The notes under the pieces are model-generated. The model saw only the letters and a program-made list of their open reading frames with translations, had not been told where the DNA came from and did no database searches. A DNA stretch of 61,886 nt from Prolixibacteraceae bacterium (GTDB taxonomy: Bacteria; Bacteroidota; Bacteroidia; Bacteroidales; Prolixibacteraceae): positions 1 through 61,886 of the forward strand of contig DATGYU010000316.1 in the NCBI GenBank assembly GCA_035297625.1. The letters are read 5' to 3'. The position numbers and the translations under genes are program-made. Positions 1 to 61,886 of this stretch are shown piece after piece (the first letter of the stretch is position 1; the number at the start of each line of letters is the position of its first letter).

Positions 1-51
1 GTTCCGTATCCGCATTACATTAAACGCTTCGTTGCTGAAAAATCTGTTCAT
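1..51 (-). CDS. Possible 5' end of a gene running off the left edge (MNRFFSNEAFNVMRIRN...)
   Basis: ATG at 51-49 with an open frame to the window edge; TACATTTG -7 box on the minus strand at 84-91. Confidence 0.35.
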   Translation of the reverse strand, partial: MNRFFSNEAFNVMRIRN

Positions 52-207
52 TCAATGATTTTAAACCCATTGTGCAGGAGATGCAAATGTAAGAAAGCGC
101 GGCTATCTATCCTTATAGTGTCCATTGAAATCAAGGCTGAAAGAAAGGTTCATTAATATTGAGTTTACATGTCGGGCAGGTAAAATGATGTCTGAAAGAT
201 TATTTCG

Positions 208-215
208 TACTTTTG
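208..215 (+). promoter_or_regulatory. Bacteroidota primary-sigma -7 box (TACTTTTG) upstream of mtaB
   Basis: Matches TAnnTTTG consensus about 190 bp upstream of the start codon. Confidence 0.4.
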
Positions 216-408
216 TGTCCGATAATGGGATCGATGGAAGAGGAAGTGCAAGGAGCAGGGAGTGTGGATACAGTAAAGCTGCAGTGTTCAGTGATCAGTT
301 AGCAGCTCTCCAAACACCTTAACCTGGAATTTTGAATTTGGAACATGAAACAAAATACCTTCCATTTTCCCTGATGAAAGCGATACGTAAACGAATAAAA
401 GCTTTTTA

Positions 409-1713
409 ATGATTTATTATTTTGGCAAAAAAGCATCCTTCTATACATTGGGCTGTAAACTAAACTTTTCGGAGACATCAAGTATTGCAAGGCGTTTTGA
501 GGATATAGGCTTTGAGCGGACTGAGTTTTCTGAAAAGGCTGATGTAGTGGTTATCAACTCCTGCTCGGTAACTGCCGAGGGCGATAAAAAGACCCGCAAC
601 ATCATCCGACAGGCGGTACGCAAGAATCCTGGTTCACTAATAGTGGTTACCGGTTGCTATGCCCAGCTTCAACCTGAAGTGATCCAAAAGATTGAAGGCG
701 TTGACCTTGTGTTAGGTTCTGCCGAGAAATTGAATATTACTGAATACCTAGGTAACCTGGATAAGAAAGAGCAAACAGAAATACATATTCAGCAGTCAAA
801 ACAAATAAAGGATTATTTTCATGCCTATTCTTTTGGAGACCGTACACGTAGTTTTCTGAAAGTACAGGATGGCTGTGATTATTACTGTACCTATTGTACC
901 ATTCCCTTTGCAAGGGGCAGAAGCCGCAATGACAGCATCAGCAACACCATCGCAGAAGCGCGTGAAATTGTGGCCAAAGGAACCTTGGAAGTCATCCTGA
1001 CAGGTGTAAATATTGGTGACTTTGGCAAATCGACCGGTGAGCATTTTATTGATCTGCTCAAGGAACTTGACATGGTTGAAGGCTTGGAAAGAATACGCAT
1101 TTCATCTGTAGAGCCTAACCTTTTAACAGACGAGATCATTGAATTTGTCGCACAGTCCAATCATATCATGCCCCATTTTCATCTTCCATTACAATCTGGG
1201 TCCAATGATGTGCTTTCCCTCATGAAGCGTAAATACAAAAGGGAAGTTTTTGAAAGCCGGGTAGCCAGGATCAAAAAAGAAATACCATCAGCCTTTATTG
1301 GTGTGGATGTGATTGCCGGAACCAACGGGGAGACAGATGAATACTTCCGTGACTCTTATCGTTTCATTGCAGACCTGGATGTCACCCAGCTGCATGCTTT
1401 CCCTTATTCTGAGCGCCCTGGAACCAAAGCCCTTGAGATAAAACCTGTTGTTCCTGTTGATGAAAGAAAACAGCGTACCCAGCGATTAATAGCATTATCT
1501 GAAAGAAAAACTGCCTACTTTTACAATGAAAATCTGGGTAGTATACGTAAGGTGCTCTTTGAAGAACAAAAAGACAAAAAGATCCTATCCGGCTTCACCG
1601 ACAATTATATCAGGGTTGAAACCCCTTATAGGGAAGAGCTGGAAAATAAGATTTTGACTGTGAAGCTTGAGCATGTTTTGCCCAATGGCAATGTTTGGGC
1701 AAGCATTGTGTAA
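409..1713 (+). CDS. mtaB: tRNA threonylcarbamoyladenosine(37) methylthiotransferase MtaB
   Basis: TLGCKLN and NSCSVT (UPF0004), radical-SAM CDYYCTYC, C-terminal GFTDNYIRV. Confidence 0.92.
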   Translation: MIYYFGKKASFYTLGCKLNFSETSSIARRFEDIGFERTEFSEKADVVVINSCSVTAEGDKKTRNIIRQAVRKNPGSLIVVTGCYAQLQPEVIQKIEGVDLVLGSAEKLNITEYLGNLDKKEQTEIHIQQSKQIKDYFHAYSFGDRTRSFLKVQDGCDYYCTYCTIPFARGRSRNDSISNTIAEAREIVAKGTLEVILTGVNIGDFGKSTGEHFIDLLKELDMVEGLERIRISSVEPNLLTDEIIEFVAQSNHIMPHFHLPLQSGSNDVLSLMKRKYKREVFESRVARIKKEIPSAFIGVDVIAGTNGETDEYFRDSYRFIADLDVTQLHAFPYSERPGTKALEIKPVVPVDERKQRTQRLIALSERKTAYFYNENLGSIRKVLFEEQKDKKILSGFTDNYIRVETPYREELENKILTVKLEHVLPNGNVWASIV

Positions 1714-1802
1714 GCAGGGAGCAGGGAGAACGGAGAACGGAAGGTTGCAGAAATCAGTAGCAGTTGGCTGTAACATCGCCAACGTTTAATTATTCAGCCA
1801 CC

Positions 1803-1832
1803 AACCTTAAAGTCCTTAACCTCCTTAATGAC
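1803..1832 (+). repeat. 9-bp tandem repeat (G[AT]C[CT]TTAA[AG] family), copy A
   Basis: AACCTTAAA GTCCTTAAC CTCCTTAAT GAC. Confidence 0.55.
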
Positions 1833-1849
1833 TGGCTAAGACAGGGCCC

Positions 1850-1892
1850 TTGAAACTTGAAACTTTGAATTTGAAACTTTAAACTTTAAACT
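1850..1892 (+). repeat. Heptamer tandem repeat (TTGAAAC/TTTAAAC)
   Basis: About 6 degenerate copies; related tracts at 3421-3452 and 18126-18141. Confidence 0.65.
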
Positions 1893-1901
1893 CTACCCCA
1901 T

Positions 1902-2696
1902 ATGAACCTTGAAATCCTTTGCTCCCAAGTTCAGGAGCTGGCCCGTGAAGTAGGACGCTTCATTTATGATGAACGTTTAAAATTTACTGCTGCCGATATT
2001 ATCCTTAAGGGAAAGTCTGACATGGTCACCTATGTTGACAAAACATCGGAAGCGAGAATTGTAAAAGGATTGCGTGAACTGCTGCCCGATTCTGGTTTTA
2101 TTGCCGAAGAAGGAACAGCCAAGGACAATGGCGAAAAGTACCGGTGGGTAATCGACCCATTGGATGGCACCACCAACTATATCCATGGCATATCACCCTT
2201 TGCCGTAAGTATCGGCTTATTGGAAGACAATGAGATTGTGATGGGTGTGATTTATGAAATCAGCCTTAACGAGATGTTTTATGCATGGAAAGGCAGCAAA
2301 GCCTATATGAACGGAAAGGAAATCCATGTATCCACCGCTTCCACCACCACCGATGCCTTGATTGCAACCGGGTTTCCTTATTATGACTTTAGCAAGCTGG
2401 ATCAGTATATGATGGCTATGGATTATTTCATGCGCAATTCTCATGGTATGCGCCGACTGGGATCTGCTGCTACCGATTTAGCCTATGTAGCTGCAGGAAG
2501 ATTTGAAGCCTTTTATGAACATGCCCTGCATTCGTGGGATGTAGCTGCCGGTATTATCATCATCAAACAGGCCGGTGGTAGGGTGAGCGACTTTAATGGA
2601 GGTGACAATTATCTCTTTGGTGGTGAAATGGTGGCCTGTAATGCCAACTATTACGATGAGTTTTATGAAATAGTTCACAAGCATCTGGCGCAGTAA
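1902..2696 (+). CDS. suhB: Inositol monophosphatase family protein (SuhB-like)
   Basis: AEE, WVIDPLDGTTNY, RRLGSAA and WDVAAG motifs. Confidence 0.88.
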   Translation: MNLEILCSQVQELAREVGRFIYDERLKFTAADIILKGKSDMVTYVDKTSEARIVKGLRELLPDSGFIAEEGTAKDNGEKYRWVIDPLDGTTNYIHGISPFAVSIGLLEDNEIVMGVIYEISLNEMFYAWKGSKAYMNGKEIHVSTASTTTDALIATGFPYYDFSKLDQYMMAMDYFMRNSHGMRRLGSAATDLAYVAAGRFEAFYEHALHSWDVAAGIIIIKQAGGRVSDFNGGDNYLFGGEMVACNANYYDEFYEIVHKHLAQ

Positions 2697-2806
2697 ATTA
2701 AGGGTAAGTCTCACTAAATGAAATTGATAAAGGAGAAGGTAAATACTTGCTCCAGGATGAATGTGTTTGTGTAAAATAATCATAACTTGCATCCAACTAA
2801 ACTTTC

Positions 2807-3283
2807 ATGACAATGGTTGAAAAAGAAATTGCCCTTATCAACAAACAGCTTGAAAATCTGACGGCTAAGAACTTTGATCTGGAAGCATGGAAAAGCCATA
2901 CTGTGATCTTTTTGGAACGCATCTTCGGCAAAGAGAGCAGCAAGGTAAAGATGATCAAGGAACTGAAATATGATTATTCAAGCTGGACACTTCGTGATGC
3001 TGCCGGTACTGGCAAAGACACCGATCCGGTAATTATGAAAGCCCGCGAGATATTGGAAGCTACCAAACTGGAACTTGAACATCTGGGTATACCCAAACAA
3101 GAGGAGGAGAACCTTAAGATATGGTCTTTACTGGAAGAAGAAATGACCGGTAAACAAATCCGCGAGATCAAAGAAATTGTGCAGTCCTCTGACAAAGAGA
3201 AAATGGAAAAGATTGCCAACATATTGTACAATCTTGAAAAGGAAAACCTCGCAGTAGTGCTGGCAAAACTGTTGGTACCTTAA
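2807..3283 (+). CDS. Conserved hypothetical helical protein
   Basis: 158-aa ORF with typical codon usage, co-oriented with neighbours; no recognised motif. Confidence 0.75.
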   Translation: MTMVEKEIALINKQLENLTAKNFDLEAWKSHTVIFLERIFGKESSKVKMIKELKYDYSSWTLRDAAGTGKDTDPVIMKAREILEATKLELEHLGIPKQEEENLKIWSLLEEEMTGKQIREIKEIVQSSDKEKMEKIANILYNLEKENLAVVLAKLLVP

Positions 3284-3343
3284 GAGTGGTTTAAAGTATT
3301 TACAATTAGACAATTTACTAATTATGCTGGCATGATTTTCAGG

Positions 3344-3375
3344 GACTTCAAGAACCTTAAGGACTTTAAAGTCCC
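3344..3375 (+). repeat. 9-bp tandem repeat family, copy B
   Basis: GACTTCAAG AACCTTAAG GACTTTAAA GTCCC. Confidence 0.55.
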
Positions 3376-3465
3376 CAGAGGAACTATTTAGCTGATTAAA
3401 AGAATAACCCTACGCACTCCAACTTTAAACTTGAAATTTGAAACTTTAAACTTTTTGGCCTTCTC

Positions 3466-4494
3466 ATGAGTCATCCCCAAATAGCCATTGTCATTCTTAA
3501 CTGGAACGGTGCCAGATTGCTTCAGCAGTTTTTGCCATCTGTTATCCAGCACAGCCAAATAGGCTCCTGTGAAATCATTGTAGCCGACAATGGCTCAACG
3601 GATGAGTCTCTTGCACTGTTAAAAGAACAGTTCCCGCAGGTGACTATCCTTGATCTGAAAGAAAACTATGGCTTTGCAAGTGGGTACAATGAAGCCTTAA
3701 AACATATGGATGCCGACTATTACGTCATCCTGAATTCAGATGTAGAAGTAACGCAAGGATGGCTTGATTCGCCCATTAAGTTAATGGAAACTGACAGAAC
3801 CATCGCGGCTGTTCAGCCTAAAATACTTAGCTATCACCAAAAGACGCATTTTGAATATGCCGGGGCTGCCGGAGGCTTTATCGATCGTTTTGGCTATCCT
3901 TTTTGCCGTGGGCGCATCTTTGATCAGGTGGAGGAAGACAAGGGCCAGTATGACTCGCAAATAGATATCTTCTGGGCAACAGGGGCCTGTATGTTTATCC
4001 GGGCCGATCTGTTTCATGAAGCCGAAGGCTTTGATGCTCAATTCTGGGCCCACATGGAGGAGATTGATCTTTGCTGGCGATTAAAAAACCGTGGCTACCG
4101 GATTGTTTATACTCCTGAAAGCAAGGTATATCACTTAGGAGGAGGATCGCTTGCCTATGACAACCCGCGCAAGTTATTCTTGAATTTTAGAAATAACCTT
4201 TGGCTGTTGTATAAAAACCTGCCTGGCAATCAGCTGTTCTATATCCTGTTCATGAGAATGATTCTTGATGGAGTGGCTGCTCTTAAACTGGTTGGAGAAC
4301 TTAACTTTAATGGCATCAGCAGTGTTCTGAAAGCACATTATCATTTTTACAAATCATTGAATGAACTGCACCGTAGACGAATGTCCGTTCTTCGGGATAA
4401 AGAATTCATTAAGCCAAAGGAGATGCTGCATAAAAGCATTGTCTTTCAATTCTATGTAAAAAAGAAAAAGCGATTTAGCGATATTAATTTTTAA
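3466..4494 (+). CDS. Glycosyltransferase family 2 protein
   Basis: IVILNWNG, VADNGSTD, LNSD, WATGAC and EEIDLC motifs. Confidence 0.9.
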   Translation: MSHPQIAIVILNWNGARLLQQFLPSVIQHSQIGSCEIIVADNGSTDESLALLKEQFPQVTILDLKENYGFASGYNEALKHMDADYYVILNSDVEVTQGWLDSPIKLMETDRTIAAVQPKILSYHQKTHFEYAGAAGGFIDRFGYPFCRGRIFDQVEEDKGQYDSQIDIFWATGACMFIRADLFHEAEGFDAQFWAHMEEIDLCWRLKNRGYRIVYTPESKVYHLGGGSLAYDNPRKLFLNFRNNLWLLYKNLPGNQLFYILFMRMILDGVAALKLVGELNFNGISSVLKAHYHFYKSLNELHRRRMSVLRDKEFIKPKEMLHKSIVFQFYVKKKKRFSDINF

Positions 4495-4511
4495 ACGCAG
4501 AGATTTACAAT

Positions 4512-4736
4512 ATGGGGATGTTTGACGATCTGTTTGATTCAGGATATGGAGAAAAACAAGTAGAAGGAGTTGATTATACCATGAGCCCTGAAGGTTATAG
4601 AATCATGAGTGAATTCTACCTGGTAAAACGTGGCTATTGCTGTGCCAACGGATGCCGCAATTGTCCCTACTCACCAAAAGCTGTAAAAGGAAACACAAAG
4701 CTCAGAGCTGACGTAGAAAATAAATACAATCAATAA
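4512..4736 (+). CDS. Small Cys-rich protein (DUF5522-like)
   Basis: RGYCCANGCRNCPY motif; tightly spaced between GT2 and fmt. Confidence 0.75.
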   Translation: MGMFDDLFDSGYGEKQVEGVDYTMSPEGYRIMSEFYLVKRGYCCANGCRNCPYSPKAVKGNTKLRADVENKYNQ

Positions 4737-4751
4737 TTTATTCTTATCCCT

Positions 4752-5729
4752 ATGCACCCTAAGCAAACCAGAATAGTATTTATGGGTACTCCCGACTTTG
4801 CCGTGGAAAGCCTGAAAGCCCTTGTAGAAAACAACTATAATATCGTCGGAGTGATTACTGCTCCCGACAAGCCTGCCGGACGAGGCAGACAATTAAGCGA
4901 ATCGGCAGTTAAAAAGTATGCAGCAGAACAGGGATTATATGTGCTTCAACCCGAAAAGCTTAAGAACCCGGAGTTTATTGCTCAGCTGCAGAATCTAAAA
5001 GCCGACCTTCAGATTGTGGTAGCATTTCGTATGCTGCCCGAGATGGTGTGGAACATGCCTCCCATGGGCACCTTCAACCTGCATGCCTCCCTGTTGCCCC
5101 AATACCGGGGAGCCGCCCCTCTTAACTGGGCTATTATCAACGGGGAAAAAGAAACAGGATTGACTACCTTCCTTTTGGATCATGAAATTGATACCGGCAG
5201 AATCATCTTCCAGCAAAGAATCCCTATTGGCGATGAGGATACCGTTGGTGATTTACATGACCAAATGATGGTTCTGGGTGCTGATTTGGTATTAAAGACT
5301 GTTGATGCGCTTGCCCAGGGTAACGCAGAGGCCGTAGAGCAAACTGCGCTAATTGGTTCGCCCGAAACGATAAAGCATGCTCCCAAGATATTTAAAGACG
5401 ATTGTAAAATCGACTGGACCAAAGATACCGAGTCGGTGCGTAATCTAATTCGAGGACTTTCACCCTACCCCGCAGCCTGGACTGAACTGGTTCATCCTGA
5501 TAAGGGAGAAGTTATTTCTGCAAAGATTTATGAGGCGAAACGTGATAACAGTTCTTTATCCGCTAAGCCCGGCACACTGGTAAGTGATGGCAAAAACAAC
5601 CTAAAGGTAGCCTGTGTGGATGGATGGCTTTCAATTACCGATATCCAGCTTTCAGGAAAGAAAAGAATGAAGGTTGATGAACTGCTGCGCGGCTTTCATG
5701 ATATACAAAGCTGGAAAATCAACAGCTAA
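4752..5729 (+). CDS. fmt: Methionyl-tRNA formyltransferase
   Basis: IVFMGTPDFA, PDKPAGRG, NLHASLLPQYRGAAP. Confidence 0.96.
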   Translation: MHPKQTRIVFMGTPDFAVESLKALVENNYNIVGVITAPDKPAGRGRQLSESAVKKYAAEQGLYVLQPEKLKNPEFIAQLQNLKADLQIVVAFRMLPEMVWNMPPMGTFNLHASLLPQYRGAAPLNWAIINGEKETGLTTFLLDHEIDTGRIIFQQRIPIGDEDTVGDLHDQMMVLGADLVLKTVDALAQGNAEAVEQTALIGSPETIKHAPKIFKDDCKIDWTKDTESVRNLIRGLSPYPAAWTELVHPDKGEVISAKIYEAKRDNSSLSAKPGTLVSDGKNNLKVACVDGWLSITDIQLSGKKRMKVDELLRGFHDIQSWKINS

Positions 5730-5775
5730 TCCTTTAAAGTTAAAAAGGCGGCCCTTGCGGGGTCTCTCAATCAAG

Positions 5776-5810
5776 GACCCTAAGGTCATGAATGACTTTA
5801 AGGTCCTTAG
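5776..5810 (+). repeat. 9-bp tandem repeat family, copy C
   Basis: GACCCTAAG GTCATGAAT GACTTTAAG GTCCTTAG. Confidence 0.55.
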
Positions 5811-5859
5811 CTGAAAGCCTTGGCAGTGGCCAATTGTCAACTGACCACTGCCTACTTTT

Positions 5860-6813
5860 TTAAGCCCTTCTGGGTCTCTTGCTGTGCAGGTAAATTATCT
5901 GTCCTTCTGCAGGCTCATCCCCCGGTTTCATGCGATTTCTTTTGAGCAGTTGTTTTAAGCGTATGCCGTAAACCTGGGCGATATAGTGCATCTTCTCCCC
6001 TTTCTCAACCACATGCTGTTTGTGCTCCTTGCCGGCTTTCTTATATTTCGCATCAATATAAAGAATCTCGTTCAGCTTGGGCTGTGCTCCCTTGGGCAGG
6101 TCGTTATAAGTTGCCAGTTGCCAGTCTTTCAATTTAAATTCCTTGGTCAGGCTGGCATAGGTATCGCCTTCACCCACCACAATGGAATGCAGTCCGTTGC
6201 GAAGTTCAACCTTGTGTTTACCATTGGATTTATTCAGGTTCGAGCTTTTTATAACCGCAGGAGCTGCAGGCTCTTTCTTAATGGCGGCAATGGGCTGTTT
6301 GACACCATAGTCATCGTAAACATACAACTTGTTTTCTTCAATGATTTTTATCAAGCGCTGAGCATAGACAGGGTCGGTCGCATAACCTGCCTTCTTTAGG
6401 CCAGTGGCCCAGCCTACATAATCTTTAGGGTCAAGCTTAAACAAAAAGGCATAACGGCTTCCGCTCATTAAGAAATTGGTATGGTCGATATAAGAAGCCT
6501 CGGCATGTTCATATTTCCTGAAACATTCCTGCCTGGCATCATCATCATGACGAATGGTTTTGCCGGTCCATTCTTTCTTGCATTTAATGCCAAAATGATT
6601 GTTAGCCTCTGTGGCAAGGCGGCTGTTGCCGTTTTGCGATTCCCAGCATCCCTGCGCCAGGGTAATACTGGCAGGAATACCGCTTCTCAGCATTTCTGAA
6701 ATGGCTAAAGGATAGAACTTTTGGATATATTCTTCACGTGTAATTGGCCCTGGAGCAGCAATTCCACGGATCGATAACAGCAAAAACAGTAACAGTAAGC
6801 GGTAGTTATTCAT
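5860..6813 (-). CDS. GH73 glucosaminidase with two LysM domains (peptidoglycan hydrolase)
   Basis: IPASITLAQ, NNHFGIKC, GYATDPVYA and two C-terminal LysM-like repeats. Start set at MNNYR (6813) because a signal peptide follows and a -7 box lies at 6861-6868. Confidence 0.85.
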   Translation of the reverse strand: MNNYRLLLLFLLLSIRGIAAPGPITREEYIQKFYPLAISEMLRSGIPASITLAQGCWESQNGNSRLATEANNHFGIKCKKEWTGKTIRHDDDARQECFRKYEHAEASYIDHTNFLMSGSRYAFLFKLDPKDYVGWATGLKKAGYATDPVYAQRLIKIIEENKLYVYDDYGVKQPIAAIKKEPAAPAVIKSSNLNKSNGKHKVELRNGLHSIVVGEGDTYASLTKEFKLKDWQLATYNDLPKGAQPKLNEILYIDAKYKKAGKEHKQHVVEKGEKMHYIAQVYGIRLKQLLKRNRMKPGDEPAEGQIIYLHSKRPRRA

Positions 6814-6860
6814 ATATTTTCGAATACGAGTATTTGGCAAAAATAAGAAAATGTTGTTAC

Positions 6861-6868
6861 CAAAGATA
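6861..6868 (-). promoter_or_regulatory. -7 box TATCTTTG for the glucosaminidase gene
   Basis: TAnnTTTG consensus, divergent from the cdd box. Confidence 0.5.
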
Positions 6869-6892
6869 ATTGTGAAATAAGAACTATTAGCG

Positions 6893-6900
6893 TACTTTTG
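6893..6900 (+). promoter_or_regulatory. -7 box TACTTTTG for cdd
   Basis: TAnnTTTG consensus 17 bp before the ATG. Confidence 0.55.
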
Positions 6901-6917
6901 GGCCAAACCATTTATCA

Positions 6918-7397
6918 ATGAAAACGAAGGAAATTAAAATTATTGTACACGAATTTACTAATATAGAGGAACTCCCTTCCAATGACCAGCATTTACTGGC
7001 AGAAGCAAGAAAGGCCAGTTCACTGGCTTATGCTCCTTATTCGGGGTTTCATGTGGGAGCTGCCATTTTGTTGGGAAACGGTAAAATAATAACAGGCAAC
7101 AACCAGGAAAACTCAGCTTATCCTTCCGGTTTATGTGCCGAAAGAGTTGCCATGTTTTATGCCAATGCCAATTATCCGGATTCAGAAGTTGTGACCATTG
7201 CCGTTTCAGCAACTAAAAATGGTATTTTGGTAAAAGAAGCCGTCAAACCCTGCGGGGCTTGCCGTCAGGCGCTGGCTGAAACGGAGGTAAGGTTTCAAAA
7301 ACCCATTCGCATCATTTTGGACGGTCAGGATTCAATCCTCGTGCTGAAAGGGATAGAAAGTTTACTGCCTTTGAGTTTTTCGAGAAAGGACCTCTAA
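6918..7397 (+). CDS. cdd: Cytidine deaminase
   Basis: AYAPYSGFHVGAA, NQEN, CAERVA and PCGACRQ zinc motifs. Confidence 0.93.
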   Translation: MKTKEIKIIVHEFTNIEELPSNDQHLLAEARKASSLAYAPYSGFHVGAAILLGNGKIITGNNQENSAYPSGLCAERVAMFYANANYPDSEVVTIAVSATKNGILVKEAVKPCGACRQALAETEVRFQKPIRIILDGQDSILVLKGIESLLPLSFSRKDL

Positions 7398-7437
7398 AAA
7401 AAAGGGATTGTACAAGTGTTGTACAATCCCTTTTTTT
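7396..7437. terminator. Bidirectional intrinsic terminator between cdd and hsp20
   Basis: A-tract, GGGATTGTACAA / TTGTACAATCCC stem, T-tract. Confidence 0.85.
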
Positions 7438-7454
7438 ATACATCTGACTAAAGC

Positions 7455-7886
7455 TTATTGAATTTCGATTTGCCTTGTACCATTGTCTTTTTGTTCAACT
7501 TTCTTAGGCAATTCAATTTTTAATATACCGTTTTTGTGCGTTGCATTAATAGCTGCAACATCAATGTTTTTTGGTAGGGCAAATGAACGCTGGAAGGAAG
7601 AATACCTAAATTCAGTACGTACCACTTTGCCTTTTTCCTTTTCCTCTTTCTTGTCTTTCTTTTCAGAATAAACCATTAAATATTCTTCTTTCAGATCAAT
7701 CTTGAAATCTTCTTTTTCCAAACCCGGAGCAGCAATTTCAATTTCAAATTTCTCGTTGCTTTCGTAAATGTTTACAGCAGGAGTAGATTTCCAGGCTCCT
7801 TCTTCAATATAATTTGGAAGCAAATTGCTGCCAAAGAATTCATCAAATAATCCAGGTAATGTTCTGCTTTTAAATACTGGTAACAT
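7455..7886 (-). CDS. Hsp20/alpha-crystallin small heat-shock protein
   Basis: PAVNIYE, APGLEKEDFKI, SFQRSFALP, NGILKIELPK. Confidence 0.93.
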   Translation of the reverse strand: MLPVFKSRTLPGLFDEFFGSNLLPNYIEEGAWKSTPAVNIYESNEKFEIEIAAPGLEKEDFKIDLKEEYLMVYSEKKDKKEEKEKGKVVRTEFRYSSFQRSFALPKNIDVAAINATHKNGILKIELPKKVEQKDNGTRQIEIQ

Positions 7887-7945
7887 AGTTTAATCCTCCA
7901 TTCTTTAAGTGAGACTTATTAGTTTTTTATTGTTTTCGTAATCTC

Positions 7946-7966
7946 TTATTTCAAAGCCAATGCCAA
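7946..7966 (-). promoter_or_regulatory. Sigma54-type -24/-12 promoter of hsp20 (TTGGCATTGGCTTTGAAATAA)
   Basis: TGGCA..TTG with canonical spacing; near-identical to the element at 39214-39234. Confidence 0.6.
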
Positions 7967-8241
7967 AGGTTATCCAGCTGATTAATAGTGACATAAAGTC
8001 ATTTTAAACTGTCAAAAATTCTACCTTAAAACTAATGAAATGACATTTTTGCTGATTCTTTACCAATTTCCTTTTAGTTGCATAAACCAACAACTTTAAC
8101 TATACGCCAGACAGGCTTCCTTAAGGAGCAGGGAAAAATCAGTAAAACGAGCGCTACTTATGAAGATGCGTTTTGGGAATGTGTTTAAAGGGATTGAATT
8201 CTTTCCAGATTCCTTTCTTTAGGTAGTCCCTGCAAATTGAC

Positions 8242-8334
8242 ACTTTCTCTAAGGTTTCTGTAACCTTTCTGTAACCTTTCTGTAATCTCAATTACAGAAA
8301 GGTTACAGATGAATTACAAATGGGTTACAGATAA
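8242..8334. repeat. Palindromic array of 11-bp units (CTTTCTGTAAC x4 / GTTACAGAAAG x4), copy 1
   Basis: 4+4 inverted 11-mers around a 4-bp centre; inverted near-identical copy at 55039-55131. Confidence 0.85.
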
Positions 8335-8562
8335 TAGCAATCCAGAAAGAATGCATAAGGCGTATCACCTGTCCTTAAAAAAAGATAAGGATGAAGAATT
8401 ATTGATTTTTATTTTTCCTAAAGGAAAAGATATTATCTCCAGCTGATATTGTGGTGATGCGAATACATGAAAGGCTCATTTACTTTCCGGTTAATCTGTT
8501 TACACTAATTTAAAAATGGCTTGATTTAATATTGGAACCATTGTTTCGCAACCTTAAAAGCC

Positions 8563-8570
8563 TACATTTG
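8563..8570 (+). promoter_or_regulatory. -7 box TACATTTG preceding the TPP riboswitch
   Basis: TAnnTTTG consensus just upstream of the aptamer. Confidence 0.55.
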
Positions 8571-8583
8571 TTTTATCAATTTA

Positions 8584-8678
8584 CGCAATGGGGTGCCTGC
8601 CTGAGGAAACTTAGGGGAATGAAAGGCTGAGATCATACCCACCGAACCTGATACGGGTAATGCCGGCGAAGGGATGGC
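8584..8678 (+). ncRNA. TPP (thi-box) riboswitch
   Basis: GGGGTGC...GCTGAGA...ATACCC...GAACCTGAT...GGTAATGCC..GCGAAGGGA hallmark sequence. Confidence 0.92.
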
Positions 8679-8730
8679 GAAAGGGAATTACTTGCCTCAT
8701 TGGTTATTATTAACCATTTAAAAGACAAAA

Positions 8731-11187
8731 ATGAAACGGATTTATTTGACATTGCTCTTGCAATGTATGGTGCTTTGGGGATTTGCCCAATTTACCCTGA
8801 AAGGAACTGTAAAAAGCGAAGAGGGCGAAAAGCTCACCGGGGCTAATCTTACCATTTCAAACCGCTTTGGAGGAACCAGCACCGATGTGAACGGGGCATT
8901 CCAGTTTAAAAACCTGAAAAAAGGAAATTATCAGTTGACCATCTCCTTTGTTGGCTATGAAAAACAGACCAGGGAGGTAATGCTTACCGGTGATCAGACC
9001 CTTGAAATCGTTCTTAAGGAAGAAACCATCATGACTGATGAAGTGCTTGTTTCGGCGATCAGGGCCACGGACAAAACACCGGTTGCCTTTACCACTGTTG
9101 ACAAGTCAGATATTGAAAAGCAAAACATGGGTCAGGATATTCCCTATATACTTTCACTGACACCTTCATTTGTGGCCACTTCGGACGCTGGCACGGGGGT
9201 AGGCTATACCAATTTCCGAATTCGGGGAACGGACCTGAACCGCATCAATGTGACCATCAACGGTATCCCGATGAATGATGCCGAATCGCATGGCACCTGG
9301 TGGGTGGACATCCCTGATCTGGCTGCCTCGACCGATAACATCCAGGTTCAGCGGGGAGTAGGTACTTCAACCAACGGTGCCGCCGCTTTTGGCGGTACCA
9401 TTAACCTGCAGACCACTTCGGTAAACAAAGAAGCTTTTGCAGAATTTAGTTCTTCCGCAGGTTCTTTCGGTACCGTAAGAAATTCTGTTGGCGTTGGTAC
9501 AGGTCTGTTAAAGAAAAAGTTTGCCTTCGATGCCCGTCTTTCAAAAGTAAGCTCTGATGGTTTCATTGATCGCGCTTCCTCTGATTTGAAATCTTTCTTT
9601 GTTTCCGGGGGTTATTTTACGGACAACACTATTTTAAAGGTGAATGTATTTTCGGGGTTGGAAGATACTTACCAGGCCTGGAATGGAGTGCCTTCGGTCC
9701 GTTTAAACAATGACCTGGCCGGAATGCAGCGTTATGCCGATCATTATTTATACACCCAAAAGCAGGTGGATGAAATGATCGCTTCGAATAACAGGACTTA
9801 CAACCTGTATACCTACCCAAATCAAGTGGACTATTACCAGCAGGACCATTACCAGATGATGTTTTCGCACAAGGTAAATGAAGTAATAAATTTGAATGCC
9901 AGCTTGTTTTACACGGCCGGTAAAGGTTATTACGAAGAATACAAGGAAGGTGAGAAATTGAGTGACTACCAGATCACACCTCCCGTCTACGGGGGTGAAA
10001 CGGTTGAAAATTCAGATCTTATCCGTCGTAAATGGCTGGACAATGGTTTCTACGGAATGACATTCTCGGCCAATCAAAAGGCCTTAAGCAGTGATTTTAC
10101 TTTTGGCGGAGGGTACAACGTGTATGATGGCAATCATTTTGGGAAAGTGATCTGGGCGCGTAATGCAGGCAATTCAGAAATCAACCATGAATGGTATCGT
10201 GGCACGGGATTGAAAAAGGACTTCAATCTTTTTGCCAAGTACAGCTATGAACTCTCGGAAGGGCTGAATCTTTTTACTGACTTTCAATACCGGAAAATCG
10301 ATTACGACATTGACGGAACAGATGATGATTTGCGTAACCTGAAGCAAACGCACCACTTTGAGTTTCTCAATCCAAAAGCAGGTATTTCGTATAAGTTGAA
10401 TGAAAAACAAAACCTGTATGCCAGTTTCTCGCGTGCCAACCGTGAGCCTAACCGTGATAATTACGTAGATACCGACCCGCAGGGAAAACAACCTACCTAT
10501 GAAACGCTCAATGATTTTGAAGCAGGGTACAAATACAACTCTTCCAATATTTCTCTAGGCGCCAACGCCTATTACATGCTGTACAACAACCAGCTGATAT
10601 TGACCGGTGAGATCAATGATGTGGGCGCTCCTATCATGACCAATGTGAAAGACAGCTACCGTGCCGGCATAGAGCTGATGGCAGGTGCAAAACTGACCCA
10701 GAAACTAAAATGGGATGTGAACCTGACTTTGAGCAAGAATAAGATAAAGAACTTTTCTGAGTTTATCGATGACTGGGATAACGGCGGACAGGTTGAGAAT
10801 AAACTGGGAACCACCGATATTGCCTTTTCCCCGGACGCCATTGCCAACAGCCAGTTAAGCTGGATGGCCGCAAAAGGAGTTAACGTCAGTTTACAATCCT
10901 TTGCTGTCAGCAAACAGTATATTGACAATACATCAAGTAAGGATCGCAAACTGGATGGTTACTTCCTGAATAACATAAACATGACTTATAGTGTTCCGCA
11001 GAAGTTTGCCAAAGAGTTCAAACTACGGCTGATGTTCAACAACTTGTTTGATACCCGGTATGAAAACAACGCGTGGGTTTATTCCTACATGTATGATGAC
11101 GGGAGCGGCAGGCAACGGTACGCGATGGATGGTTATTTTCCGCAGGCGGGAATTCATTTTTTGGCTGGAATAGATATTAAGTTTTAG
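8731..11187 (+). CDS. TonB-dependent receptor, probable thiamine transporter (OMthi-like)
   Basis: Signal peptide, carboxypeptidase-regulatory-like N domain, plug (RIRG...INGIPMND), C-terminal Phe; directly downstream of a TPP riboswitch. Confidence 0.88.
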   Translation: MKRIYLTLLLQCMVLWGFAQFTLKGTVKSEEGEKLTGANLTISNRFGGTSTDVNGAFQFKNLKKGNYQLTISFVGYEKQTREVMLTGDQTLEIVLKEETIMTDEVLVSAIRATDKTPVAFTTVDKSDIEKQNMGQDIPYILSLTPSFVATSDAGTGVGYTNFRIRGTDLNRINVTINGIPMNDAESHGTWWVDIPDLAASTDNIQVQRGVGTSTNGAAAFGGTINLQTTSVNKEAFAEFSSSAGSFGTVRNSVGVGTGLLKKKFAFDARLSKVSSDGFIDRASSDLKSFFVSGGYFTDNTILKVNVFSGLEDTYQAWNGVPSVRLNNDLAGMQRYADHYLYTQKQVDEMIASNNRTYNLYTYPNQVDYYQQDHYQMMFSHKVNEVINLNASLFYTAGKGYYEEYKEGEKLSDYQITPPVYGGETVENSDLIRRKWLDNGFYGMTFSANQKALSSDFTFGGGYNVYDGNHFGKVIWARNAGNSEINHEWYRGTGLKKDFNLFAKYSYELSEGLNLFTDFQYRKIDYDIDGTDDDLRNLKQTHHFEFLNPKAGISYKLNEKQNLYASFSRANREPNRDNYVDTDPQGKQPTYETLNDFEAGYKYNSSNISLGANAYYMLYNNQLILTGEINDVGAPIMTNVKDSYRAGIELMAGAKLTQKLKWDVNLTLSKNKIKNFSEFIDDWDNGGQVENKLGTTDIAFSPDAIANSQLSWMAAKGVNVSLQSFAVSKQYIDNTSSKDRKLDGYFLNNINMTYSVPQKFAKEFKLRLMFNNLFDTRYENNAWVYSYMYDDGSGRQRYAMDGYFPQAGIHFLAGIDIKF

Positions 11188-11204
11188 TTACTGGATGTTA
11201 GCTA

Positions 11205-11272
11205 CTGGCTACTGGCAAGAGGCTCTGATGAAGCTTTAATGCACAATCAGAGCGTTTTATGCCGGTAGCCGG
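11205..11272. other. Long imperfect hairpin downstream of the TonB receptor (terminator or REP-like)
   Basis: CTGGCTACTGGCA..GCTCTGAT / ATCAGAGC..TGCCGGTAGCCGG. Confidence 0.45.
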
Positions 11273-11381
11273 AAGTCAAAAGCTTAAATCTTCCTAATTG
11301 GATGTTACATCTTTAGGTTTATAATATATTTAATGACAAAATACATGATTTTATTCAAATTGTACAGGTTAAAAAGTTGAT

Positions 11382-11389
11382 TATATTTG
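11382..11389 (+). promoter_or_regulatory. -7 box TATATTTG for the peptide transporter
   Basis: TAnnTTTG consensus about 50 bp before the ATG. Confidence 0.5.
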
Positions 11390-11440
11390 TCGTATTGACA
11401 AATATATAAAACCTAATATTTACTTAATAATCTATGCGCT

Positions 11441-12991
11441 ATGTTTAAAAACCACCCTAAAGGATTATTGGCGGCCGCCCTTGCCAACATGGGAGAACGG
11501 TTTGGCTTTTACACGATGATGGCCATCCTGGTACTTTTCCTGCAAGCCAAATTTGGCTTATCCGGTACCAATGCAGGAATTATCTATTCCATCTTTTATT
11601 TTTCAATTTATATTTTAGCATTTGTTGGAGGTCTGATCGCAGACAAAACAAGGAATTATAAGGGAACCATCCTGACAGGGTTATTTTTAATGGCTGCCGG
11701 ATATTTCCTGATCGCCATACCCACACCGACACCTTCGCCTAATAAAGTGCTCTTTTTGACTTTAACCTGTATCGGGTTATTTATCATCGCTTTTGGGAAC
11801 GGCTTGTTTAAAGGAAACTTGCAGGCTTTGGTTGGCCAGATGTATGACAATGAACAGTACGGAAAATTGAGAGATTCCGGTTTCTCCTTATTCTACATGT
11901 TTATCAATGTAGGGGCTATTTTTGCTCCATTGGCTGCCGTTGGTGTCAGGAACTGGTGGTTGAGTACCCATGGTTTTCAGTACAATGCCGATCTGCCGGC
12001 TTTGTGCCATGCTCACCTGGACGGCTCCATCAACGCAGCAGCTTCTGAATCGCTGGCTCAAATGGCTGCTAAAGTAAGTGCCTCACCGGTAACCGACATG
12101 AGCGTTTTTGCCAGAGATTACCTGAATGTATTTACCACAGGATTTCATTATGCTTTTGGAGTTGCCATATTTGCTATGGCCATATCGCTGATTATCTACC
12201 TGGTGAATAAGAAAAACTTTCCAAATCCCAAAAAAGTGGTTGTTGGCTCAGCTGTAGATCCGGATGCCATTCATATGGATGTGAAAGAAGTGAAACAACG
12301 TTTATCTGCTTTGTTTGCAGTTTTTGGTGTAGCCATTTTCTTCTGGATGTCGTTTCACCAAAATGGATTAACCCTTACCTTTTTTGCAAAAGAATACACG
12401 GATTTAAGTGCACTCAAATTATCGATTGGCAGCTTTACTTTTCAAGGTGGTGCTGAAATATTTCAATCAATCAATCCTTTCTTTGTAGTATTCCTTACTC
12501 CAATCGTATTAGCCTTATTTGGATGGTTGCGCGCAAGAGGAAATGAACCTTCGACACCTAAAAAGATTGCTATTGGGATGGCTATTGCAGCATTAGGGTT
12601 TTTAGTTATGGCTGTCGGCTCGTATGTTAGTAACTTACCTTTACATTCAGCTATCAATCCTGAAGAAGGAGGCGTTCCATTGGCCGATAACTTAAAAGTA
12701 ACACCGTTCTTGCTCATCCTGACTTATTTTGTGCTGACCGTTGCAGAGTTATTTATCAGTCCGCTGGGAATTTCCTTTGTGTCGAAAGTTGCACCTCCAC
12801 AATACCAGGGCGTTATGCAGGGAGGCTGGCTTGGAGCCACTGCCATCGGTAATTCACTGTTGTTCATTGGAGCCGTGCTCTATGAAACCATTCCAATCTG
12901 GATGACCTGGACATTGTTTGTAGTTGCCTGTACCATTTCGATGTTCACCATGATCTTTATGCTTAAATGGCTTGAGAGGGTTGCAAAATAA
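11441..12991 (+). CDS. Proton-dependent oligopeptide transporter (POT/PTR, MFS)
   Basis: ERFGFY, GGLIAD, GNGLFKGN, FYMFINVG and ELFISP motifs. Confidence 0.92.
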   Translation: MFKNHPKGLLAAALANMGERFGFYTMMAILVLFLQAKFGLSGTNAGIIYSIFYFSIYILAFVGGLIADKTRNYKGTILTGLFLMAAGYFLIAIPTPTPSPNKVLFLTLTCIGLFIIAFGNGLFKGNLQALVGQMYDNEQYGKLRDSGFSLFYMFINVGAIFAPLAAVGVRNWWLSTHGFQYNADLPALCHAHLDGSINAAASESLAQMAAKVSASPVTDMSVFARDYLNVFTTGFHYAFGVAIFAMAISLIIYLVNKKNFPNPKKVVVGSAVDPDAIHMDVKEVKQRLSALFAVFGVAIFFWMSFHQNGLTLTFFAKEYTDLSALKLSIGSFTFQGGAEIFQSINPFFVVFLTPIVLALFGWLRARGNEPSTPKKIAIGMAIAALGFLVMAVGSYVSNLPLHSAINPEEGGVPLADNLKVTPFLLILTYFVLTVAELFISPLGISFVSKVAPPQYQGVMQGGWLGATAIGNSLLFIGAVLYETIPIWMTWTLFVVACTISMFTMIFMLKWLERVAK

Positions 12992-13053
12992 AAATTTAAT
13001 AAATTTTATCTAAATAGCCTTATTTAAACGAATTAAGGGTTCACTATTACAAC

Positions 13054-13081
13054 GGGGAGCGGCAATGCCGCTCCTTTTTTT
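13054..13081 (+). terminator. Intrinsic terminator
   Basis: GGAGCGGC / GCCGCTCC stem followed by T7. Confidence 0.85.
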
Positions 13082-13175
13082 ATATAAGGGAATGCTTTAT
13101 GAAATAAAAAATATACTTTTGAAGGAGTAGCTATAAATGCTTCTTTTTATAAGTGAATTACTGAAATTATCGGCT

Positions 13176-13997
13176 ATGAAAATGTACTTCCGTAACGGGG
13201 GATTGTTAATGCTGTTTTCCTTGATTTTGGTTAGCTGTACTGTTCAGCCGGCAAAGAAGGATACTCCTCCCAATTTTCAGCCTTTCTTCGAGGAGTATGG
13301 TGTTAAAGGATGCTTTCTGGTATATGACATGAGAAATGATCACTACCAGATTTATAATTCCAGGCGTTGCGAGGAAGAGTTTCTGCCCGCCTCCACCTTT
13401 AAGATCTTAAATGCCCTGATTGGCCTTGAAACAGGGGTAATCACTGATGATAAAATGGTAATTCCATGGGATGGGGTGGTAAGGTCAGAAGAAATATGGA
13501 ATAAAGACCATACCCTGGCTTCGGCCATGCAGTATTCGGTAGTTCCCTATTTTCAGGAAGTGGCGCGGCGTATTGGACCTGAACGCATGAAAAAATACGT
13601 TGAGGATTGTGATTATGGCCGTATGGATGTCACTGCTGAAACCATTGATCACTTCTGGCTTAGTGGAAAATCAAGGATCACCCCCTGGGAGCAGATGAAT
13701 TTTCTGATTAACTTTTACGACAATAAGCTGCCCTTTTCTGCCGAGCATCTGAATGATGTGAAACAACTGATCATTTTGGAAGAAAACCCCAAATGGATCT
13801 TTCGCGGTAAAACAGGTATGGCCAACCAGGACGGCAGGTTAATCGGATGGTTGATTGGCTATGTGGAAGATTCCACCAATACCTGGCTCTATGTTTGCAA
13901 TGTGGAATCCGATGAATCTAATATGGAAAGGTTCAAAGCAAGCCGTCGTGGCATTACCGAGAAAGTATTCAGGTCAATGGGGCTGATGGTTGAGTGA
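13176..13997 (+). CDS. Class D (OXA-family) beta-lactamase-like lipoprotein
   Basis: PASTFKI, SVV and KTG motifs; lipobox LVSC. Alternative start at 13137. Confidence 0.85.
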   Translation: MKMYFRNGGLLMLFSLILVSCTVQPAKKDTPPNFQPFFEEYGVKGCFLVYDMRNDHYQIYNSRRCEEEFLPASTFKILNALIGLETGVITDDKMVIPWDGVVRSEEIWNKDHTLASAMQYSVVPYFQEVARRIGPERMKKYVEDCDYGRMDVTAETIDHFWLSGKSRITPWEQMNFLINFYDNKLPFSAEHLNDVKQLIILEENPKWIFRGKTGMANQDGRLIGWLIGYVEDSTNTWLYVCNVESDESNMERFKASRRGITEKVFRSMGLMVE

Positions 13998-14090
13998 CAA
14001 TTGTAAAAATAGGCGTTATGAGAACAATAAGGACGCACAAGTTCCACCAACCAATGAACAGTTAAATCATTCAACTATTTTCTCATAGCC

Positions 14091-14663
14091 TTATTTTACT
14101 TTCTCAAATTCCCCTGCTTTTTTATACAAGTTATTAATAAGTAGCTTCTTGAACTGTTTATTACTGGGGTTTATAAGATAATATTTTTCATTGCCCTCCT
14201 TTTGTTCCTTTACAGGGGTGATTTCTTTTACTGAATCCACTTTTAATTCCCGTTGTTCGGAAGCCAGGTTATAAATAGTTAACACATCATTTCTGTATTC
14301 TAAAATATATGCTTCCCATACACTGTCGTAAGCGCTGTTCAAAGGATTTGCAACCTTTTGGCTCAAAACGTAATGGTCATCCAAACGTTTTAGAACAACT
14401 TTACCTGAGGCAAGCGTGCCGGATATTTTCATATCATTTACAGAAGGGTCTGATGATTTTAAATTATACGAATTACGGGTAATAATGAGTGGTTCCTTTT
14501 TAGCATTGCTATCATTATCTTTTTCCATATAGGTACCAATCAGTTCATCAGGGATTTGCTTTAACTCTTTGCCATGCAGGGGCTGAGGATTTTTAAAATA
14601 AAAATCATTACAGGAAGAAAAAATAATAAATACAGCAATGCACAATAGCAGGTTTGGTTTCAT
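14091..14663 (-). CDS. Hypothetical lipoprotein
   Basis: Signal peptide ending FSSC; F.NPQP motif; AT-rich. Confidence 0.75.
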   Translation of the reverse strand: MKPNLLLCIAVFIIFSSCNDFYFKNPQPLHGKELKQIPDELIGTYMEKDNDSNAKKEPLIITRNSYNLKSSDPSVNDMKISGTLASGKVVLKRLDDHYVLSQKVANPLNSAYDSVWEAYILEYRNDVLTIYNLASEQRELKVDSVKEITPVKEQKEGNEKYYLINPSNKQFKKLLINNLYKKAGEFEKVK

Positions 14664-14838
14664 AACATTGACATTAAGTCGTTAAGTAACAAAACAATAA
14701 GATCGCATGACAAAAAAAACCAATAATACGAAAAAGGGTAAATCACACCCCAATTTGCCGCTTCTTTAACTTATACGCATTAATCAGCAGTAAGTTAATT
14801 AAAGAAAGGAAGGATTAGGATTATTTCAAACAAGAAAT

Positions 14839-14968
14839 ATTGAAACTGCATTTAATGAATTGAGCGGATAAAAATCTAAATGCTTATCCGAATAAAAAGA
14901 TTCCGCAGCTCATTTGAATCATTATAAATCCATGCTGATCTGCTCAATTCATTAAATACGGTTTCAAT
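14839..14968. repeat. 130-bp element with 31-bp imperfect terminal inverted repeats (MITE-like)
   Basis: ATTGAAACTGCATTTAATGAATTGAGCGGAT ... ATCTGCTCAATTCATTAAATACGGTTTCAAT, 3 mismatches. Confidence 0.65.
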
Positions 14969-14981
14969 TGTATGAAAATGC

Positions 14982-17969
14982 TTATTTAATTGTAGTGCTG
15001 TAAAGAGCCGTCCTGCCGGTGATAAACAATGTTTTTCCGTCTTTCCCTCCAAAGGTCAATGTCGAAGGACGTTCAGGAGTATGGAGGATGCCTTCGGATT
15101 TTCCGTCTTTATCAAAGATATAGATTTCGCCATCGGCAACATACAGTTTGCCCGAAGCATCGATAACGGCACTGAATTCTCCTTTCTCGGCATAATACTT
15201 CAAATTGGAGAGATATCCCTTTGCATCCACATCCAGTTTTACGGTACGCTTGTCATATTCATCTACGGCAAGGAGCGGCTTACCTGGAAAGGCCTCCACT
15301 AAAGCACATGAGCGTGCCAGGTCATAGCACACAGGAATAATGGTTTTGCCATCAGGAGCCAGCCAGCATTCTTCATTGCGATTGACCGACACCGTGTTGA
15401 AATCATGCCAGTCGCGCCAGCGGTTGGAAGGGTAAAGCGCTTTGTACACATTGTTAACCGATCCCATGGGTACTTTTTTCAAAGGCTGAATGGTCTCTTC
15501 TGGATTCCGCGGGTCAATGGAGTAAGCCAATGTTCCAAATCCTGCATTTCCCCACATGCTATATGAAGTGCCGGAAGCATCTGCCGGAGTAGGATATTTC
15601 TCTTGTTCGCCGTTGACCATATAGCCGGGCTGCGGGTTATAGCGGAATACCACCAAAAGATTATCTTTTGAATCGCAGGCCAATGACATTGGTTCCCATG
15701 GGAAATCAGCTACCATACTCAACGAGTTGGTCTCAGAGGAGTATTTATAGACTCTTTTCATGCGCTGCTCGGCAAAATAGACATTGCCCTTCGAATCGCT
15801 GCAGGCACCAAGAGCAAACTCAAAACCTTTACCCAATAGTTGGATGGGACCGGCTGTCGTTGCTGAAATCTTTGGAGTATTGCCGCTGATCAGTAAACGG
15901 GCGAATTCTACAGGGCGAACCTCGGTATTAGTATTGATATCATACAAGGGGTTGTCGGTGGTATATTTTATCTGGCTGTAGTTATGAACGTTAAGCAGTT
16001 CGATATTGCTGCAATCCCATGTGCGTACCGAATAGGGATAAGGAACTTTTACCCTGATCACTCTGAACATGTACAGGTTGGCAAAGGTCATATCTTTACA
16101 CTGCTCAATTTCCATGGGCTGACATTCAGAACTTTCCCGGCTCTCTTCCTCCAGCTGAAGGGCATATACTTTCCAGTTGGATACATTTTTAAACCTTACC
16201 TCATTGCGTACATGGTGCTCGACCGACATGGCGTAGATCCTTCCCCTGGTAGTGGTATTATTGGCATAGAAGCCCGAGGTGGCAAAGGTGCTTGCCGACC
16301 ATATATTCTTAAAAATACCTCCCCCGTTGTTGGTCACCCATAGGCTCCAGTACTGCGTATACCATACCTGCTCGGAGCCGCCATATGAACGGCGGTCCTG
16401 AGCTTGCTGCCTTTCTTCCCATTTCCATTGAACTTTAGGACCTGGGCGCATGGTACCATGACCGCCAATCAGTTTTACATCATCGACCATCGATTTCTCT
16501 CCTGCCATCCATTTACAGGCCACGGCGCGATAATTGTTTTCCGCAGTATAGAGACCTATACCGGAAATGATGTTGGTACCCCCCTGAGGCGCTTCCACCA
16601 TTGCTTTGGGTGCGCCAAAACTACCAAAGGCCGGTGCATCTTCCACCAGGGCGAAGTTGGTAGCCATGGGGTGAAGACCTATCAATACTGTATTGGGTTT
16701 TAGTTTCAAGGTCTCAGAGATGCGGTATGAGCCCTGGGGAACATAGATGGTTGGGTATTGCTCAATAGCCTGCTGAATGGCTTTGGTATCGTCAGTCAGC
16801 CCATCCCCTTTGGCTCCCAGTGTCTTCAGATTGACCCATGTGGCCATTGTGGGAAGCTGCGGTATATCTGTCGGAGCAGTTGCCGGCATGACTTTTAATA
16901 CTTCATGCTCGAAAGTGATTTTATGGGCAGCGTCCGCTTTAAGATCATTTATCTGAAGTCCGTAAACATAGCGGTTCACCCTGTAGATGGCTCCCGGTGC
17001 AGGAGTTTGGGCTTCCGTTTTTGGATATCGAACCAGTACAGGCACATTACTGCACACCAGATTTCGGATATTGATCTGGGTATTGGCATTGTCTTCATTG
17101 CTGATTTGAATGGCAGGGCCTGAGACATTCTCAAAACGACTGTCTTCCAGGATCAGTTTCTCCCAGTAGTTTTCATCTACCGAGAGCACTGAAGGCACAT
17201 TTTTAACGTTCATCCTTACGATGGTAAAGCCCGCTTCCTGGGTACGGATGGCTGCCTTGCGCTGACCTTCAAACCAGGTGTCCATCATCATAAACTGCCA
17301 CCCTGGGGAAGCTTTGGTGGTGTAAATACCATAGTCGCCGCCATAGAAACGGACATCTTCCATAAAGTTACCCACATCAAACAGTCCTGCTTTTCCGTTA
17401 CCGATCTGGATATCGCAATGTGCAACAAAACTGTGCTGGGCATAATGGGTTCGCAAGGCTACGGCAGCAGGGTTGCCATCTTCTATTTTAAGGTCAATAT
17501 TTGACAGGGAGCTGTAAAAAGTACCTGCGCTGGCATCATTGACACCCTTTCCCGGCTCTACGATGCTACTGGTAAACCAAAACATATAGGAGGCCTGTCC
17601 TTTGTCATTTGGATCAGGATTCTGAAAGCCAGGGCTGTTTTTCTTCAGCACCACCAAAGGGCGCGTTTTGCCATAGCCAATCACCCTGATGGCCGCGGGG
17701 ATATAAATGGTCTTTGAAATCAGGTAAGTACCTTCAGGAATGAAGAGTATCCCAAAATTGCAGTCTTTCTTCAGCTGGTTAATCGCCTCCTGGAGCTGTT
17801 CCGACACATCGGTTTTACCATCAGCTGTGATGGTGAAGTTATCCGGGGTGAAATATACCGCCTCTGCATCTTCCGGCTTCTGGGGATAAAAAGAAGCACT
17901 CTTGGCTATAGCCCCCTTAAGGGAGATAAAGCCAGCAATTAGGCAAAGTGTTAGGATTAGTTTATGCAT
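14982..17969 (-). CDS. Secreted double beta-helix (Pectate_lyase_3/GH55-like) protein with C-terminal SMP-30/gluconolactonase-like propeller
   Basis: Signal peptide; two ADG.TD / GAKGDG.TDDT.A.Q.AI beta-helix starts; C-terminal FGGKDGKTLFIT. Confidence 0.75.
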   Translation of the reverse strand: MHKLILTLCLIAGFISLKGAIAKSASFYPQKPEDAEAVYFTPDNFTITADGKTDVSEQLQEAINQLKKDCNFGILFIPEGTYLISKTIYIPAAIRVIGYGKTRPLVVLKKNSPGFQNPDPNDKGQASYMFWFTSSIVEPGKGVNDASAGTFYSSLSNIDLKIEDGNPAAVALRTHYAQHSFVAHCDIQIGNGKAGLFDVGNFMEDVRFYGGDYGIYTTKASPGWQFMMMDTWFEGQRKAAIRTQEAGFTIVRMNVKNVPSVLSVDENYWEKLILEDSRFENVSGPAIQISNEDNANTQINIRNLVCSNVPVLVRYPKTEAQTPAPGAIYRVNRYVYGLQINDLKADAAHKITFEHEVLKVMPATAPTDIPQLPTMATWVNLKTLGAKGDGLTDDTKAIQQAIEQYPTIYVPQGSYRISETLKLKPNTVLIGLHPMATNFALVEDAPAFGSFGAPKAMVEAPQGGTNIISGIGLYTAENNYRAVACKWMAGEKSMVDDVKLIGGHGTMRPGPKVQWKWEERQQAQDRRSYGGSEQVWYTQYWSLWVTNNGGGIFKNIWSASTFATSGFYANNTTTRGRIYAMSVEHHVRNEVRFKNVSNWKVYALQLEEESRESSECQPMEIEQCKDMTFANLYMFRVIRVKVPYPYSVRTWDCSNIELLNVHNYSQIKYTTDNPLYDINTNTEVRPVEFARLLISGNTPKISATTAGPIQLLGKGFEFALGACSDSKGNVYFAEQRMKRVYKYSSETNSLSMVADFPWEPMSLACDSKDNLLVVFRYNPQPGYMVNGEQEKYPTPADASGTSYSMWGNAGFGTLAYSIDPRNPEETIQPLKKVPMGSVNNVYKALYPSNRWRDWHDFNTVSVNRNEECWLAPDGKTIIPVCYDLARSCALVEAFPGKPLLAVDEYDKRTVKLDVDAKGYLSNLKYYAEKGEFSAVIDASGKLYVADGEIYIFDKDGKSEGILHTPERPSTLTFGGKDGKTLFITGRTALYSTTIK

Positions 17970-18012
17970 GTTATTTACTATTAGACGATTTACAATTTAC
18001 GCTATGCGAACA

Positions 18013-18120
18013 TTGTGTGCTTTGTGTAATTTCTTAAGCTCTTATATGATTCTACTTATTTTACCACAAAGAGCACAAAGGAGATTACACAAAGAACACA
18101 AAGAACACAAAGAACAAACA
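18013..18120. repeat. CACAAAG-type imperfect inverted/tandem repeat
   Basis: TTGTGTGCTTTGTG ... CCACAAAGAGCACAAAG plus tandem ACACAAAGA. Confidence 0.6.
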
Positions 18121-18139
18121 CACTACTTGAAACTTTGAA

Positions 18140-19435
18140 CTACTGTGTCACCTGGAATGGCACATTGGCTGTTGATACAAACCCCGTATTGTCTAGTACA
18201 TAGACGAACAAACGGTAATTGCCCGGTTCGTTGATAGCAGTCTGGTAAGTATTGGTGTCGGTAGTAGCTACCTTGCCAACCCTGTCAGGGCGTGGCTCAT
18301 ATGATCCTCCGCTGCCCAGCACGGTAGCTTCTTTCAGTATCTCCCATAAATAAGTAAGCTTATCGCCTTCTTTATCAGTCACGGCAATCTTGCCTTCAAA
18401 AGCTTTTCCAGCGCCAACCGTAACACTTTCGATAGCAGCCTTTCCGTCAATGGTGAATTTCTCAACCACCGGGGCTGTTTGTTTTAGCTGAACACCTTTC
18501 CATACTCTTTCCATGGCTTCCACCATAGGGGTCTTCTCTCCTTTTAAAGGCAGCCCTTCCACTGAGTTCTCAACAAACATGCTGAACCAGGTAGGTGTAC
18601 GTTCTTCCTTTTGACCCCAGAGGAATACAAAAGAGCCAAGGCAGCGTTTGGAGCCAAGGATATAGTTGTTATAGCGCTCTTCATAAACAATACGTTTTTC
18701 TTCACTGGTCTGTTCTATCGGGGCTTTCCATTTGGTGGATGGAGATTCCCAGAAGCCTGTAGGCCCCCATTCGGTAATCATGTACGGCCCTTTATAAGCG
18801 GATTTATCCACCATCTCGGCAGCCTTGGTGATAGCCCCATAACTGTTAATACCCACCAGGTCCAGATGGGTTGTATACCTGGCAATAGAATCCAATGCCC
18901 TTGGGTTGTGGGTGATCACCGTAGCCACCAGGTGACGCTTATCAATGGATTTGATGATCTGTGCCAGTTCATCGACAAACTTCCAGGCTGCACCGATATT
19001 GGCTTTCTCTTCATGATCGATTTCGTTGCCAAGGCCCCAAACCAGGATATTGGGATCGTCTTTAAAAGTCTCTGCCAGAAGGCGCACTTCTTTTCTCAGC
19101 TTATCCTTATACTTTTCATCGGAATAAGAATTGCGGTTCTTGGTAAGGCCAATCCCCTGCATGATATACATGTTGTTGACCTTGGCCTGCACCAGGTCTT
19201 TTTTGATCGATTCCACACTTCCGCCCCAGGTCCTAAAAGCATTGGCTCCGTTCTGGGAAGCATGTTCCAGCTTATTGGTTCCCCCCACCCCTTTGATATA
19301 CGTGGGCACCCCGTTAACGTACAGTTCGAACTTGCCATTCTTCTCTGCAATGCGGGCTCCATCTTCAGCATGACTGTAACTGCCCATCAGGCAGGCAATC
19401 ACCAGGACACCCATTTTGAATAAATTCATTTTCAT
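18140..19435 (-). CDS. Clan GH-A glycoside hydrolase, probably GH158-like endo-beta-1,3-glucanase (GH2 TIM-barrel annotation likely)
   Basis: Signal peptide; acid/base GNE (E138) and nucleophile ITEWGP (E222); WGQKEERT; C-terminal Ig-like domain. Confidence 0.72.
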   Translation of the reverse strand: MKMNLFKMGVLVIACLMGSYSHAEDGARIAEKNGKFELYVNGVPTYIKGVGGTNKLEHASQNGANAFRTWGGSVESIKKDLVQAKVNNMYIMQGIGLTKNRNSYSDEKYKDKLRKEVRLLAETFKDDPNILVWGLGNEIDHEEKANIGAAWKFVDELAQIIKSIDKRHLVATVITHNPRALDSIARYTTHLDLVGINSYGAITKAAEMVDKSAYKGPYMITEWGPTGFWESPSTKWKAPIEQTSEEKRIVYEERYNNYILGSKRCLGSFVFLWGQKEERTPTWFSMFVENSVEGLPLKGEKTPMVEAMERVWKGVQLKQTAPVVEKFTIDGKAAIESVTVGAGKAFEGKIAVTDKEGDKLTYLWEILKEATVLGSGGSYEPRPDRVGKVATTDTNTYQTAINEPGNYRLFVYVLDNTGFVSTANVPFQVTQ

Positions 19436-19448
19436 GATATGGATTGAT

Positions 19449-22424
19449 TTAGTTGATTTTCACTTTATAAATTGAAGCGCTTGTTGTTACAAACAGCAGG
19501 TTTTTGTCCTTCCCGCCAATGGCCATGGATATGGGGCGTTCATCCAAATTTATGCGTTTTATTTCCTTACCGTTTTTGTCGAATACAAAGATCTGCCCTT
19601 CTGCCAGGTAAAGCGTTCCGTCAGTATCAACGGCTGATCCGTATTCTCCGCGAGGGAAAGCCTTTTGCATATGGATCAGTTTACCATCCTTGTCTACCTC
19701 AAAGCGATAGGTCGTCTTGTTATCTTCATGCGATACATACGCCGGGAGGGTCTGTCCGGGAACAACAGCCATCAGTTCCACCGAGCGGCCCAGATCATAG
19801 GTCTCAGGGATAATAGTCACTCCATCAGGAGCAAGGAAGCTGTTTTCGGGCATTGACTGCGCCACCTTGTCAAAATCTGTCCTCCAGCGGTGGGTAGGGT
19901 AAATTACCCTTTTAACGTTGCTTATATCGCTTGTTTTAACCTTTTTAAGCGGTTGCATGTCATCCGCCTTCTCCGGATTGATGGCATAGGCCAGAGCAGC
20001 CCATCCCCCATTGCCCCAACCGCTGTACATGGGGTTGTCATCAGGCAGTTTGGAAACACTTTCCTGCTTTCCGTCAACCATCAGTCCCGGCTGAGGGTCG
20101 TATCGGCAGATCACCAACAGGTTGTCTTTGGTATCCACTGCCATAGAGAAAGGCTTGTATGGGTAATCCGCATATACAGAAACTGTGTTGGTCTCTACCG
20201 ACCATTTATAGATCTTCTTTAGCCTGTTTTCGCAGAAATAGACATTGCCTTTACTGTCGGCAACTGCTCCTGTAGCAAATTCAAATCCAAAGGCCAGCTT
20301 TTCAACCTGACTGTCGGTAAGCTTATTGCCCTTTTCATTTCCGGTGATGGTAGCTCTGGCAAAGTCCCAAGGATAAATGGCCAGGTTCTTGTTCATATCA
20401 TAAACAGTCAGCTCGGGCACGTGCAGCACCTGTGTCCAGTTGCGCATATTACGGAAGTCGATGTTCTGGCAATCCGACACTCTGATGCCCCAGTGACGCG
20501 GCGTGTTTACCCTAATCACCCTGTACATCCAAAAGTTGGCAAAGCGTATATCCTTACAGGCGTTCATCTCCAGCGACTGGCAGTCTTTTCCTTCCCTGCT
20601 CTCCTCTTCAAACTGAAAGGCATAGAGTTTCCATTTGGACACCCTATCCATGCGGCATTCATATCTTACATGATGCTCGAGTGACATGGCATACACGCTT
20701 GCCGGGGTGGAGGTGTTACTGGCATAAAAACCTACTCCAGCGTATGTGTTGGCAGTCCAGATATCTTTAAGGGTTCCTCCCCCTCCGTTGGTCACCCAAA
20801 GACTCCAGTACTGGTTATCCCAGGCAAGGTCCATTCCGATGGCATTCTCCGGTGAGTCTGGAGAGCTGATCTTCCGCTCCCTGCGCCTGGGCTCTTCACT
20901 GCTTACCGGGGCATTGGGTTTACGCATGGTACCGTGGCCTCCTACAAACTTCACATCGTTGATCATCGACTTCTCCCCTGCCATCCATTTAAGTCCAACA
21001 GCGCGGTTATTGTAGGCGCCGGTATTCAGACCGATACCATTGACAATGTCATCGCCCCCTTCCGAGGATTCGAGCAATGGCTTGGGAGCGCCAAACCCGC
21101 TAAAGGCAGGTTCACTTTCTTTCAAAATAAGCTGAGTGGCAAAGGGGTGCATGCCGATCAGTTTAGTTCCCTGGGCCATCTTAATAGTTTCTGTCAGACG
21201 GTACCAACCAGTGGGGACATAGATATTCTTGTATTTGGCAATAGCCTCCTGAAAAGCCTTGGTGTCATCCGTTTCACCATCTCCTTTGGCTCCCAAATCT
21301 TTGATGTTCACCCAGCTGTCCATGGCAGGAAGTGAAGGGATGTCTTTTGCCAGTTGAACAGGAACTTGCGATAAAGGCTCAGTATCACAGATGGTCCGGT
21401 ACTTCGAATCATCGTTCATATCTTTCATCACAAGGCCGTAGGTAAAGTCCTTGATCTTGTACATCTTATCTTTTGCTTCTATGCCCTTTGCGCTTTTGGT
21501 GAAATAAGCAATGACAGGTACATTCTTGCAATCTATATTGACAAGGTTTATTTGGTTGGTGGCATTGTCCTCCACTCCAATCACTACAGCTTTGCCAACA
21601 TTCTCCATGAGGCAGTTTTCCATATACAGGCGGTCGGCAATATCCTCAGGAAGTTCAATACCAGTGGGTGTATTCTTTACCTGCATGGACACGATGGTAA
21701 GGCCTGCATTTTTAGTTAGAATAGCTGCTTTGCGCTGCCCTTCAAAGTAAAGGTCCACCATCATCATGGGCCATCCGGGCGAAGTCCTTGAAGTGGTAAT
21801 ACCATATTCTCCACCATAAAAATTGACATCTTCCATCTCGTTGCCCACATCATAGATACCGGCCATTCCGTTTCCGATATTCAGGTCGCAGTGGCTCACA
21901 AAGCCATGCTGGGCAAAGTGGGTGCGCAGGGCAATAGCTTTGGGATTGCCATTTTCAATACGCATGTCGATGTTGGAGATGGCGCTGTAGAAGGTACCGG
22001 CTCCTGCATCATTGGGTTGGCGGCCTTCTTCCACAATTCCACCGGTAAACCAGATCATGAAGTTTTCCTTCTCCTGAAAGCCTGGGGTATTCTTTCCAAG
22101 GATAATCTCAGGGCGGCTCTTTCCGTAACCGATCAGCCTTATGGCTCCGGGTACATAAATCGTTTTTGAGATCAGGTATTTCCCTTCCGGGATAAACAGT
22201 ACGCCAAAGTTCTGTTGGGTCTTAACCTGGTTGATGGCCTTTTGCAGGGCCTCAGACACGTCGGTCTTTCCATCGGCTTTGATGCCGAAAGCCTCCGGGG
22301 TAAAGAAGACAGCTTCAGAATCTGATGGTTTTAAAGTGTAAACAGAAGCAGATGGTTTTACGGTACCTGTTGTGCTCAAATGCCACCCAATTAAAAAGAG
22401 TAGTAAAAGAAATCTGAATTTCAT
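19449..22424 (-). CDS. Secreted double beta-helix (GH55-like) protein with SMP-30-like propeller, paralog of 14982-17969
   Basis: Same domain order and shared motifs (GAKGDGETDDT, SLEHH, QFEEESRE). Confidence 0.75.
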   Translation of the reverse strand: MKFRFLLLLFLIGWHLSTTGTVKPSASVYTLKPSDSEAVFFTPEAFGIKADGKTDVSEALQKAINQVKTQQNFGVLFIPEGKYLISKTIYVPGAIRLIGYGKSRPEIILGKNTPGFQEKENFMIWFTGGIVEEGRQPNDAGAGTFYSAISNIDMRIENGNPKAIALRTHFAQHGFVSHCDLNIGNGMAGIYDVGNEMEDVNFYGGEYGITTSRTSPGWPMMMVDLYFEGQRKAAILTKNAGLTIVSMQVKNTPTGIELPEDIADRLYMENCLMENVGKAVVIGVEDNATNQINLVNIDCKNVPVIAYFTKSAKGIEAKDKMYKIKDFTYGLVMKDMNDDSKYRTICDTEPLSQVPVQLAKDIPSLPAMDSWVNIKDLGAKGDGETDDTKAFQEAIAKYKNIYVPTGWYRLTETIKMAQGTKLIGMHPFATQLILKESEPAFSGFGAPKPLLESSEGGDDIVNGIGLNTGAYNNRAVGLKWMAGEKSMINDVKFVGGHGTMRKPNAPVSSEEPRRRERKISSPDSPENAIGMDLAWDNQYWSLWVTNGGGGTLKDIWTANTYAGVGFYASNTSTPASVYAMSLEHHVRYECRMDRVSKWKLYAFQFEEESREGKDCQSLEMNACKDIRFANFWMYRVIRVNTPRHWGIRVSDCQNIDFRNMRNWTQVLHVPELTVYDMNKNLAIYPWDFARATITGNEKGNKLTDSQVEKLAFGFEFATGAVADSKGNVYFCENRLKKIYKWSVETNTVSVYADYPYKPFSMAVDTKDNLLVICRYDPQPGLMVDGKQESVSKLPDDNPMYSGWGNGGWAALAYAINPEKADDMQPLKKVKTSDISNVKRVIYPTHRWRTDFDKVAQSMPENSFLAPDGVTIIPETYDLGRSVELMAVVPGQTLPAYVSHEDNKTTYRFEVDKDGKLIHMQKAFPRGEYGSAVDTDGTLYLAEGQIFVFDKNGKEIKRINLDERPISMAIGGKDKNLLFVTTSASIYKVKIN

Positions 22425-22483
22425 TATTTGCAGGTTTAGGTTTGATTATAATCATTCCACCTTGAAAGGCTTGATTATTTATG

Positions 22484-22491
22484 CAAAGCTA
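22484..22491 (-). promoter_or_regulatory. -7 box TAGCTTTG for the glycoside hydrolase cluster
   Basis: TAnnTTTG consensus 60 bp upstream of the ATG. Confidence 0.5.
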
Positions 22492-22780
22492 ATGAATTCA
22501 ACGAAAAACTCTTAAGTAGAATATGAAATAGCTATTCAAATTATAAAAACAGTCCATAGTAAAACAACCTTAAAGTTAACATCACTTATTAATGCGAGTC
22601 AAGGGTTGAAAATAGAAGATATCCACCTATTATCCTGGCAGATAACTGACCGCTTAACAAGGGTTTGGCTGGTAATTTGATCCGATGACCAGCCGTTTAA
22701 ACAGGATTATACTAAATACCAGTAAAATAATAAACTCCTTCCTATAAATAGTAAATCCATTTGGACCAGGTATGCATATA

Positions 22781-22852
22781 AAATACTATTGATATACTAT
22801 TGTAATACTAAAATAAATGTTTTAGTATTACAATAGTATATCAATAGTATTT
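22781..22852. repeat. Perfect 33-bp inverted repeat built from 11-bp units (ATACTATTG..)
   Basis: AAATACTATTGATATACTATTGTAATACTAAAA-TAAATG-TTTTAGTATTACAATAGTATATCAATAGTATTT. Confidence 0.88.
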
Positions 22853-23156
22853 GAATAGCAAATGTGATCCATCTTGGATACTATTTTATTCTGAACTTTG
22901 ATGGTATGCTATGGATTATTTATAGGAACAGATGGATGCCTCAACGACCAGCCATGTTGAGTTATTTTAGCACATCCTGCTAAAACCTTAATTCGCGTTA
23001 TAAATTGTTTTCAGACTGCAGATACTTTAACTAAATACATTTTTATGACAAAAGTCATTAAAAAAAAATAACATATTTTTACAATAATAAAATGATGTTA
23101 GCGATATTTGTAATATCTCTTTAAGCTTTTATATTAAAACTAATAAAACCAAAAAG

Positions 23157-24326
23157 ATGAAAGCAATTAACCTTCTCCCAATTTTGTTATTTTGTCTCTT
23201 AGTTATTTCCTGTTCTAAGGAAGATGATGTTAATACCAATTTGTCATTAGACAAGGTAAGCGGATATGTTCAGAAAGGACCTTATCTGAATGGCACCGAT
23301 ATCGCCATTTATGAATTGTCTACCGACTTTCAGCCAACTGGTAAGAGCTACAGCACGGAGATTACAGACAACAAAGGTACTTTTGAAATCAATTCTATTG
23401 ATCTGGAATCGCATTATGTGGAAATAAAAGCCAATGGCTTTTATTTTAATGAAGTGACCAAAAGTAATTCGTCTGCCCAGTTGTCACTTCAGGCCTTATC
23501 TGATCTTACGGATCAATCAAGTCTGAATGTGAATATTTTATCCACGTTGGAAAGAAACAGGGTTAAATACCTTATTTCAACAGGCAAGGACTTTGCTACT
23601 GCCAAGAAACAGGCACAAGCAGAGATATTAAAGATTTTTGAAATAGAAAAACCCGATATCACAGCTTCCGAGCACATGGATATTACCAAAACAGGAGATG
23701 ATAATGCCATTCTATTGGCCATTTCAGTCATTGTACAAGGTTATTTGAATGTATCCGAAGTATCTGAACTGCTTGCCAACATCAGCACGGACATCAAGGA
23801 AGATGGAGTATTAGACGATGCCGGCCTTGGAACCATCCTGATTAACAATGCCAAGTTGCTTAAATTACCTTCAGTGCGTGAGAACCTGACCAGCAGATAC
23901 GCCGATTTAGGGGTTGACTGTACCATTCCTGATTTTGAAAAGTATGTCAACCAGTTTATGACCAACACTCATTTTGTGTATACCCCAAGTATAGAATACC
24001 CTGCAATGGGTAAATTTGGTAAAAATATTCTGGACAAAAATCTTTTGATATATCCTTTAGGAACCTATTCTCTAAAAGCTGTTTTAAAAGAAGGCACCAG
24101 CTTAAAAGTCAAAGTAGCTTGTGAAATCTGGGTTTTCCCAGCCTTTCAGGATAATACGGGATGGAGTTATTCAGATTATGACTTCAGTGACAATTCAAGG
24201 GTTTTTACTGCTACGCGTACCGGTGAAGTTGATTTTCAGATGAGCCTGCAAAAACCTGCCACGATAACCGTCTATGAAAACGGAGCTGTAACCCCAACCT
24301 GGTCTAAAGTTACTGTTCAAAAGTAA
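23157..24326 (+). CDS. Hypothetical lipoprotein
   Basis: Lipobox VISC; GYVQKGPY and GFYFNEVT motifs of a widespread uncharacterised lipoprotein domain. Confidence 0.8.
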   Translation: MKAINLLPILLFCLLVISCSKEDDVNTNLSLDKVSGYVQKGPYLNGTDIAIYELSTDFQPTGKSYSTEITDNKGTFEINSIDLESHYVEIKANGFYFNEVTKSNSSAQLSLQALSDLTDQSSLNVNILSTLERNRVKYLISTGKDFATAKKQAQAEILKIFEIEKPDITASEHMDITKTGDDNAILLAISVIVQGYLNVSEVSELLANISTDIKEDGVLDDAGLGTILINNAKLLKLPSVRENLTSRYADLGVDCTIPDFEKYVNQFMTNTHFVYTPSIEYPAMGKFGKNILDKNLLIYPLGTYSLKAVLKEGTSLKVKVACEIWVFPAFQDNTGWSYSDYDFSDNSRVFTATRTGEVDFQMSLQKPATITVYENGAVTPTWSKVTVQK

Positions 24327-24439
24327 ACAGGCAGTTTACATTACTTAGGTATTTTCATACAACCTAATATTCCCTTAATGGCATAACGGCTCAATAATTG
24401 AGAAGTTATGCCATTAAAATATATAAATATTACAAACTA

Positions 24440-25156
24440 ATGACCCAGCTCTATTCCTCTCTGGCAGGCATTTATCACGAGATGTACCAAAACATCTTCG
24501 ATTATGACAAAGAGTTTCAATTCTATGATGTCCTATTAAAAAAGCATGGGTGTACCAGTATCCTTGAAATAGGCTGTGGCTCAGGGATGCTTGCACAAAG
24601 GTTTCTTCAAAATGGCTATCAATACCTTGGGCTGGATTTGTACGATGAGATGCTTGACATTGCAAAAAAGCAAACCAAATCAGATAATTTCATCCGGTGC
24701 GATATGCGCAACCTTACCTTTGACAAGCAATTCGATGCCGTGCTGATTACCGGCCGTTCTTTGGCCTATGTGACCGAAAACAAGGGCATCATCGAAACGC
24801 TCAAAGGCATTCACCAATCACTTAAAACCCATGGATTGCTTGTATTTGGAGTCTTTGAGGCCAACGGCATCTATGATAACTTCAATGATTTTGAACAGAA
24901 CTTTCAACTTGACAACAAACGCATTCGAAGGATCAGCACGTTAAAGATGAATCTTGAAACAGGCTGGACCTATGACTGGCATGCCAAATATATCATTGAG
25001 CAGGAAGGCAACATTTCTGAATACGACGACCTGACTACTTTACGTGCTTTTACCAAAGAGGAAATATTACTTTTTCTAAAGCTCAATCGCTTTAAGGTGG
25101 AAGAAATTATCGAGGAGCCTAAAACTATGACTTTTATAACCCAAAAGCTCGGCTGA
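24440..25156 (+). CDS. Class I SAM-dependent methyltransferase
   Basis: ILEIGCGSG, GLDL and CDMR motifs; ATG at 24440 preferred over upstream TTG at 24398. Confidence 0.85.
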   Translation: MTQLYSSLAGIYHEMYQNIFDYDKEFQFYDVLLKKHGCTSILEIGCGSGMLAQRFLQNGYQYLGLDLYDEMLDIAKKQTKSDNFIRCDMRNLTFDKQFDAVLITGRSLAYVTENKGIIETLKGIHQSLKTHGLLVFGVFEANGIYDNFNDFEQNFQLDNKRIRRISTLKMNLETGWTYDWHAKYIIEQEGNISEYDDLTTLRAFTKEEILLFLKLNRFKVEEIIEEPKTMTFITQKLG

Positions 25157-25167
25157 CCATTTAGTTG

Positions 25168-25312
25168 GGCTGTCCCAAAACTCTGTGTTTCTCTGTGTAT
25201 TACTCAGTGTGACTCTGTGGTTAGAATTAATGACTGAACCACAGAGTTACACTGAGTTATTCTCAGAGTTTCACGGAGAAAAATTGTTGTAATTTGAACT
25301 TTTTAGACAGCC
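25168..25312. repeat. REP/MITE-like element with CTCTGTG / CACAGAG inverted arms and GGCTGTC...GACAGCC termini
   Basis: ACTCAGTGTGACTCTGTGGTT pairs with AACCACAGAGTTACACTGAGT; outer 7-bp inverted repeat. Confidence 0.65.
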
Positions 25313-25378
25313 TTAATCACCCCGGTGTTGTTTCCTGAGCGCCTTTTCCTTACTTTTGTAGGAACAAAAACCTAACTC

Positions 25379-27589
25379 ATGAAACTTATCTCTTTCACTT
25401 CCCTGTGCGTGAGCCTATTTCTTTTGGCATCCTGTATGAAAACCACTCCAAAGACCAATCCTCCGGTGCGTCTGACCGATTATGTGGATCCATTTATCGG
25501 GACAGGCTATCATGGTCATACCTATCCGGGGGCAGCCTATCCTTTTGGACAGATACAGCTTAGCCCGGATAATGGCACCCAGGGCTGGGACTGGTGTTCT
25601 GGCTATCATTATTCGAGCGATACGATCAGCGGCTTCAGCCATCTGCATCTTAGCGGAACAGGTATTGGTGATCTTGCCGATATTTCTTTTATGCCTGTCA
25701 CCTCTGAGGTTACGTTTATAAAGGATGAAAAGAATATTGATTTTGTCAAACGCTATGCCGCTCCATTTAGTCACAAGGAGGAAACTGCACAACCGGGTTA
25801 TTATGCCGTCACCCTTAAAAACAATGGGGTAAAGGCTGAATTCACCGTTACGGAAAGAGCCGGGCTGCACCGTTATACCTTTCCCGATGCGGGCCAGCAT
25901 AATATACTCATCAACCTTGGCTTTGCCATCAACTGGGATAAACCCTACCAGACAGCCCTAAATATCGTGGACAGTATGCTGGTTACCGGTACCCGGTTAT
26001 CTAACGGATGGGCAGCCGATCAGCATGTGTATTTTGCAGCACGTTTCTCTGAGCCGTTTGTTTCCTCAAAAATAGGCGACGTTGGCGGGGAAGGCCGTAC
26101 TGTAGGAGTATTTAATTTTAAAGGTAAGGAAGTGATGGTTAAGGTTGGCATCTCATCCGTGAGCATAGAAAATGCCATCACTAACCTTGACAGCTCACTG
26201 GCCGACTGGGATTTTGAAGCAACCCGTCAGGCAGCCTCCAATGCATGGGAAAAAGAATTGGCAAAGATCAATATTGAATCAAACGACTCGGTACAAAAGA
26301 CGATCTTCTACACTTCGCTGTATCATACCATGGTAGCCCCTGCCCTTTTCTCTGATTCCAATGGTCAGTTTAAGGGAGTTAAAGGGGATGTGCAAAAGGC
26401 AAGCGGCTATAACCGTTATACCGTATTTTCACTGTGGGATACTTACCGTGCCCTGCATCCACTATTTACCCTTACCCAGCAAAACAGGGTGAATGATATG
26501 GTGAAAAGTATGCTTGACCACTACAAACAGACGGGCATTCTCCCTGTATGGGAACTGGAAGGCAATGAGACTTTCTGCATGGTGGGCAACCATTCCATAC
26601 CTGTTATTGCTGAAGCGCTATTGAAAGGGATAGGCGACTTCGATCACCAGCTGGCCTTTGAAGCCATGAAGGCCACCTCTATGCACGACCGCGACGGAAT
26701 GGGCCTGTACGATAAGCTGGGTTACATGCCCGCCGATAAAGTACAGCAGTCGGTAGCCAAATCTTTGGAAGTAGCCATTGACGACTGGTGTGTGGCTGCC
26801 GTAGCCCAAAAGCTGGGCAAGACGGAAGATGCCGCCTATTTCAGTAAGCGTGCTGAAAGTTTCAAGGCCTATTTTGACAAGGAAACAGGCTTTATGCGTG
26901 GCAAGCTGAGCAATGGTCAGTGGACCACTCCTTTTGACCCGGCCTTCTCCAATCATGAGGGAAGCGACTATACCGAAGGCAACGCATGGCAGTACCTGTG
27001 GCTGGTTCCCCAGAATGTAAATGGACTGATTGAGCTGCTGGGGGGTAAAGAATTCTTCGCCGATAAGCTGGACCAACTGTTTAAAGTAACCGAAGGTGTA
27101 AAAGGAGAAAAGGCTTCCTCTGATATCTCAGGCTTGATTGGTGCTTATGCCCATGGCAATGAACCGGGGCATCACACCACCTTCCTGTTTAATTATGCAG
27201 GCAGGGCATGGCGCACCCAGGAGCTCAACCGCCAGATACAAACCGAGATGTACACCAACACTCCTGAAGGACTTTGCGGCAATGAAGACTGCGGACAAAT
27301 GTCAGCATGGTATGTTTTCAGCGCCATGGGCTTTTATCCTGTGAATCCGTCTGATTTGACTTATCAACTGGGCTCACCGCTGGTGCAGATGGCCAAAATT
27401 GAGGTAGCTCCCGGCAAATACTTTACCATGAAAGCGCCACAGGCTTCAGTTGCCAATAAATACATACAGTCAGTTACCCTGAACGGGCAAAAGCTGGATC
27501 GCAGTTATATTACCCACCAGGAAATCATGGAGGGCGGAACCCTTGAAATTAACATGGGAGCAGCACCCAATAAAAGTTTGTTTCAATAA
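25379..27589 (+). CDS. GH92 alpha-1,2-mannosidase family lipoprotein
   Basis: Lipobox LASC; YVDPFIGT, SLWDTYR, TEGNAWQY, HGNEP, GNEDCGQMSAW. Confidence 0.93.
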   Translation: MKLISFTSLCVSLFLLASCMKTTPKTNPPVRLTDYVDPFIGTGYHGHTYPGAAYPFGQIQLSPDNGTQGWDWCSGYHYSSDTISGFSHLHLSGTGIGDLADISFMPVTSEVTFIKDEKNIDFVKRYAAPFSHKEETAQPGYYAVTLKNNGVKAEFTVTERAGLHRYTFPDAGQHNILINLGFAINWDKPYQTALNIVDSMLVTGTRLSNGWAADQHVYFAARFSEPFVSSKIGDVGGEGRTVGVFNFKGKEVMVKVGISSVSIENAITNLDSSLADWDFEATRQAASNAWEKELAKINIESNDSVQKTIFYTSLYHTMVAPALFSDSNGQFKGVKGDVQKASGYNRYTVFSLWDTYRALHPLFTLTQQNRVNDMVKSMLDHYKQTGILPVWELEGNETFCMVGNHSIPVIAEALLKGIGDFDHQLAFEAMKATSMHDRDGMGLYDKLGYMPADKVQQSVAKSLEVAIDDWCVAAVAQKLGKTEDAAYFSKRAESFKAYFDKETGFMRGKLSNGQWTTPFDPAFSNHEGSDYTEGNAWQYLWLVPQNVNGLIELLGGKEFFADKLDQLFKVTEGVKGEKASSDISGLIGAYAHGNEPGHHTTFLFNYAGRAWRTQELNRQIQTEMYTNTPEGLCGNEDCGQMSAWYVFSAMGFYPVNPSDLTYQLGSPLVQMAKIEVAPGKYFTMKAPQASVANKYIQSVTLNGQKLDRSYITHQEIMEGGTLEINMGAAPNKSLFQ

Positions 27590-27641
27590 AGCAACTGCAC
27601 TGTCCGGCAAGGATTCTTACCGACTATACACTAAGATATTT

Positions 27642-27681
27642 AAAGACAGGGGATAACGAATAATTATCCCCTGTCTTTTTT
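27642..27681 (+). terminator. Intrinsic terminator
   Basis: AGACAGGGGATAA / TTATCCCCTGTCT stem plus T-tract. Confidence 0.85.
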
Positions 27682-27891
27682 ATTCCTTTTGGCCAGCTTT
27701 TTGATGAGGAAGAAGTAATATATAAACCTATTGGACTATTTTAAGGTTATATAAATTATATCTTTCATTGTGTGAATAATATAACGCTTTTCATAAATTA
27801 TGTAACATCTTACGCAAAGGACTTAACTAATTTAGCGAGCTAGCAGAATATTATTAATGAAAGGCTTAGATATGTTAAAACTAATAATTGA

Positions 27892-30800
27892 ATGAGTAAA
27901 GTAAAATCATATTTAAGGAAAACATTAAAAGTAATCATGTGGATAATTATAAGCATTGTGCTTATACTACTTCTTGTGGCCATACTCATCCAGATTCCTG
28001 CTATCCAAAACAAGATTGTTCATTATGCTACATCCTATGTAAGCGATAAAACCCACACCAAAGTGGAGCTAAAACATATCAGTATTGCATTTCCCAAATC
28101 CATAGTCATTGAAGGGCTGTTTCTGGAAGATGAGCATAAGGACACCTTGATTTTTGCCGGCAAGGCCAAGGTAAATATTGCCTTTAAGGATTTGATGAAT
28201 AACAAGATAACGATCAACTCCTTCGATCTGGAAGATGTTAACCTCAATCTGTATAATACGGATAAGGATTCGCTGTTCAATTATAATTTCCTTATGACCG
28301 CATTTGCGGATACCACAGCAGCGGCGGCGCCATCGGATACAACAGCTTCTTCGTGGACTTTCAGCATCGAAGATATTTCCATGAAAAATATACGACTGCG
28401 TTATGACGACAATTACGGAGGCATGAACGTAAAGGCCAGCCTGCGTAACATGGAACTGGCAATGAATCAGCTGGATCTTGAACATTCAACCTACGGCATT
28501 GACAACCTGCTGGTTGACAACTTGTCTGCCGGAGTGCTGATGAAACAGTCCCACTATGCGCAAAGTACATCAGACACAACAAGCGTGCTGCCTAAAATTT
28601 TAGCAAATGAAATTGAAATCAGAGGCTCAAAAATAGACTTTAATGATTCAGTAGGCAGGCTTGGGGTAAAGGCTGTAATCAACGATTTTAAACTAAAAAA
28701 GGGCAATGTGGATTTGCAAAAACAAACCGTTGACATTAATAGCTTAATTTTAAACAAAAGCCAAATCCGGTACCAGACTTCCGATGTGGCCTTAAAGCCT
28801 GATTCACTGCCGGAGCATGCGGCAAAGAAAGTGGTGGAAGAACCCAAAAGCGACTGGCAGGTCAAAGTTGGCAGCATTAGAGCAGAGGACAACTCGCTGG
28901 CTTACATGGTGGGCGAAAAACAGGCCACGGGCAACTCTTTCAACAACAATCATCTTGAATACAACCAGTTAACCCTTCACGCCGACAGTTTGAACTATTC
29001 GCCGCAGCAGACCAGAATATCCATAGCCGAATTTCACACTGTGGACCAGAATGGCTTTAAGATCAATCAGTTCAAGGCCGACTTTCGCATGGATGAACAT
29101 TCCATCACAGCACAGTCCATTGTATTTGAAACGCCTTATTCTGCCATGGACGGCGACTTCAGCATCGCCTATGATTCGCTGGCTGCTTTAACGGGTGGCA
29201 TGAAATTTAACAACCTTAATGCCGACATCAGAAATCTAAAGATCAGCAATGCCGATATTCTTTATTTTAATCCAACCCTTATACAGCAGCCTTATTTTAA
29301 GAACAGGACCGCTACCACCACCATGCAGGGAAAGGTAACCGGTTCTATGGATAACCTGACGGGCAAAGGGGTTAAAGTGCGTGCAGGGAGCAATACCCTC
29401 CTGGCCACCGATTTCAACATTAAAGGCATGCCGGATTATAAAACGGCCTGGTATGATTTCCCTGATTTAAGAATGACTTCCGGGCGCAAAGATATCCTCG
29501 CGATGGCAGGTCCTTATATTCCCGACAGCATCGCTCTGCCAGAGAACATCAGCATGGAAGCTACATTTAAAGGCAGGATGAAAGCCTTTGAATCAGCTAT
29601 TCATGCAAAAAGCAGCTTTGGAGATGCCAGCCTGCTGGCTTCCCTTGACCCGCAGGAGAATTTCACTGCCAAGGTTAACATCCCGGGCTTTAATGTGGGC
29701 CTTTTGATGAACGATACAGTTATGTATGGCCCGGTGTCCTTAACCGCCCAGGCTGAAGGTCATGGACTGGACATAAATACCATCCAGGGAAACATTAAGG
29801 CGGATGTATCGCAAATCTATCTCAACAAGTATATGTACCATAACCTGGCAATGAATGGATCTGTCGCAGGTCGTCAGTTTGAAGGGAAGGTGAATATGAA
29901 TGACGAGAATGCCGTGTTTGATTTCGATGGACTTGTAAACATGAACCCCGACCACGAACAATATAAGTTTAAGCTGAATGTTGAAGGATTAGATCTGAAA
30001 AAGCTCAAGCTGACAGAAGACAACATTCAGTTGAGCATGATTGCCACAGCTGATATGAAAGGGGGTACCTTTGACAAGATGAATGGCAAGGCCGGGATTA
30101 CCAATATCATTGTAGCCAAAGACGGCGAGAAATATCAGCTTGACTCACTGCTTTCGGCAACAGTAAATGAACCCAATAAAAGTGAAATCAATGTGAACAG
30201 CGCCCTGATTGACATTGATTACAAGGGGACGCTCTCACCCATCGCACTGCCTGATCTGCTCGAACGCTTTATCAACAACTATTTCCCTGTTTCAGATTCA
30301 TTAGAGCCTCCAAAGGATGATAAACCTTCTGATTTTAAATTTGAAATCAAGGTTCACAACCATCCCATCCTTTCAAAAGTACTCTTACCCGAGCTGACAG
30401 AATTTGAACCGGGAATCATAAAGGGAAGTTTTGACAGTGAAAAGAACGATCTGAAACTAAGTGCCGAAATGCGAAAGATCGTTTATGGATCCATTGAAAT
30501 TAATGATTTTGCCCTGGATGTTAACACCACCCGGAATGCATTGGATTATAAGCTCTCCACCAAATCAGTAGGCAACACTTCTGTTAGCTTACAAAATTTC
30601 ACATTGGAGGGTAGCCTGAAAGACAGTACCATTTATGCCAATGTATCTTCTATGGATGGCAATAAAAGAAAGATACTTGTCAATTCAGAAATCACCAAAG
30701 ATGACAAGAACTATAAGTTTACCATCGACCCCAGGAATTTCTATATAGCCAACTACCAGTGGACCATTGACAAAGACAATTTCATTGAATTTGGGGACCG

Positions 30801-32907
30801 GGGGCTAAAGATCCACCGTTTTTTCATCAACCATAAGGACAGCAAGCTGAACATCGCTTCAGCAAACGACCGCTTCAATGATGATCTGAATATCGGTATC
30901 AATAATTTCAAGCTGGAAGAGATCTCCCAGATTATTGAGAAAGACACCAGCCTCGTAAAAGGGGAAGTCAATGGCAATGTGCTGCTAAAAAGGGTAGCCC
31001 AGTCTTATGGTTTGATCTCGGACATTAAGGTGGACAACCTTATTTTCCGACAGATACCTATTGGCAACCTGACCCTAAAAGCAGAAAACCCAACAGGAAA
31101 CCGCTTCGATGTCAACATGGGCATTAGTGGACAGGATAATAATATTTCAGTGACCGGCAATTATGTCTCTGAAAACAATATCAATTCCTTCAACATCAAA
31201 ACTGACATTCAGTCACTTTCCATGAAGACCGTAGAGGCTTTTTCAATGGGACAAATCACCCAGGCGGAAGGAAAGCTGACAGGAAATTTTCTATTGGAAG
31301 GAACAACGGATGCCCCGCAGATAACTGGGCGGCTGGGATTTAACAACGTATTTATGAAACCTGCTTATTTGAACACCCGTTTAGAGATAAAAGATGAAAC
31401 TATTGAGCTTCGAAATGACGGAATCTACTTCAACACCTTCACCTTGGCCGATGCCGCTCACCATACGGCAGTGATTGACGGATCGGTAAAGATGAAACAG
31501 TTCTCTGATTATGTCTTTGCCCTTGAAGTCAACTCCACGGATTTCCTCTTGTTCAATACTACGGCAAAGGACAACAAGAATTTCTTTGGAAGGATGATCA
31601 TTGACAGTAAAATTAATGTGGATGGTCCATTGGAACTTCCCCATGTCAATGCAAGGGTTAAGATGAAAAAAGGATCCAACTTTACCTTTTCTGTTCCTGA
31701 AGAACAGGTAACGGCGGACAAGGGAGAAGATGTTGTAGAATTTATTAACCGGGAAGAGCTAAACCCCATTTTAACCAAAGCAGAAGAACAGGCAAAACAG
31801 ACCACAGGCATGAGAGGATTTGACCTTTCATCCATTATACAGATTGACAAGGAGGCCACCTTGCGGCTGCTGATGGACCCGGCCTCTTCGGACTCACTGG
31901 TTGTAAAAGGAGAAGCAGCCTTAAGTTTTACCATGGACCCCAGCGGCAAGATGAGCCTTACGGGCAATTATGACCTTAGTGAAGGCAGTTACCTGGTATC
32001 TTTTGAATCGGTCATCAAACGAAAGTTTGATATTGCCTCAGGAAGTACCATTACCTGGAATGGTGATCCGATGGATGCCACCATATCCATTGATGCTATT
32101 TATACCGTCAGAACTTCGCCCACTGATCTGGTAACGGCGCAAGGTTCAGGCGCCGGCAGTGGAGAAACTGCCAAGGAAAGCGATAACAAGCGTTATCCTT
32201 TTCAGGTTTTGCTCAAGCTAAGGGGAGAAATATTAAAACCCCAGATTAGCTTTGAAATCCAGTTACCCACAGATGAAATGGGAAAAGCAGGACCAGAGGT
32301 GGTGAACAAACTGGCCATGCTGAATGAAGATGAGTCAGCCCTTAACAAACAGGTCTTTGCCTTGCTGGTACTGGGCCGGTTCATTCAGGAGGATCCATTT
32401 GCAACATCAGGAGGTGGCACTTCCACCCTGGTACGCTCAACGGTGAGTAAATTCCTTTCTGCCCAGTTAAACCAGCTAAGCTCAAAGATGTTGCCCGGCA
32501 CGGAGATAAAATTCGACATTCAATCCTATGATGAAGGCAAGGGAGCAGGCGCACAAGGAAGGACCGATGTCGAGTTTGGCGTAAAGCAGCAACTTTTTAA
32601 TGAACGCATGTCGGTTGAAATAGGTGGTTCGGTAAATGTAGAAGGAGAAGGAAGACCCGCCGGGACCCCCAGCAATATTTCCGGCGATGTAACAGTCGAG
32701 TATAAACTTACCAAGGATGGACGATTTAGGGCGAAAGCATTCAGGCTCAACCAATACGAAGCCCTGGAAGGCCAGATAATAGAAACAGGTGTTGGAGCAG
32801 TTTATGTGAGGGATTTTAATAAGTGGAGCAAATTTTTCAAGCCCCTGAGAAACAGAAGTGATTCACAAACTATACCAAAGAAAAATGACACCATCGGTCA
32901 AAAGTAA
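27892..32907 (+). CDS. tamB: Translocation and assembly module TamB (DUF490) protein
   Basis: N-terminal TM anchor, long beta-rich body, C-terminal KQVFALLVLGRF and VEYKLTKDGRFR; adjacent to an Omp85 gene. Confidence 0.85.
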   Translation: MSKVKSYLRKTLKVIMWIIISIVLILLLVAILIQIPAIQNKIVHYATSYVSDKTHTKVELKHISIAFPKSIVIEGLFLEDEHKDTLIFAGKAKVNIAFKDLMNNKITINSFDLEDVNLNLYNTDKDSLFNYNFLMTAFADTTAAAAPSDTTASSWTFSIEDISMKNIRLRYDDNYGGMNVKASLRNMELAMNQLDLEHSTYGIDNLLVDNLSAGVLMKQSHYAQSTSDTTSVLPKILANEIEIRGSKIDFNDSVGRLGVKAVINDFKLKKGNVDLQKQTVDINSLILNKSQIRYQTSDVALKPDSLPEHAAKKVVEEPKSDWQVKVGSIRAEDNSLAYMVGEKQATGNSFNNNHLEYNQLTLHADSLNYSPQQTRISIAEFHTVDQNGFKINQFKADFRMDEHSITAQSIVFETPYSAMDGDFSIAYDSLAALTGGMKFNNLNADIRNLKISNADILYFNPTLIQQPYFKNRTATTTMQGKVTGSMDNLTGKGVKVRAGSNTLLATDFNIKGMPDYKTAWYDFPDLRMTSGRKDILAMAGPYIPDSIALPENISMEATFKGRMKAFESAIHAKSSFGDASLLASLDPQENFTAKVNIPGFNVGLLMNDTVMYGPVSLTAQAEGHGLDINTIQGNIKADVSQIYLNKYMYHNLAMNGSVAGRQFEGKVNMNDENAVFDFDGLVNMNPDHEQYKFKLNVEGLDLKKLKLTEDNIQLSMIATADMKGGTFDKMNGKAGITNIIVAKDGEKYQLDSLLSATVNEPNKSEINVNSALIDIDYKGTLSPIALPDLLERFINNYFPVSDSLEPPKDDKPSDFKFEIKVHNHPILSKVLLPELTEFEPGIIKGSFDSEKNDLKLSAEMRKIVYGSIEINDFALDVNTTRNALDYKLSTKSVGNTSVSLQNFTLEGSLKDSTIYANVSSMDGNKRKILVNSEITKDDKNYKFTIDPRNFYIANYQWTIDKDNFIEFGDRGLKIHRFFINHKDSKLNIASANDRFNDDLNIGINNFKLEEISQIIEKDTSLVKGEVNGNVLLKRVAQSYGLISDIKVDNLIFRQIPIGNLTLKAENPTGNRFDVNMGISGQDNNISVTGNYVSENNINSFNIKTDIQSLSMKTVEAFSMGQITQAEGKLTGNFLLEGTTDAPQITGRLGFNNVFMKPAYLNTRLEIKDETIELRNDGIYFNTFTLADAAHHTAVIDGSVKMKQFSDYVFALEVNSTDFLLFNTTAKDNKNFFGRMIIDSKINVDGPLELPHVNARVKMKKGSNFTFSVPEEQVTADKGEDVVEFINREELNPILTKAEEQAKQTTGMRGFDLSSIIQIDKEATLRLLMDPASSDSLVVKGEAALSFTMDPSGKMSLTGNYDLSEGSYLVSFESVIKRKFDIASGSTITWNGDPMDATISIDAIYTVRTSPTDLVTAQGSGAGSGETAKESDNKRYPFQVLLKLRGEILKPQISFEIQLPTDEMGKAGPEVVNKLAMLNEDESALNKQVFALLVLGRFIQEDPFATSGGGTSTLVRSTVSKFLSAQLNQLSSKMLPGTEIKFDIQSYDEGKGAGAQGRTDVEFGVKQQLFNERMSVEIGGSVNVEGEGRPAGTPSNISGDVTVEYKLTKDGRFRAKAFRLNQYEALEGQIIETGVGAVYVRDFNKWSKFFKPLRNRSDSQTIPKKNDTIGQK

Positions 32908-35215
32908 ACTGCTATTGCTGCTCCTCAGCCTGCTGATAATTTCATGCAGCGGCACCAAGCATTTACCCAAAGGGGAAAAGCTTTATACCGGGGCAGAGAT
33001 TAAAATGAAATCATCTGAATCGACCGGTATCAAGAAAAAGGCAGAAGCTGCCGCCGAGGCTGCTGTGCGTCCTTTGCCCAACAAGAGCTTTTTGGGCATG
33101 CGGCCTAAATTGTGGATGAATAACATGGCAGGATCTGAACCTAAGACCAAACTGCAAAAGTGGCTTAAAAAGAAAGGGGAAGAACCTGTACTTCTGAGCA
33201 GCGTAAAGCCTGCAGTCACTTCTGAAATCATTGATGCTAAACTATTTAATCTGGGTATATTTAAAAGTTACACTGAATCTAAAGTGATCGAAAATAAACG
33301 GACGGCCAAGGTGGTTTATACCAGTCACATTCACAAGCCTTACATCATTAAAGAACTACTGTACGATATTTCTGATGACAGCATTAGCCGAAAAATACTT
33401 TCCATCAAGAACAAATCATTTATCAAACCGGACAGAAACTATAGCCTTGAAAAACTACAGAACGAGCGCATACGGTTGGATGCTCATTTAAAAAACGAGG
33501 GGTATTTTTATTTCAATCCCGACTATTTGCTTTTTAAGGCAGACACTTCCAGCAAGGACCAATCGGTCACATTAACTTTGACATTAAAAGACAGCATCCC
33601 TCCAAACGCACTGGAAATTTACCACATTAACAACGTGTATGTCGATCAGAATTTTTATTTAAGCCAACAGCGCGAACGCAATACGCAGGATACGGTAATG
33701 ATGAGGGACATTGTATTTTTTGGAAAGAAGGAAAATCTTAGAATTAGACCAAGAGTGCTGTCAAAATCCATCTATTTGCGCAAAGGAGATGTGTTTTCTC
33801 GCCTGAACCATAGCATCACGCTAAACCGGCTGATGTCGATGAATAATTTTAAACTGGTACAGGTAAACTTTGCTACTCCCAAAGATTCATTGCCTGGAAT
33901 GCTGGATGTGAATATTCTGATGACCCCCCTGCCAAGGCGTACCTTTAGGGCTGAAATAGACCTTGTTTCAAAGTCCAATGAATTCTTTGGCCCAAGAATG
34001 AATGTAAGCCTGTTAAACAGAAATACCTTCCGGGGAGCCGAATTACTAAACGTCAATATGGCAGGATCTTTTGAAGCACAGCGGGCAGGAGGGAAAAATT
34101 CGTTTTCCTACTCTTACAATCCACAGATAGAACTGACATTCCCCCGATTTATCTTGCCGTTTAACCTCAAACAATCCAACAGCCTGTATGTACCGAAAAC
34201 CCATATTTTGCTTGACTACCAATACCTAAGACGGGTCAAATATTTTAACATGCGCACCTTCCGCCTGGCTTTTGGATATAAATGGAAAGAAAATATCCGC
34301 AAAGATCATGAATTTAACCCCATCGATATTAGTTATACCTCCATTGGGAGAAGGACTCAGGAATTCGAAGACATTCTAGATTCAATTCCTTTTCTTAGAC
34401 GAAGCTATGAAGAGATGTTCATTCCTGGGGGCAGTTATTCATTCACCTATAACGAGCAGATGCTGCAAGGTAAAAAGATTCAGTTCTACCTGAATCTAAG
34501 ATCAGAGCTTGCCGGAAATTCCTTTGCCTTAATCAGTAAAATTACCGGGAACAAAGTATCCAGGGAAAACCCTGTTAAAATTGCAGGATCAGTCTTCTCG
34601 CAGTATGCGAAAATAAGCCTGGACGGCAGGGCATATTTAAATTTCAGCAGCAAGGACAAGCTGGCCATGCGTCTGTTTGCCGGGGTCGGTAAACCGTATG
34701 GCAACTCGGCCCTTCTGCCTTACAACAAACAATTCTTCAGTGGAGGCCCCAATAGCATCAGGGCATTTCATATCAATTCCATTGGCCCGGGAACTTACAA
34801 TCAACAGGGAAACACCCAGGGTTTCTTACAACTGGGAGGGGAGTTAAAGTTCGAAACCAACCTTGAATACCGCTTTACCATTTACAACTTCTTTAAAGGG
34901 GCACTATTTATGGATGCAGGAAATGTGTGGCTGCTGAAATCCAATCCAGGTACTGTTGAAAATCCCCCCGGCACCCCTGCTCCGTTGGGAAGCCCGTTCA
35001 AATACTCCAATTTCAGAAATGAACTGGCCATGGGGGCCGGCGTGGGCATCAGAATAGATGTCTCTTTCTTTATCTTGCGCTTCGATTTGGCCGCTCCACT
35101 TCGAAAACCCTGGCAGACAGGCAACGAATGGGTAGGCGACGAAATAAGCTTTGGCAGTGCAAAATGGAGAAGAGACAACCTGGTGTTGAATGTGGCCATT
35201 GGATATCCCTTCTAA
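32885..35215 (+). CDS. Omp85-family lipoprotein (TamL/TamA-like)
   Basis: Lipobox IISC; FSGGPNSIRAF, FMDAGNVW, C-terminal AIGYPF; overlaps the tamB stop. Alternative GTG start at 32858. Confidence 0.85.
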   Translation: MTPSVKSKLLLLLLSLLIISCSGTKHLPKGEKLYTGAEIKMKSSESTGIKKKAEAAAEAAVRPLPNKSFLGMRPKLWMNNMAGSEPKTKLQKWLKKKGEEPVLLSSVKPAVTSEIIDAKLFNLGIFKSYTESKVIENKRTAKVVYTSHIHKPYIIKELLYDISDDSISRKILSIKNKSFIKPDRNYSLEKLQNERIRLDAHLKNEGYFYFNPDYLLFKADTSSKDQSVTLTLTLKDSIPPNALEIYHINNVYVDQNFYLSQQRERNTQDTVMMRDIVFFGKKENLRIRPRVLSKSIYLRKGDVFSRLNHSITLNRLMSMNNFKLVQVNFATPKDSLPGMLDVNILMTPLPRRTFRAEIDLVSKSNEFFGPRMNVSLLNRNTFRGAELLNVNMAGSFEAQRAGGKNSFSYSYNPQIELTFPRFILPFNLKQSNSLYVPKTHILLDYQYLRRVKYFNMRTFRLAFGYKWKENIRKDHEFNPIDISYTSIGRRTQEFEDILDSIPFLRRSYEEMFIPGGSYSFTYNEQMLQGKKIQFYLNLRSELAGNSFALISKITGNKVSRENPVKIAGSVFSQYAKISLDGRAYLNFSSKDKLAMRLFAGVGKPYGNSALLPYNKQFFSGGPNSIRAFHINSIGPGTYNQQGNTQGFLQLGGELKFETNLEYRFTIYNFFKGALFMDAGNVWLLKSNPGTVENPPGTPAPLGSPFKYSNFRNELAMGAGVGIRIDVSFFILRFDLAAPLRKPWQTGNEWVGDEISFGSAKWRRDNLVLNVAIGYPF

Positions 35216-35241
35216 GTTTAAAGCTGGCCCTTTCCGGGGCT

Positions 35242-35280
35242 GACTTTAAGGACCTTAAGGTCTTTAAAGTCCTTAAGGCC
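35242..35280 (+). repeat. 9-bp tandem repeat family, copy D
   Basis: GACTTTAAG GACCTTAAG GTCTTTAAA GTCCTTAAG GCC. Confidence 0.65.
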
Positions 35281-35393
35281 CGGCCTGAAGATTGGGCCAA
35301 TTTCCCTGATTACGGAACACTTCCCCTTCCACACCAAGGGGAACAATATTTTCTTAATTTAGGGGCCGTTAAAAAACCTTCTAATATTATATT

Positions 35394-36794
35394 ATGAATT
35401 CTGCTAATTCACTTCGGGAATCAAAATCTGCACGCTGGATAATGCTCTTCCTGGTTTCCTTTACAATGATGTGTATGTATTATCTGACGGATGCCATGGC
35501 TCCGTTGCAGGAAAGGTTACAGGGAAGCCTTTCATGGACCGCCTCCGATTATGGCTTTTTTACAAGCGGCTATGGCTGGTTCAACGTGTTCCTTTTGATG
35601 CTTGTTTTCAGTGGAATGATTCTCGATAAGATGGGGGTGCGCTTTACCGGCGTATTGGGTATCTCCATTATGCTGATCGGTGGATTTATTAAATACTGGG
35701 CCATCTCAGGTCACGTTCAGGGCATGTATGAAATGACAATCCTGGGCACTCAGTTGCTGGCTCCCACTGCAAAATCAGCTGTAGTAGCCGGATTGGGCTT
35801 TGCTATCTTTGGGGTAGGCTGCGAAATGTTCGGTATTGCCGCCAACAAGGCTGTTGTACGCTGGTTCCGCGGCAAGGAAATGGCACTGGCCATTGGGCTG
35901 AACACCTCGACAGGCCGTATCGGTACCGCGCTGGCCATGATCACCCCCATCCCGCTGGTTAAGTTAACAGGGAATATCAGTATGCCTGTTATCGTCTCCC
36001 TTTTCCTGCTGGGCATCGGACTGTTGGTTTTTATTCTTTTCATCTTTATGGACCGTAAACTGGATCAGCAGGATATAGATGCCGGGATGGCCGCGGATGA
36101 AGAATTCAAATTTGCCGATATTGTTGAAATAGGAAAAAACCGTGGATTTTGGTACATCACCGCACTTTGCGTACTATTCTACTCTGCCGTTTTCCCTTTT
36201 ATCAAATATGTCATTAATATGATTGTTCAAAAGTTTGGTATCTCGGATGCTTCTGCAGGCTGGATTCCCTCTTTATTACCTCTCGGTGCATTGCTTTTAA
36301 CTCCTATTTTCGGAAGTATGTTTGACAAAAAAGGAAAAGGCGCCACCATCATGATTATCGGATCTATCCTGTTGGTATTTGTCCACCTGATGTTTTCAAT
36401 CCCCTCATTGAACAGTTACCCCATTGCTATCGCCCTTGTAGTGTTACTTGGGATTGCCTTTTCAATGGTACCCTCGGCCATGTGGCCCTCCATTGCAAAG
36501 ATTATCCCCGAGAGCAAACTGGGAACGGCTTACGCGATGACCTTCTGGGTGCAAAACTGGGGAATTATGGGCGTGCCGCTTTTAATTGGCGTTGTACTGG
36601 ACAAATACTGTATCACAGGTACGATCACCAAATTGGTGGATGGCAAGGAACAGATCATCACCCAATACAACTATATGATCCCCATGCTCATCTTTGCCTG
36701 TTTTGGAATACTGGCTATTGTATTTTCCTTCCTGCTGAAGGCTGAAGACCGCAAAATGGGATACGGCCTTGAAAAACCAAACATTGTAAGATAA
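35394..36794 (+). CDS. MFS transporter, MFSD1-like (putative dipeptide transporter)
   Basis: About 12 TM segments; GMILDKMGVR; WFRGKEMALAIG; LGTAY...QNWG. Confidence 0.85.
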   Translation: MNSANSLRESKSARWIMLFLVSFTMMCMYYLTDAMAPLQERLQGSLSWTASDYGFFTSGYGWFNVFLLMLVFSGMILDKMGVRFTGVLGISIMLIGGFIKYWAISGHVQGMYEMTILGTQLLAPTAKSAVVAGLGFAIFGVGCEMFGIAANKAVVRWFRGKEMALAIGLNTSTGRIGTALAMITPIPLVKLTGNISMPVIVSLFLLGIGLLVFILFIFMDRKLDQQDIDAGMAADEEFKFADIVEIGKNRGFWYITALCVLFYSAVFPFIKYVINMIVQKFGISDASAGWIPSLLPLGALLLTPIFGSMFDKKGKGATIMIIGSILLVFVHLMFSIPSLNSYPIAIALVVLLGIAFSMVPSAMWPSIAKIIPESKLGTAYAMTFWVQNWGIMGVPLLIGVVLDKYCITGTITKLVDGKEQIITQYNYMIPMLIFACFGILAIVFSFLLKAEDRKMGYGLEKPNIVR

Positions 36795-36803
36795 GATATA
36801 AGG

Positions 36804-36938
36804 ATAGGAACGCGGATCCAGCGGATTTAGCGGATCAGCACGGATTTATAAAATTGTATATGTAAATTTTATTCAGGTCTAAATTGTATTTTTTTAATCC
36901 GCTATTATCCGTTAAATCCGCTAAATCCGCGTTCCTAT
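36804..36938. repeat. 135-bp REP/MITE-like element with 14-bp perfect termini and GCGGAT 9-mer arms
   Basis: ATAGGAACGCGGAT ... ATCCGCGTTCCTAT, with internal GCGGATNNN and NNNATCCGC repeats. Confidence 0.75.
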
Positions 36939-36954
36939 TTATATTTTACTTTAT

Positions 36955-36994
36955 AAAAGCCTGCGTTCCATATAAAAGAATGCAGGCTTTTTTT
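36955..36994 (+). terminator. Intrinsic terminator
   Basis: AAAAGCCTGCGTTC / GAATGCAGGC stem followed by T7. Confidence 0.75.
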
Positions 36995-37082
36995 ATGATT
37001 TTCCCACAGGAATAAATTACTTTATTAGTTGTACTTTTATGTCTGCGATTATGAATGATAATTTCATTTAAAAAATAGATAT

Positions 37083-38549
37083 ATGAGCAACGAAATCTCA
37101 AAATTAACTCCCACGGAAGTTTGGGAAAACTTCTATCAGCTGACACGTATTCCACGTCCATCCTATCATGAAGAAGAAGTTCGAAAGTTCATCGGTGACT
37201 TTGGAAGAAGCCTGGGACTTGAAACTTTCCAGGATGAAGCGGGCAACGTGATTATCCGCAAGCCTGCCACCCCAGGAATGGAAAACCGCAAGGGAGTAAT
37301 CCTGCAGGGTCACCTTGACATGGTTCCGCAAAAGAACAGTGATAAGGCTCATGACTTCACCAAGGATCCTATTGAAACCATTATTGATGGGGAATGGGTA
37401 AAAGCCAATGGAACTACCCTGGGTTCAGATAATGGCATTGGGGTAGCAGCCGCTATGGCCGTTTTAGCCTCCAAAAACCTGGCTCACGGCCCTGTTGAAG
37501 CCCTTTTTACCGCCACTGAAGAAACCGGCATGGACGGGGCAAACGGTATTAAACCGGGTATTCTGAAAGGGGATATCCTTTTGAACATGGACTCTGAAGA
37601 TGAAGGCGAACTGTATGTAGGCTGTGCCGGAGGAGAAGATGCCATCGCTCTGTTTAACTTTTCGGAAATGCATACCCCAACTGATACAATCGGCTACCGG
37701 CTGGAAGTGACGGGCCTTAAGGGTGGCCATTCAGGCCTGGATATCGCTCTCGGAAGAGGAAATGCCAACAAAATATTCTTCCGTTTGCTAAAAGAAGTCT
37801 ACAAAACCTGCGGGGTACGCCTGGCTTCCATCAGTGGTGGCAACTTGCGCAATGCCATTCCACGCGAAGCTTTCGGCATCATTGTCGTTCCTTATGAAAA
37901 CGCGGATAAGCTGGTTGGACAAATCGCAGGCCTTACCTCCATTATCAAACGCGAATTGTCGGTTACTGAGCCCACCCTTAAAATTGAATTGGCCAAGGTC
38001 GACAAGCCCGACTACATCATCGACGAACAGACACAGGTCAACCTTACCCATGCCATTGTAGCTTGTCCAAATGGCGCCATCCGCATGAGCGATTCGATGC
38101 CCGGCCTGGTGGAAACTTCTACCAACCTGGCCATCGTAAAATCGGACAATGCCACCAAAACCATCGAGGTTTCCTGCTTAATGCGCAGTTCTGTGGATTC
38201 TGCAAGAGCAGAACTGGGATCCCGCATGGAATCGGTCTTTACCCTGGCCGGCGCCCAGGTAACCCTTAAGGGAGGCTATCCCGGCTGGAAACCCAACATG
38301 GACTCTCCCATTCTGAAAACCATGCAGCAGGTCTACCAGTCAAAATACGGACGTATCCCTGAAATTAAAGCCATTCACGCCGGACTGGAATGTGGTATTC
38401 TTGGCGGTACTTATCCCAACTGGGACATGATCTCCTTTGGCCCAACCATTCGTTTTCCGCATTCACCCGATGAAAAAGTAAATATTGAATCCGTTCAGAA
38501 GTTTTGGGATTTTCTGGTGGAAACACTTAAAAATATTCCGGCTAAATAA
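37083..38549 (+). CDS. pepD: Aminoacyl-histidine dipeptidase PepD (M20C)
   Basis: LQGHLDMV, LGSDNGIG, EETGM, GGHSG, IHAGLECG and HSPDE motifs. Confidence 0.94.
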   Translation: MSNEISKLTPTEVWENFYQLTRIPRPSYHEEEVRKFIGDFGRSLGLETFQDEAGNVIIRKPATPGMENRKGVILQGHLDMVPQKNSDKAHDFTKDPIETIIDGEWVKANGTTLGSDNGIGVAAAMAVLASKNLAHGPVEALFTATEETGMDGANGIKPGILKGDILLNMDSEDEGELYVGCAGGEDAIALFNFSEMHTPTDTIGYRLEVTGLKGGHSGLDIALGRGNANKIFFRLLKEVYKTCGVRLASISGGNLRNAIPREAFGIIVVPYENADKLVGQIAGLTSIIKRELSVTEPTLKIELAKVDKPDYIIDEQTQVNLTHAIVACPNGAIRMSDSMPGLVETSTNLAIVKSDNATKTIEVSCLMRSSVDSARAELGSRMESVFTLAGAQVTLKGGYPGWKPNMDSPILKTMQQVYQSKYGRIPEIKAIHAGLECGILGGTYPNWDMISFGPTIRFPHSPDEKVNIESVQKFWDFLVETLKNIPAK

Positions 38550-38570
38550 ACTTAATCGATCCGCTTAATG

Positions 38571-38607
38571 AAAAGGATCTTTCCCTCAGGGGGAAGATCC
38601 TTTTTTT
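38571..38607 (+). terminator. Intrinsic terminator
   Basis: GGATCTTTCCC / GGGGAAGATCC stem followed by T7. Confidence 0.85.
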
Positions 38608-38690
38608 ATGCCATATCCTAAAAGCCAATCAGATTTACCTGTCAAAAGTCCAATAAATGCAATAATACATCCTCTCTTAAAATCCTAACA

Positions 38691-38895
38691 ATATGGGAAT
38701 GCTTCAGTAATGCTTCTAACCTTCTTCAAACCAAGTTCAAATATAATTCGAATATAATACAAATTAAATTCGAATATAATACATATATTATTCGAACATT
38801 TACGTATTATATATGTATTATATTCGAATTATATATGTATTATAACTGAAAATGGTTAGAAGGGAATTAGAAGAAGGTTAGAAGCAAACCCATAT
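38691..38895. repeat. About 200-bp nested palindrome built from 11-bp units
   Basis: Outer TGCTTCTAACCTTCTT / AAGAAGGTTAGAAGCA; inner 21-bp AATTCGAATATAATACATATA and its reverse complement; ATATAATTCGA / ATATAATACAT units. Confidence 0.8.
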
Positions 38896-39050
38896 GTCCA
38901 TAGGCTTTCATAAATGATTCAGATGAGGACGGGCATAATCCAATTCTAATTTATTTTCATAATATTATGAAGGAATAATGGTTATTTTACTAATTTACTA
39001 TTGTTCTGTTTGATAGGTTCTTACAACTAGCCATTGTTGCATTTATAATC

Positions 39051-39071
39051 ATTGTATATGTTTTATACAAT
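39051..39071. promoter_or_regulatory. Palindromic operator TGT-N11-ACA (candidate enhancer-binding-protein site)
   Basis: ATTGTATA-TGTTT-TATACAAT; related sites at 39122-39138 and 44080-44096. Confidence 0.5.
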
Positions 39072-39121
39072 TGGCTTATTTCCCTGTATGCTAATTAATT
39101 ACAGGATATCTGAATAAATAC

Positions 39122-39138
39122 TGTATATTTTTTCAACA
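39122..39138. promoter_or_regulatory. TGT-N11-ACA operator, second copy
   Basis: TGTATATTTTTTCAACA, about 75 bp upstream of the -24 box. Confidence 0.45.
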
Positions 39139-39213
39139 TTTATACGTTTTATATATTTTGTTCAATTTATTTTAATTAATTGTTATACTGATAGTTAATT
39201 TCATTTAAAAAGA

Positions 39214-39234
39214 TTGGCATTGTAATTGAAATAA
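39214..39234 (+). promoter_or_regulatory. Sigma54-type -24/-12 promoter (TTGGCATTGTAATTGAAATAA)
   Basis: TGGCA..TTG with canonical spacing; the locus encodes a GAFTGA activator. Confidence 0.65.
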
Positions 39235-39308
39235 ACAATTCGACTTTCATATTTTAATTGGAAGCAAGGATTGGAAATATTAAAAGTTCAATTATAAATA
39301 CCTCTATC

Positions 39309-41015
39309 ATGAAAAACATTTCAGTAATCATCGCAGGGCTGTCTCTCTTTATTTTTAGTTTGACGGGTATGTGCAATACCACCCATGACAGTCCAACCGC
39401 AGTTCAAAAGCAGGCTACTGCAGCCAATGCCGTTAACCTGGCAAGTTCAACGGAATTGAGCAGCCTTGCCAACAGCTGGGCCAATGAATTTGGAAAATTA
39501 AACCCGGGGGTCAGTGTTCAGGTAAGTGATTTGAATAGCCAGCCGGCAGGCACCGGCCAGATTAATCTTGTTACTGATGACAATCTCCCGGAAGGCAATG
39601 ATCAGTCGTGGAAAATGGTGGTCGCCCGTGATGCCATCGTTTTTATTATCAATGCCAATAACCCCATGGTGAAGGAAATCAATTTACAGGGCATCACGGC
39701 TGATGAATTAGCTACATTAATTTCTAATCCTGCCAACAGGAACTGGGATAAAGTGATTGCCAACGCGCAAAGTGCCCCTGTCACTGTTTACAGCATTGAT
39801 TCGAACCCGGTAAAGGAAAATGTTGCAGATTTTACCGGCCTTGTATTATCTTCTTTCAATGTAAACACAGCAACTACTGCCGGAGAAATCATTTCAGCAG
39901 TACAAAAAGACCAATTCGCCATTGGAATTTGCAAATTAACCGATGTTCGTGACGAAAGCACCAATGAATTAGTTCAGGGGATCAAACTGCTTCCGGTGGA
40001 TAAGAATAAAAACGGACGACTGGACAGCTTTGAAAATATCTATGCCAACATGAATGCCTTTACAAGAGGGGCATGGGTTGGTAAATATCCTCATGCTTTG
40101 TGCACCGGCATTTATGCGGTAGCTGCTTCTCAGCCTACTGATAAAAATACCCTTTCTTTCCTCTCCTGGGTTACTACCGATGGTCAGAAACTGCTTAACA
40201 AAAGTGGATACAGTGATTTGATGAGTGCAGAAATAGCTGCAAATATGGCCCTTCTTTCAGGTAAAGCAAATGAACCCATCACCAACACGGTAGCTCTGGC
40301 TGAAAATAAGCCTTTCCTGTCAAATGTATGGATGGTGGCTATTCTTATCATTGCAATTTCAGTTCTGGTGGTTGCAGCTGTTTTAAGATATGGAAAAAAA
40401 CAAAACTGGAACAATGCTGAGAGCGAACTAAAAGCTTCTCCCGTATTGAAAGAGGATGCCATTGTTGCCCCCAGGGGACTGTATTTTGACAAAACCCACA
40501 CCTGGGCATTCATGGAAAAAGACGGCAATGTAAAGGTGGGAATTGATGATTTTCTTCAGCATGTAACCGGCACGCTAACCCGGGTAATCATGAAAAATAC
40601 GGGTGAAAAAATCAGAAAAGGAGACAAGATCCTGACCATCGTAAAGGATGGAAAACAGTTAAGCGTTTATGCTCCTATTTCAGGAACCATTATTCAGCAA
40701 AACACTTCTTTGGTGGCAGATTCGTCACTTGTTAACAGTTCTCCCTATGCTGACGGATGGGTATACCTGATTGAGCCCAACAATTGGGTGCGTGAGATGC
40801 GGTTTTTATTCATGGGAGAGAAATATTCAGAATGGATAGAAGATGAATTTATCCGCCTGAAAGATTTCTTTGCTTCCTCCCTGAAGGCAAAAAACCCGGC
40901 TTTTGCCCACGTAATCCTGCAGGATGGCGGAGAACTTGCCGACAATATACTGGCAGACCTGGAACCGGAAGTTTGGGAAGATTTCCAGAATAAGTTTATC
41001 AATACTTCAAGATAA
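39309..41015 (+). CDS. Fusion of a PstS-like periplasmic binding domain, a TM helix and a cytoplasmic GcvH-like domain
   Basis: Signal peptide; PBP-like motifs (VARDAIVFIIN..NP, AIG, FLSWVTTDGQ); TM VWMVAILIIAISVLVVAAVL; HTWA...VGIDDF...YAPISG...SPY.DGW. ATG at 39309 preferred to TTG at 39258. Confidence 0.8.
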   Translation: MKNISVIIAGLSLFIFSLTGMCNTTHDSPTAVQKQATAANAVNLASSTELSSLANSWANEFGKLNPGVSVQVSDLNSQPAGTGQINLVTDDNLPEGNDQSWKMVVARDAIVFIINANNPMVKEINLQGITADELATLISNPANRNWDKVIANAQSAPVTVYSIDSNPVKENVADFTGLVLSSFNVNTATTAGEIISAVQKDQFAIGICKLTDVRDESTNELVQGIKLLPVDKNKNGRLDSFENIYANMNAFTRGAWVGKYPHALCTGIYAVAASQPTDKNTLSFLSWVTTDGQKLLNKSGYSDLMSAEIAANMALLSGKANEPITNTVALAENKPFLSNVWMVAILIIAISVLVVAAVLRYGKKQNWNNAESELKASPVLKEDAIVAPRGLYFDKTHTWAFMEKDGNVKVGIDDFLQHVTGTLTRVIMKNTGEKIRKGDKILTIVKDGKQLSVYAPISGTIIQQNTSLVADSSLVNSSPYADGWVYLIEPNNWVREMRFLFMGEKYSEWIEDEFIRLKDFFASSLKAKNPAFAHVILQDGGELADNILADLEPEVWEDFQNKFINTSR

Positions 41016-41057
41016 AATCAAATTAAACATACAGACTAAAACCCAAAAACCAATATT

Positions 41058-41924
41058 ATGAGCATAGATCGGCGAATATTTTTCAAGACGGCTGCATTAA
41101 TAGGGGCTTCCCTGACATTGGGGAAGTCATTTGGAGCCAGCGCCCCTGAAGGAGGTGAAGTAGAATTTCGAGGGATGCTTTATGATTCCACGCGCTGTGC
41201 GGGATGCCAGGAATGCGAGAAAGTGTGTGCTAAAGCCCATGGACTTCCTGAACCTACCGAAACCCCGGAAGCCGGAAAAATCAGAAAGACCAGCGATACC
41301 CGCAGGAGCGTTATCAACGCGTTCACCACTCCAAACGGGGAAGTTTATATGAAAAACCAGTGTATGCATTGCAATGAGCCGGCCTGCGCGGCGGCTTGTC
41401 TGACCGAAGCGATGCATAAAACCAAAGAAGGACCGGTGATCTGGAGGGGCGAAAAATGCATGGGGTGCCGTTATTGTATGGTATCCTGTCCGTTTGATAT
41501 ACCCAAATTTGAATATTTCAGCACCAATCCAAAGATACAAAAGTGTGATCTGTGTTACGACCGCCTGATGGAAGGGAAGATCCCTGTATGCGCGGAAAAC
41601 TGTCCTGCTGAGGCATTGAAATTTGGCACCCGCAGGGAATTGATCGCAGAGGCCCGTAAAAGAATTGCTGAAAACCCGGGCGTTTATGTCGATGAGATCT
41701 ATGGCGAAAATGTGGCCGGTGGCACAGGTTTCCTGTACCTTGCCGGGGCTCCCTTTAAAGATTTAGGGATGAACACCAGTCTTCAGAACTCGTCCTATCC
41801 CGAGCTGACAAAGGGATTCCTGTACAGCGTTCCAAGTGTGGATGTACTACTGCCTCCTTTGCTGCTGGGAATATATGCCGCCACTAAAAATAACCATTTA
41901 AAAGACGAAGAAGACCATGACTAG
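41058..41924 (+). CDS. Tat-exported four-[4Fe-4S] protein (HybA/HmcB/NrfC family)
   Basis: DRRIFFK twin-arginine signal; CAGCQEC, CMHCNEPAC, CMGCRYC and CDLC..CAENC motifs; hydrophobic C-tail. Confidence 0.88.
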   Translation: MSIDRRIFFKTAALIGASLTLGKSFGASAPEGGEVEFRGMLYDSTRCAGCQECEKVCAKAHGLPEPTETPEAGKIRKTSDTRRSVINAFTTPNGEVYMKNQCMHCNEPACAAACLTEAMHKTKEGPVIWRGEKCMGCRYCMVSCPFDIPKFEYFSTNPKIQKCDLCYDRLMEGKIPVCAENCPAEALKFGTRRELIAEARKRIAENPGVYVDEIYGENVAGGTGFLYLAGAPFKDLGMNTSLQNSSYPELTKGFLYSVPSVDVLLPPLLLGIYAATKNNHLKDEEDHD

Positions 41925-43140
41925 CCAGACATTTCCCATAGATAAAGAAAACGAAGGAAGATCGATCCTTAAGTTTCTGGTGGCAGAATTAAAGCCAAAA
42001 GGCAAGCTGCTCACCCCGTTCAATATTATTTCATTACCTATCATCCTTTTGGGCATAGGATTGATTGTATTGCGCTACTGGCATGGTCTGGGCGCAGTGA
42101 CCAACCTGTCGCAGGAAGTACCCTGGGGCATCTGGATCGGGTTTGATGTGGTAACCGGAGTGGCTTTTGCCGGGGGGGCCTACGTGGTCACTTTCATGGT
42201 TTACATCCTAAACATGCGAAAATACCATTCCATTGTGAGGGTGACCGTGCTAAACGGATTTCTGGCCTATGCATTTTATACTGGCGCCCTGTTACTCGAC
42301 CTTGGAAGACCTTGGAACGTGGTTAACCCGATCATAGGGAATAATTTTGGGGCCAGTTCTGTACTTTTCCTGGTAGCCTGGCACTTTCTGTTGTACATGC
42401 TGGCCGAGCTGATTGAATTCTCTCCTGCCATTGCCGAGTGGCTTGGTTCAAAAAAGGCAAAAAGGATTCTATCAGGAATGACAATTGGGGCGGTAATTTT
42501 TGGCATCACCCTATCCTCCTTGCATCAATCGGGCCTGGGCGCCCTGTATTTGATGGCAAAAGATAAGATCCATCCGCTGTGGTACTCTGAATTTATCCCA
42601 ATTCTGTTCTTTGTCTCCAGCATATTTGCAGGCCTGTCGATGGTCATCTTTGAAGGCTCGATCAGCAGTAAAGTGTTCTCGGAACAGATAACAGAAAAGA
42701 CACACAAGTCGCACAACACCATCGTACACAGTTTGTCTAAAGTATGTGCAGTTACAATGTTTGCCTATTTCTTTTTGCAATTCCTGGTATTTATCCATGC
42801 CAAGCGCTGGGATTTGATCAATACTCCTATGGGCTACTGGTTTTTGGTAGAAATGATTGGTTTTGTATTTATTCCGATGGTCATGTTCTTTTACAGCTAT
42901 CGCACGGCCAATATTTTGATGATTCGCATTGCTGCCATCCTGACCATGATCGGGATCATATTAAACAGGTTAAACGTATCGGTAATCGCTTTCCGGTGGG
43001 ATGCCGCGGTTCATTATGTGCCTACCTGGATGGAGGTAGTGGTAACACTGGCGGTAATATTTACGGAAGTATGGGTTTTCAGGTGGGTAATCAACCGTAT
43101 GCCTGTACTTCGTGAATCACCTGAATGGGCAAAAGATTGA
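41917..43140 (+). CDS. NrfD/PsrC-family membrane quinone-interacting subunit (HybB/HmcC-like)
   Basis: PWGIWIGFDV, DLGRPW, LHQSGLG, HPLW; about 10 TM segments; overlaps the upstream gene by 8 bp. Confidence 0.88.
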   Translation: MTSQTFPIDKENEGRSILKFLVAELKPKGKLLTPFNIISLPIILLGIGLIVLRYWHGLGAVTNLSQEVPWGIWIGFDVVTGVAFAGGAYVVTFMVYILNMRKYHSIVRVTVLNGFLAYAFYTGALLLDLGRPWNVVNPIIGNNFGASSVLFLVAWHFLLYMLAELIEFSPAIAEWLGSKKAKRILSGMTIGAVIFGITLSSLHQSGLGALYLMAKDKIHPLWYSEFIPILFFVSSIFAGLSMVIFEGSISSKVFSEQITEKTHKSHNTIVHSLSKVCAVTMFAYFFLQFLVFIHAKRWDLINTPMGYWFLVEMIGFVFIPMVMFFYSYRTANILMIRIAAILTMIGIILNRLNVSVIAFRWDAAVHYVPTWMEVVVTLAVIFTEVWVFRWVINRMPVLRESPEWAKD

Positions 43141-43189
43141 AAAAATAAATTAATCAGTTGTCTGCAAAGGCAATTAAAAACTATATACA

Positions 43190-43963
43190 ATGGAAGGATT
43201 TACTTATCACAATATATTCGAAACCAAAGCGCTCGAATATTTGGCCATCGTCTTTTTCTTTATTATTCTGATTCCTTTTTGGCTACTTTTAAACAAGAAA
43301 GTAAGCCTTTCAAAAGAGGTTGAAAAGTTAGCCACTTTAACGGCAGGTGCGCTACAAATCCCTCAGGGATTGTTCTTCAGCAAATATCATACCTGGGCCC
43401 ACCTGGAAAGATCGGGTGTTGCACAGGTGGGAATGGATGATTTACTGATGCACCTGACCGGCGCAGTAACCTTCACCCGGGTTAAAGCTACGGGGGAAAA
43501 AATAAGAAAAGGAGATTTAATGGCAGAGATTTCACACAAAGGGAAACGGTTAAGGATTTATTCTCCCATATCGGGTGAGATCATGGAAGCCAATTCTGTT
43601 TTATCCCACAGCCCAGAGCTGTTAAATGAAGATCCGTATGTAAAGGGATGGATGTATAAAATAAAACCCAGCAGCTGGCTGGCCGATACCAATACTTGTT
43701 TTGTAGCAGAAGATGCCACCACATGGGCCATGCAGGAACTGGAAAGATTTAAAGACTTTTTGTCGGTATCATTGGGCAAATACTCCCCCCAGCCTTCTCA
43801 TGTGATCCTGCAGGATGGAGGAGAACTTTGTGACCAGCCGCTTTCGGATCTACCAGAGGAAGTTTGGCAGGATTTCCAGGAGGATTTCCTGAACAAGAAA
43901 ACCTTAAAGCTAAAGAAGAACTGTTTTTTGGAACAGAAAGCAAGTGAGGATGAACATTCATAG
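43190..43963 (+). CDS. Membrane-anchored GcvH-like protein
   Basis: N-terminal TM (IFETKALEYLAIVFFFIIL); HTWA..VGMDD..YSPISG..DPY.KGW; C-terminal LQDGGEL extension. Confidence 0.82.
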   Translation: MEGFTYHNIFETKALEYLAIVFFFIILIPFWLLLNKKVSLSKEVEKLATLTAGALQIPQGLFFSKYHTWAHLERSGVAQVGMDDLLMHLTGAVTFTRVKATGEKIRKGDLMAEISHKGKRLRIYSPISGEIMEANSVLSHSPELLNEDPYVKGWMYKIKPSSWLADTNTCFVAEDATTWAMQELERFKDFLSVSLGKYSPQPSHVILQDGGELCDQPLSDLPEEVWQDFQEDFLNKKTLKLKKNCFLEQKASEDEHS

Positions 43964-44015
43964 TCTGAATTACTATTGCTCATAAATGCAATAATTAATT
44001 GATTAAACAGCACTT

Positions 44016-44053
44016 ACAGCAAAGCGATATTGTCGGTATCGCTTTTGCTGTTT
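44016..44053 (+). terminator. Probable intrinsic terminator after the four-gene operon
   Basis: ACAGCAAAGCGATA / TATCGCTTTTGCTGT stem with a short T run. Confidence 0.6.
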
Positions 44054-44079
44054 GTCCAAAGTGATGACAACAGGCAATG

Positions 44080-44096
44080 TGTTGAATTATTTTACA
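44080..44096. promoter_or_regulatory. TGT-N11-ACA operator upstream of the two-component genes
   Basis: TGTTGAATTATTTTACA closely resembles the reverse complement of 39122-39138 (TGTTGAAAAAATATACA). Confidence 0.45.
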
Positions 44097-44159
44097 AATA
44101 AATTAGGATAGTCTTCCTGTTTTTCATATTTTGCTATTAAATTAGCATTCAGTTAATGA

Positions 44160-45845
44160 ATGAATAACACCTCTATGAGCTGGTTCGGTAACATTGCAGT
44201 AAAGAATAGTGTTGGAAGTCCTTTTGTGAAAGGGTATGTAAAATTCAGGTCTTCGATATATGGAAGAGTAATATTTATTATTGCTGTTTCCTCACTGTTT
44301 CTTTTTATCTCCTTTGGGGTGATATTCAGATCGGTAAATGAAGAATACATGAAGTCGGTGATCAGCCAAAATGGTAATAACATCGGTTTTTTGGTGGAAG
44401 GGGCATTGTACCGTTCCATGTTGGAGAACGACCGTACATCGCTACAAAGTACCCTTGATATCATCAACCAGATGTCAGGCATTGATGATGTCAACATGTA
44501 TGACAATCAAAATAATTTGGTGTATACCTCCATTTCTACAGACACGATCAATCACAGCAACCCGGATTGCAAAAGCTGCCATGCCAATTTTGCCTCCATG
44601 TTTTCGGCCAAAGAGCGGTCTTACCGCATAATTGATGCCGACAGTGAATGCATCATGAATCCAAACCACAATGGCAGCAGGCACCTGCTGATTAAATCGC
44701 CCATATTAAACGACAAATCCTGCTATACGAGCGCCTGCCATGCTCACAGTCCCAATGAAGAAGTACTGGGCTCTTTGATCATTAAAATGCCTCTTCAAGG
44801 GCTGGATAATGCCTTAAAGAAATCGACAAGAGACTATACCCTTCTTGCCGCGCTGATGACTTTCATCCTGATGCTTTTCCTGATATTTTTCACCAATAAA
44901 AAGATAAAAAAACCACTCAATGCCATTATCAAGGCCAGCGAATCGGTGGCCGGAGGAGATACCAGCACAAGGCTTGAAATAAAGCCCAATCAGCTTTCGG
45001 ACATGCGAATGGTATCCTATGCCTTTAACGGGATGTTGGATAATTTACAGACAGCCAACATGGAGCTGCAGAACTGGTCTCAGCAACTGGAATACAAAGT
45101 GCAGAAAAAGTCAGAAGAGTTGGGACAGGCACAAAATGAACTGATCAACATTGAAAGAATCGCCTCTCTTGGTAAGCTTTCCTTGTCAGTGGCACATGAG
45201 ATCAACAACCCCTTGTCGGGGATATTGATTTATACAAAATTGATTTACAAGCAGCTAAGCAACCAGGAAATCGACCCGGCAAAGAAAGAGCCGATGCTTA
45301 AACACCTCAGGCTCATTGAAAGTGAAACCAAGCGATGTGGGGATATTGTCAAAGGATTGCTTGATTTTTCCCGTAAAGACCAGAATGGTTTTGAGCCCAA
45401 ACACCTGCATGAAATCCTGCACGATACGGCCGAGCTGATGTCTCACCCCATGAAGGTTGCCAATATTCATTTTATTACTGATTTTACCGCCAAAGCAGAC
45501 CTTATCAATTGCAGTCCCAACCAGGTAAAACAGGTATGCATTGCCATATTGGTCAATGCATCGGAAGCTGTCAGGGAAAATGGCGAAGTGATATTCCGCA
45601 CCCTGAATCCAGACAATGAAAGTATACGCATTGAAATAACAGATAATGGAGTGGGCATTTCACCGGAAGACATTCCCCATATCTTTGAGCCTTTCTTTTC
45701 AACCAAGGAAAAAGAAAGCGGTATAGGATTAGGACTGGCCATCGTACATGGCATTGTTCAAAGTCACAAGGGTAAAACAGAGGTAAAATCACAGCTTGGA
45801 AAAGAAACTACAATATCTATCACCTTCCCTTTGGTAAAGTCTTAA
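44160..45845 (+). CDS. HAMP-domain sensor histidine kinase with periplasmic heme-c motifs
   Basis: Two TMs flanking CKSCH and CYTSACH; HAMP; H-box VAHEINNPL; N/G1/F/G2 boxes. Confidence 0.9.
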   Translation: MNNTSMSWFGNIAVKNSVGSPFVKGYVKFRSSIYGRVIFIIAVSSLFLFISFGVIFRSVNEEYMKSVISQNGNNIGFLVEGALYRSMLENDRTSLQSTLDIINQMSGIDDVNMYDNQNNLVYTSISTDTINHSNPDCKSCHANFASMFSAKERSYRIIDADSECIMNPNHNGSRHLLIKSPILNDKSCYTSACHAHSPNEEVLGSLIIKMPLQGLDNALKKSTRDYTLLAALMTFILMLFLIFFTNKKIKKPLNAIIKASESVAGGDTSTRLEIKPNQLSDMRMVSYAFNGMLDNLQTANMELQNWSQQLEYKVQKKSEELGQAQNELINIERIASLGKLSLSVAHEINNPLSGILIYTKLIYKQLSNQEIDPAKKEPMLKHLRLIESETKRCGDIVKGLLDFSRKDQNGFEPKHLHEILHDTAELMSHPMKVANIHFITDFTAKADLINCSPNQVKQVCIAILVNASEAVRENGEVIFRTLNPDNESIRIEITDNGVGISPEDIPHIFEPFFSTKEKESGIGLGLAIVHGIVQSHKGKTEVKSQLGKETTISITFPLVKS

Positions 45846-45858
45846 AAGGAATACTATT

Positions 45859-47199
45859 ATGGCAAAAAAAATATCCATCTTAATTGTTGATGACGAAGAG
45901 TCTGTAAGGGATTCACTGTTCAACTGGTTTATTGAAGACGGTTACCGAGTTGAATGTGCCGAGAATGCAAAAAAAGCATTGTCCATTTTGGAGTCGGATA
46001 GCTATGATATCATCCTGGCTGATATTAAGATGCCCGGCATGGATGGACTGGAGATGCTTAAACGCATTAAGACCTTAAGGAAAGAATCGATTGTTATTGT
46101 GATGACCGCCTTTGCCACTGTGGACACCGCGGTACAGGCATTAAAGGATGGAGCGTATGACTATGTGACCAAGCCCTTTGACCCGGACGACCTGTCGCAC
46201 CTGATCAGGAATGCTTCCAAACAGATTGCCCTGACAGAAGAGAATGAGATATTAAAAGAGAAGGTGGTTGCACTGGAGAATGTGGAAGACTTAATCGGTA
46301 ACAGCGAGGCCATGCAAAAGGTACTCAAGGAAATTGAAAGTGTAGCCCCTTCGAGTGCCTCGGTTATAATAACCGGTGAAAGCGGCACAGGCAAAGAGCT
46401 GGTGGCAAGAGCGATTCATGCCAATTCCCCGCGAAAGTTCTTTCCCATGGTAAGCGTTCATTGCGGGGCCCTTAGTGAAAGCCTGCTCGAAAGTGAATTG
46501 TTTGGTCATGAGAAAGGCGCCTTCACGGGGGCTGTATATAACCGTAAAGGTAGGTTTGAGATGGCTGACAGCGGAACGATCTTTTTGGATGAAATTGCTA
46601 CCATATCGCCCAAAATGCAGGTAGAACTGTTGCGTGTACTTGAAACCAAAAGCTTTGTACGCGTGGGAGGCAACAAGGAGATCACTTCTGATTTCAGGGT
46701 AATCTGTGCCACCAACAGGGATTTAAAGAGCATGGTGGAAAAAGGACTTTTTCGTGAAGATTTGTTTTATCGCCTGAATGTGGTCAATATCAACGTGCCT
46801 CCCCTAAGAGAGCGCACAGAAGACATTCCTTTGCTGGTAGAGTACTTTATCAAAAAATATTGTACTACGATGAACAGGCCTTTGATATCGATTGACCCAC
46901 CCGCATTACGACGCCTGGAAGAGTTTCCTTTCCCGGGTAATATCCGCGAATTGGAGAATATGATTGAAAGGGCTATTGTTGTTGGAAATGGCAAGAAAAT
47001 TACCATTAAAGACCTGCCTTTGGGAAAGACAATCGTTAAGACCACTGTGGAGAGCCTGGATGATCTGGAAAAGAATCATATCTTCCAGATTCTAAATAAA
47101 TACAACTGGAACATCTCCGCCTCGGCAAAAGCATTAAAAGTTGACAGGGTGACCCTGTACAATAAAATCAGGAAATACGATTTAAAGCCTGCCAAATAA
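45859..47199 (+). CDS. Sigma54-dependent response regulator (NtrC/AtoC family)
   Basis: REC domain (DD, DIKMP), GESGTGKE, GAFTGA, Fis-type HTH. Confidence 0.94.
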   Translation: MAKKISILIVDDEESVRDSLFNWFIEDGYRVECAENAKKALSILESDSYDIILADIKMPGMDGLEMLKRIKTLRKESIVIVMTAFATVDTAVQALKDGAYDYVTKPFDPDDLSHLIRNASKQIALTEENEILKEKVVALENVEDLIGNSEAMQKVLKEIESVAPSSASVIITGESGTGKELVARAIHANSPRKFFPMVSVHCGALSESLLESELFGHEKGAFTGAVYNRKGRFEMADSGTIFLDEIATISPKMQVELLRVLETKSFVRVGGNKEITSDFRVICATNRDLKSMVEKGLFREDLFYRLNVVNINVPPLRERTEDIPLLVEYFIKKYCTTMNRPLISIDPPALRRLEEFPFPGNIRELENMIERAIVVGNGKKITIKDLPLGKTIVKTTVESLDDLEKNHIFQILNKYNWNISASAKALKVDRVTLYNKIRKYDLKPAK

Positions 47200-47238
47200 T
47201 TTCTCAGATTCAGTAAGTATCTTTTAAACCTCTTGTGA

Positions 47239-47790
47239 ATGGACCTTGAAAACATCACGTTGATTTCTTTTGGTTATTTTGAGCGGGAACTGCTCGAGAT
47301 GATCATTGAAGATGTGGAGCGTGAGTTTATGCTCCCTGTAAAGATCAGGGAAGGTCATATCGATTTAAGCGAGTTCTATGATCCTGCCCGCAGACAATAT
47401 GACGGCAACAGGCTCATTAAGGAGATCGATTCTATGTATTCCATTGATGGCAATAAAACCCTGGGGCTTTTCAATGTCGACCTGTTCATTCCCATTCTTA
47501 CCTACATATTCGGGCAGGCCTTTCTGGGAGGGCGTACCGGGATTGCTTCCATTTACAGGCTAAGCAATGAATCGTATGGTATTAAACCTGATAAAAAAGT
47601 ATTTCTTGATCGTTTTCGCAAAGAGGTAATCCATGAATTAGGCCATACCTTTGGCCTTATCCATTGCCGCAATATTGGATGCGTCATGCGATCCAGCACT
47701 TATGTGGAAGATATCGACCAGAAAGATTCCATGTTATGCCATCAATGCAAAACAGAACTTGCCAACCTTTACCAGAATATTAACGGCTAA
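47239..47790 (+). CDS. Archaemetzincin (peptidase M54) zinc metalloprotease
   Basis: HELGHTFGLIHC...CVM...LCHQC; RRQY; YIFG. Confidence 0.88.
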   Translation: MDLENITLISFGYFERELLEMIIEDVEREFMLPVKIREGHIDLSEFYDPARRQYDGNRLIKEIDSMYSIDGNKTLGLFNVDLFIPILTYIFGQAFLGGRTGIASIYRLSNESYGIKPDKKVFLDRFRKEVIHELGHTFGLIHCRNIGCVMRSSTYVEDIDQKDSMLCHQCKTELANLYQNING

Positions 47791-47805
47791 TCATTGAGTA
47801 TATAG

Positions 47806-47838
47806 AAAAGGGACAGAAGAAAATTCTTCGGCCCCTTT
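47806..47838. terminator. Probable bidirectional terminator between convergent genes
   Basis: Imperfect AAAGGG..GAAGAA / TTCTTC..CCCTTT stem. Confidence 0.5.
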
Positions 47839-47866
47839 ATATCTGTTTAACTAGTTCTATATCGTA

Positions 47867-48979
47867 TTACTTCTCGATGATACTTTTTACAGCACCTGTA
47901 TTTGGAAAGAATTCCAGTTTATAGTTTCCATCCAGTATATCTTCCGGCACTGGGGCTACGCTGCCAAACTGAGCGACGGCAATGCGTGAAGTGGCCAATT
48001 GGGTGCTTCCATCCAGCAGACGTATGTCAGCCATACCTGGCATACGGTAATACACGCCGCTTTTGCCTGCAAATGGATTATCAGAAGTGCTCAGGGCGCT
48101 TTGTTTGGCCGCCAGGTTATCCGACTTGGTAAGCTCTATCATGATCGGACGGCCCGACAGGTCGGTTTTAGGCAATACCCCGCGATCTTCGCTAAATCGG
48201 AAACACACCTCCCCTTTTACACTCTTTTGTCCGGGAACATAATCAAAGATGAATTCATAGGATTGTTTATCTGATTTGCCAATAAACAAAGCCACATAGT
48301 TTTCTTCCATCTTACCCAACTCCTGAGTCATCACCTCAAAAGATTTACCATCGGGCAGGGGCTCATCATCTGCATTGGTAAGCAAGGCAAACCGGGAATT
48401 GCGAAGGTTAAATATGGTCTCGGCAGCTTCTGCTGCTTTCTGCTCCTGATTTTTGGATACCATCTTAAACTTCTTGGTTGAATCGGCAGGAGAATAATAG
48501 CTCCAGATAGAAAGATCAGTAAACTTGGTTTGCTTGTCTGCATTTTTCAATACAAAAGAACTGGTCTGCACCTGTGAATGATCCACATTAGCGCCTGTAT
48601 TAATACCTGCCAGGATGCCGGATTCAGTTAGGCTGACCATCTGTGCTGCTTTACCCAAAGCTTTATGAACCTGCTCGGGATCCGGTTCACTGAATACTTC
48701 AATTTGAATATCGTCCATACTCCAACGATCCGCATCTGCGGAAGGCGCATTATCGATGCCAAGCATCTTTTGAGCATAGGCAGAGAAAGGTCCATGTACA
48801 AAATGCTCCCGCGTGGCTTTTACATGAATACGGATTCCTGTTTGAGGCAGCGAATACACCACTCCTTCTACCGGGCCAGCGATTGCACCTGAGCCCGCTT
48901 TTTTCTTATCTTCCTTTTGTGCCGTTACTACTGAAACAGTAAAAAGAGCAAGGATTAATGTTAATACTGAAAACTTCAT
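47867..48979 (-). CDS. DUF4831-like secreted protein
   Basis: Signal peptide; GVVYSLP, GPF..YA..MLG, YVALFIG, YYRMPG, AQFG motifs of a Bacteroidales family. Confidence 0.7.
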   Translation of the reverse strand: MKFSVLTLILALFTVSVVTAQKEDKKKAGSGAIAGPVEGVVYSLPQTGIRIHVKATREHFVHGPFSAYAQKMLGIDNAPSADADRWSMDDIQIEVFSEPDPEQVHKALGKAAQMVSLTESGILAGINTGANVDHSQVQTSSFVLKNADKQTKFTDLSIWSYYSPADSTKKFKMVSKNQEQKAAEAAETIFNLRNSRFALLTNADDEPLPDGKSFEVMTQELGKMEENYVALFIGKSDKQSYEFIFDYVPGQKSVKGEVCFRFSEDRGVLPKTDLSGRPIMIELTKSDNLAAKQSALSTSDNPFAGKSGVYYRMPGMADIRLLDGSTQLATSRIAVAQFGSVAPVPEDILDGNYKLEFFPNTGAVKSIIEK

Positions 48980-49073
48980 TGTCCTTTAATTATTTGGTTC
49001 ATTTCTTTCACTGAATGATTTACTTCATAAATCATTCCACTTCTCCATTAAAAACCCAAAAATAACCAAAATA

Positions 49074-50582
49074 TTATTCATGCTGCATAAAAGCATTTCC
49101 TAACTTAGCGATTATGTCCCCGGCAATCAGGGCTTGTTGTCCTAATCGTTGAGCCGCCAGGTCGCCTGCCAATCCATGCAGGTAAACACCAATAATAGTT
49201 GCTTCCTCCGGCGTATAATCCTGGGCCAGCAGCCCAAGGATAATTCCTGTCAATACATCTCCGCTTCCTCCGGTAGCCATTCCGGGATTTCCGGTGCTGT
49301 TAAAAAATACTTTTCCATCGGGCAGGGTAATACAGCTATGAGCACCTTTGCACAGGACAATTACCTTATATTGTGCCGAAAACTGAAGCTGAAGCTGCAG
49401 GCGCTCCCAGGAATTATTTGATGGTCCTATCAGCCTTTCAAACTCTTTGGGATGAGGGGTAAGTATGGCATTTTCGGGCAAAAGATCAATATCCCCCTTA
49501 TTTTCTGCCAGGATATTTAATGCATCGGCATCCAGCACTAGCCTGGCAGGCTTGGTGTACAAAATCTCAAACAAGGCCTGTTGGGTAACAGCCCTTTTAT
49601 CCAGTCCGGGGCCAATGCCAATGGCCGAGTATGAAATCAACTCGGGTACGCTGGAAAATACGATATCTGATGCATCAATGGAAGTCATCGCCTCGGCTAC
49701 CGAGCTCTGAAAGATTTCGTACCCAAGACGGGGAATATGAGCGGTCAATAATCCCACTCCTGCCCGCAAACAGGCTCTGGCCGACAGTACGGCAGCTCCC
49801 ATCTTGCCATAGCTCCCGGCAATTAGCAGTGCATGGCCATAGGTACCTTTATGCGAGAATTTCTCCCGCTTTTTAATCTTTGGGGCTACAAACTCCTTGG
49901 TCAGAAAGGTATAATTGCTTTCTGTTTGCCCGATGGCCTCCGGGTGAAGATCAATAGGCAAGACTTCCCAATTCCCAGTATAAGTAACATTTTCAGGAAA
50001 CAAAAAGCTTAGCTTGGGAAACTCAAAGGTCAAAGTATAGGTGGCTTTTATGATGGCCGAGAGGTCATTGGCGGAATTATCTTCCCCCATAAGCCCACTG
50101 GGAATATCTATGGAAACCACTTTCGCTTTGGATTGATTGATGGCCCTTACAATCTCAGCGGTTAGCCCGGTTAAGGGCCTTGTTAATCCCGAGCCAAACA
50201 GTCCGTCGACAACAATCACATCCTCAGGGATAACTGGGATCTTGGCGCTGGAACCAATTGTTTTGACGACAACCTTGTCTAATTCTATCAAACGGCTAAG
50301 GTTACTGGCTGCATCGCCTTTTAGCTCCTTCCCAAGATCAATTACATATACCGTACATTCAAAACCTGTCCAGGCAAGCATTCGGGCCACTGCCAAGGCG
50401 TCTCCCCCATTGTTGCCCGGCCCTGCAAAGAACCAGAATTGGCGGTAGTTTCCCAAATTATTGATCAGCCAGTCGGCTACCTGCATGGAAGCTCTTTCCA
50501 TTAAGTCGATGGAAGATATGGGCTCCAGTTTCATGGTTAACTGATCGATTTGAGCGATTTGCTGACAGGTAAATAGTTTCAT
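49074..50582 (-). CDS. nnr: Bifunctional NAD(P)H-hydrate epimerase/dehydratase
   Basis: LMERA, GPGNNGGD, DIPSG, HKGTYG, LTPHPKEF, GMATGGSGDVL. Confidence 0.93.
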   Translation of the reverse strand: MKLFTCQQIAQIDQLTMKLEPISSIDLMERASMQVADWLINNLGNYRQFWFFAGPGNNGGDALAVARMLAWTGFECTVYVIDLGKELKGDAASNLSRLIELDKVVVKTIGSSAKIPVIPEDVIVVDGLFGSGLTRPLTGLTAEIVRAINQSKAKVVSIDIPSGLMGEDNSANDLSAIIKATYTLTFEFPKLSFLFPENVTYTGNWEVLPIDLHPEAIGQTESNYTFLTKEFVAPKIKKREKFSHKGTYGHALLIAGSYGKMGAAVLSARACLRAGVGLLTAHIPRLGYEIFQSSVAEAMTSIDASDIVFSSVPELISYSAIGIGPGLDKRAVTQQALFEILYTKPARLVLDADALNILAENKGDIDLLPENAILTPHPKEFERLIGPSNNSWERLQLQLQFSAQYKVIVLCKGAHSCITLPDGKVFFNSTGNPGMATGGSGDVLTGIILGLLAQDYTPEEATIIGVYLHGLAGDLAAQRLGQQALIAGDIIAKLGNAFMQHE

Positions 50583-50597
50583 AGTTTGAAATTTGTG

Positions 50598-50654
50598 TTA
50601 CTGATAGTCTCACTTTAAGTGAGACTATCAGTAAAAAAGTGAGACTATCAGTAA
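50598..50654. repeat. REP palindrome plus half copy downstream of RAYT
   Basis: TTACTGATAGTCTCACTT-T-AAGTGAGACTATCAGTAA (50598-50634), then the right arm again (50637-50654). Confidence 0.9.
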
Positions 50655-51313
50655 AGACTATACTCTCTTGCTCTTTCTTTATGGATTAACTTTCCTTTTC
50701 GGCCTGCAAAATAATCAGGGGCTGAGCTAAATTCCCAGCCAATAATTGATTTGCACAAGCATGCTTTAACAGGATTATTATGGATATACTTAAAACAAAC
50801 AGTAGGGTATTCTTCTCTGGTAAGCACATCATTATCCTGAAGTTCATAATCTTCATAAAACCAGCTAAAATCGTTTTCATCAGGATTCGTTAGGCAACTG
50901 ACTTTGGTGTGTTGCTGAAAGAGTGAGCCCTCCATCTTTTCCTGCTTCTGAATGGCACGGGCGTAGGTGCGGAGCATAATTCCAATGGAGTCGTTGAATG
51001 AACGTAATTTGGGAGGTTTTTTACCAGGGATACTGATAGTCTTACTTGGTGTGCTGATAGTTTTACTGATAGTCTCACTTTGAGTGAGACTATCAGTATC
51101 CTCTTCTTTAACAGCAAGTTTTACAAAATTCACATGCACCATCATATGAAAATGGTTAGGCATTAGCACCCATGCTATTATATCTGCATAAGGCAGAATA
51201 TACTGCTTAATTTTCAATAGGAAAAATAGATAATTTTCTCTGTTGAAGAATATCTTTTGGGAATTATTTCCCCTATTGTAAATGTGAAATAGATGGCCGG
51301 TCTCGAAATACAT
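50648..51313 (-). mobile_element. REP-associated tyrosine transposase (RAYT; IS200/IS605 Y1 HUH family) CDS
   Basis: FHIYNRGNN..IF, LMPNHFH (HUH), YIHNNPVKA, WEFSS; flanked by REP palindromes. Confidence 0.88.
51029..51100. repeat. REP palindrome and partial copies inside the RAYT coding sequence
   Basis: TACTGATAGTCTCACT-TTG-AGTGAGACTATCAGTA at 51064-51098, preceded by two degenerate left arms. Confidence 0.88.
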
Positions 51314-51385
51314 TTTTCATAAAAGATACAAAGAAAATGTGAGAATTGCCAATTGGGAATATAAAAAATTAAGGATAGTATACTG

Positions 51386-51451
51386 AGAGATACTGATAGT
51401 CTCACTTGGAGTGAGACTATCAGTATCTCTTGGAGTGAGACTATCAGTATC
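51386..51451. repeat. REP palindrome plus half copy upstream of RAYT
   Basis: AGAGATACTGATAGTCTCACT-TGG-AGTGAGACTATCAGTATCTCT, then TGGAGTGAGACTATCAGTATC. Confidence 0.9.
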
Positions 51452-51457
51452 CCTTGC

Positions 51458-52732
51458 TTACTCTATCCTCTCAAACCCGCAATACGGTACCAGCACTTTG
51501 GGAATCCGAATACCTTCTGGTGTCTGATTATTTTCAAGCAGTGCTGCCATGATGCGTGGCAAAGCCAGCGCGCTTCCATTGAGCGTATGGGCAATCACCG
51601 GCTTTTTGGTTGCCTCATCGCGGTAACGAAGCTTTAGGCGATTGGCCTGGAAGGATTCAAAATTGGATACAGAACTTACTTCCAGCCATTTCTCCTGGGC
51701 AGCCGAGAATACTTCAAAATCATAAGTCAGGGCAGAGGTAAAACTCATATCGCCCCCGCAAAGACGAAGGATGCGGTAAGGCAGTTCCAGTTTTTCCACC
51801 AACCCGGTAACATGGGCTACCATCTCATCCAGTAACTGATATGAATTTTCAGGATGGGCAATCTGCACAATTTCCACCTTATCGAACTGGTGAAGGCGGT
51901 TTAGTCCGCGAACATCCTTTCCATACGACCCTGCCTCACGACGAAAACAGGCACTGTAAGCAGTATTTTTGATGGGAAGTTCCTTGGCTTCCACGATCAC
52001 ATCCCTGTAAATATTGGTTACCGGCACTTCAGCCGTTGGAATCAAATACAGATTGTCGGCAGTAGCATGATACATCTGTCCTTCCTTATCGGGAAGCTGT
52101 CCGGTGCCAAAACCTGAATCTTCATTGACCATGTAAGGAGGCTGAATCTCCAGGTATCCTGAATCGCGCGCCTCATCCAAAAAGAAATTGATCAGAGCAC
52201 GTTGCAGCCGGGCCCCTTTACCTTTGTACACAGGAAAACCTGCACCGGTAATTTTAACGCCCAGTTCAAAATCGATGATATCATACTTTTTGGCCAAATC
52301 CCAGTGGGGAACACTGTTTTCGGGCAGAGCAGGTATTTCACCCATTCTTTTTACCACCAGGTTATCCTCGGGAGTACGGCCTTCAGGCACCAAATCGGCT
52401 GGAAGGTTGGGCAGTAAAACCTGTAGATTGAATATATCCTGGTCAATACGGGCAAACTCTTCATCCAGCTGCCTGATGGTATCTTTTATTTCGGTAGTTC
52501 TGTTTTTAGCGGCCTCGGCCTGGTCTTTGTTACCGTCGCGCATGAGCAATCCGATTTCCTTGGAGATTTTATTCATCTCCGCTTTTAGCTGATCCGCCTT
52601 TGCCTGGGTTTCGTTTTTACGTGTTGACAATCCGGTAATTTGCTGAACGATGGCAGCGGCATCAAAATGTTTCTTTTTAAGTTTAGCCACTACCAATTCC
52701 GGATTTTCCTGTATAAATTTCAGATTGAGCAT
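51458..52732 (-). CDS. serS: Serine--tRNA ligase
   Basis: LIPTAEVP, CFRREAG, RLHQFDKVE, EVSSVSN, HTLNGS. Confidence 0.97.
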   Translation of the reverse strand: MLNLKFIQENPELVVAKLKKKHFDAAAIVQQITGLSTRKNETQAKADQLKAEMNKISKEIGLLMRDGNKDQAEAAKNRTTEIKDTIRQLDEEFARIDQDIFNLQVLLPNLPADLVPEGRTPEDNLVVKRMGEIPALPENSVPHWDLAKKYDIIDFELGVKITGAGFPVYKGKGARLQRALINFFLDEARDSGYLEIQPPYMVNEDSGFGTGQLPDKEGQMYHATADNLYLIPTAEVPVTNIYRDVIVEAKELPIKNTAYSACFRREAGSYGKDVRGLNRLHQFDKVEIVQIAHPENSYQLLDEMVAHVTGLVEKLELPYRILRLCGGDMSFTSALTYDFEVFSAAQEKWLEVSSVSNFESFQANRLKLRYRDEATKKPVIAHTLNGSALALPRIMAALLENNQTPEGIRIPKVLVPYCGFERIE

Positions 52733-52774
52733 TTTCGGTAATTTTTATATGTTTGAGACCGACAAATTTATAAC

Positions 52775-52810
52775 AAAAAAAATCTCCTGCCTTCATGAAA
52801 GCAGGAGATT
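52775..52810 (-). terminator. Intrinsic terminator of rplU-rpmA
   Basis: AATCTCCTGC / GCAGGAGATT stem followed by a T-tract on the minus strand. Confidence 0.85.
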
Positions 52811-52836
52811 ATTCAATACATATCTTTTTATTCGTA

Positions 52837-53109
52837 CTAGTTAATATCTGTAGTAACTACAGGATCAACATTAACGAATGATTTGTTGTCGCCTTTTTTC
52901 TTGAAAACAACAGTTCCATCCACCAAAGCAAACAAGGTATGATCTCTACCCATACCAACATTTACACCTGGGTGGTGTGAAGTACCTCTCTGGCGAACAA
53001 GTATGTTACCAGCTTTTGCAGTCTGACCGCCGTAAATTTTAACGCCGAGTCGCTTGCTTTCCGATTCGCGTCCGTTCTTGGAACTACCGACACCTTTCTT
53101 ATGAGCCAT
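52837..53109 (-). CDS. rpmA: 50S ribosomal protein L27
   Basis: [22 protein letters not shown]. Confidence 0.98.
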
Positions 53110-53127
53110 TGTAAATTCTTTTTAATG

Positions 53128-53439
53128 TTATCCTAATACTTCTTCAATTTGAACTTTGGTCAGGTATTGACGATGACCATTCATTTTCTGGTAGGTCTTT
53201 CTTCTTTTCTTTTTGAAGACCAACACCTTATCGCCCTTTACATGTTCCAGAACGGTAACCTTAACACTGGCACCATCTACAAGGGGAGCTCCAACTTTCA
53301 CATCGCCGTCGTTGTCAACCAGTAAAACCTTGTCGAAAACAACAGTTTCGCCTTCTGCATTTGAAAGACGATGAACATAAATCTTCCGGCCCTTTTCAAC
53401 TTTCATCTGCTGACCGGCAATCTCTACAATTGCGTACAT
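53128..53439 (-). CDS. rplU: 50S ribosomal protein L21
   Basis: [11 protein letters not shown]...FKKKRRK...GHRQ. Confidence 0.98.
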
Positions 53440-53521
53440 TTCAGTATATTTAATATTTCATCCGGCAGGCGGGAAACCATGGATTTGCCGCTTATAGGGC
53501 CTGCTCGAAACTTTCGGATTG

Positions 53522-53529
53522 CAAAAGTA
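53522..53529 (-). promoter_or_regulatory. -7 box TACTTTTG for rplU-rpmA
   Basis: TAnnTTTGC consensus about 80 bp upstream of the ATG. Confidence 0.6.
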
Positions 53530-53882
53530 GATATTTTTAAGTGATCACCAAAGCTTTACCACACTTTTTCTGATTTATTTACACAGAATCAATTTTGAAA
53601 TAAAATAATTCAAGCTGCTGGCAACTGGCCTGTGGTAAAAACCTGTTGCTCCAATCCTACACTATTGCTAATCGAAACAGGTGCTGCCTGCACCCAGTTG
53701 CTAACAGCACCTATCCCTTTCATCATTCAATTATCAAACCTCCGGATTTTCTGAGGCTGGCACCTTTCATTTAGCCTATTTTTATCAATCCCTAATAAAC
53801 CCTTAAAGATAAAGGCGAAAAATTCAGGCTGAATGTATAAAATTCTTATATTTGTTTTCCTTGAGGATCTATTTTATTATAA

Positions 53883-54485
53883 ATGCTAAAAGTAAAACTC
53901 AACATACTAGGACTGTCTGTAAGCCAGTCACAATCAGGCGCCTATGCATTGGTGCTTGCAGAAGAAAGCGGCGAGCGAAGAATCCCTATTATCATAGGTC
54001 CTATAGAAGCGCAGTCCATCGCCATTCAGTTGGAGGGTTTAAAACCACCCAGGCCACTGACGCACGACCTGTTTAAACAAGTAGCATCGGCCTTCGATAT
54101 CTACATCTCGGAAATTATCATCTACAAACTGGAAGAGGGGATTTTCTATTCTGAACTGGTCTGTATGAAAGACGGGAAACAGGTTATCATCGATTCACGC
54201 ACCTCCGATGCCGTTGCTTTGGCCCTTCGCTTTGGATGCCCCATTTATACTACGGAAGATATTTTGGAAAGGGCTGGCATTGTTATCGAGTTTGAAAACG
54301 AACACGAACATTCCGAGGAAGAATGGCATCAGCCACCTGCTGAAGAGCCCACCAGGGGAAAATATGAATACGGCAAATACACCTCTTCTGAATTAAATGA
54401 AATGCTCAACAATGCGGTCAAAGATGAAGACTACGAAAAAGCGTCTGCCATCCGCGATGAGATCAACCGCCGTAGAAAAGAATAG
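53883..54485 (+). CDS. Bifunctional nuclease family (DUF151) protein with C-terminal UVR domain
   Basis: IPIIIG..EAQSI, RPLTHDL, DSRTSDAVALA, AV..EDYEKA..IRDEI. Confidence 0.9.
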   Translation: MLKVKLNILGLSVSQSQSGAYALVLAEESGERRIPIIIGPIEAQSIAIQLEGLKPPRPLTHDLFKQVASAFDIYISEIIIYKLEEGIFYSELVCMKDGKQVIIDSRTSDAVALALRFGCPIYTTEDILERAGIVIEFENEHEHSEEEWHQPPAEEPTRGKYEYGKYTSSELNEMLNNAVKDEDYEKASAIRDEINRRRKE

Positions 54486-55038
54486 CATCCCTGGTTATTC
54501 CATACCAGGCGAAAGACGCTTTATCCCAAGACAGTTTTTATTGGGTCGTTAGCGACTATTGCTTTATCAGATCAAGTTAAAAACCTGTATAGAGAAAGTT
54601 TCTGGCCTTCCGGCTACTGCCGTCTACCCTCCTCTTCTCCAATCAAAAATAGCCTGTTTTAGGGGTAATGACCAATTTTACAATTTTAATTCCTGGATTT
54701 AAAGGTTAGGTTTAATAAAGTGTAATACTCAGAAACACAACAAATAACCGAAAGGCTTATCTATCGCTCTAACCATTGCACATACAAATTTTTAAAACCC
54801 CATTTTGCCCAGGCATACTTCCGTAGAAATGGCAAGAAAGTAAAATCGGGCCAGATTGCCTTATTCTGAAAACAGGAATGGGACCATCAGTTTGAATTTT
54901 CAGTCCTATTATTTTTACTATGGTGGACTCTATCATAAACAGGCTATTAAGCTGAAGCACTTAAAGGGTGTATTCTGATTTTTATCTTTCAATGCCAATT
55001 ATGGTATTCTTCTGTTCTAATATACCTAAAAATTCCTG

Positions 55039-55131
55039 TTTTCTGTAACCTTTTAGATACTCATCTGTAACCTTTCTGTATCCGATATTACAGAAAGGTT
55101 ACAGAAAGGTTACAGAAACCTTAGAGAAAGT
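55039..55131. repeat. Palindromic 11-bp-unit array, copy 2 (inverted relative to 8242-8334)
   Basis: Reverse complement matches copy 1 at 82 of 93 positions by manual alignment. Confidence 0.85.
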
Positions 55132-55487
55132 AGAAAAGAAAAGGTAATTTAAGACATATTATTTCCATCTTTCATTTAGTACCTTTTTAAAGACTGGCAG
55201 TTAAAATTGGAAGAGAATAAATATACTTTCAGGAAACATAGAAACAAGCCAATCATGTCTGGACAGATGCAACAACTGAATGTTTTCTTTTTCAGGAAGT
55301 ATTTCCACGGAATAATTATCCACTGTCATTTCTACCTTATTTCGGATTATCAATATACTTGTCCCTCCTTCAGAAAGTTGATTTAAAGCATTTTCTACAT
55401 TTCCATAATTCCCTATTTCTTTTGCAGTGATAACAGGAGTTTTTGCTAAGTTTAAAGCCTCAAAAACCAATCAAATCTGAAACCAAA

Positions 55488-56729
55488 ATGTTAGGGATAA
55501 AGAATCGTCTGATCATTATGAACTTCCTCCAGTTTTTCATCTGGGGAGCATGGCTCATTTCAATAGGAGTTTATTTAAGCGGAACATTGGGCTTTAACGG
55601 GGTGCAGATCGGGGCGGTGTTTTCTACCCTGGGTCTTGCTTCTCTTTTTATGCCGGCCGTTATGGGCATCATTGCCGACAAATGGATCAATGCGGAAAGG
55701 CTTCTGGGAATTTGCCACCTTATCGGGGCTCTTTTGCTCTTTTGGGCTTCTACCATTACCGATCCCGACCGGTTCTTTTACGTCATCCTGTTTTATGCCA
55801 TGTTTTATATGCCTACAATAGCCTTGAACAGTACGGTTTCGTATATCGTTCTGGAGCAAAAAGGCTATGATGTGGTCAAGGATTTTCCTCCCATCCGGGT
55901 TTGGGGAACAGTCGGCTTTATTGCCGCCATGTGGATCGTGGATCTTTTTGGATGGAAGGGGAGCAATATGCAATTGGTGTTTAGTGGCTGCTCATCGATA
56001 GCCCTTGGATTGTATGCCTTTTCCATGCCCGCCTGCAAACCGGAAAATACCAACGAGAAGAAAAGCCTGGCTTCACGCCTTGGACTGGATGCCCTGGTGC
56101 TGTTTAAACAGTCCCGGATGGCTGTTTTCTTTCTTTTTGCCATGTTTTTAGGCGCTGCGCTGCAAATTACCAATGCCTTTGGCAGTTCGTTTCTTGAAAG
56201 CTTTAACCTTACCCATCCCGATACTTTTGGGGTGAAACATCCCATCGTGTTGCTATCCATATCACAGATGTCGGAGACGCTGTTTATTTTGACTATCCCT
56301 TTCTTTTTACGCAAATTTGGCATCAAGAAGGTGATGATCATTAGTATTTTTGCATGGGTACTACGCTTTGGACTGTTCAGTATCGGTGATCCCGGCCAGG
56401 GCTTGTATCTGCTCATCTTATCCATGATAGTTTACGGGATGGCTTTTGACTTTTTCAATATATCGGGTTCTTTGTTTGTTGAAAAAGAAGTGCCCTCCTC
56501 CTACAGGGCCAGTGCACAGGGAATCTTTATGCTGGTGACCAATGGCGTTGGCGCTACCCTTGGAGGTTACGGCAGCGGGGTGGTAGTCGATTACTTTACC
56601 CGTGACGGGGTGAGTGACTGGCCAACTATCTGGCTTTGTTTCGCTTCCTATGCCCTGGTATTAGGTTTGATTTTTCCTTTGGCTTTTAAATACAAACACA
56701 AACCCGAAATGGTAGCATCGGTTTTATAA
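55488..56729 (+). CDS. Nucleoside:H+ symporter (NupG/XapB family)
   Basis: FLQFFIWGAW, GIIADKW, FPPIRVWGTVG, SQMSE, FDFF. ATG at 55488 preferred to TTG at 55443. Confidence 0.9.
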   Translation: MLGIKNRLIIMNFLQFFIWGAWLISIGVYLSGTLGFNGVQIGAVFSTLGLASLFMPAVMGIIADKWINAERLLGICHLIGALLLFWASTITDPDRFFYVILFYAMFYMPTIALNSTVSYIVLEQKGYDVVKDFPPIRVWGTVGFIAAMWIVDLFGWKGSNMQLVFSGCSSIALGLYAFSMPACKPENTNEKKSLASRLGLDALVLFKQSRMAVFFLFAMFLGAALQITNAFGSSFLESFNLTHPDTFGVKHPIVLLSISQMSETLFILTIPFFLRKFGIKKVMIISIFAWVLRFGLFSIGDPGQGLYLLILSMIVYGMAFDFFNISGSLFVEKEVPSSYRASAQGIFMLVTNGVGATLGGYGSGVVVDYFTRDGVSDWPTIWLCFASYALVLGLIFPLAFKYKHKPEMVASVL

Positions 56730-56735
56730 AGAACG

Positions 56736-56743
56736 TATCTTTG
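56736..56743 (+). promoter_or_regulatory. -7 box TATCTTTG for thyA-folA
   Basis: TAnnTTTG consensus 25 bp before the ATG. Confidence 0.5.
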
Positions 56744-56768
56744 AAGCAAATTTCCATGATCTGTTAAG

Positions 56769-57563
56769 ATGAAACAATATCTCGATTTACTCAATCATGT
56801 CCTCAATAATGGCGTTAGAAAAGATGATCGTACAGGCACGGGCACTTTGAGTGTTTTCGGCTACCAGTCAAGATACAACCTTTCGGAAGGTTTTCCGGTG
56901 CTGACCACGAAAAAGCTTCATCTTAAATCCATTATTCATGAATTGCTTTGGTTTTTAACCGGCGATACCAACATTCATTACCTAAAGGAAAATGGGGTAA
57001 GGATTTGGAATGAATGGGCCGATGCGGAGGGCAACCTTGGCCCGGTGTACGGCTACCAGTGGAGATCATGGCCCACGCCTGATGGCCGGCATATTGACCA
57101 GATCTCGCAGGTGATAGAAAGCATTCAACAAAAGCCTGATTCACGCCGTCATATTGTGAGTGCCTGGAATGTAGGCCAGATCGACGAGATGCGTCTGCCC
57201 CCCTGCCATTTGCTGATCCAGTTTTATGTGGCAGAAGGTAAGTTGTCGTGCCAGCTGTATCAGCGTAGTGCCGACATTTTTCTGGGTGTTCCGTTCAACA
57301 TAGCTTCCTATGCGCTGCTGACCATGATGGTGGCCCAGGTTTGCAACTTGCAGCCCGGAGATTTTGTCCATACCCTCGGCGATGCACATATCTATCTGAA
57401 TCATTTGGAGCAGGTAAAACTACAGCTTACCCGTGAACCTTATCCGCTTCCGCAGATGAAGATTAACCCCGGTATCAACAATATATTTGATTTCAAGTTT
57501 GAAGATTTTGAGTTGACCGGCTACCAGGCGCATCCACATATTCCGGGTAAGGTAGCGGTATAA
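56769..57563 (+). CDS. thyA: Thymidylate synthase
   Basis: [26 protein letters not shown]. Confidence 0.98.
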
Positions 57564-57651
57564 TTTTTTGATTTGCAAGTTCCATAGTTTCAAAATTGCC
57601 AGTTGTTACAGATCATTCATTCGGTAGAAAAGATTAGAAAACCTTCATTTT

Positions 57652-58146
57652 ATGAAACACGAAAACATATCCATCATTGTAGCCATCGCTCAAAATTTTG
57701 CCATTGGTAAGAATAACGATCTGTTGTTTCATCTTCCCAATGATTTAAAAAGATTTAAGCATATAACTACGGGCCATGCGGTTATCATGGGACGTAACAC
57801 CTTTCTTTCATTGCCTAAGGGAGCGCTTCCCAACCGCCGTAACATTGTCATTACCGACAATCCCTATGACAAGTTCGATGGTTGTGAGATGGTATTTTCC
57901 GTCGAAGAAGCTATTGCGGCCGTAAAATATGAAAAGGAAGCCTTTATTATTGGCGGCGGGATGATTTACAGGCAATTCTTCCCCTTGGCCAATAAGCTCT
58001 ATCTCACTCTGGTACATCAGGATTATGATGCGGATGTTTATTTCCCTGAAATCGATTATTCGCAATGGGAAGAATTACAGCGTGAGGATTCGTTGGATGA
58101 GAAAAACGGGTTCCGGTACTCCTATCTCGATTTGAAAAGAAAATAA
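57652..58146 (+). CDS. folA: Dihydrofolate reductase
   Basis: AIGKNNDL, VIMGRNT, LPNRRNIV, IIGGG. Confidence 0.95.
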   Translation: MKHENISIIVAIAQNFAIGKNNDLLFHLPNDLKRFKHITTGHAVIMGRNTFLSLPKGALPNRRNIVITDNPYDKFDGCEMVFSVEEAIAAVKYEKEAFIIGGGMIYRQFFPLANKLYLTLVHQDYDADVYFPEIDYSQWEELQREDSLDEKNGFRYSYLDLKRK

Positions 58147-58192
58147 AGACGGATTGAATATTTAACTTAGAATAAATTAGAAATATCAAATA

Positions 58193-58244
58193 ACGAATAA
58201 GGAATAAGAAAGTCAAAAAGGGCACTTTCTTATTCCTTATTCGT
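58193..58244. repeat. Perfect 21-bp inverted repeat of GAATAAG heptamers between convergent folA and ppa
   Basis: ACGAATAAGGAATAAGAAAGT-N10-ACTTTCTTATTCCTTATTCGT. Confidence 0.75.
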
Positions 58245-58413
58245 AATTAATTATTCCTTAGGACGGGTAACTATCAACTGTCATATTTTATTGAACCAAA
58301 ATGAACTAAAGGACTGAAGGAGTGGTCACAGAATACCGATCACTGATAACTGCGGCTTCTCAATGTCTGATGCTTCCCATATTTCCAACGAGTTGGTTTC
58401 ATACTTCTGCTCA

Positions 58414-59076
58414 TTAAAGGATTCTGCCCAGGTTCTCAAACCATTTCTGGTAATCACGCATGGAGCATTCAATCACTTCGCGGGCTTCGTCAGCCCCGTA
58501 GATATGTGATATTTCAGTCTTACTGGGCTTACCTGGCATATCCTTATAGGTCAGGAAATAATGTTTTAAGCGTTCCACCACGATATCCGGCAGATCGACT
58601 AAATCTTTGTATTCACTGTATACCACGTCATTGGTCAGAACGGCTATGATTTTATCATCAGCTTCATTGCCATCGATCATGCGAAAGCCCCCAATAGGGC
58701 GGGCATCGACCAGTATATCGCCATGAGCAATGGTTTTTTCGGTCAGAACGCAAATATCAATGGGGTCGCCATCGCCCTTAATATTTGTTTTGCCCGTTTT
58801 ATCCATGCAATATTTTCCAACCTGTTCGCCGCAGTAAGTCTGGGGAATAAAACCATACAGGGCAGGCACTACATTTGAATACTTCTGGGGCCTGTCAATA
58901 CGAAGATATCCGCATTCCTTGTCAATTTCATACTTCACGGTATCGGTAGGTACCACTTCAATAAAAGCGGTTACATTTTCAGGAGCATCCTTACCGATAA
59001 AAACGCCATGCCAGGGATGTGATTTATAACGCAGGCCCATCAGGCGGCCTATTGGATCGGATAATCTGTCTGCCAT
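58414..59076 (-). CDS. ppa: Inorganic pyrophosphatase (family I)
   Basis: HPWH, KYE, YGFIPQT, DGDPIDI, DDKIIAV, YK. Confidence 0.93.
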   Translation of the reverse strand: MADRLSDPIGRLMGLRYKSHPWHGVFIGKDAPENVTAFIEVVPTDTVKYEIDKECGYLRIDRPQKYSNVVPALYGFIPQTYCGEQVGKYCMDKTGKTNIKGDGDPIDICVLTEKTIAHGDILVDARPIGGFRMIDGNEADDKIIAVLTNDVVYSEYKDLVDLPDIVVERLKHYFLTYKDMPGKPSKTEISHIYGADEAREVIECSMRDYQKWFENLGRIL

Positions 59077-59570
59077 AGTTTATTATTTAGTTCTGTTCAT
59101 AATAAACCATAATTGCTGTAAAATGTTTAGGGTGACGCACAATTAAAGTAAACTTATTGAACACAACTAATGGTCAAAGGTTATATGCCGTTTTATCACC
59201 ATAAAAACTAACAGGGGCGCTGAAACCATTCAATAGCTCAAGAGTATACCTTTCAGTATAAAGTGGAAGTGCAAGGTATTTTTCATGGAAAAATCAGTGA
59301 TGGATACAGACTTTATGGTAGAATGACCCCTGAAGAATAGCAGAACTTATGAAGGATGGATTTTACAGATTTTAAAAGTAATCCAGGTCATTTTATGAAT
59401 AGCCTGAATTATTTTTAAAATGCTGAATACTTAAAATTAATTTATAGATAGACTTTCATTGAAAAGCCACATAACAACCAAAGATAATTCATTGGACAGA
59501 AGCAATACCCCCCAAGTCCAATTACTACGAGGTAGCAAAATCCGGTTTTAGTTAATAAAAACAAGTCATT

Positions 59571-59933
59571 TCAATATGCTGAAATGTGAACTTCACCAAC
59601 ATCAGAAAGTTGTTCAGGTATGACACCCTGAGGCGGGGAAGTCAAATCTAGTCCATGAATGGCTTTTACTTCATTAATAAACCATTTGGTGAAAGAGTCG
59701 TTGCCTTCTCCAAATCTGGCAAAGGCTGCTTGGGGATCATTGCCTTCCAGGGTGACAATTGCAAAGTCTCCTTGTGGAATGTGCTGAAAAAAGACACGTT
59801 CGCGTACTCCAACTCTCTCCCTACTGGCTTTATAATCTTCAAGTCTCTCAGAATTAAGGGTATTCATAAAATTGTGCCAACGTTCTGTCTGTCCTGGCAG
59901 TATCGGAACGGCCATTGCAATCAATTTATTCAT
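59571..59933 (-). CDS. Small hypothetical protein (possible dimeric alpha/beta-barrel fold)
   Basis: 120-aa ORF with P.LPG, S..R.GV.E..F and HG.DL pattern; ATG preceded by an A-rich leader. Confidence 0.65.
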   Translation of the reverse strand: MNKLIAMAVPILPGQTERWHNFMNTLNSERLEDYKASRERVGVRERVFFQHIPQGDFAIVTLEGNDPQAAFARFGEGNDSFTKWFINEVKAIHGLDLTSPPQGVIPEQLSDVGEVHISAY

Positions 59934-60285
59934 AGTGTATATATTTAAATTTACCTACTCATATGGCTTTTCGGTATCCGCCTTGTTTTTAAAGTGGTTT
60001 CTTGTTTCCACTTTGTGTAAATCATTAATAGTTTCCAGAGGAAAAAAAATCTTCATCTTTTATTACCCACAGAATATGATCGCAAAGAACAACATCTACG
60101 CTTTTGACTTTAAGTAAGTTACAACTGGACATCGTTTTATGGTTTATTAACTGAGGAACCACATAATGGTGATAAAAATCAGCCTTTCGCATATTCAGGA
60201 ATTGCTTTGTAACAGATTGATTGATTGATTCTTTACCAAATTGTTAAACCCAATAGAAAAAGAAGTTCCAATAATTAATACCTTT

Positions 60286-60293
60286 TATCTTTG
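60286..60293 (+). promoter_or_regulatory. -7 box TATCTTTG for mdh
   Basis: TAnnTTTG consensus 40 bp before the ATG. Confidence 0.55.
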
Positions 60294-60333
60294 TACACGT
60301 ATTAAAAACAATTAATCCAAAAAAAATACAATT

Positions 60334-61269
60334 ATGAAAGTAACCGTAGTAGGCGCCGGAAATGTTGGAGCTACCTGTGCACAGATTGTAGCAGAAAAAA
60401 ACATTGTAAGCGAAGTAGTATTACTTGATATCAAAGAAGGACTGTCAGAAGGCAAAGCGTTGGACTTATGGCAGACTGCTCCCATTAATTTTTATGACAC
60501 CCGTTTGGTAGGAGCTACCAACGATTATGCAAGATCAGCCGGATCAGATGTAGTGGTGATCACTTCAGGTGTTCCACGTAAACCGGGCATGAGCCGCGAT
60601 GATTTGATTTCAATCAACGCCGGTATTGTGAAGAGTGTTACAGAAAACATCATCAAATATTCACCTGATGCGGTTATTATTGTTGTTTCCAACCCGTTGG
60701 ATGTAATGACCTATGTGGCACATGCAGTCTCAAAATCATCGAAGAACAAAGTAATGGGTATGGCAGGTATTCTGGATACTGCCCGTTACCGTGCTTTCTT
60801 GGCTGAAGCATTGGATGTATCACCACGTGATATTTCAGCATTGCTGATGGGCGGTCATGGCGACACCATGGTTCCACTTCCCCGTTACACTACCGTTGCA
60901 GGTATCCCGGTAACTGAAATGATTGACAAAGATACCCTTGACAAAATCATTGACCGCACCAAAAAAGGCGGTGGAGAGTTGGTTAACCTGATGGGAACTT
61001 CTGCATGGTATGCTCCCGGATCAGCTGCTGCACAAATGGTGGAAGCTATTGTAATGGACCAAAAACGTGTATTCCCTTGCTGCGTTAAACTGGAAGGTGA
61101 ATTTGGTTTAAATGACATCTTTGTGGGTGTACCTGTTAAACTGGGTAAAAACGGTGTTGAAAAAATTATTGAAGTAAATCTGACTGCGGAAGAAAAAGCC
61201 TTGTTGGAGGATTCAGCCAAAGCTGTTAAAGAAATCATGGATGTAGTTGACGGCATGAATATTCTTTAA
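60334..61269 (+). CDS. mdh: Malate dehydrogenase (LDH-like)
   Basis: [32 protein letters not shown]. Confidence 0.96.
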
Positions 61270-61303
61270 TAACTAGATAGAATACAATATTTATCTATAT
61301 TTG

Positions 61304-61333
61304 AGCTCCTGCATTTTTATGCAGGAGCTTTTT
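61304..61333 (+). terminator. Intrinsic terminator after mdh
   Basis: AGCTCCTGCAT-TTTT-ATGCAGGAGCT followed by Ts. Confidence 0.85.
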
Positions 61334-61365
61334 ATTTATACCAAAGGCCTGAATTAAATTGTCGG

Positions 61366-61794
61366 ATGATTGAGCTTCCTTTACAAATTATAGAACTTGA
61401 AAAAGATAACTTTCACATTCTTGTTGAAGGTGAATTTCGTGACAAAACCAAAACTGGCTGGATCATCGATACCGGTGCTTCAAAGTCGGTGATGGATGTC
61501 AACCAGAGCGCATATTATGAGATCATGGAATCAGACAACCTTGACGATTACCACAGCGCGGGCATCAACCAGGGAATGATGGAAACGATGGTGGGTAAAT
61601 TAGGTTTTCTAAGATTAGGTGACCTTGAAATATTAGACCATAAGGTAGCCTTGATAGATCTGCAGCATGTAAACGACATCTACGGGAAATTTACCCCTTA
61701 CCACATTTCAGGGCTCCTTGGGGGAGATATCTTAATGCAGTACAAATGCAGGATCGATTATGCCCATAAAACAATTCAATTTCAGGTACCATAG
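61366..61794 (+). CDS. Retropepsin-like aspartic protease
   Basis: IIDTGAS catalytic motif and GLLGGD. Confidence 0.85.
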   Translation: MIELPLQIIELEKDNFHILVEGEFRDKTKTGWIIDTGASKSVMDVNQSAYYEIMESDNLDDYHSAGINQGMMETMVGKLGFLRLGDLEILDHKVALIDLQHVNDIYGKFTPYHISGLLGGDILMQYKCRIDYAHKTIQFQVP

Positions 61795-61886
61795 CAATAA
61801 ATAGTATAAAATACTGTCTGCAGTAAATTAGAAAAAAAAACATATATTTGGCACCGTAAAAAAGAGATAGTCTATGGTTTTCAAGA

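Follow-up and report, generated by a model that had tools for sequence, protein, structure and literature searches.

The window, the whole stretch of DNA analyzed here (61,886 nucleotides), contains four arrays of 11-bp units that belong to three families. Two of them, copy A and copy B, are members of the same family; the arrays at 22762–22871 and 38711–38886 are palindromic as well. The arrays and their immediate neighbors are arranged as follows.

7455..7886, minus strand: Hsp20 gene, to the left of copy A and divergent (context only)
8059..8540, no strand assigned: site of copy A, a stretch without an alignable counterpart at the orthologous position
8200..8377, plus strand: entire phased region of copy A, each arm of which includes about four degenerate outer registers; limits based on the family profile
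8244..8333, plus strand: inner array of copy A with four 11-bp units, a 6-bp spacer (8286–8291) and four inverted units
8579..8691, plus strand: TPP riboswitch to the right of copy A, preceding a TonB-dependent receptor gene at 8731–11187 (context only)
22762..22871, no strand assigned: gene-less array built on the different 11-mer of a sister family; in genome G000, this 11-mer is found upstream of the DUF6266 paralogues C92 and C169
38711..38886, no strand assigned: gene-less composite array from another sister family, made of units that also stand upstream of the DUF6266 paralogue C74 of G000
53883..54485, plus strand: bifunctional-nuclease/UVR-domain gene, to the left of copy B (context only)
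54485..55437, no strand assigned: site of copy B, a stretch without an alignable counterpart at the orthologous position
54996..55173, minus strand: entire phased region of copy B; extent taken from the family profile
55040..55129, minus strand: inner array of copy B with four units, a 6-bp spacer (55082–55087) and four inverted units
55443..56729, plus strand: nucleoside:H+ symporter gene, to the right of copy B (context only)

Other repeats are present in the window. Five copies of a 39-nt palindrome (50595–51449) flank and interrupt an ORF of 221 amino acids (50648–51313) that has no Pfam match and is neighbored by an NAD(P)HX repair gene on one side and serS on the other; palindrome and ORF are possibly another repeat-plus-gene cassette. 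Intergenic palindromes or arrays of 7- to 10-nt units are found at 1849–1892, 3421–3454, 18002–18112, 25181–25278, 35242–35281, 36804–36938 and 58179–58258. Such short-unit families are abundant throughout the genome, with 437 tandem calls of period 7. The Rfam DUF805 RNA lies at 59948–60016, just upstream of an ORF of 120 amino acids without a Pfam match at the threshold used. This RNA and the TPP riboswitch are the only Rfam matches above the gathering threshold in the window. Neither copy A nor copy B matches an Rfam family, in agreement with the preliminary description of this DNA, which knew no named family for them.

That description had reported 8242–8334 and the reverse complement of 55039–55131 as a near-identical pair of 93 bp, and comparison of the two sequences confirms this (first 45 nt identical, 11 mismatches in 93 positions). 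Both copies are indeed located in the middle of long gaps, with distances from the center to the adjoining ORFs of 399 and 440 bp for copy A and 596 and 356 bp for copy B. The interpretation as a special inverted pair 47 kb apart, on the other hand, is rejected, as both copies are closer to other members of their family. Copy A differs at 7 positions from each of two other copies, and copy B at 5 positions from another copy, compared to 11 between A and B. A and B are members of a family of about 55–60 copies, and their relative orientation and distance carry no meaning. The suggested check of orientation against the replichore gave no bias relative to contig GC skew (11 versus 10 of 21 scorable copies). 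The flanks had been called unrelated. This does not apply to the first ~44 bp outside each arm, where the 11-bp phase is kept throughout the family.

The copies are not an assembly artefact. In run X3, from an independent study, contigs spanning 8026–8270 and 8261–9400 (copy A) as well as 54413–55069 and 55103–55800 (copy B) join unique flanks to both halves of each copy, and neither dyad is crossed by any single contig. The summed depth on the arrays is 20 to 40 times that of the flanks, as for a repeat.

An iterated unit profile identified 51 strict arrays in the 4.6-Mb genome (G000) and none in a shuffled genome. Two of these arrays, on C249 and C437, appear to be a single copy present on contigs whose ends overlap. 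An arm profile gave 14 more clusters, comprising one array already counted, five of another family and eight further copies of the A/B family (two of them partial), so that about 55–60 copies are scattered over the genome. The layout consists of 4+4 units of 11 bp around the dyad TGTAA-N6/7-TTACA. This dyad anchors 50 of the 51 arrays, with a spacer of 6 bp in 27 and of 7 bp in 23. Conservation amounts to 80–100% in the innermost unit and declines outward. Beyond the four units, the outer tail still has a lag-11 autocorrelation of 0.49 in pooled arms (other lags ≤0.08). In the far flanks the value is 0.03, and phasing is gone past ~100 bp. The element is therefore best described as ~175 bp of phased registers around one dyad.

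In the 46 complete copies, the arms of one copy resemble each other slightly more than they resemble the arms of other copies (identity 0.71 versus 0.68 and 0.83 versus 0.81; p = 0.001 and 0.003 by permutation). The two arms also carry fixed differences from each other. As the excess is only slight, most of the symmetry results from both arms matching one consensus, a pattern that is expected for a double-stranded binding site. With simple ORF calls, all of 57 copies are outside ORFs of at least 120 amino acids, and 17 of the 49 copies scorable on both sides are located between convergent genes (412 of 2902 gaps genome-wide; odds ratio 3.3, p = 2e-4; these neighbor orientations rest on the same simple calls). 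Half-arrays bracketing an ORF were not found among the 64 arm-profile clusters of G000.

Arrays of this kind are not restricted to one unit. In G000, 413 of 1906 tandem-repeat calls have period 11 and several further array families are built on unrelated 11-mers; at least eight unrelated 11-mers share the same layout.

The ORFs adjoining 225 loci with 11-bp repeats in G000 were clustered. DUF6266-like genes, coding for proteins of 205–215 amino acids, form the largest paralogue group at these loci, which accommodate 12 of the 20 paralogues. Among seven paralogues compared with the Pfam model PF19781 (DUF6266), three score above the cut-off, two score below it and two do not match. The array-linked protein P0001 passes the gathering cut-off narrowly (24.2 versus 23.4 bits). 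The gene of C300 has an array of the A/B family (6-bp class) upstream with its dyad 54 bp ahead, and the related gene of C268 has a copy of the 7-bp class 670 bp upstream. Copies A and B are gene-less copies of an array that is sited directly upstream of one DUF6266 clade. The linked genes are located outside the window and were therefore beyond the view of the preliminary description. For DUF6266-like genes from several genomes, an 11-bp periodicity of at least 0.7 is present upstream of 25 of 48 genes (47 distinct) and downstream of none of the 48, compared to 45 of 2819 background genes with such a periodicity upstream. The upstream 11-mer differs between paralogues. At L117, L120 and L121, all upstream of DUF6266 genes, a second clear 11-bp repeat forms the outer registers, so that two unit types are combined in one array. 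A worn form of such a second unit type may be what is seen in the degenerate tails of copies A and B.

The genes with arrays of the A/B type form a single clade with a support of 100/100 (C300 and C268 of G000, L046 and L053, both from genome G045, and L076). This clade is apart from seven canonical-type PF19781 members, none of which reached the periodicity threshold. In a metagenome scan of 15 loci, an A/B-type dyad array is found upstream of all eight close homologues (seven distinct; 46–61% identity; one with a T/A variant of the dyad) and of none of the seven distant homologues. No homologue of the clade was detected in viral contigs. In 12 loci, the clade genes have no common partner gene beside them, except for the orthologous pair of G000 and G045; apparent shared neighbors at the metagenome loci turned out to be antisense frames of DUF6266 itself. 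In G045, the C300 gene is still accompanied by its two neighbors (75–83% identity), in contrast to the C268-type gene.

In seven genes the dyad is located 47–110 bp ahead of the start codon. A TAnnTTTA box at a fixed offset in the gene-side arm is present in 6 of 10 gene-linked arrays, that of the C300 gene not being among them, and in none of 98 gene-less arms. The Bacteroidetes -7 consensus is given as TAnnTTTG in the accessible text of PMC7366714; the array box ends in A where the published consensus ends in G. Owing to this resemblance, the array likely overlaps the promoter of the linked DUF6266 gene.

The gene-less copies are not accompanied by remnants of the gene. A six-frame profile search of G000 gave 20 near-full and 3 partial matches to DUF6266, only C268 and C300 of which are near a copy, and no decayed gene next to a gene-less copy. 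In G007, which has no copy of the A/B family, none of the 27–30 DUF6266-like matches exceeds 40% in its closeness to P0001, in keeping with the gene link. Against this link, 18 exact-pattern sites are present in G032 (84% complete), in which no gene of the array-linked clade was found, and one in G057, which has no match to the clade profile. A Mantel test of proteins against units is not significant (rho 0.08, p 0.13; 32 of 47 genes); for nearest-neighbor proteins only, the units agree at 8.0 versus 6.1 of 11 bases. Given the physical linkage of a gene and the array before it, common descent would suffice to make the two co-vary.

The AlphaFold model of the DUF6266 protein (pLDDT 87) consists of an N-terminal half with three or four strands and three helices and a C-terminal β-sandwich. 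The latter is fibronectin-III-like according to a fold search (best Z 8.2), is acidic and contains most of the near-invariant residues. For the N-terminal half no known DNA-binding fold was matched (best Z 4.3 in the PDB, best E 0.23 in a viral library). A weak likeness to one filamentous-virus capsid protein (Z 3.8, r.m.s. deviation 5.2, 54 aligned residues) was discarded as evidence, being tied with unrelated proteins. The N-terminal 95 residues are basic in all 48 proteins (median net charge +10, range +5 to +13); a hydrophobic N-terminal stretch is present in 5 and an HUH motif in none of them. This charge, together with the position of the arrays, suggests that the N-terminal half binds DNA. 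A homodimer prediction scored 0.31, with the mark at 0.42. The DUF6266 profile matched 3414 clusters at 50% identity. NCBIfam gave no match, PHROGs one weak family of undescribed function and a PDB sequence search nothing under E 0.04; the look-alikes from an atlas search are all unnamed and all under 0.9. No function is described for DUF6266, and the literature searched, in which subscription papers are underrepresented, does not mention it.

Of 49 further genomes from the genus, three contain the exact pattern (36 sites in G045, 18 in G032 and one in G057). It was found in none of 250 genomes of a family-wide draw, to which these three did not belong. The preliminary description had called for a search for empty sites. 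G045 and G057 turned out to be empty at both orthologous positions, and the 36 copies of G045 lie elsewhere. At site A, 77 bp in G045 correspond to 483 bp here, which is an upper bound for the DNA gained with copy A; at site B, 108 bp in G045 and 83 bp in G057 correspond to ~950 bp. A contig of run X14 skips 8006–8573 and so lacks the insert of copy A. The orthologous sites of G032 were not scorable due to a contig break at A and a run of N at B. In G007, site A is occupied by a different 11-mer family and site B by an unrelated ORF. Among 10 distinct G045 sites, two have a syntenic pair in G000; neither of these held the A/B family and one held a sister family. Hence the same intergenic site is filled by another array family in two cases, L093 of G007 versus 8059–8540 and L145 of G045 versus C55:22504–23240 of G000. 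These fillings suggest insertion hot spots or replacement of arrays. In three species, one array has stayed at the same position, behind rpoC plus a small gene (C97:4612 in G000, L100 in G032 and L004 in G057, the last being the only exact-pattern copy of that genome). Therefore not all copies are recent.

Many of 20 cores inspected in G045 share flanks well past the array. One subfamily has a sharp end ~145 bp from the dyad and is ragged on the other side, and a second one shares flanks of 215–270 and ~140 bp. In the right flanks of L130–L149, the sharp end is located ~135–150 bp from the dyad at one conserved motif, often with an ATG soon after. We take this motif to resemble the 3' half of the Bacteroidota integron-cassette site. 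It was not found near any of 46 G000 copies. In L135 and L141 of G045 the two arms have been made more alike, as template switching would do. The G000 copies share almost no flank and therefore look older.

As the preliminary description stated, there is no transposase nearby: none of the seven Y1-transposase loci of G000 adjoins a copy. In four genomes, 30 of 38 PF01797 (Y1 transposase) loci were examined, including all seven of G000. A related array was seen at one of the 30, on one side and ~300 bp before the Y1 transposase match (G032 L018:1166–1254), plausibly by chance. A RAYT partner of the A/B family was not found at these loci. An IS end or MITE was also dismissed, because terminal inverted repeats are absent from the outer ends and conservation peaks centrally and fades outward. 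In G000, whose relatives are distant (65–80% identity in genes), neither fixed ends nor a target duplication were definable, and no mobilizing enzyme for the arrays was found. The signs of non-autonomous spread proposed earlier are nevertheless present, namely about 55–60 copies, empty orthologous sites, no Rfam match and no adjoining Y1 transposase.

Most likely, the arrays at A and B are candidate docking sites on double-stranded DNA for a DUF6266 protein. The dispersed phased array for protein loading, one of the options of the preliminary description, is supported as the type of element. In the proposed mechanism, a pair of DUF6266 molecules would nucleate on the TGTAA-N6/7-TTACA dyad via the basic N-terminal half. 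Loading of additional protomers would proceed outward at one per 11 bp, or about one per helical turn, with four protomers per arm on the good units and about four on the degenerate ones, giving a coat of ~175 bp. The array copy before the gene would serve as an autoregulatory operator, as parC does for ParR. Recognition would be specific, with a separate 11-mer for every paralogue, which would result in several parallel array codes per genome. The gene-less copies would have spread as the array was copied together with variable flanking DNA, either by host recombination or by an enzyme acting in trans. They would persist mainly where harmless, which could account for their excess between convergent genes. 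We assign a probability of roughly 0.55 to this reading as a whole, i.e. operator-like docking arrays of a cognate DUF6266 paralogue with outward loading, autoregulation and gene-less copies spread by copying. A bolder generalization is speculative and rather doubtful: DUF6266 might be an undescribed class of sequence-programmed DNA-coating proteins, each of which polymerizes outward from its dyad over ~175 bp of its own 11-mer, represses the gene that encodes it and drives or licenses the copying of its array to dozens of places in the chromosome. If so, a genome would contain at least eight orthogonal protein–array codes, and a gene-plus-repeat system like REPIN–RAYT would exist on the basis of a non-transposase protein with a basic and a fibronectin-III domain.

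Several alternatives were considered. The arrays could be REPIN-like non-autonomous elements, with DUF6266 either mobilizing them or acting as an adaptor to bring in a host enzyme. This agrees with the single gene clade found for a repeat family, the many gene-less copies and the empty orthologous sites, as well as with the G045 subfamilies with common flanks, one end sharp and the other ragged; furthermore, the C300 gene keeps both neighbors in G045 as domesticated RAYT genes do. On the other side, the 48 proteins lack the HUH motif, have their near-invariant residues mostly in the fibronectin-type half and are accompanied by the array on one side of the gene only, and fixed ends or target duplications are not definable in G000. 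We consider this explanation unlikely. It is less probable still that another protein binds the arrays and that DUF6266 is the passenger of a virus-like or island module whose promoter array was amplified. Linkage alone would then explain the co-variation, and the lack of a recognized DNA-binding fold would fit, but the 12 clade loci offer no shared partner gene apart from the orthologous G000/G045 pair, and the basic N-terminal half is conserved in 48 of 48 proteins.

The remaining explanations are all highly improbable. The invariant inverted arms around a variable spacer would suit core sites of a tyrosine recombinase (11-bp arm, 6–7-bp spacer, 11-bp arm) with accessory repeats for host Xer enzymes. 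This geometry presumably resembles dif, and flank modules are shuffled among the G045 copies. G000, however, has only two phage-integrase-family matches, on contigs without a listed copy, and two recombinases could not read at least eight unrelated 11-mers of one layout. Slightly less credit is given to sites of host chromosome architecture (strong gyrase sites or wrapping signals, for example) that selection would maintain between convergent genes. The symmetry, the length of ~175 bp, the 11-bp phase and the convergent-gap excess (odds ratio 3.3) would fit. Yet the gyrase motif is a degenerate pattern of GC content and not a set of exact 11-mers, the family was found in only 3 of 49 other genus genomes and in none of 250 family-wide, and the DUF6266 link is left unexplained. 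Least probable is conservation for the sake of the hairpin, be it as a structured RNA or a cruciform, both listed in the preliminary description, or as a terminator. A strong hairpin is predicted on each strand (folding z-scores of -6.8 to -9.2; none of 200 shuffles equally good), the copies are in excess between convergent genes, and arms of one copy match slightly but significantly better than permuted ones. This match is only 2 points above that of arms from different copies, the arms have fixed differences, Rfam gives no match and pairing does not explain the phased degenerate tails.

The arrays give DUF6266 a concrete candidate substrate, and several paralogue–array pairs in one genome constitute a built-in control of specificity. 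The docking reading, if true, would provide the first testable function for a large uncharacterized protein family. If binding proves to be paralogue-specific, a new family of orthogonal DNA-binding modules for Bacteroidota would be at hand and a large share of the intergenic repeats of Bacteroidota would be explained. The sharp- and ragged-ended subfamilies of G045 make the spread of enzyme-less arrays testable.

The A/B arrays are apparently one member family of a gene-plus-array system that has not been described so far. No description was found in the article texts searched, among which subscription papers are few; a repeat catalogue in a supplement could list these arrays. Known systems share individual properties with the arrays. 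The E. coli gyrase motif has symmetric flanks with a period of 10.75 bp, and BIME-2 repeats are gyrase sites (PMC6379681, accessible text). Motif and arrays have in common a symmetric site of 130–175 bp with flanks of ~11-bp periodicity. In the gyrase motif, a degenerate signal of base composition surrounds a 4-bp cut, whereas the A/B array has an exact 11-mer code that is clade-specific and linked to a gene family.

REP/REPIN sequences with their RAYT (TnpA-REP) genes, REPtrons and TIRtrons (PMC3116915, PMC3733652, PMC6006769) resemble the A/B family in several respects. In both, a genome contains dozens of palindromes in its intergenic regions, each repeat family has a single cognate gene clade, positions are lineage-specific and copies are in excess between convergent genes. 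The A/B arrays differ from them in that no HUH/Y1 transposase adjoins, the array stands upstream of the gene only and the arms consist of phased tandem units with little hairpin-specific conservation. A GTAG/CGTC foot beside a REP hairpin of 20–40 bp is not conserved in the column profile of aligned arms.

The parC site of plasmid R1 consists of 5+5 repeats of 11 bp split by 39 bp, contains an autoregulated promoter and binds about one ParR dimer per repeat, according to the accessible text of PMC2241845. Two sets of 11-bp repeats over ~160–175 bp by the promoter of a small gene (here a promoter-like box) are common to both. One protein unit per repeat and autoregulation are shared in the model proposed here only. 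In contrast to parC, which occurs once per plasmid beside an actin-like ATPase, the A/B family has about 55–60 copies among ordinary chromosomal genes, its arms are inverted about a 6–7-bp spacer and several families exist in parallel. DUF6266 has no likeness to ParR, and inspection by eye of the neighbors of three loci revealed no actin-like or Walker-type partition ATPase. The system would work most like parC/ParR and is distributed like REPINs, while belonging to neither.
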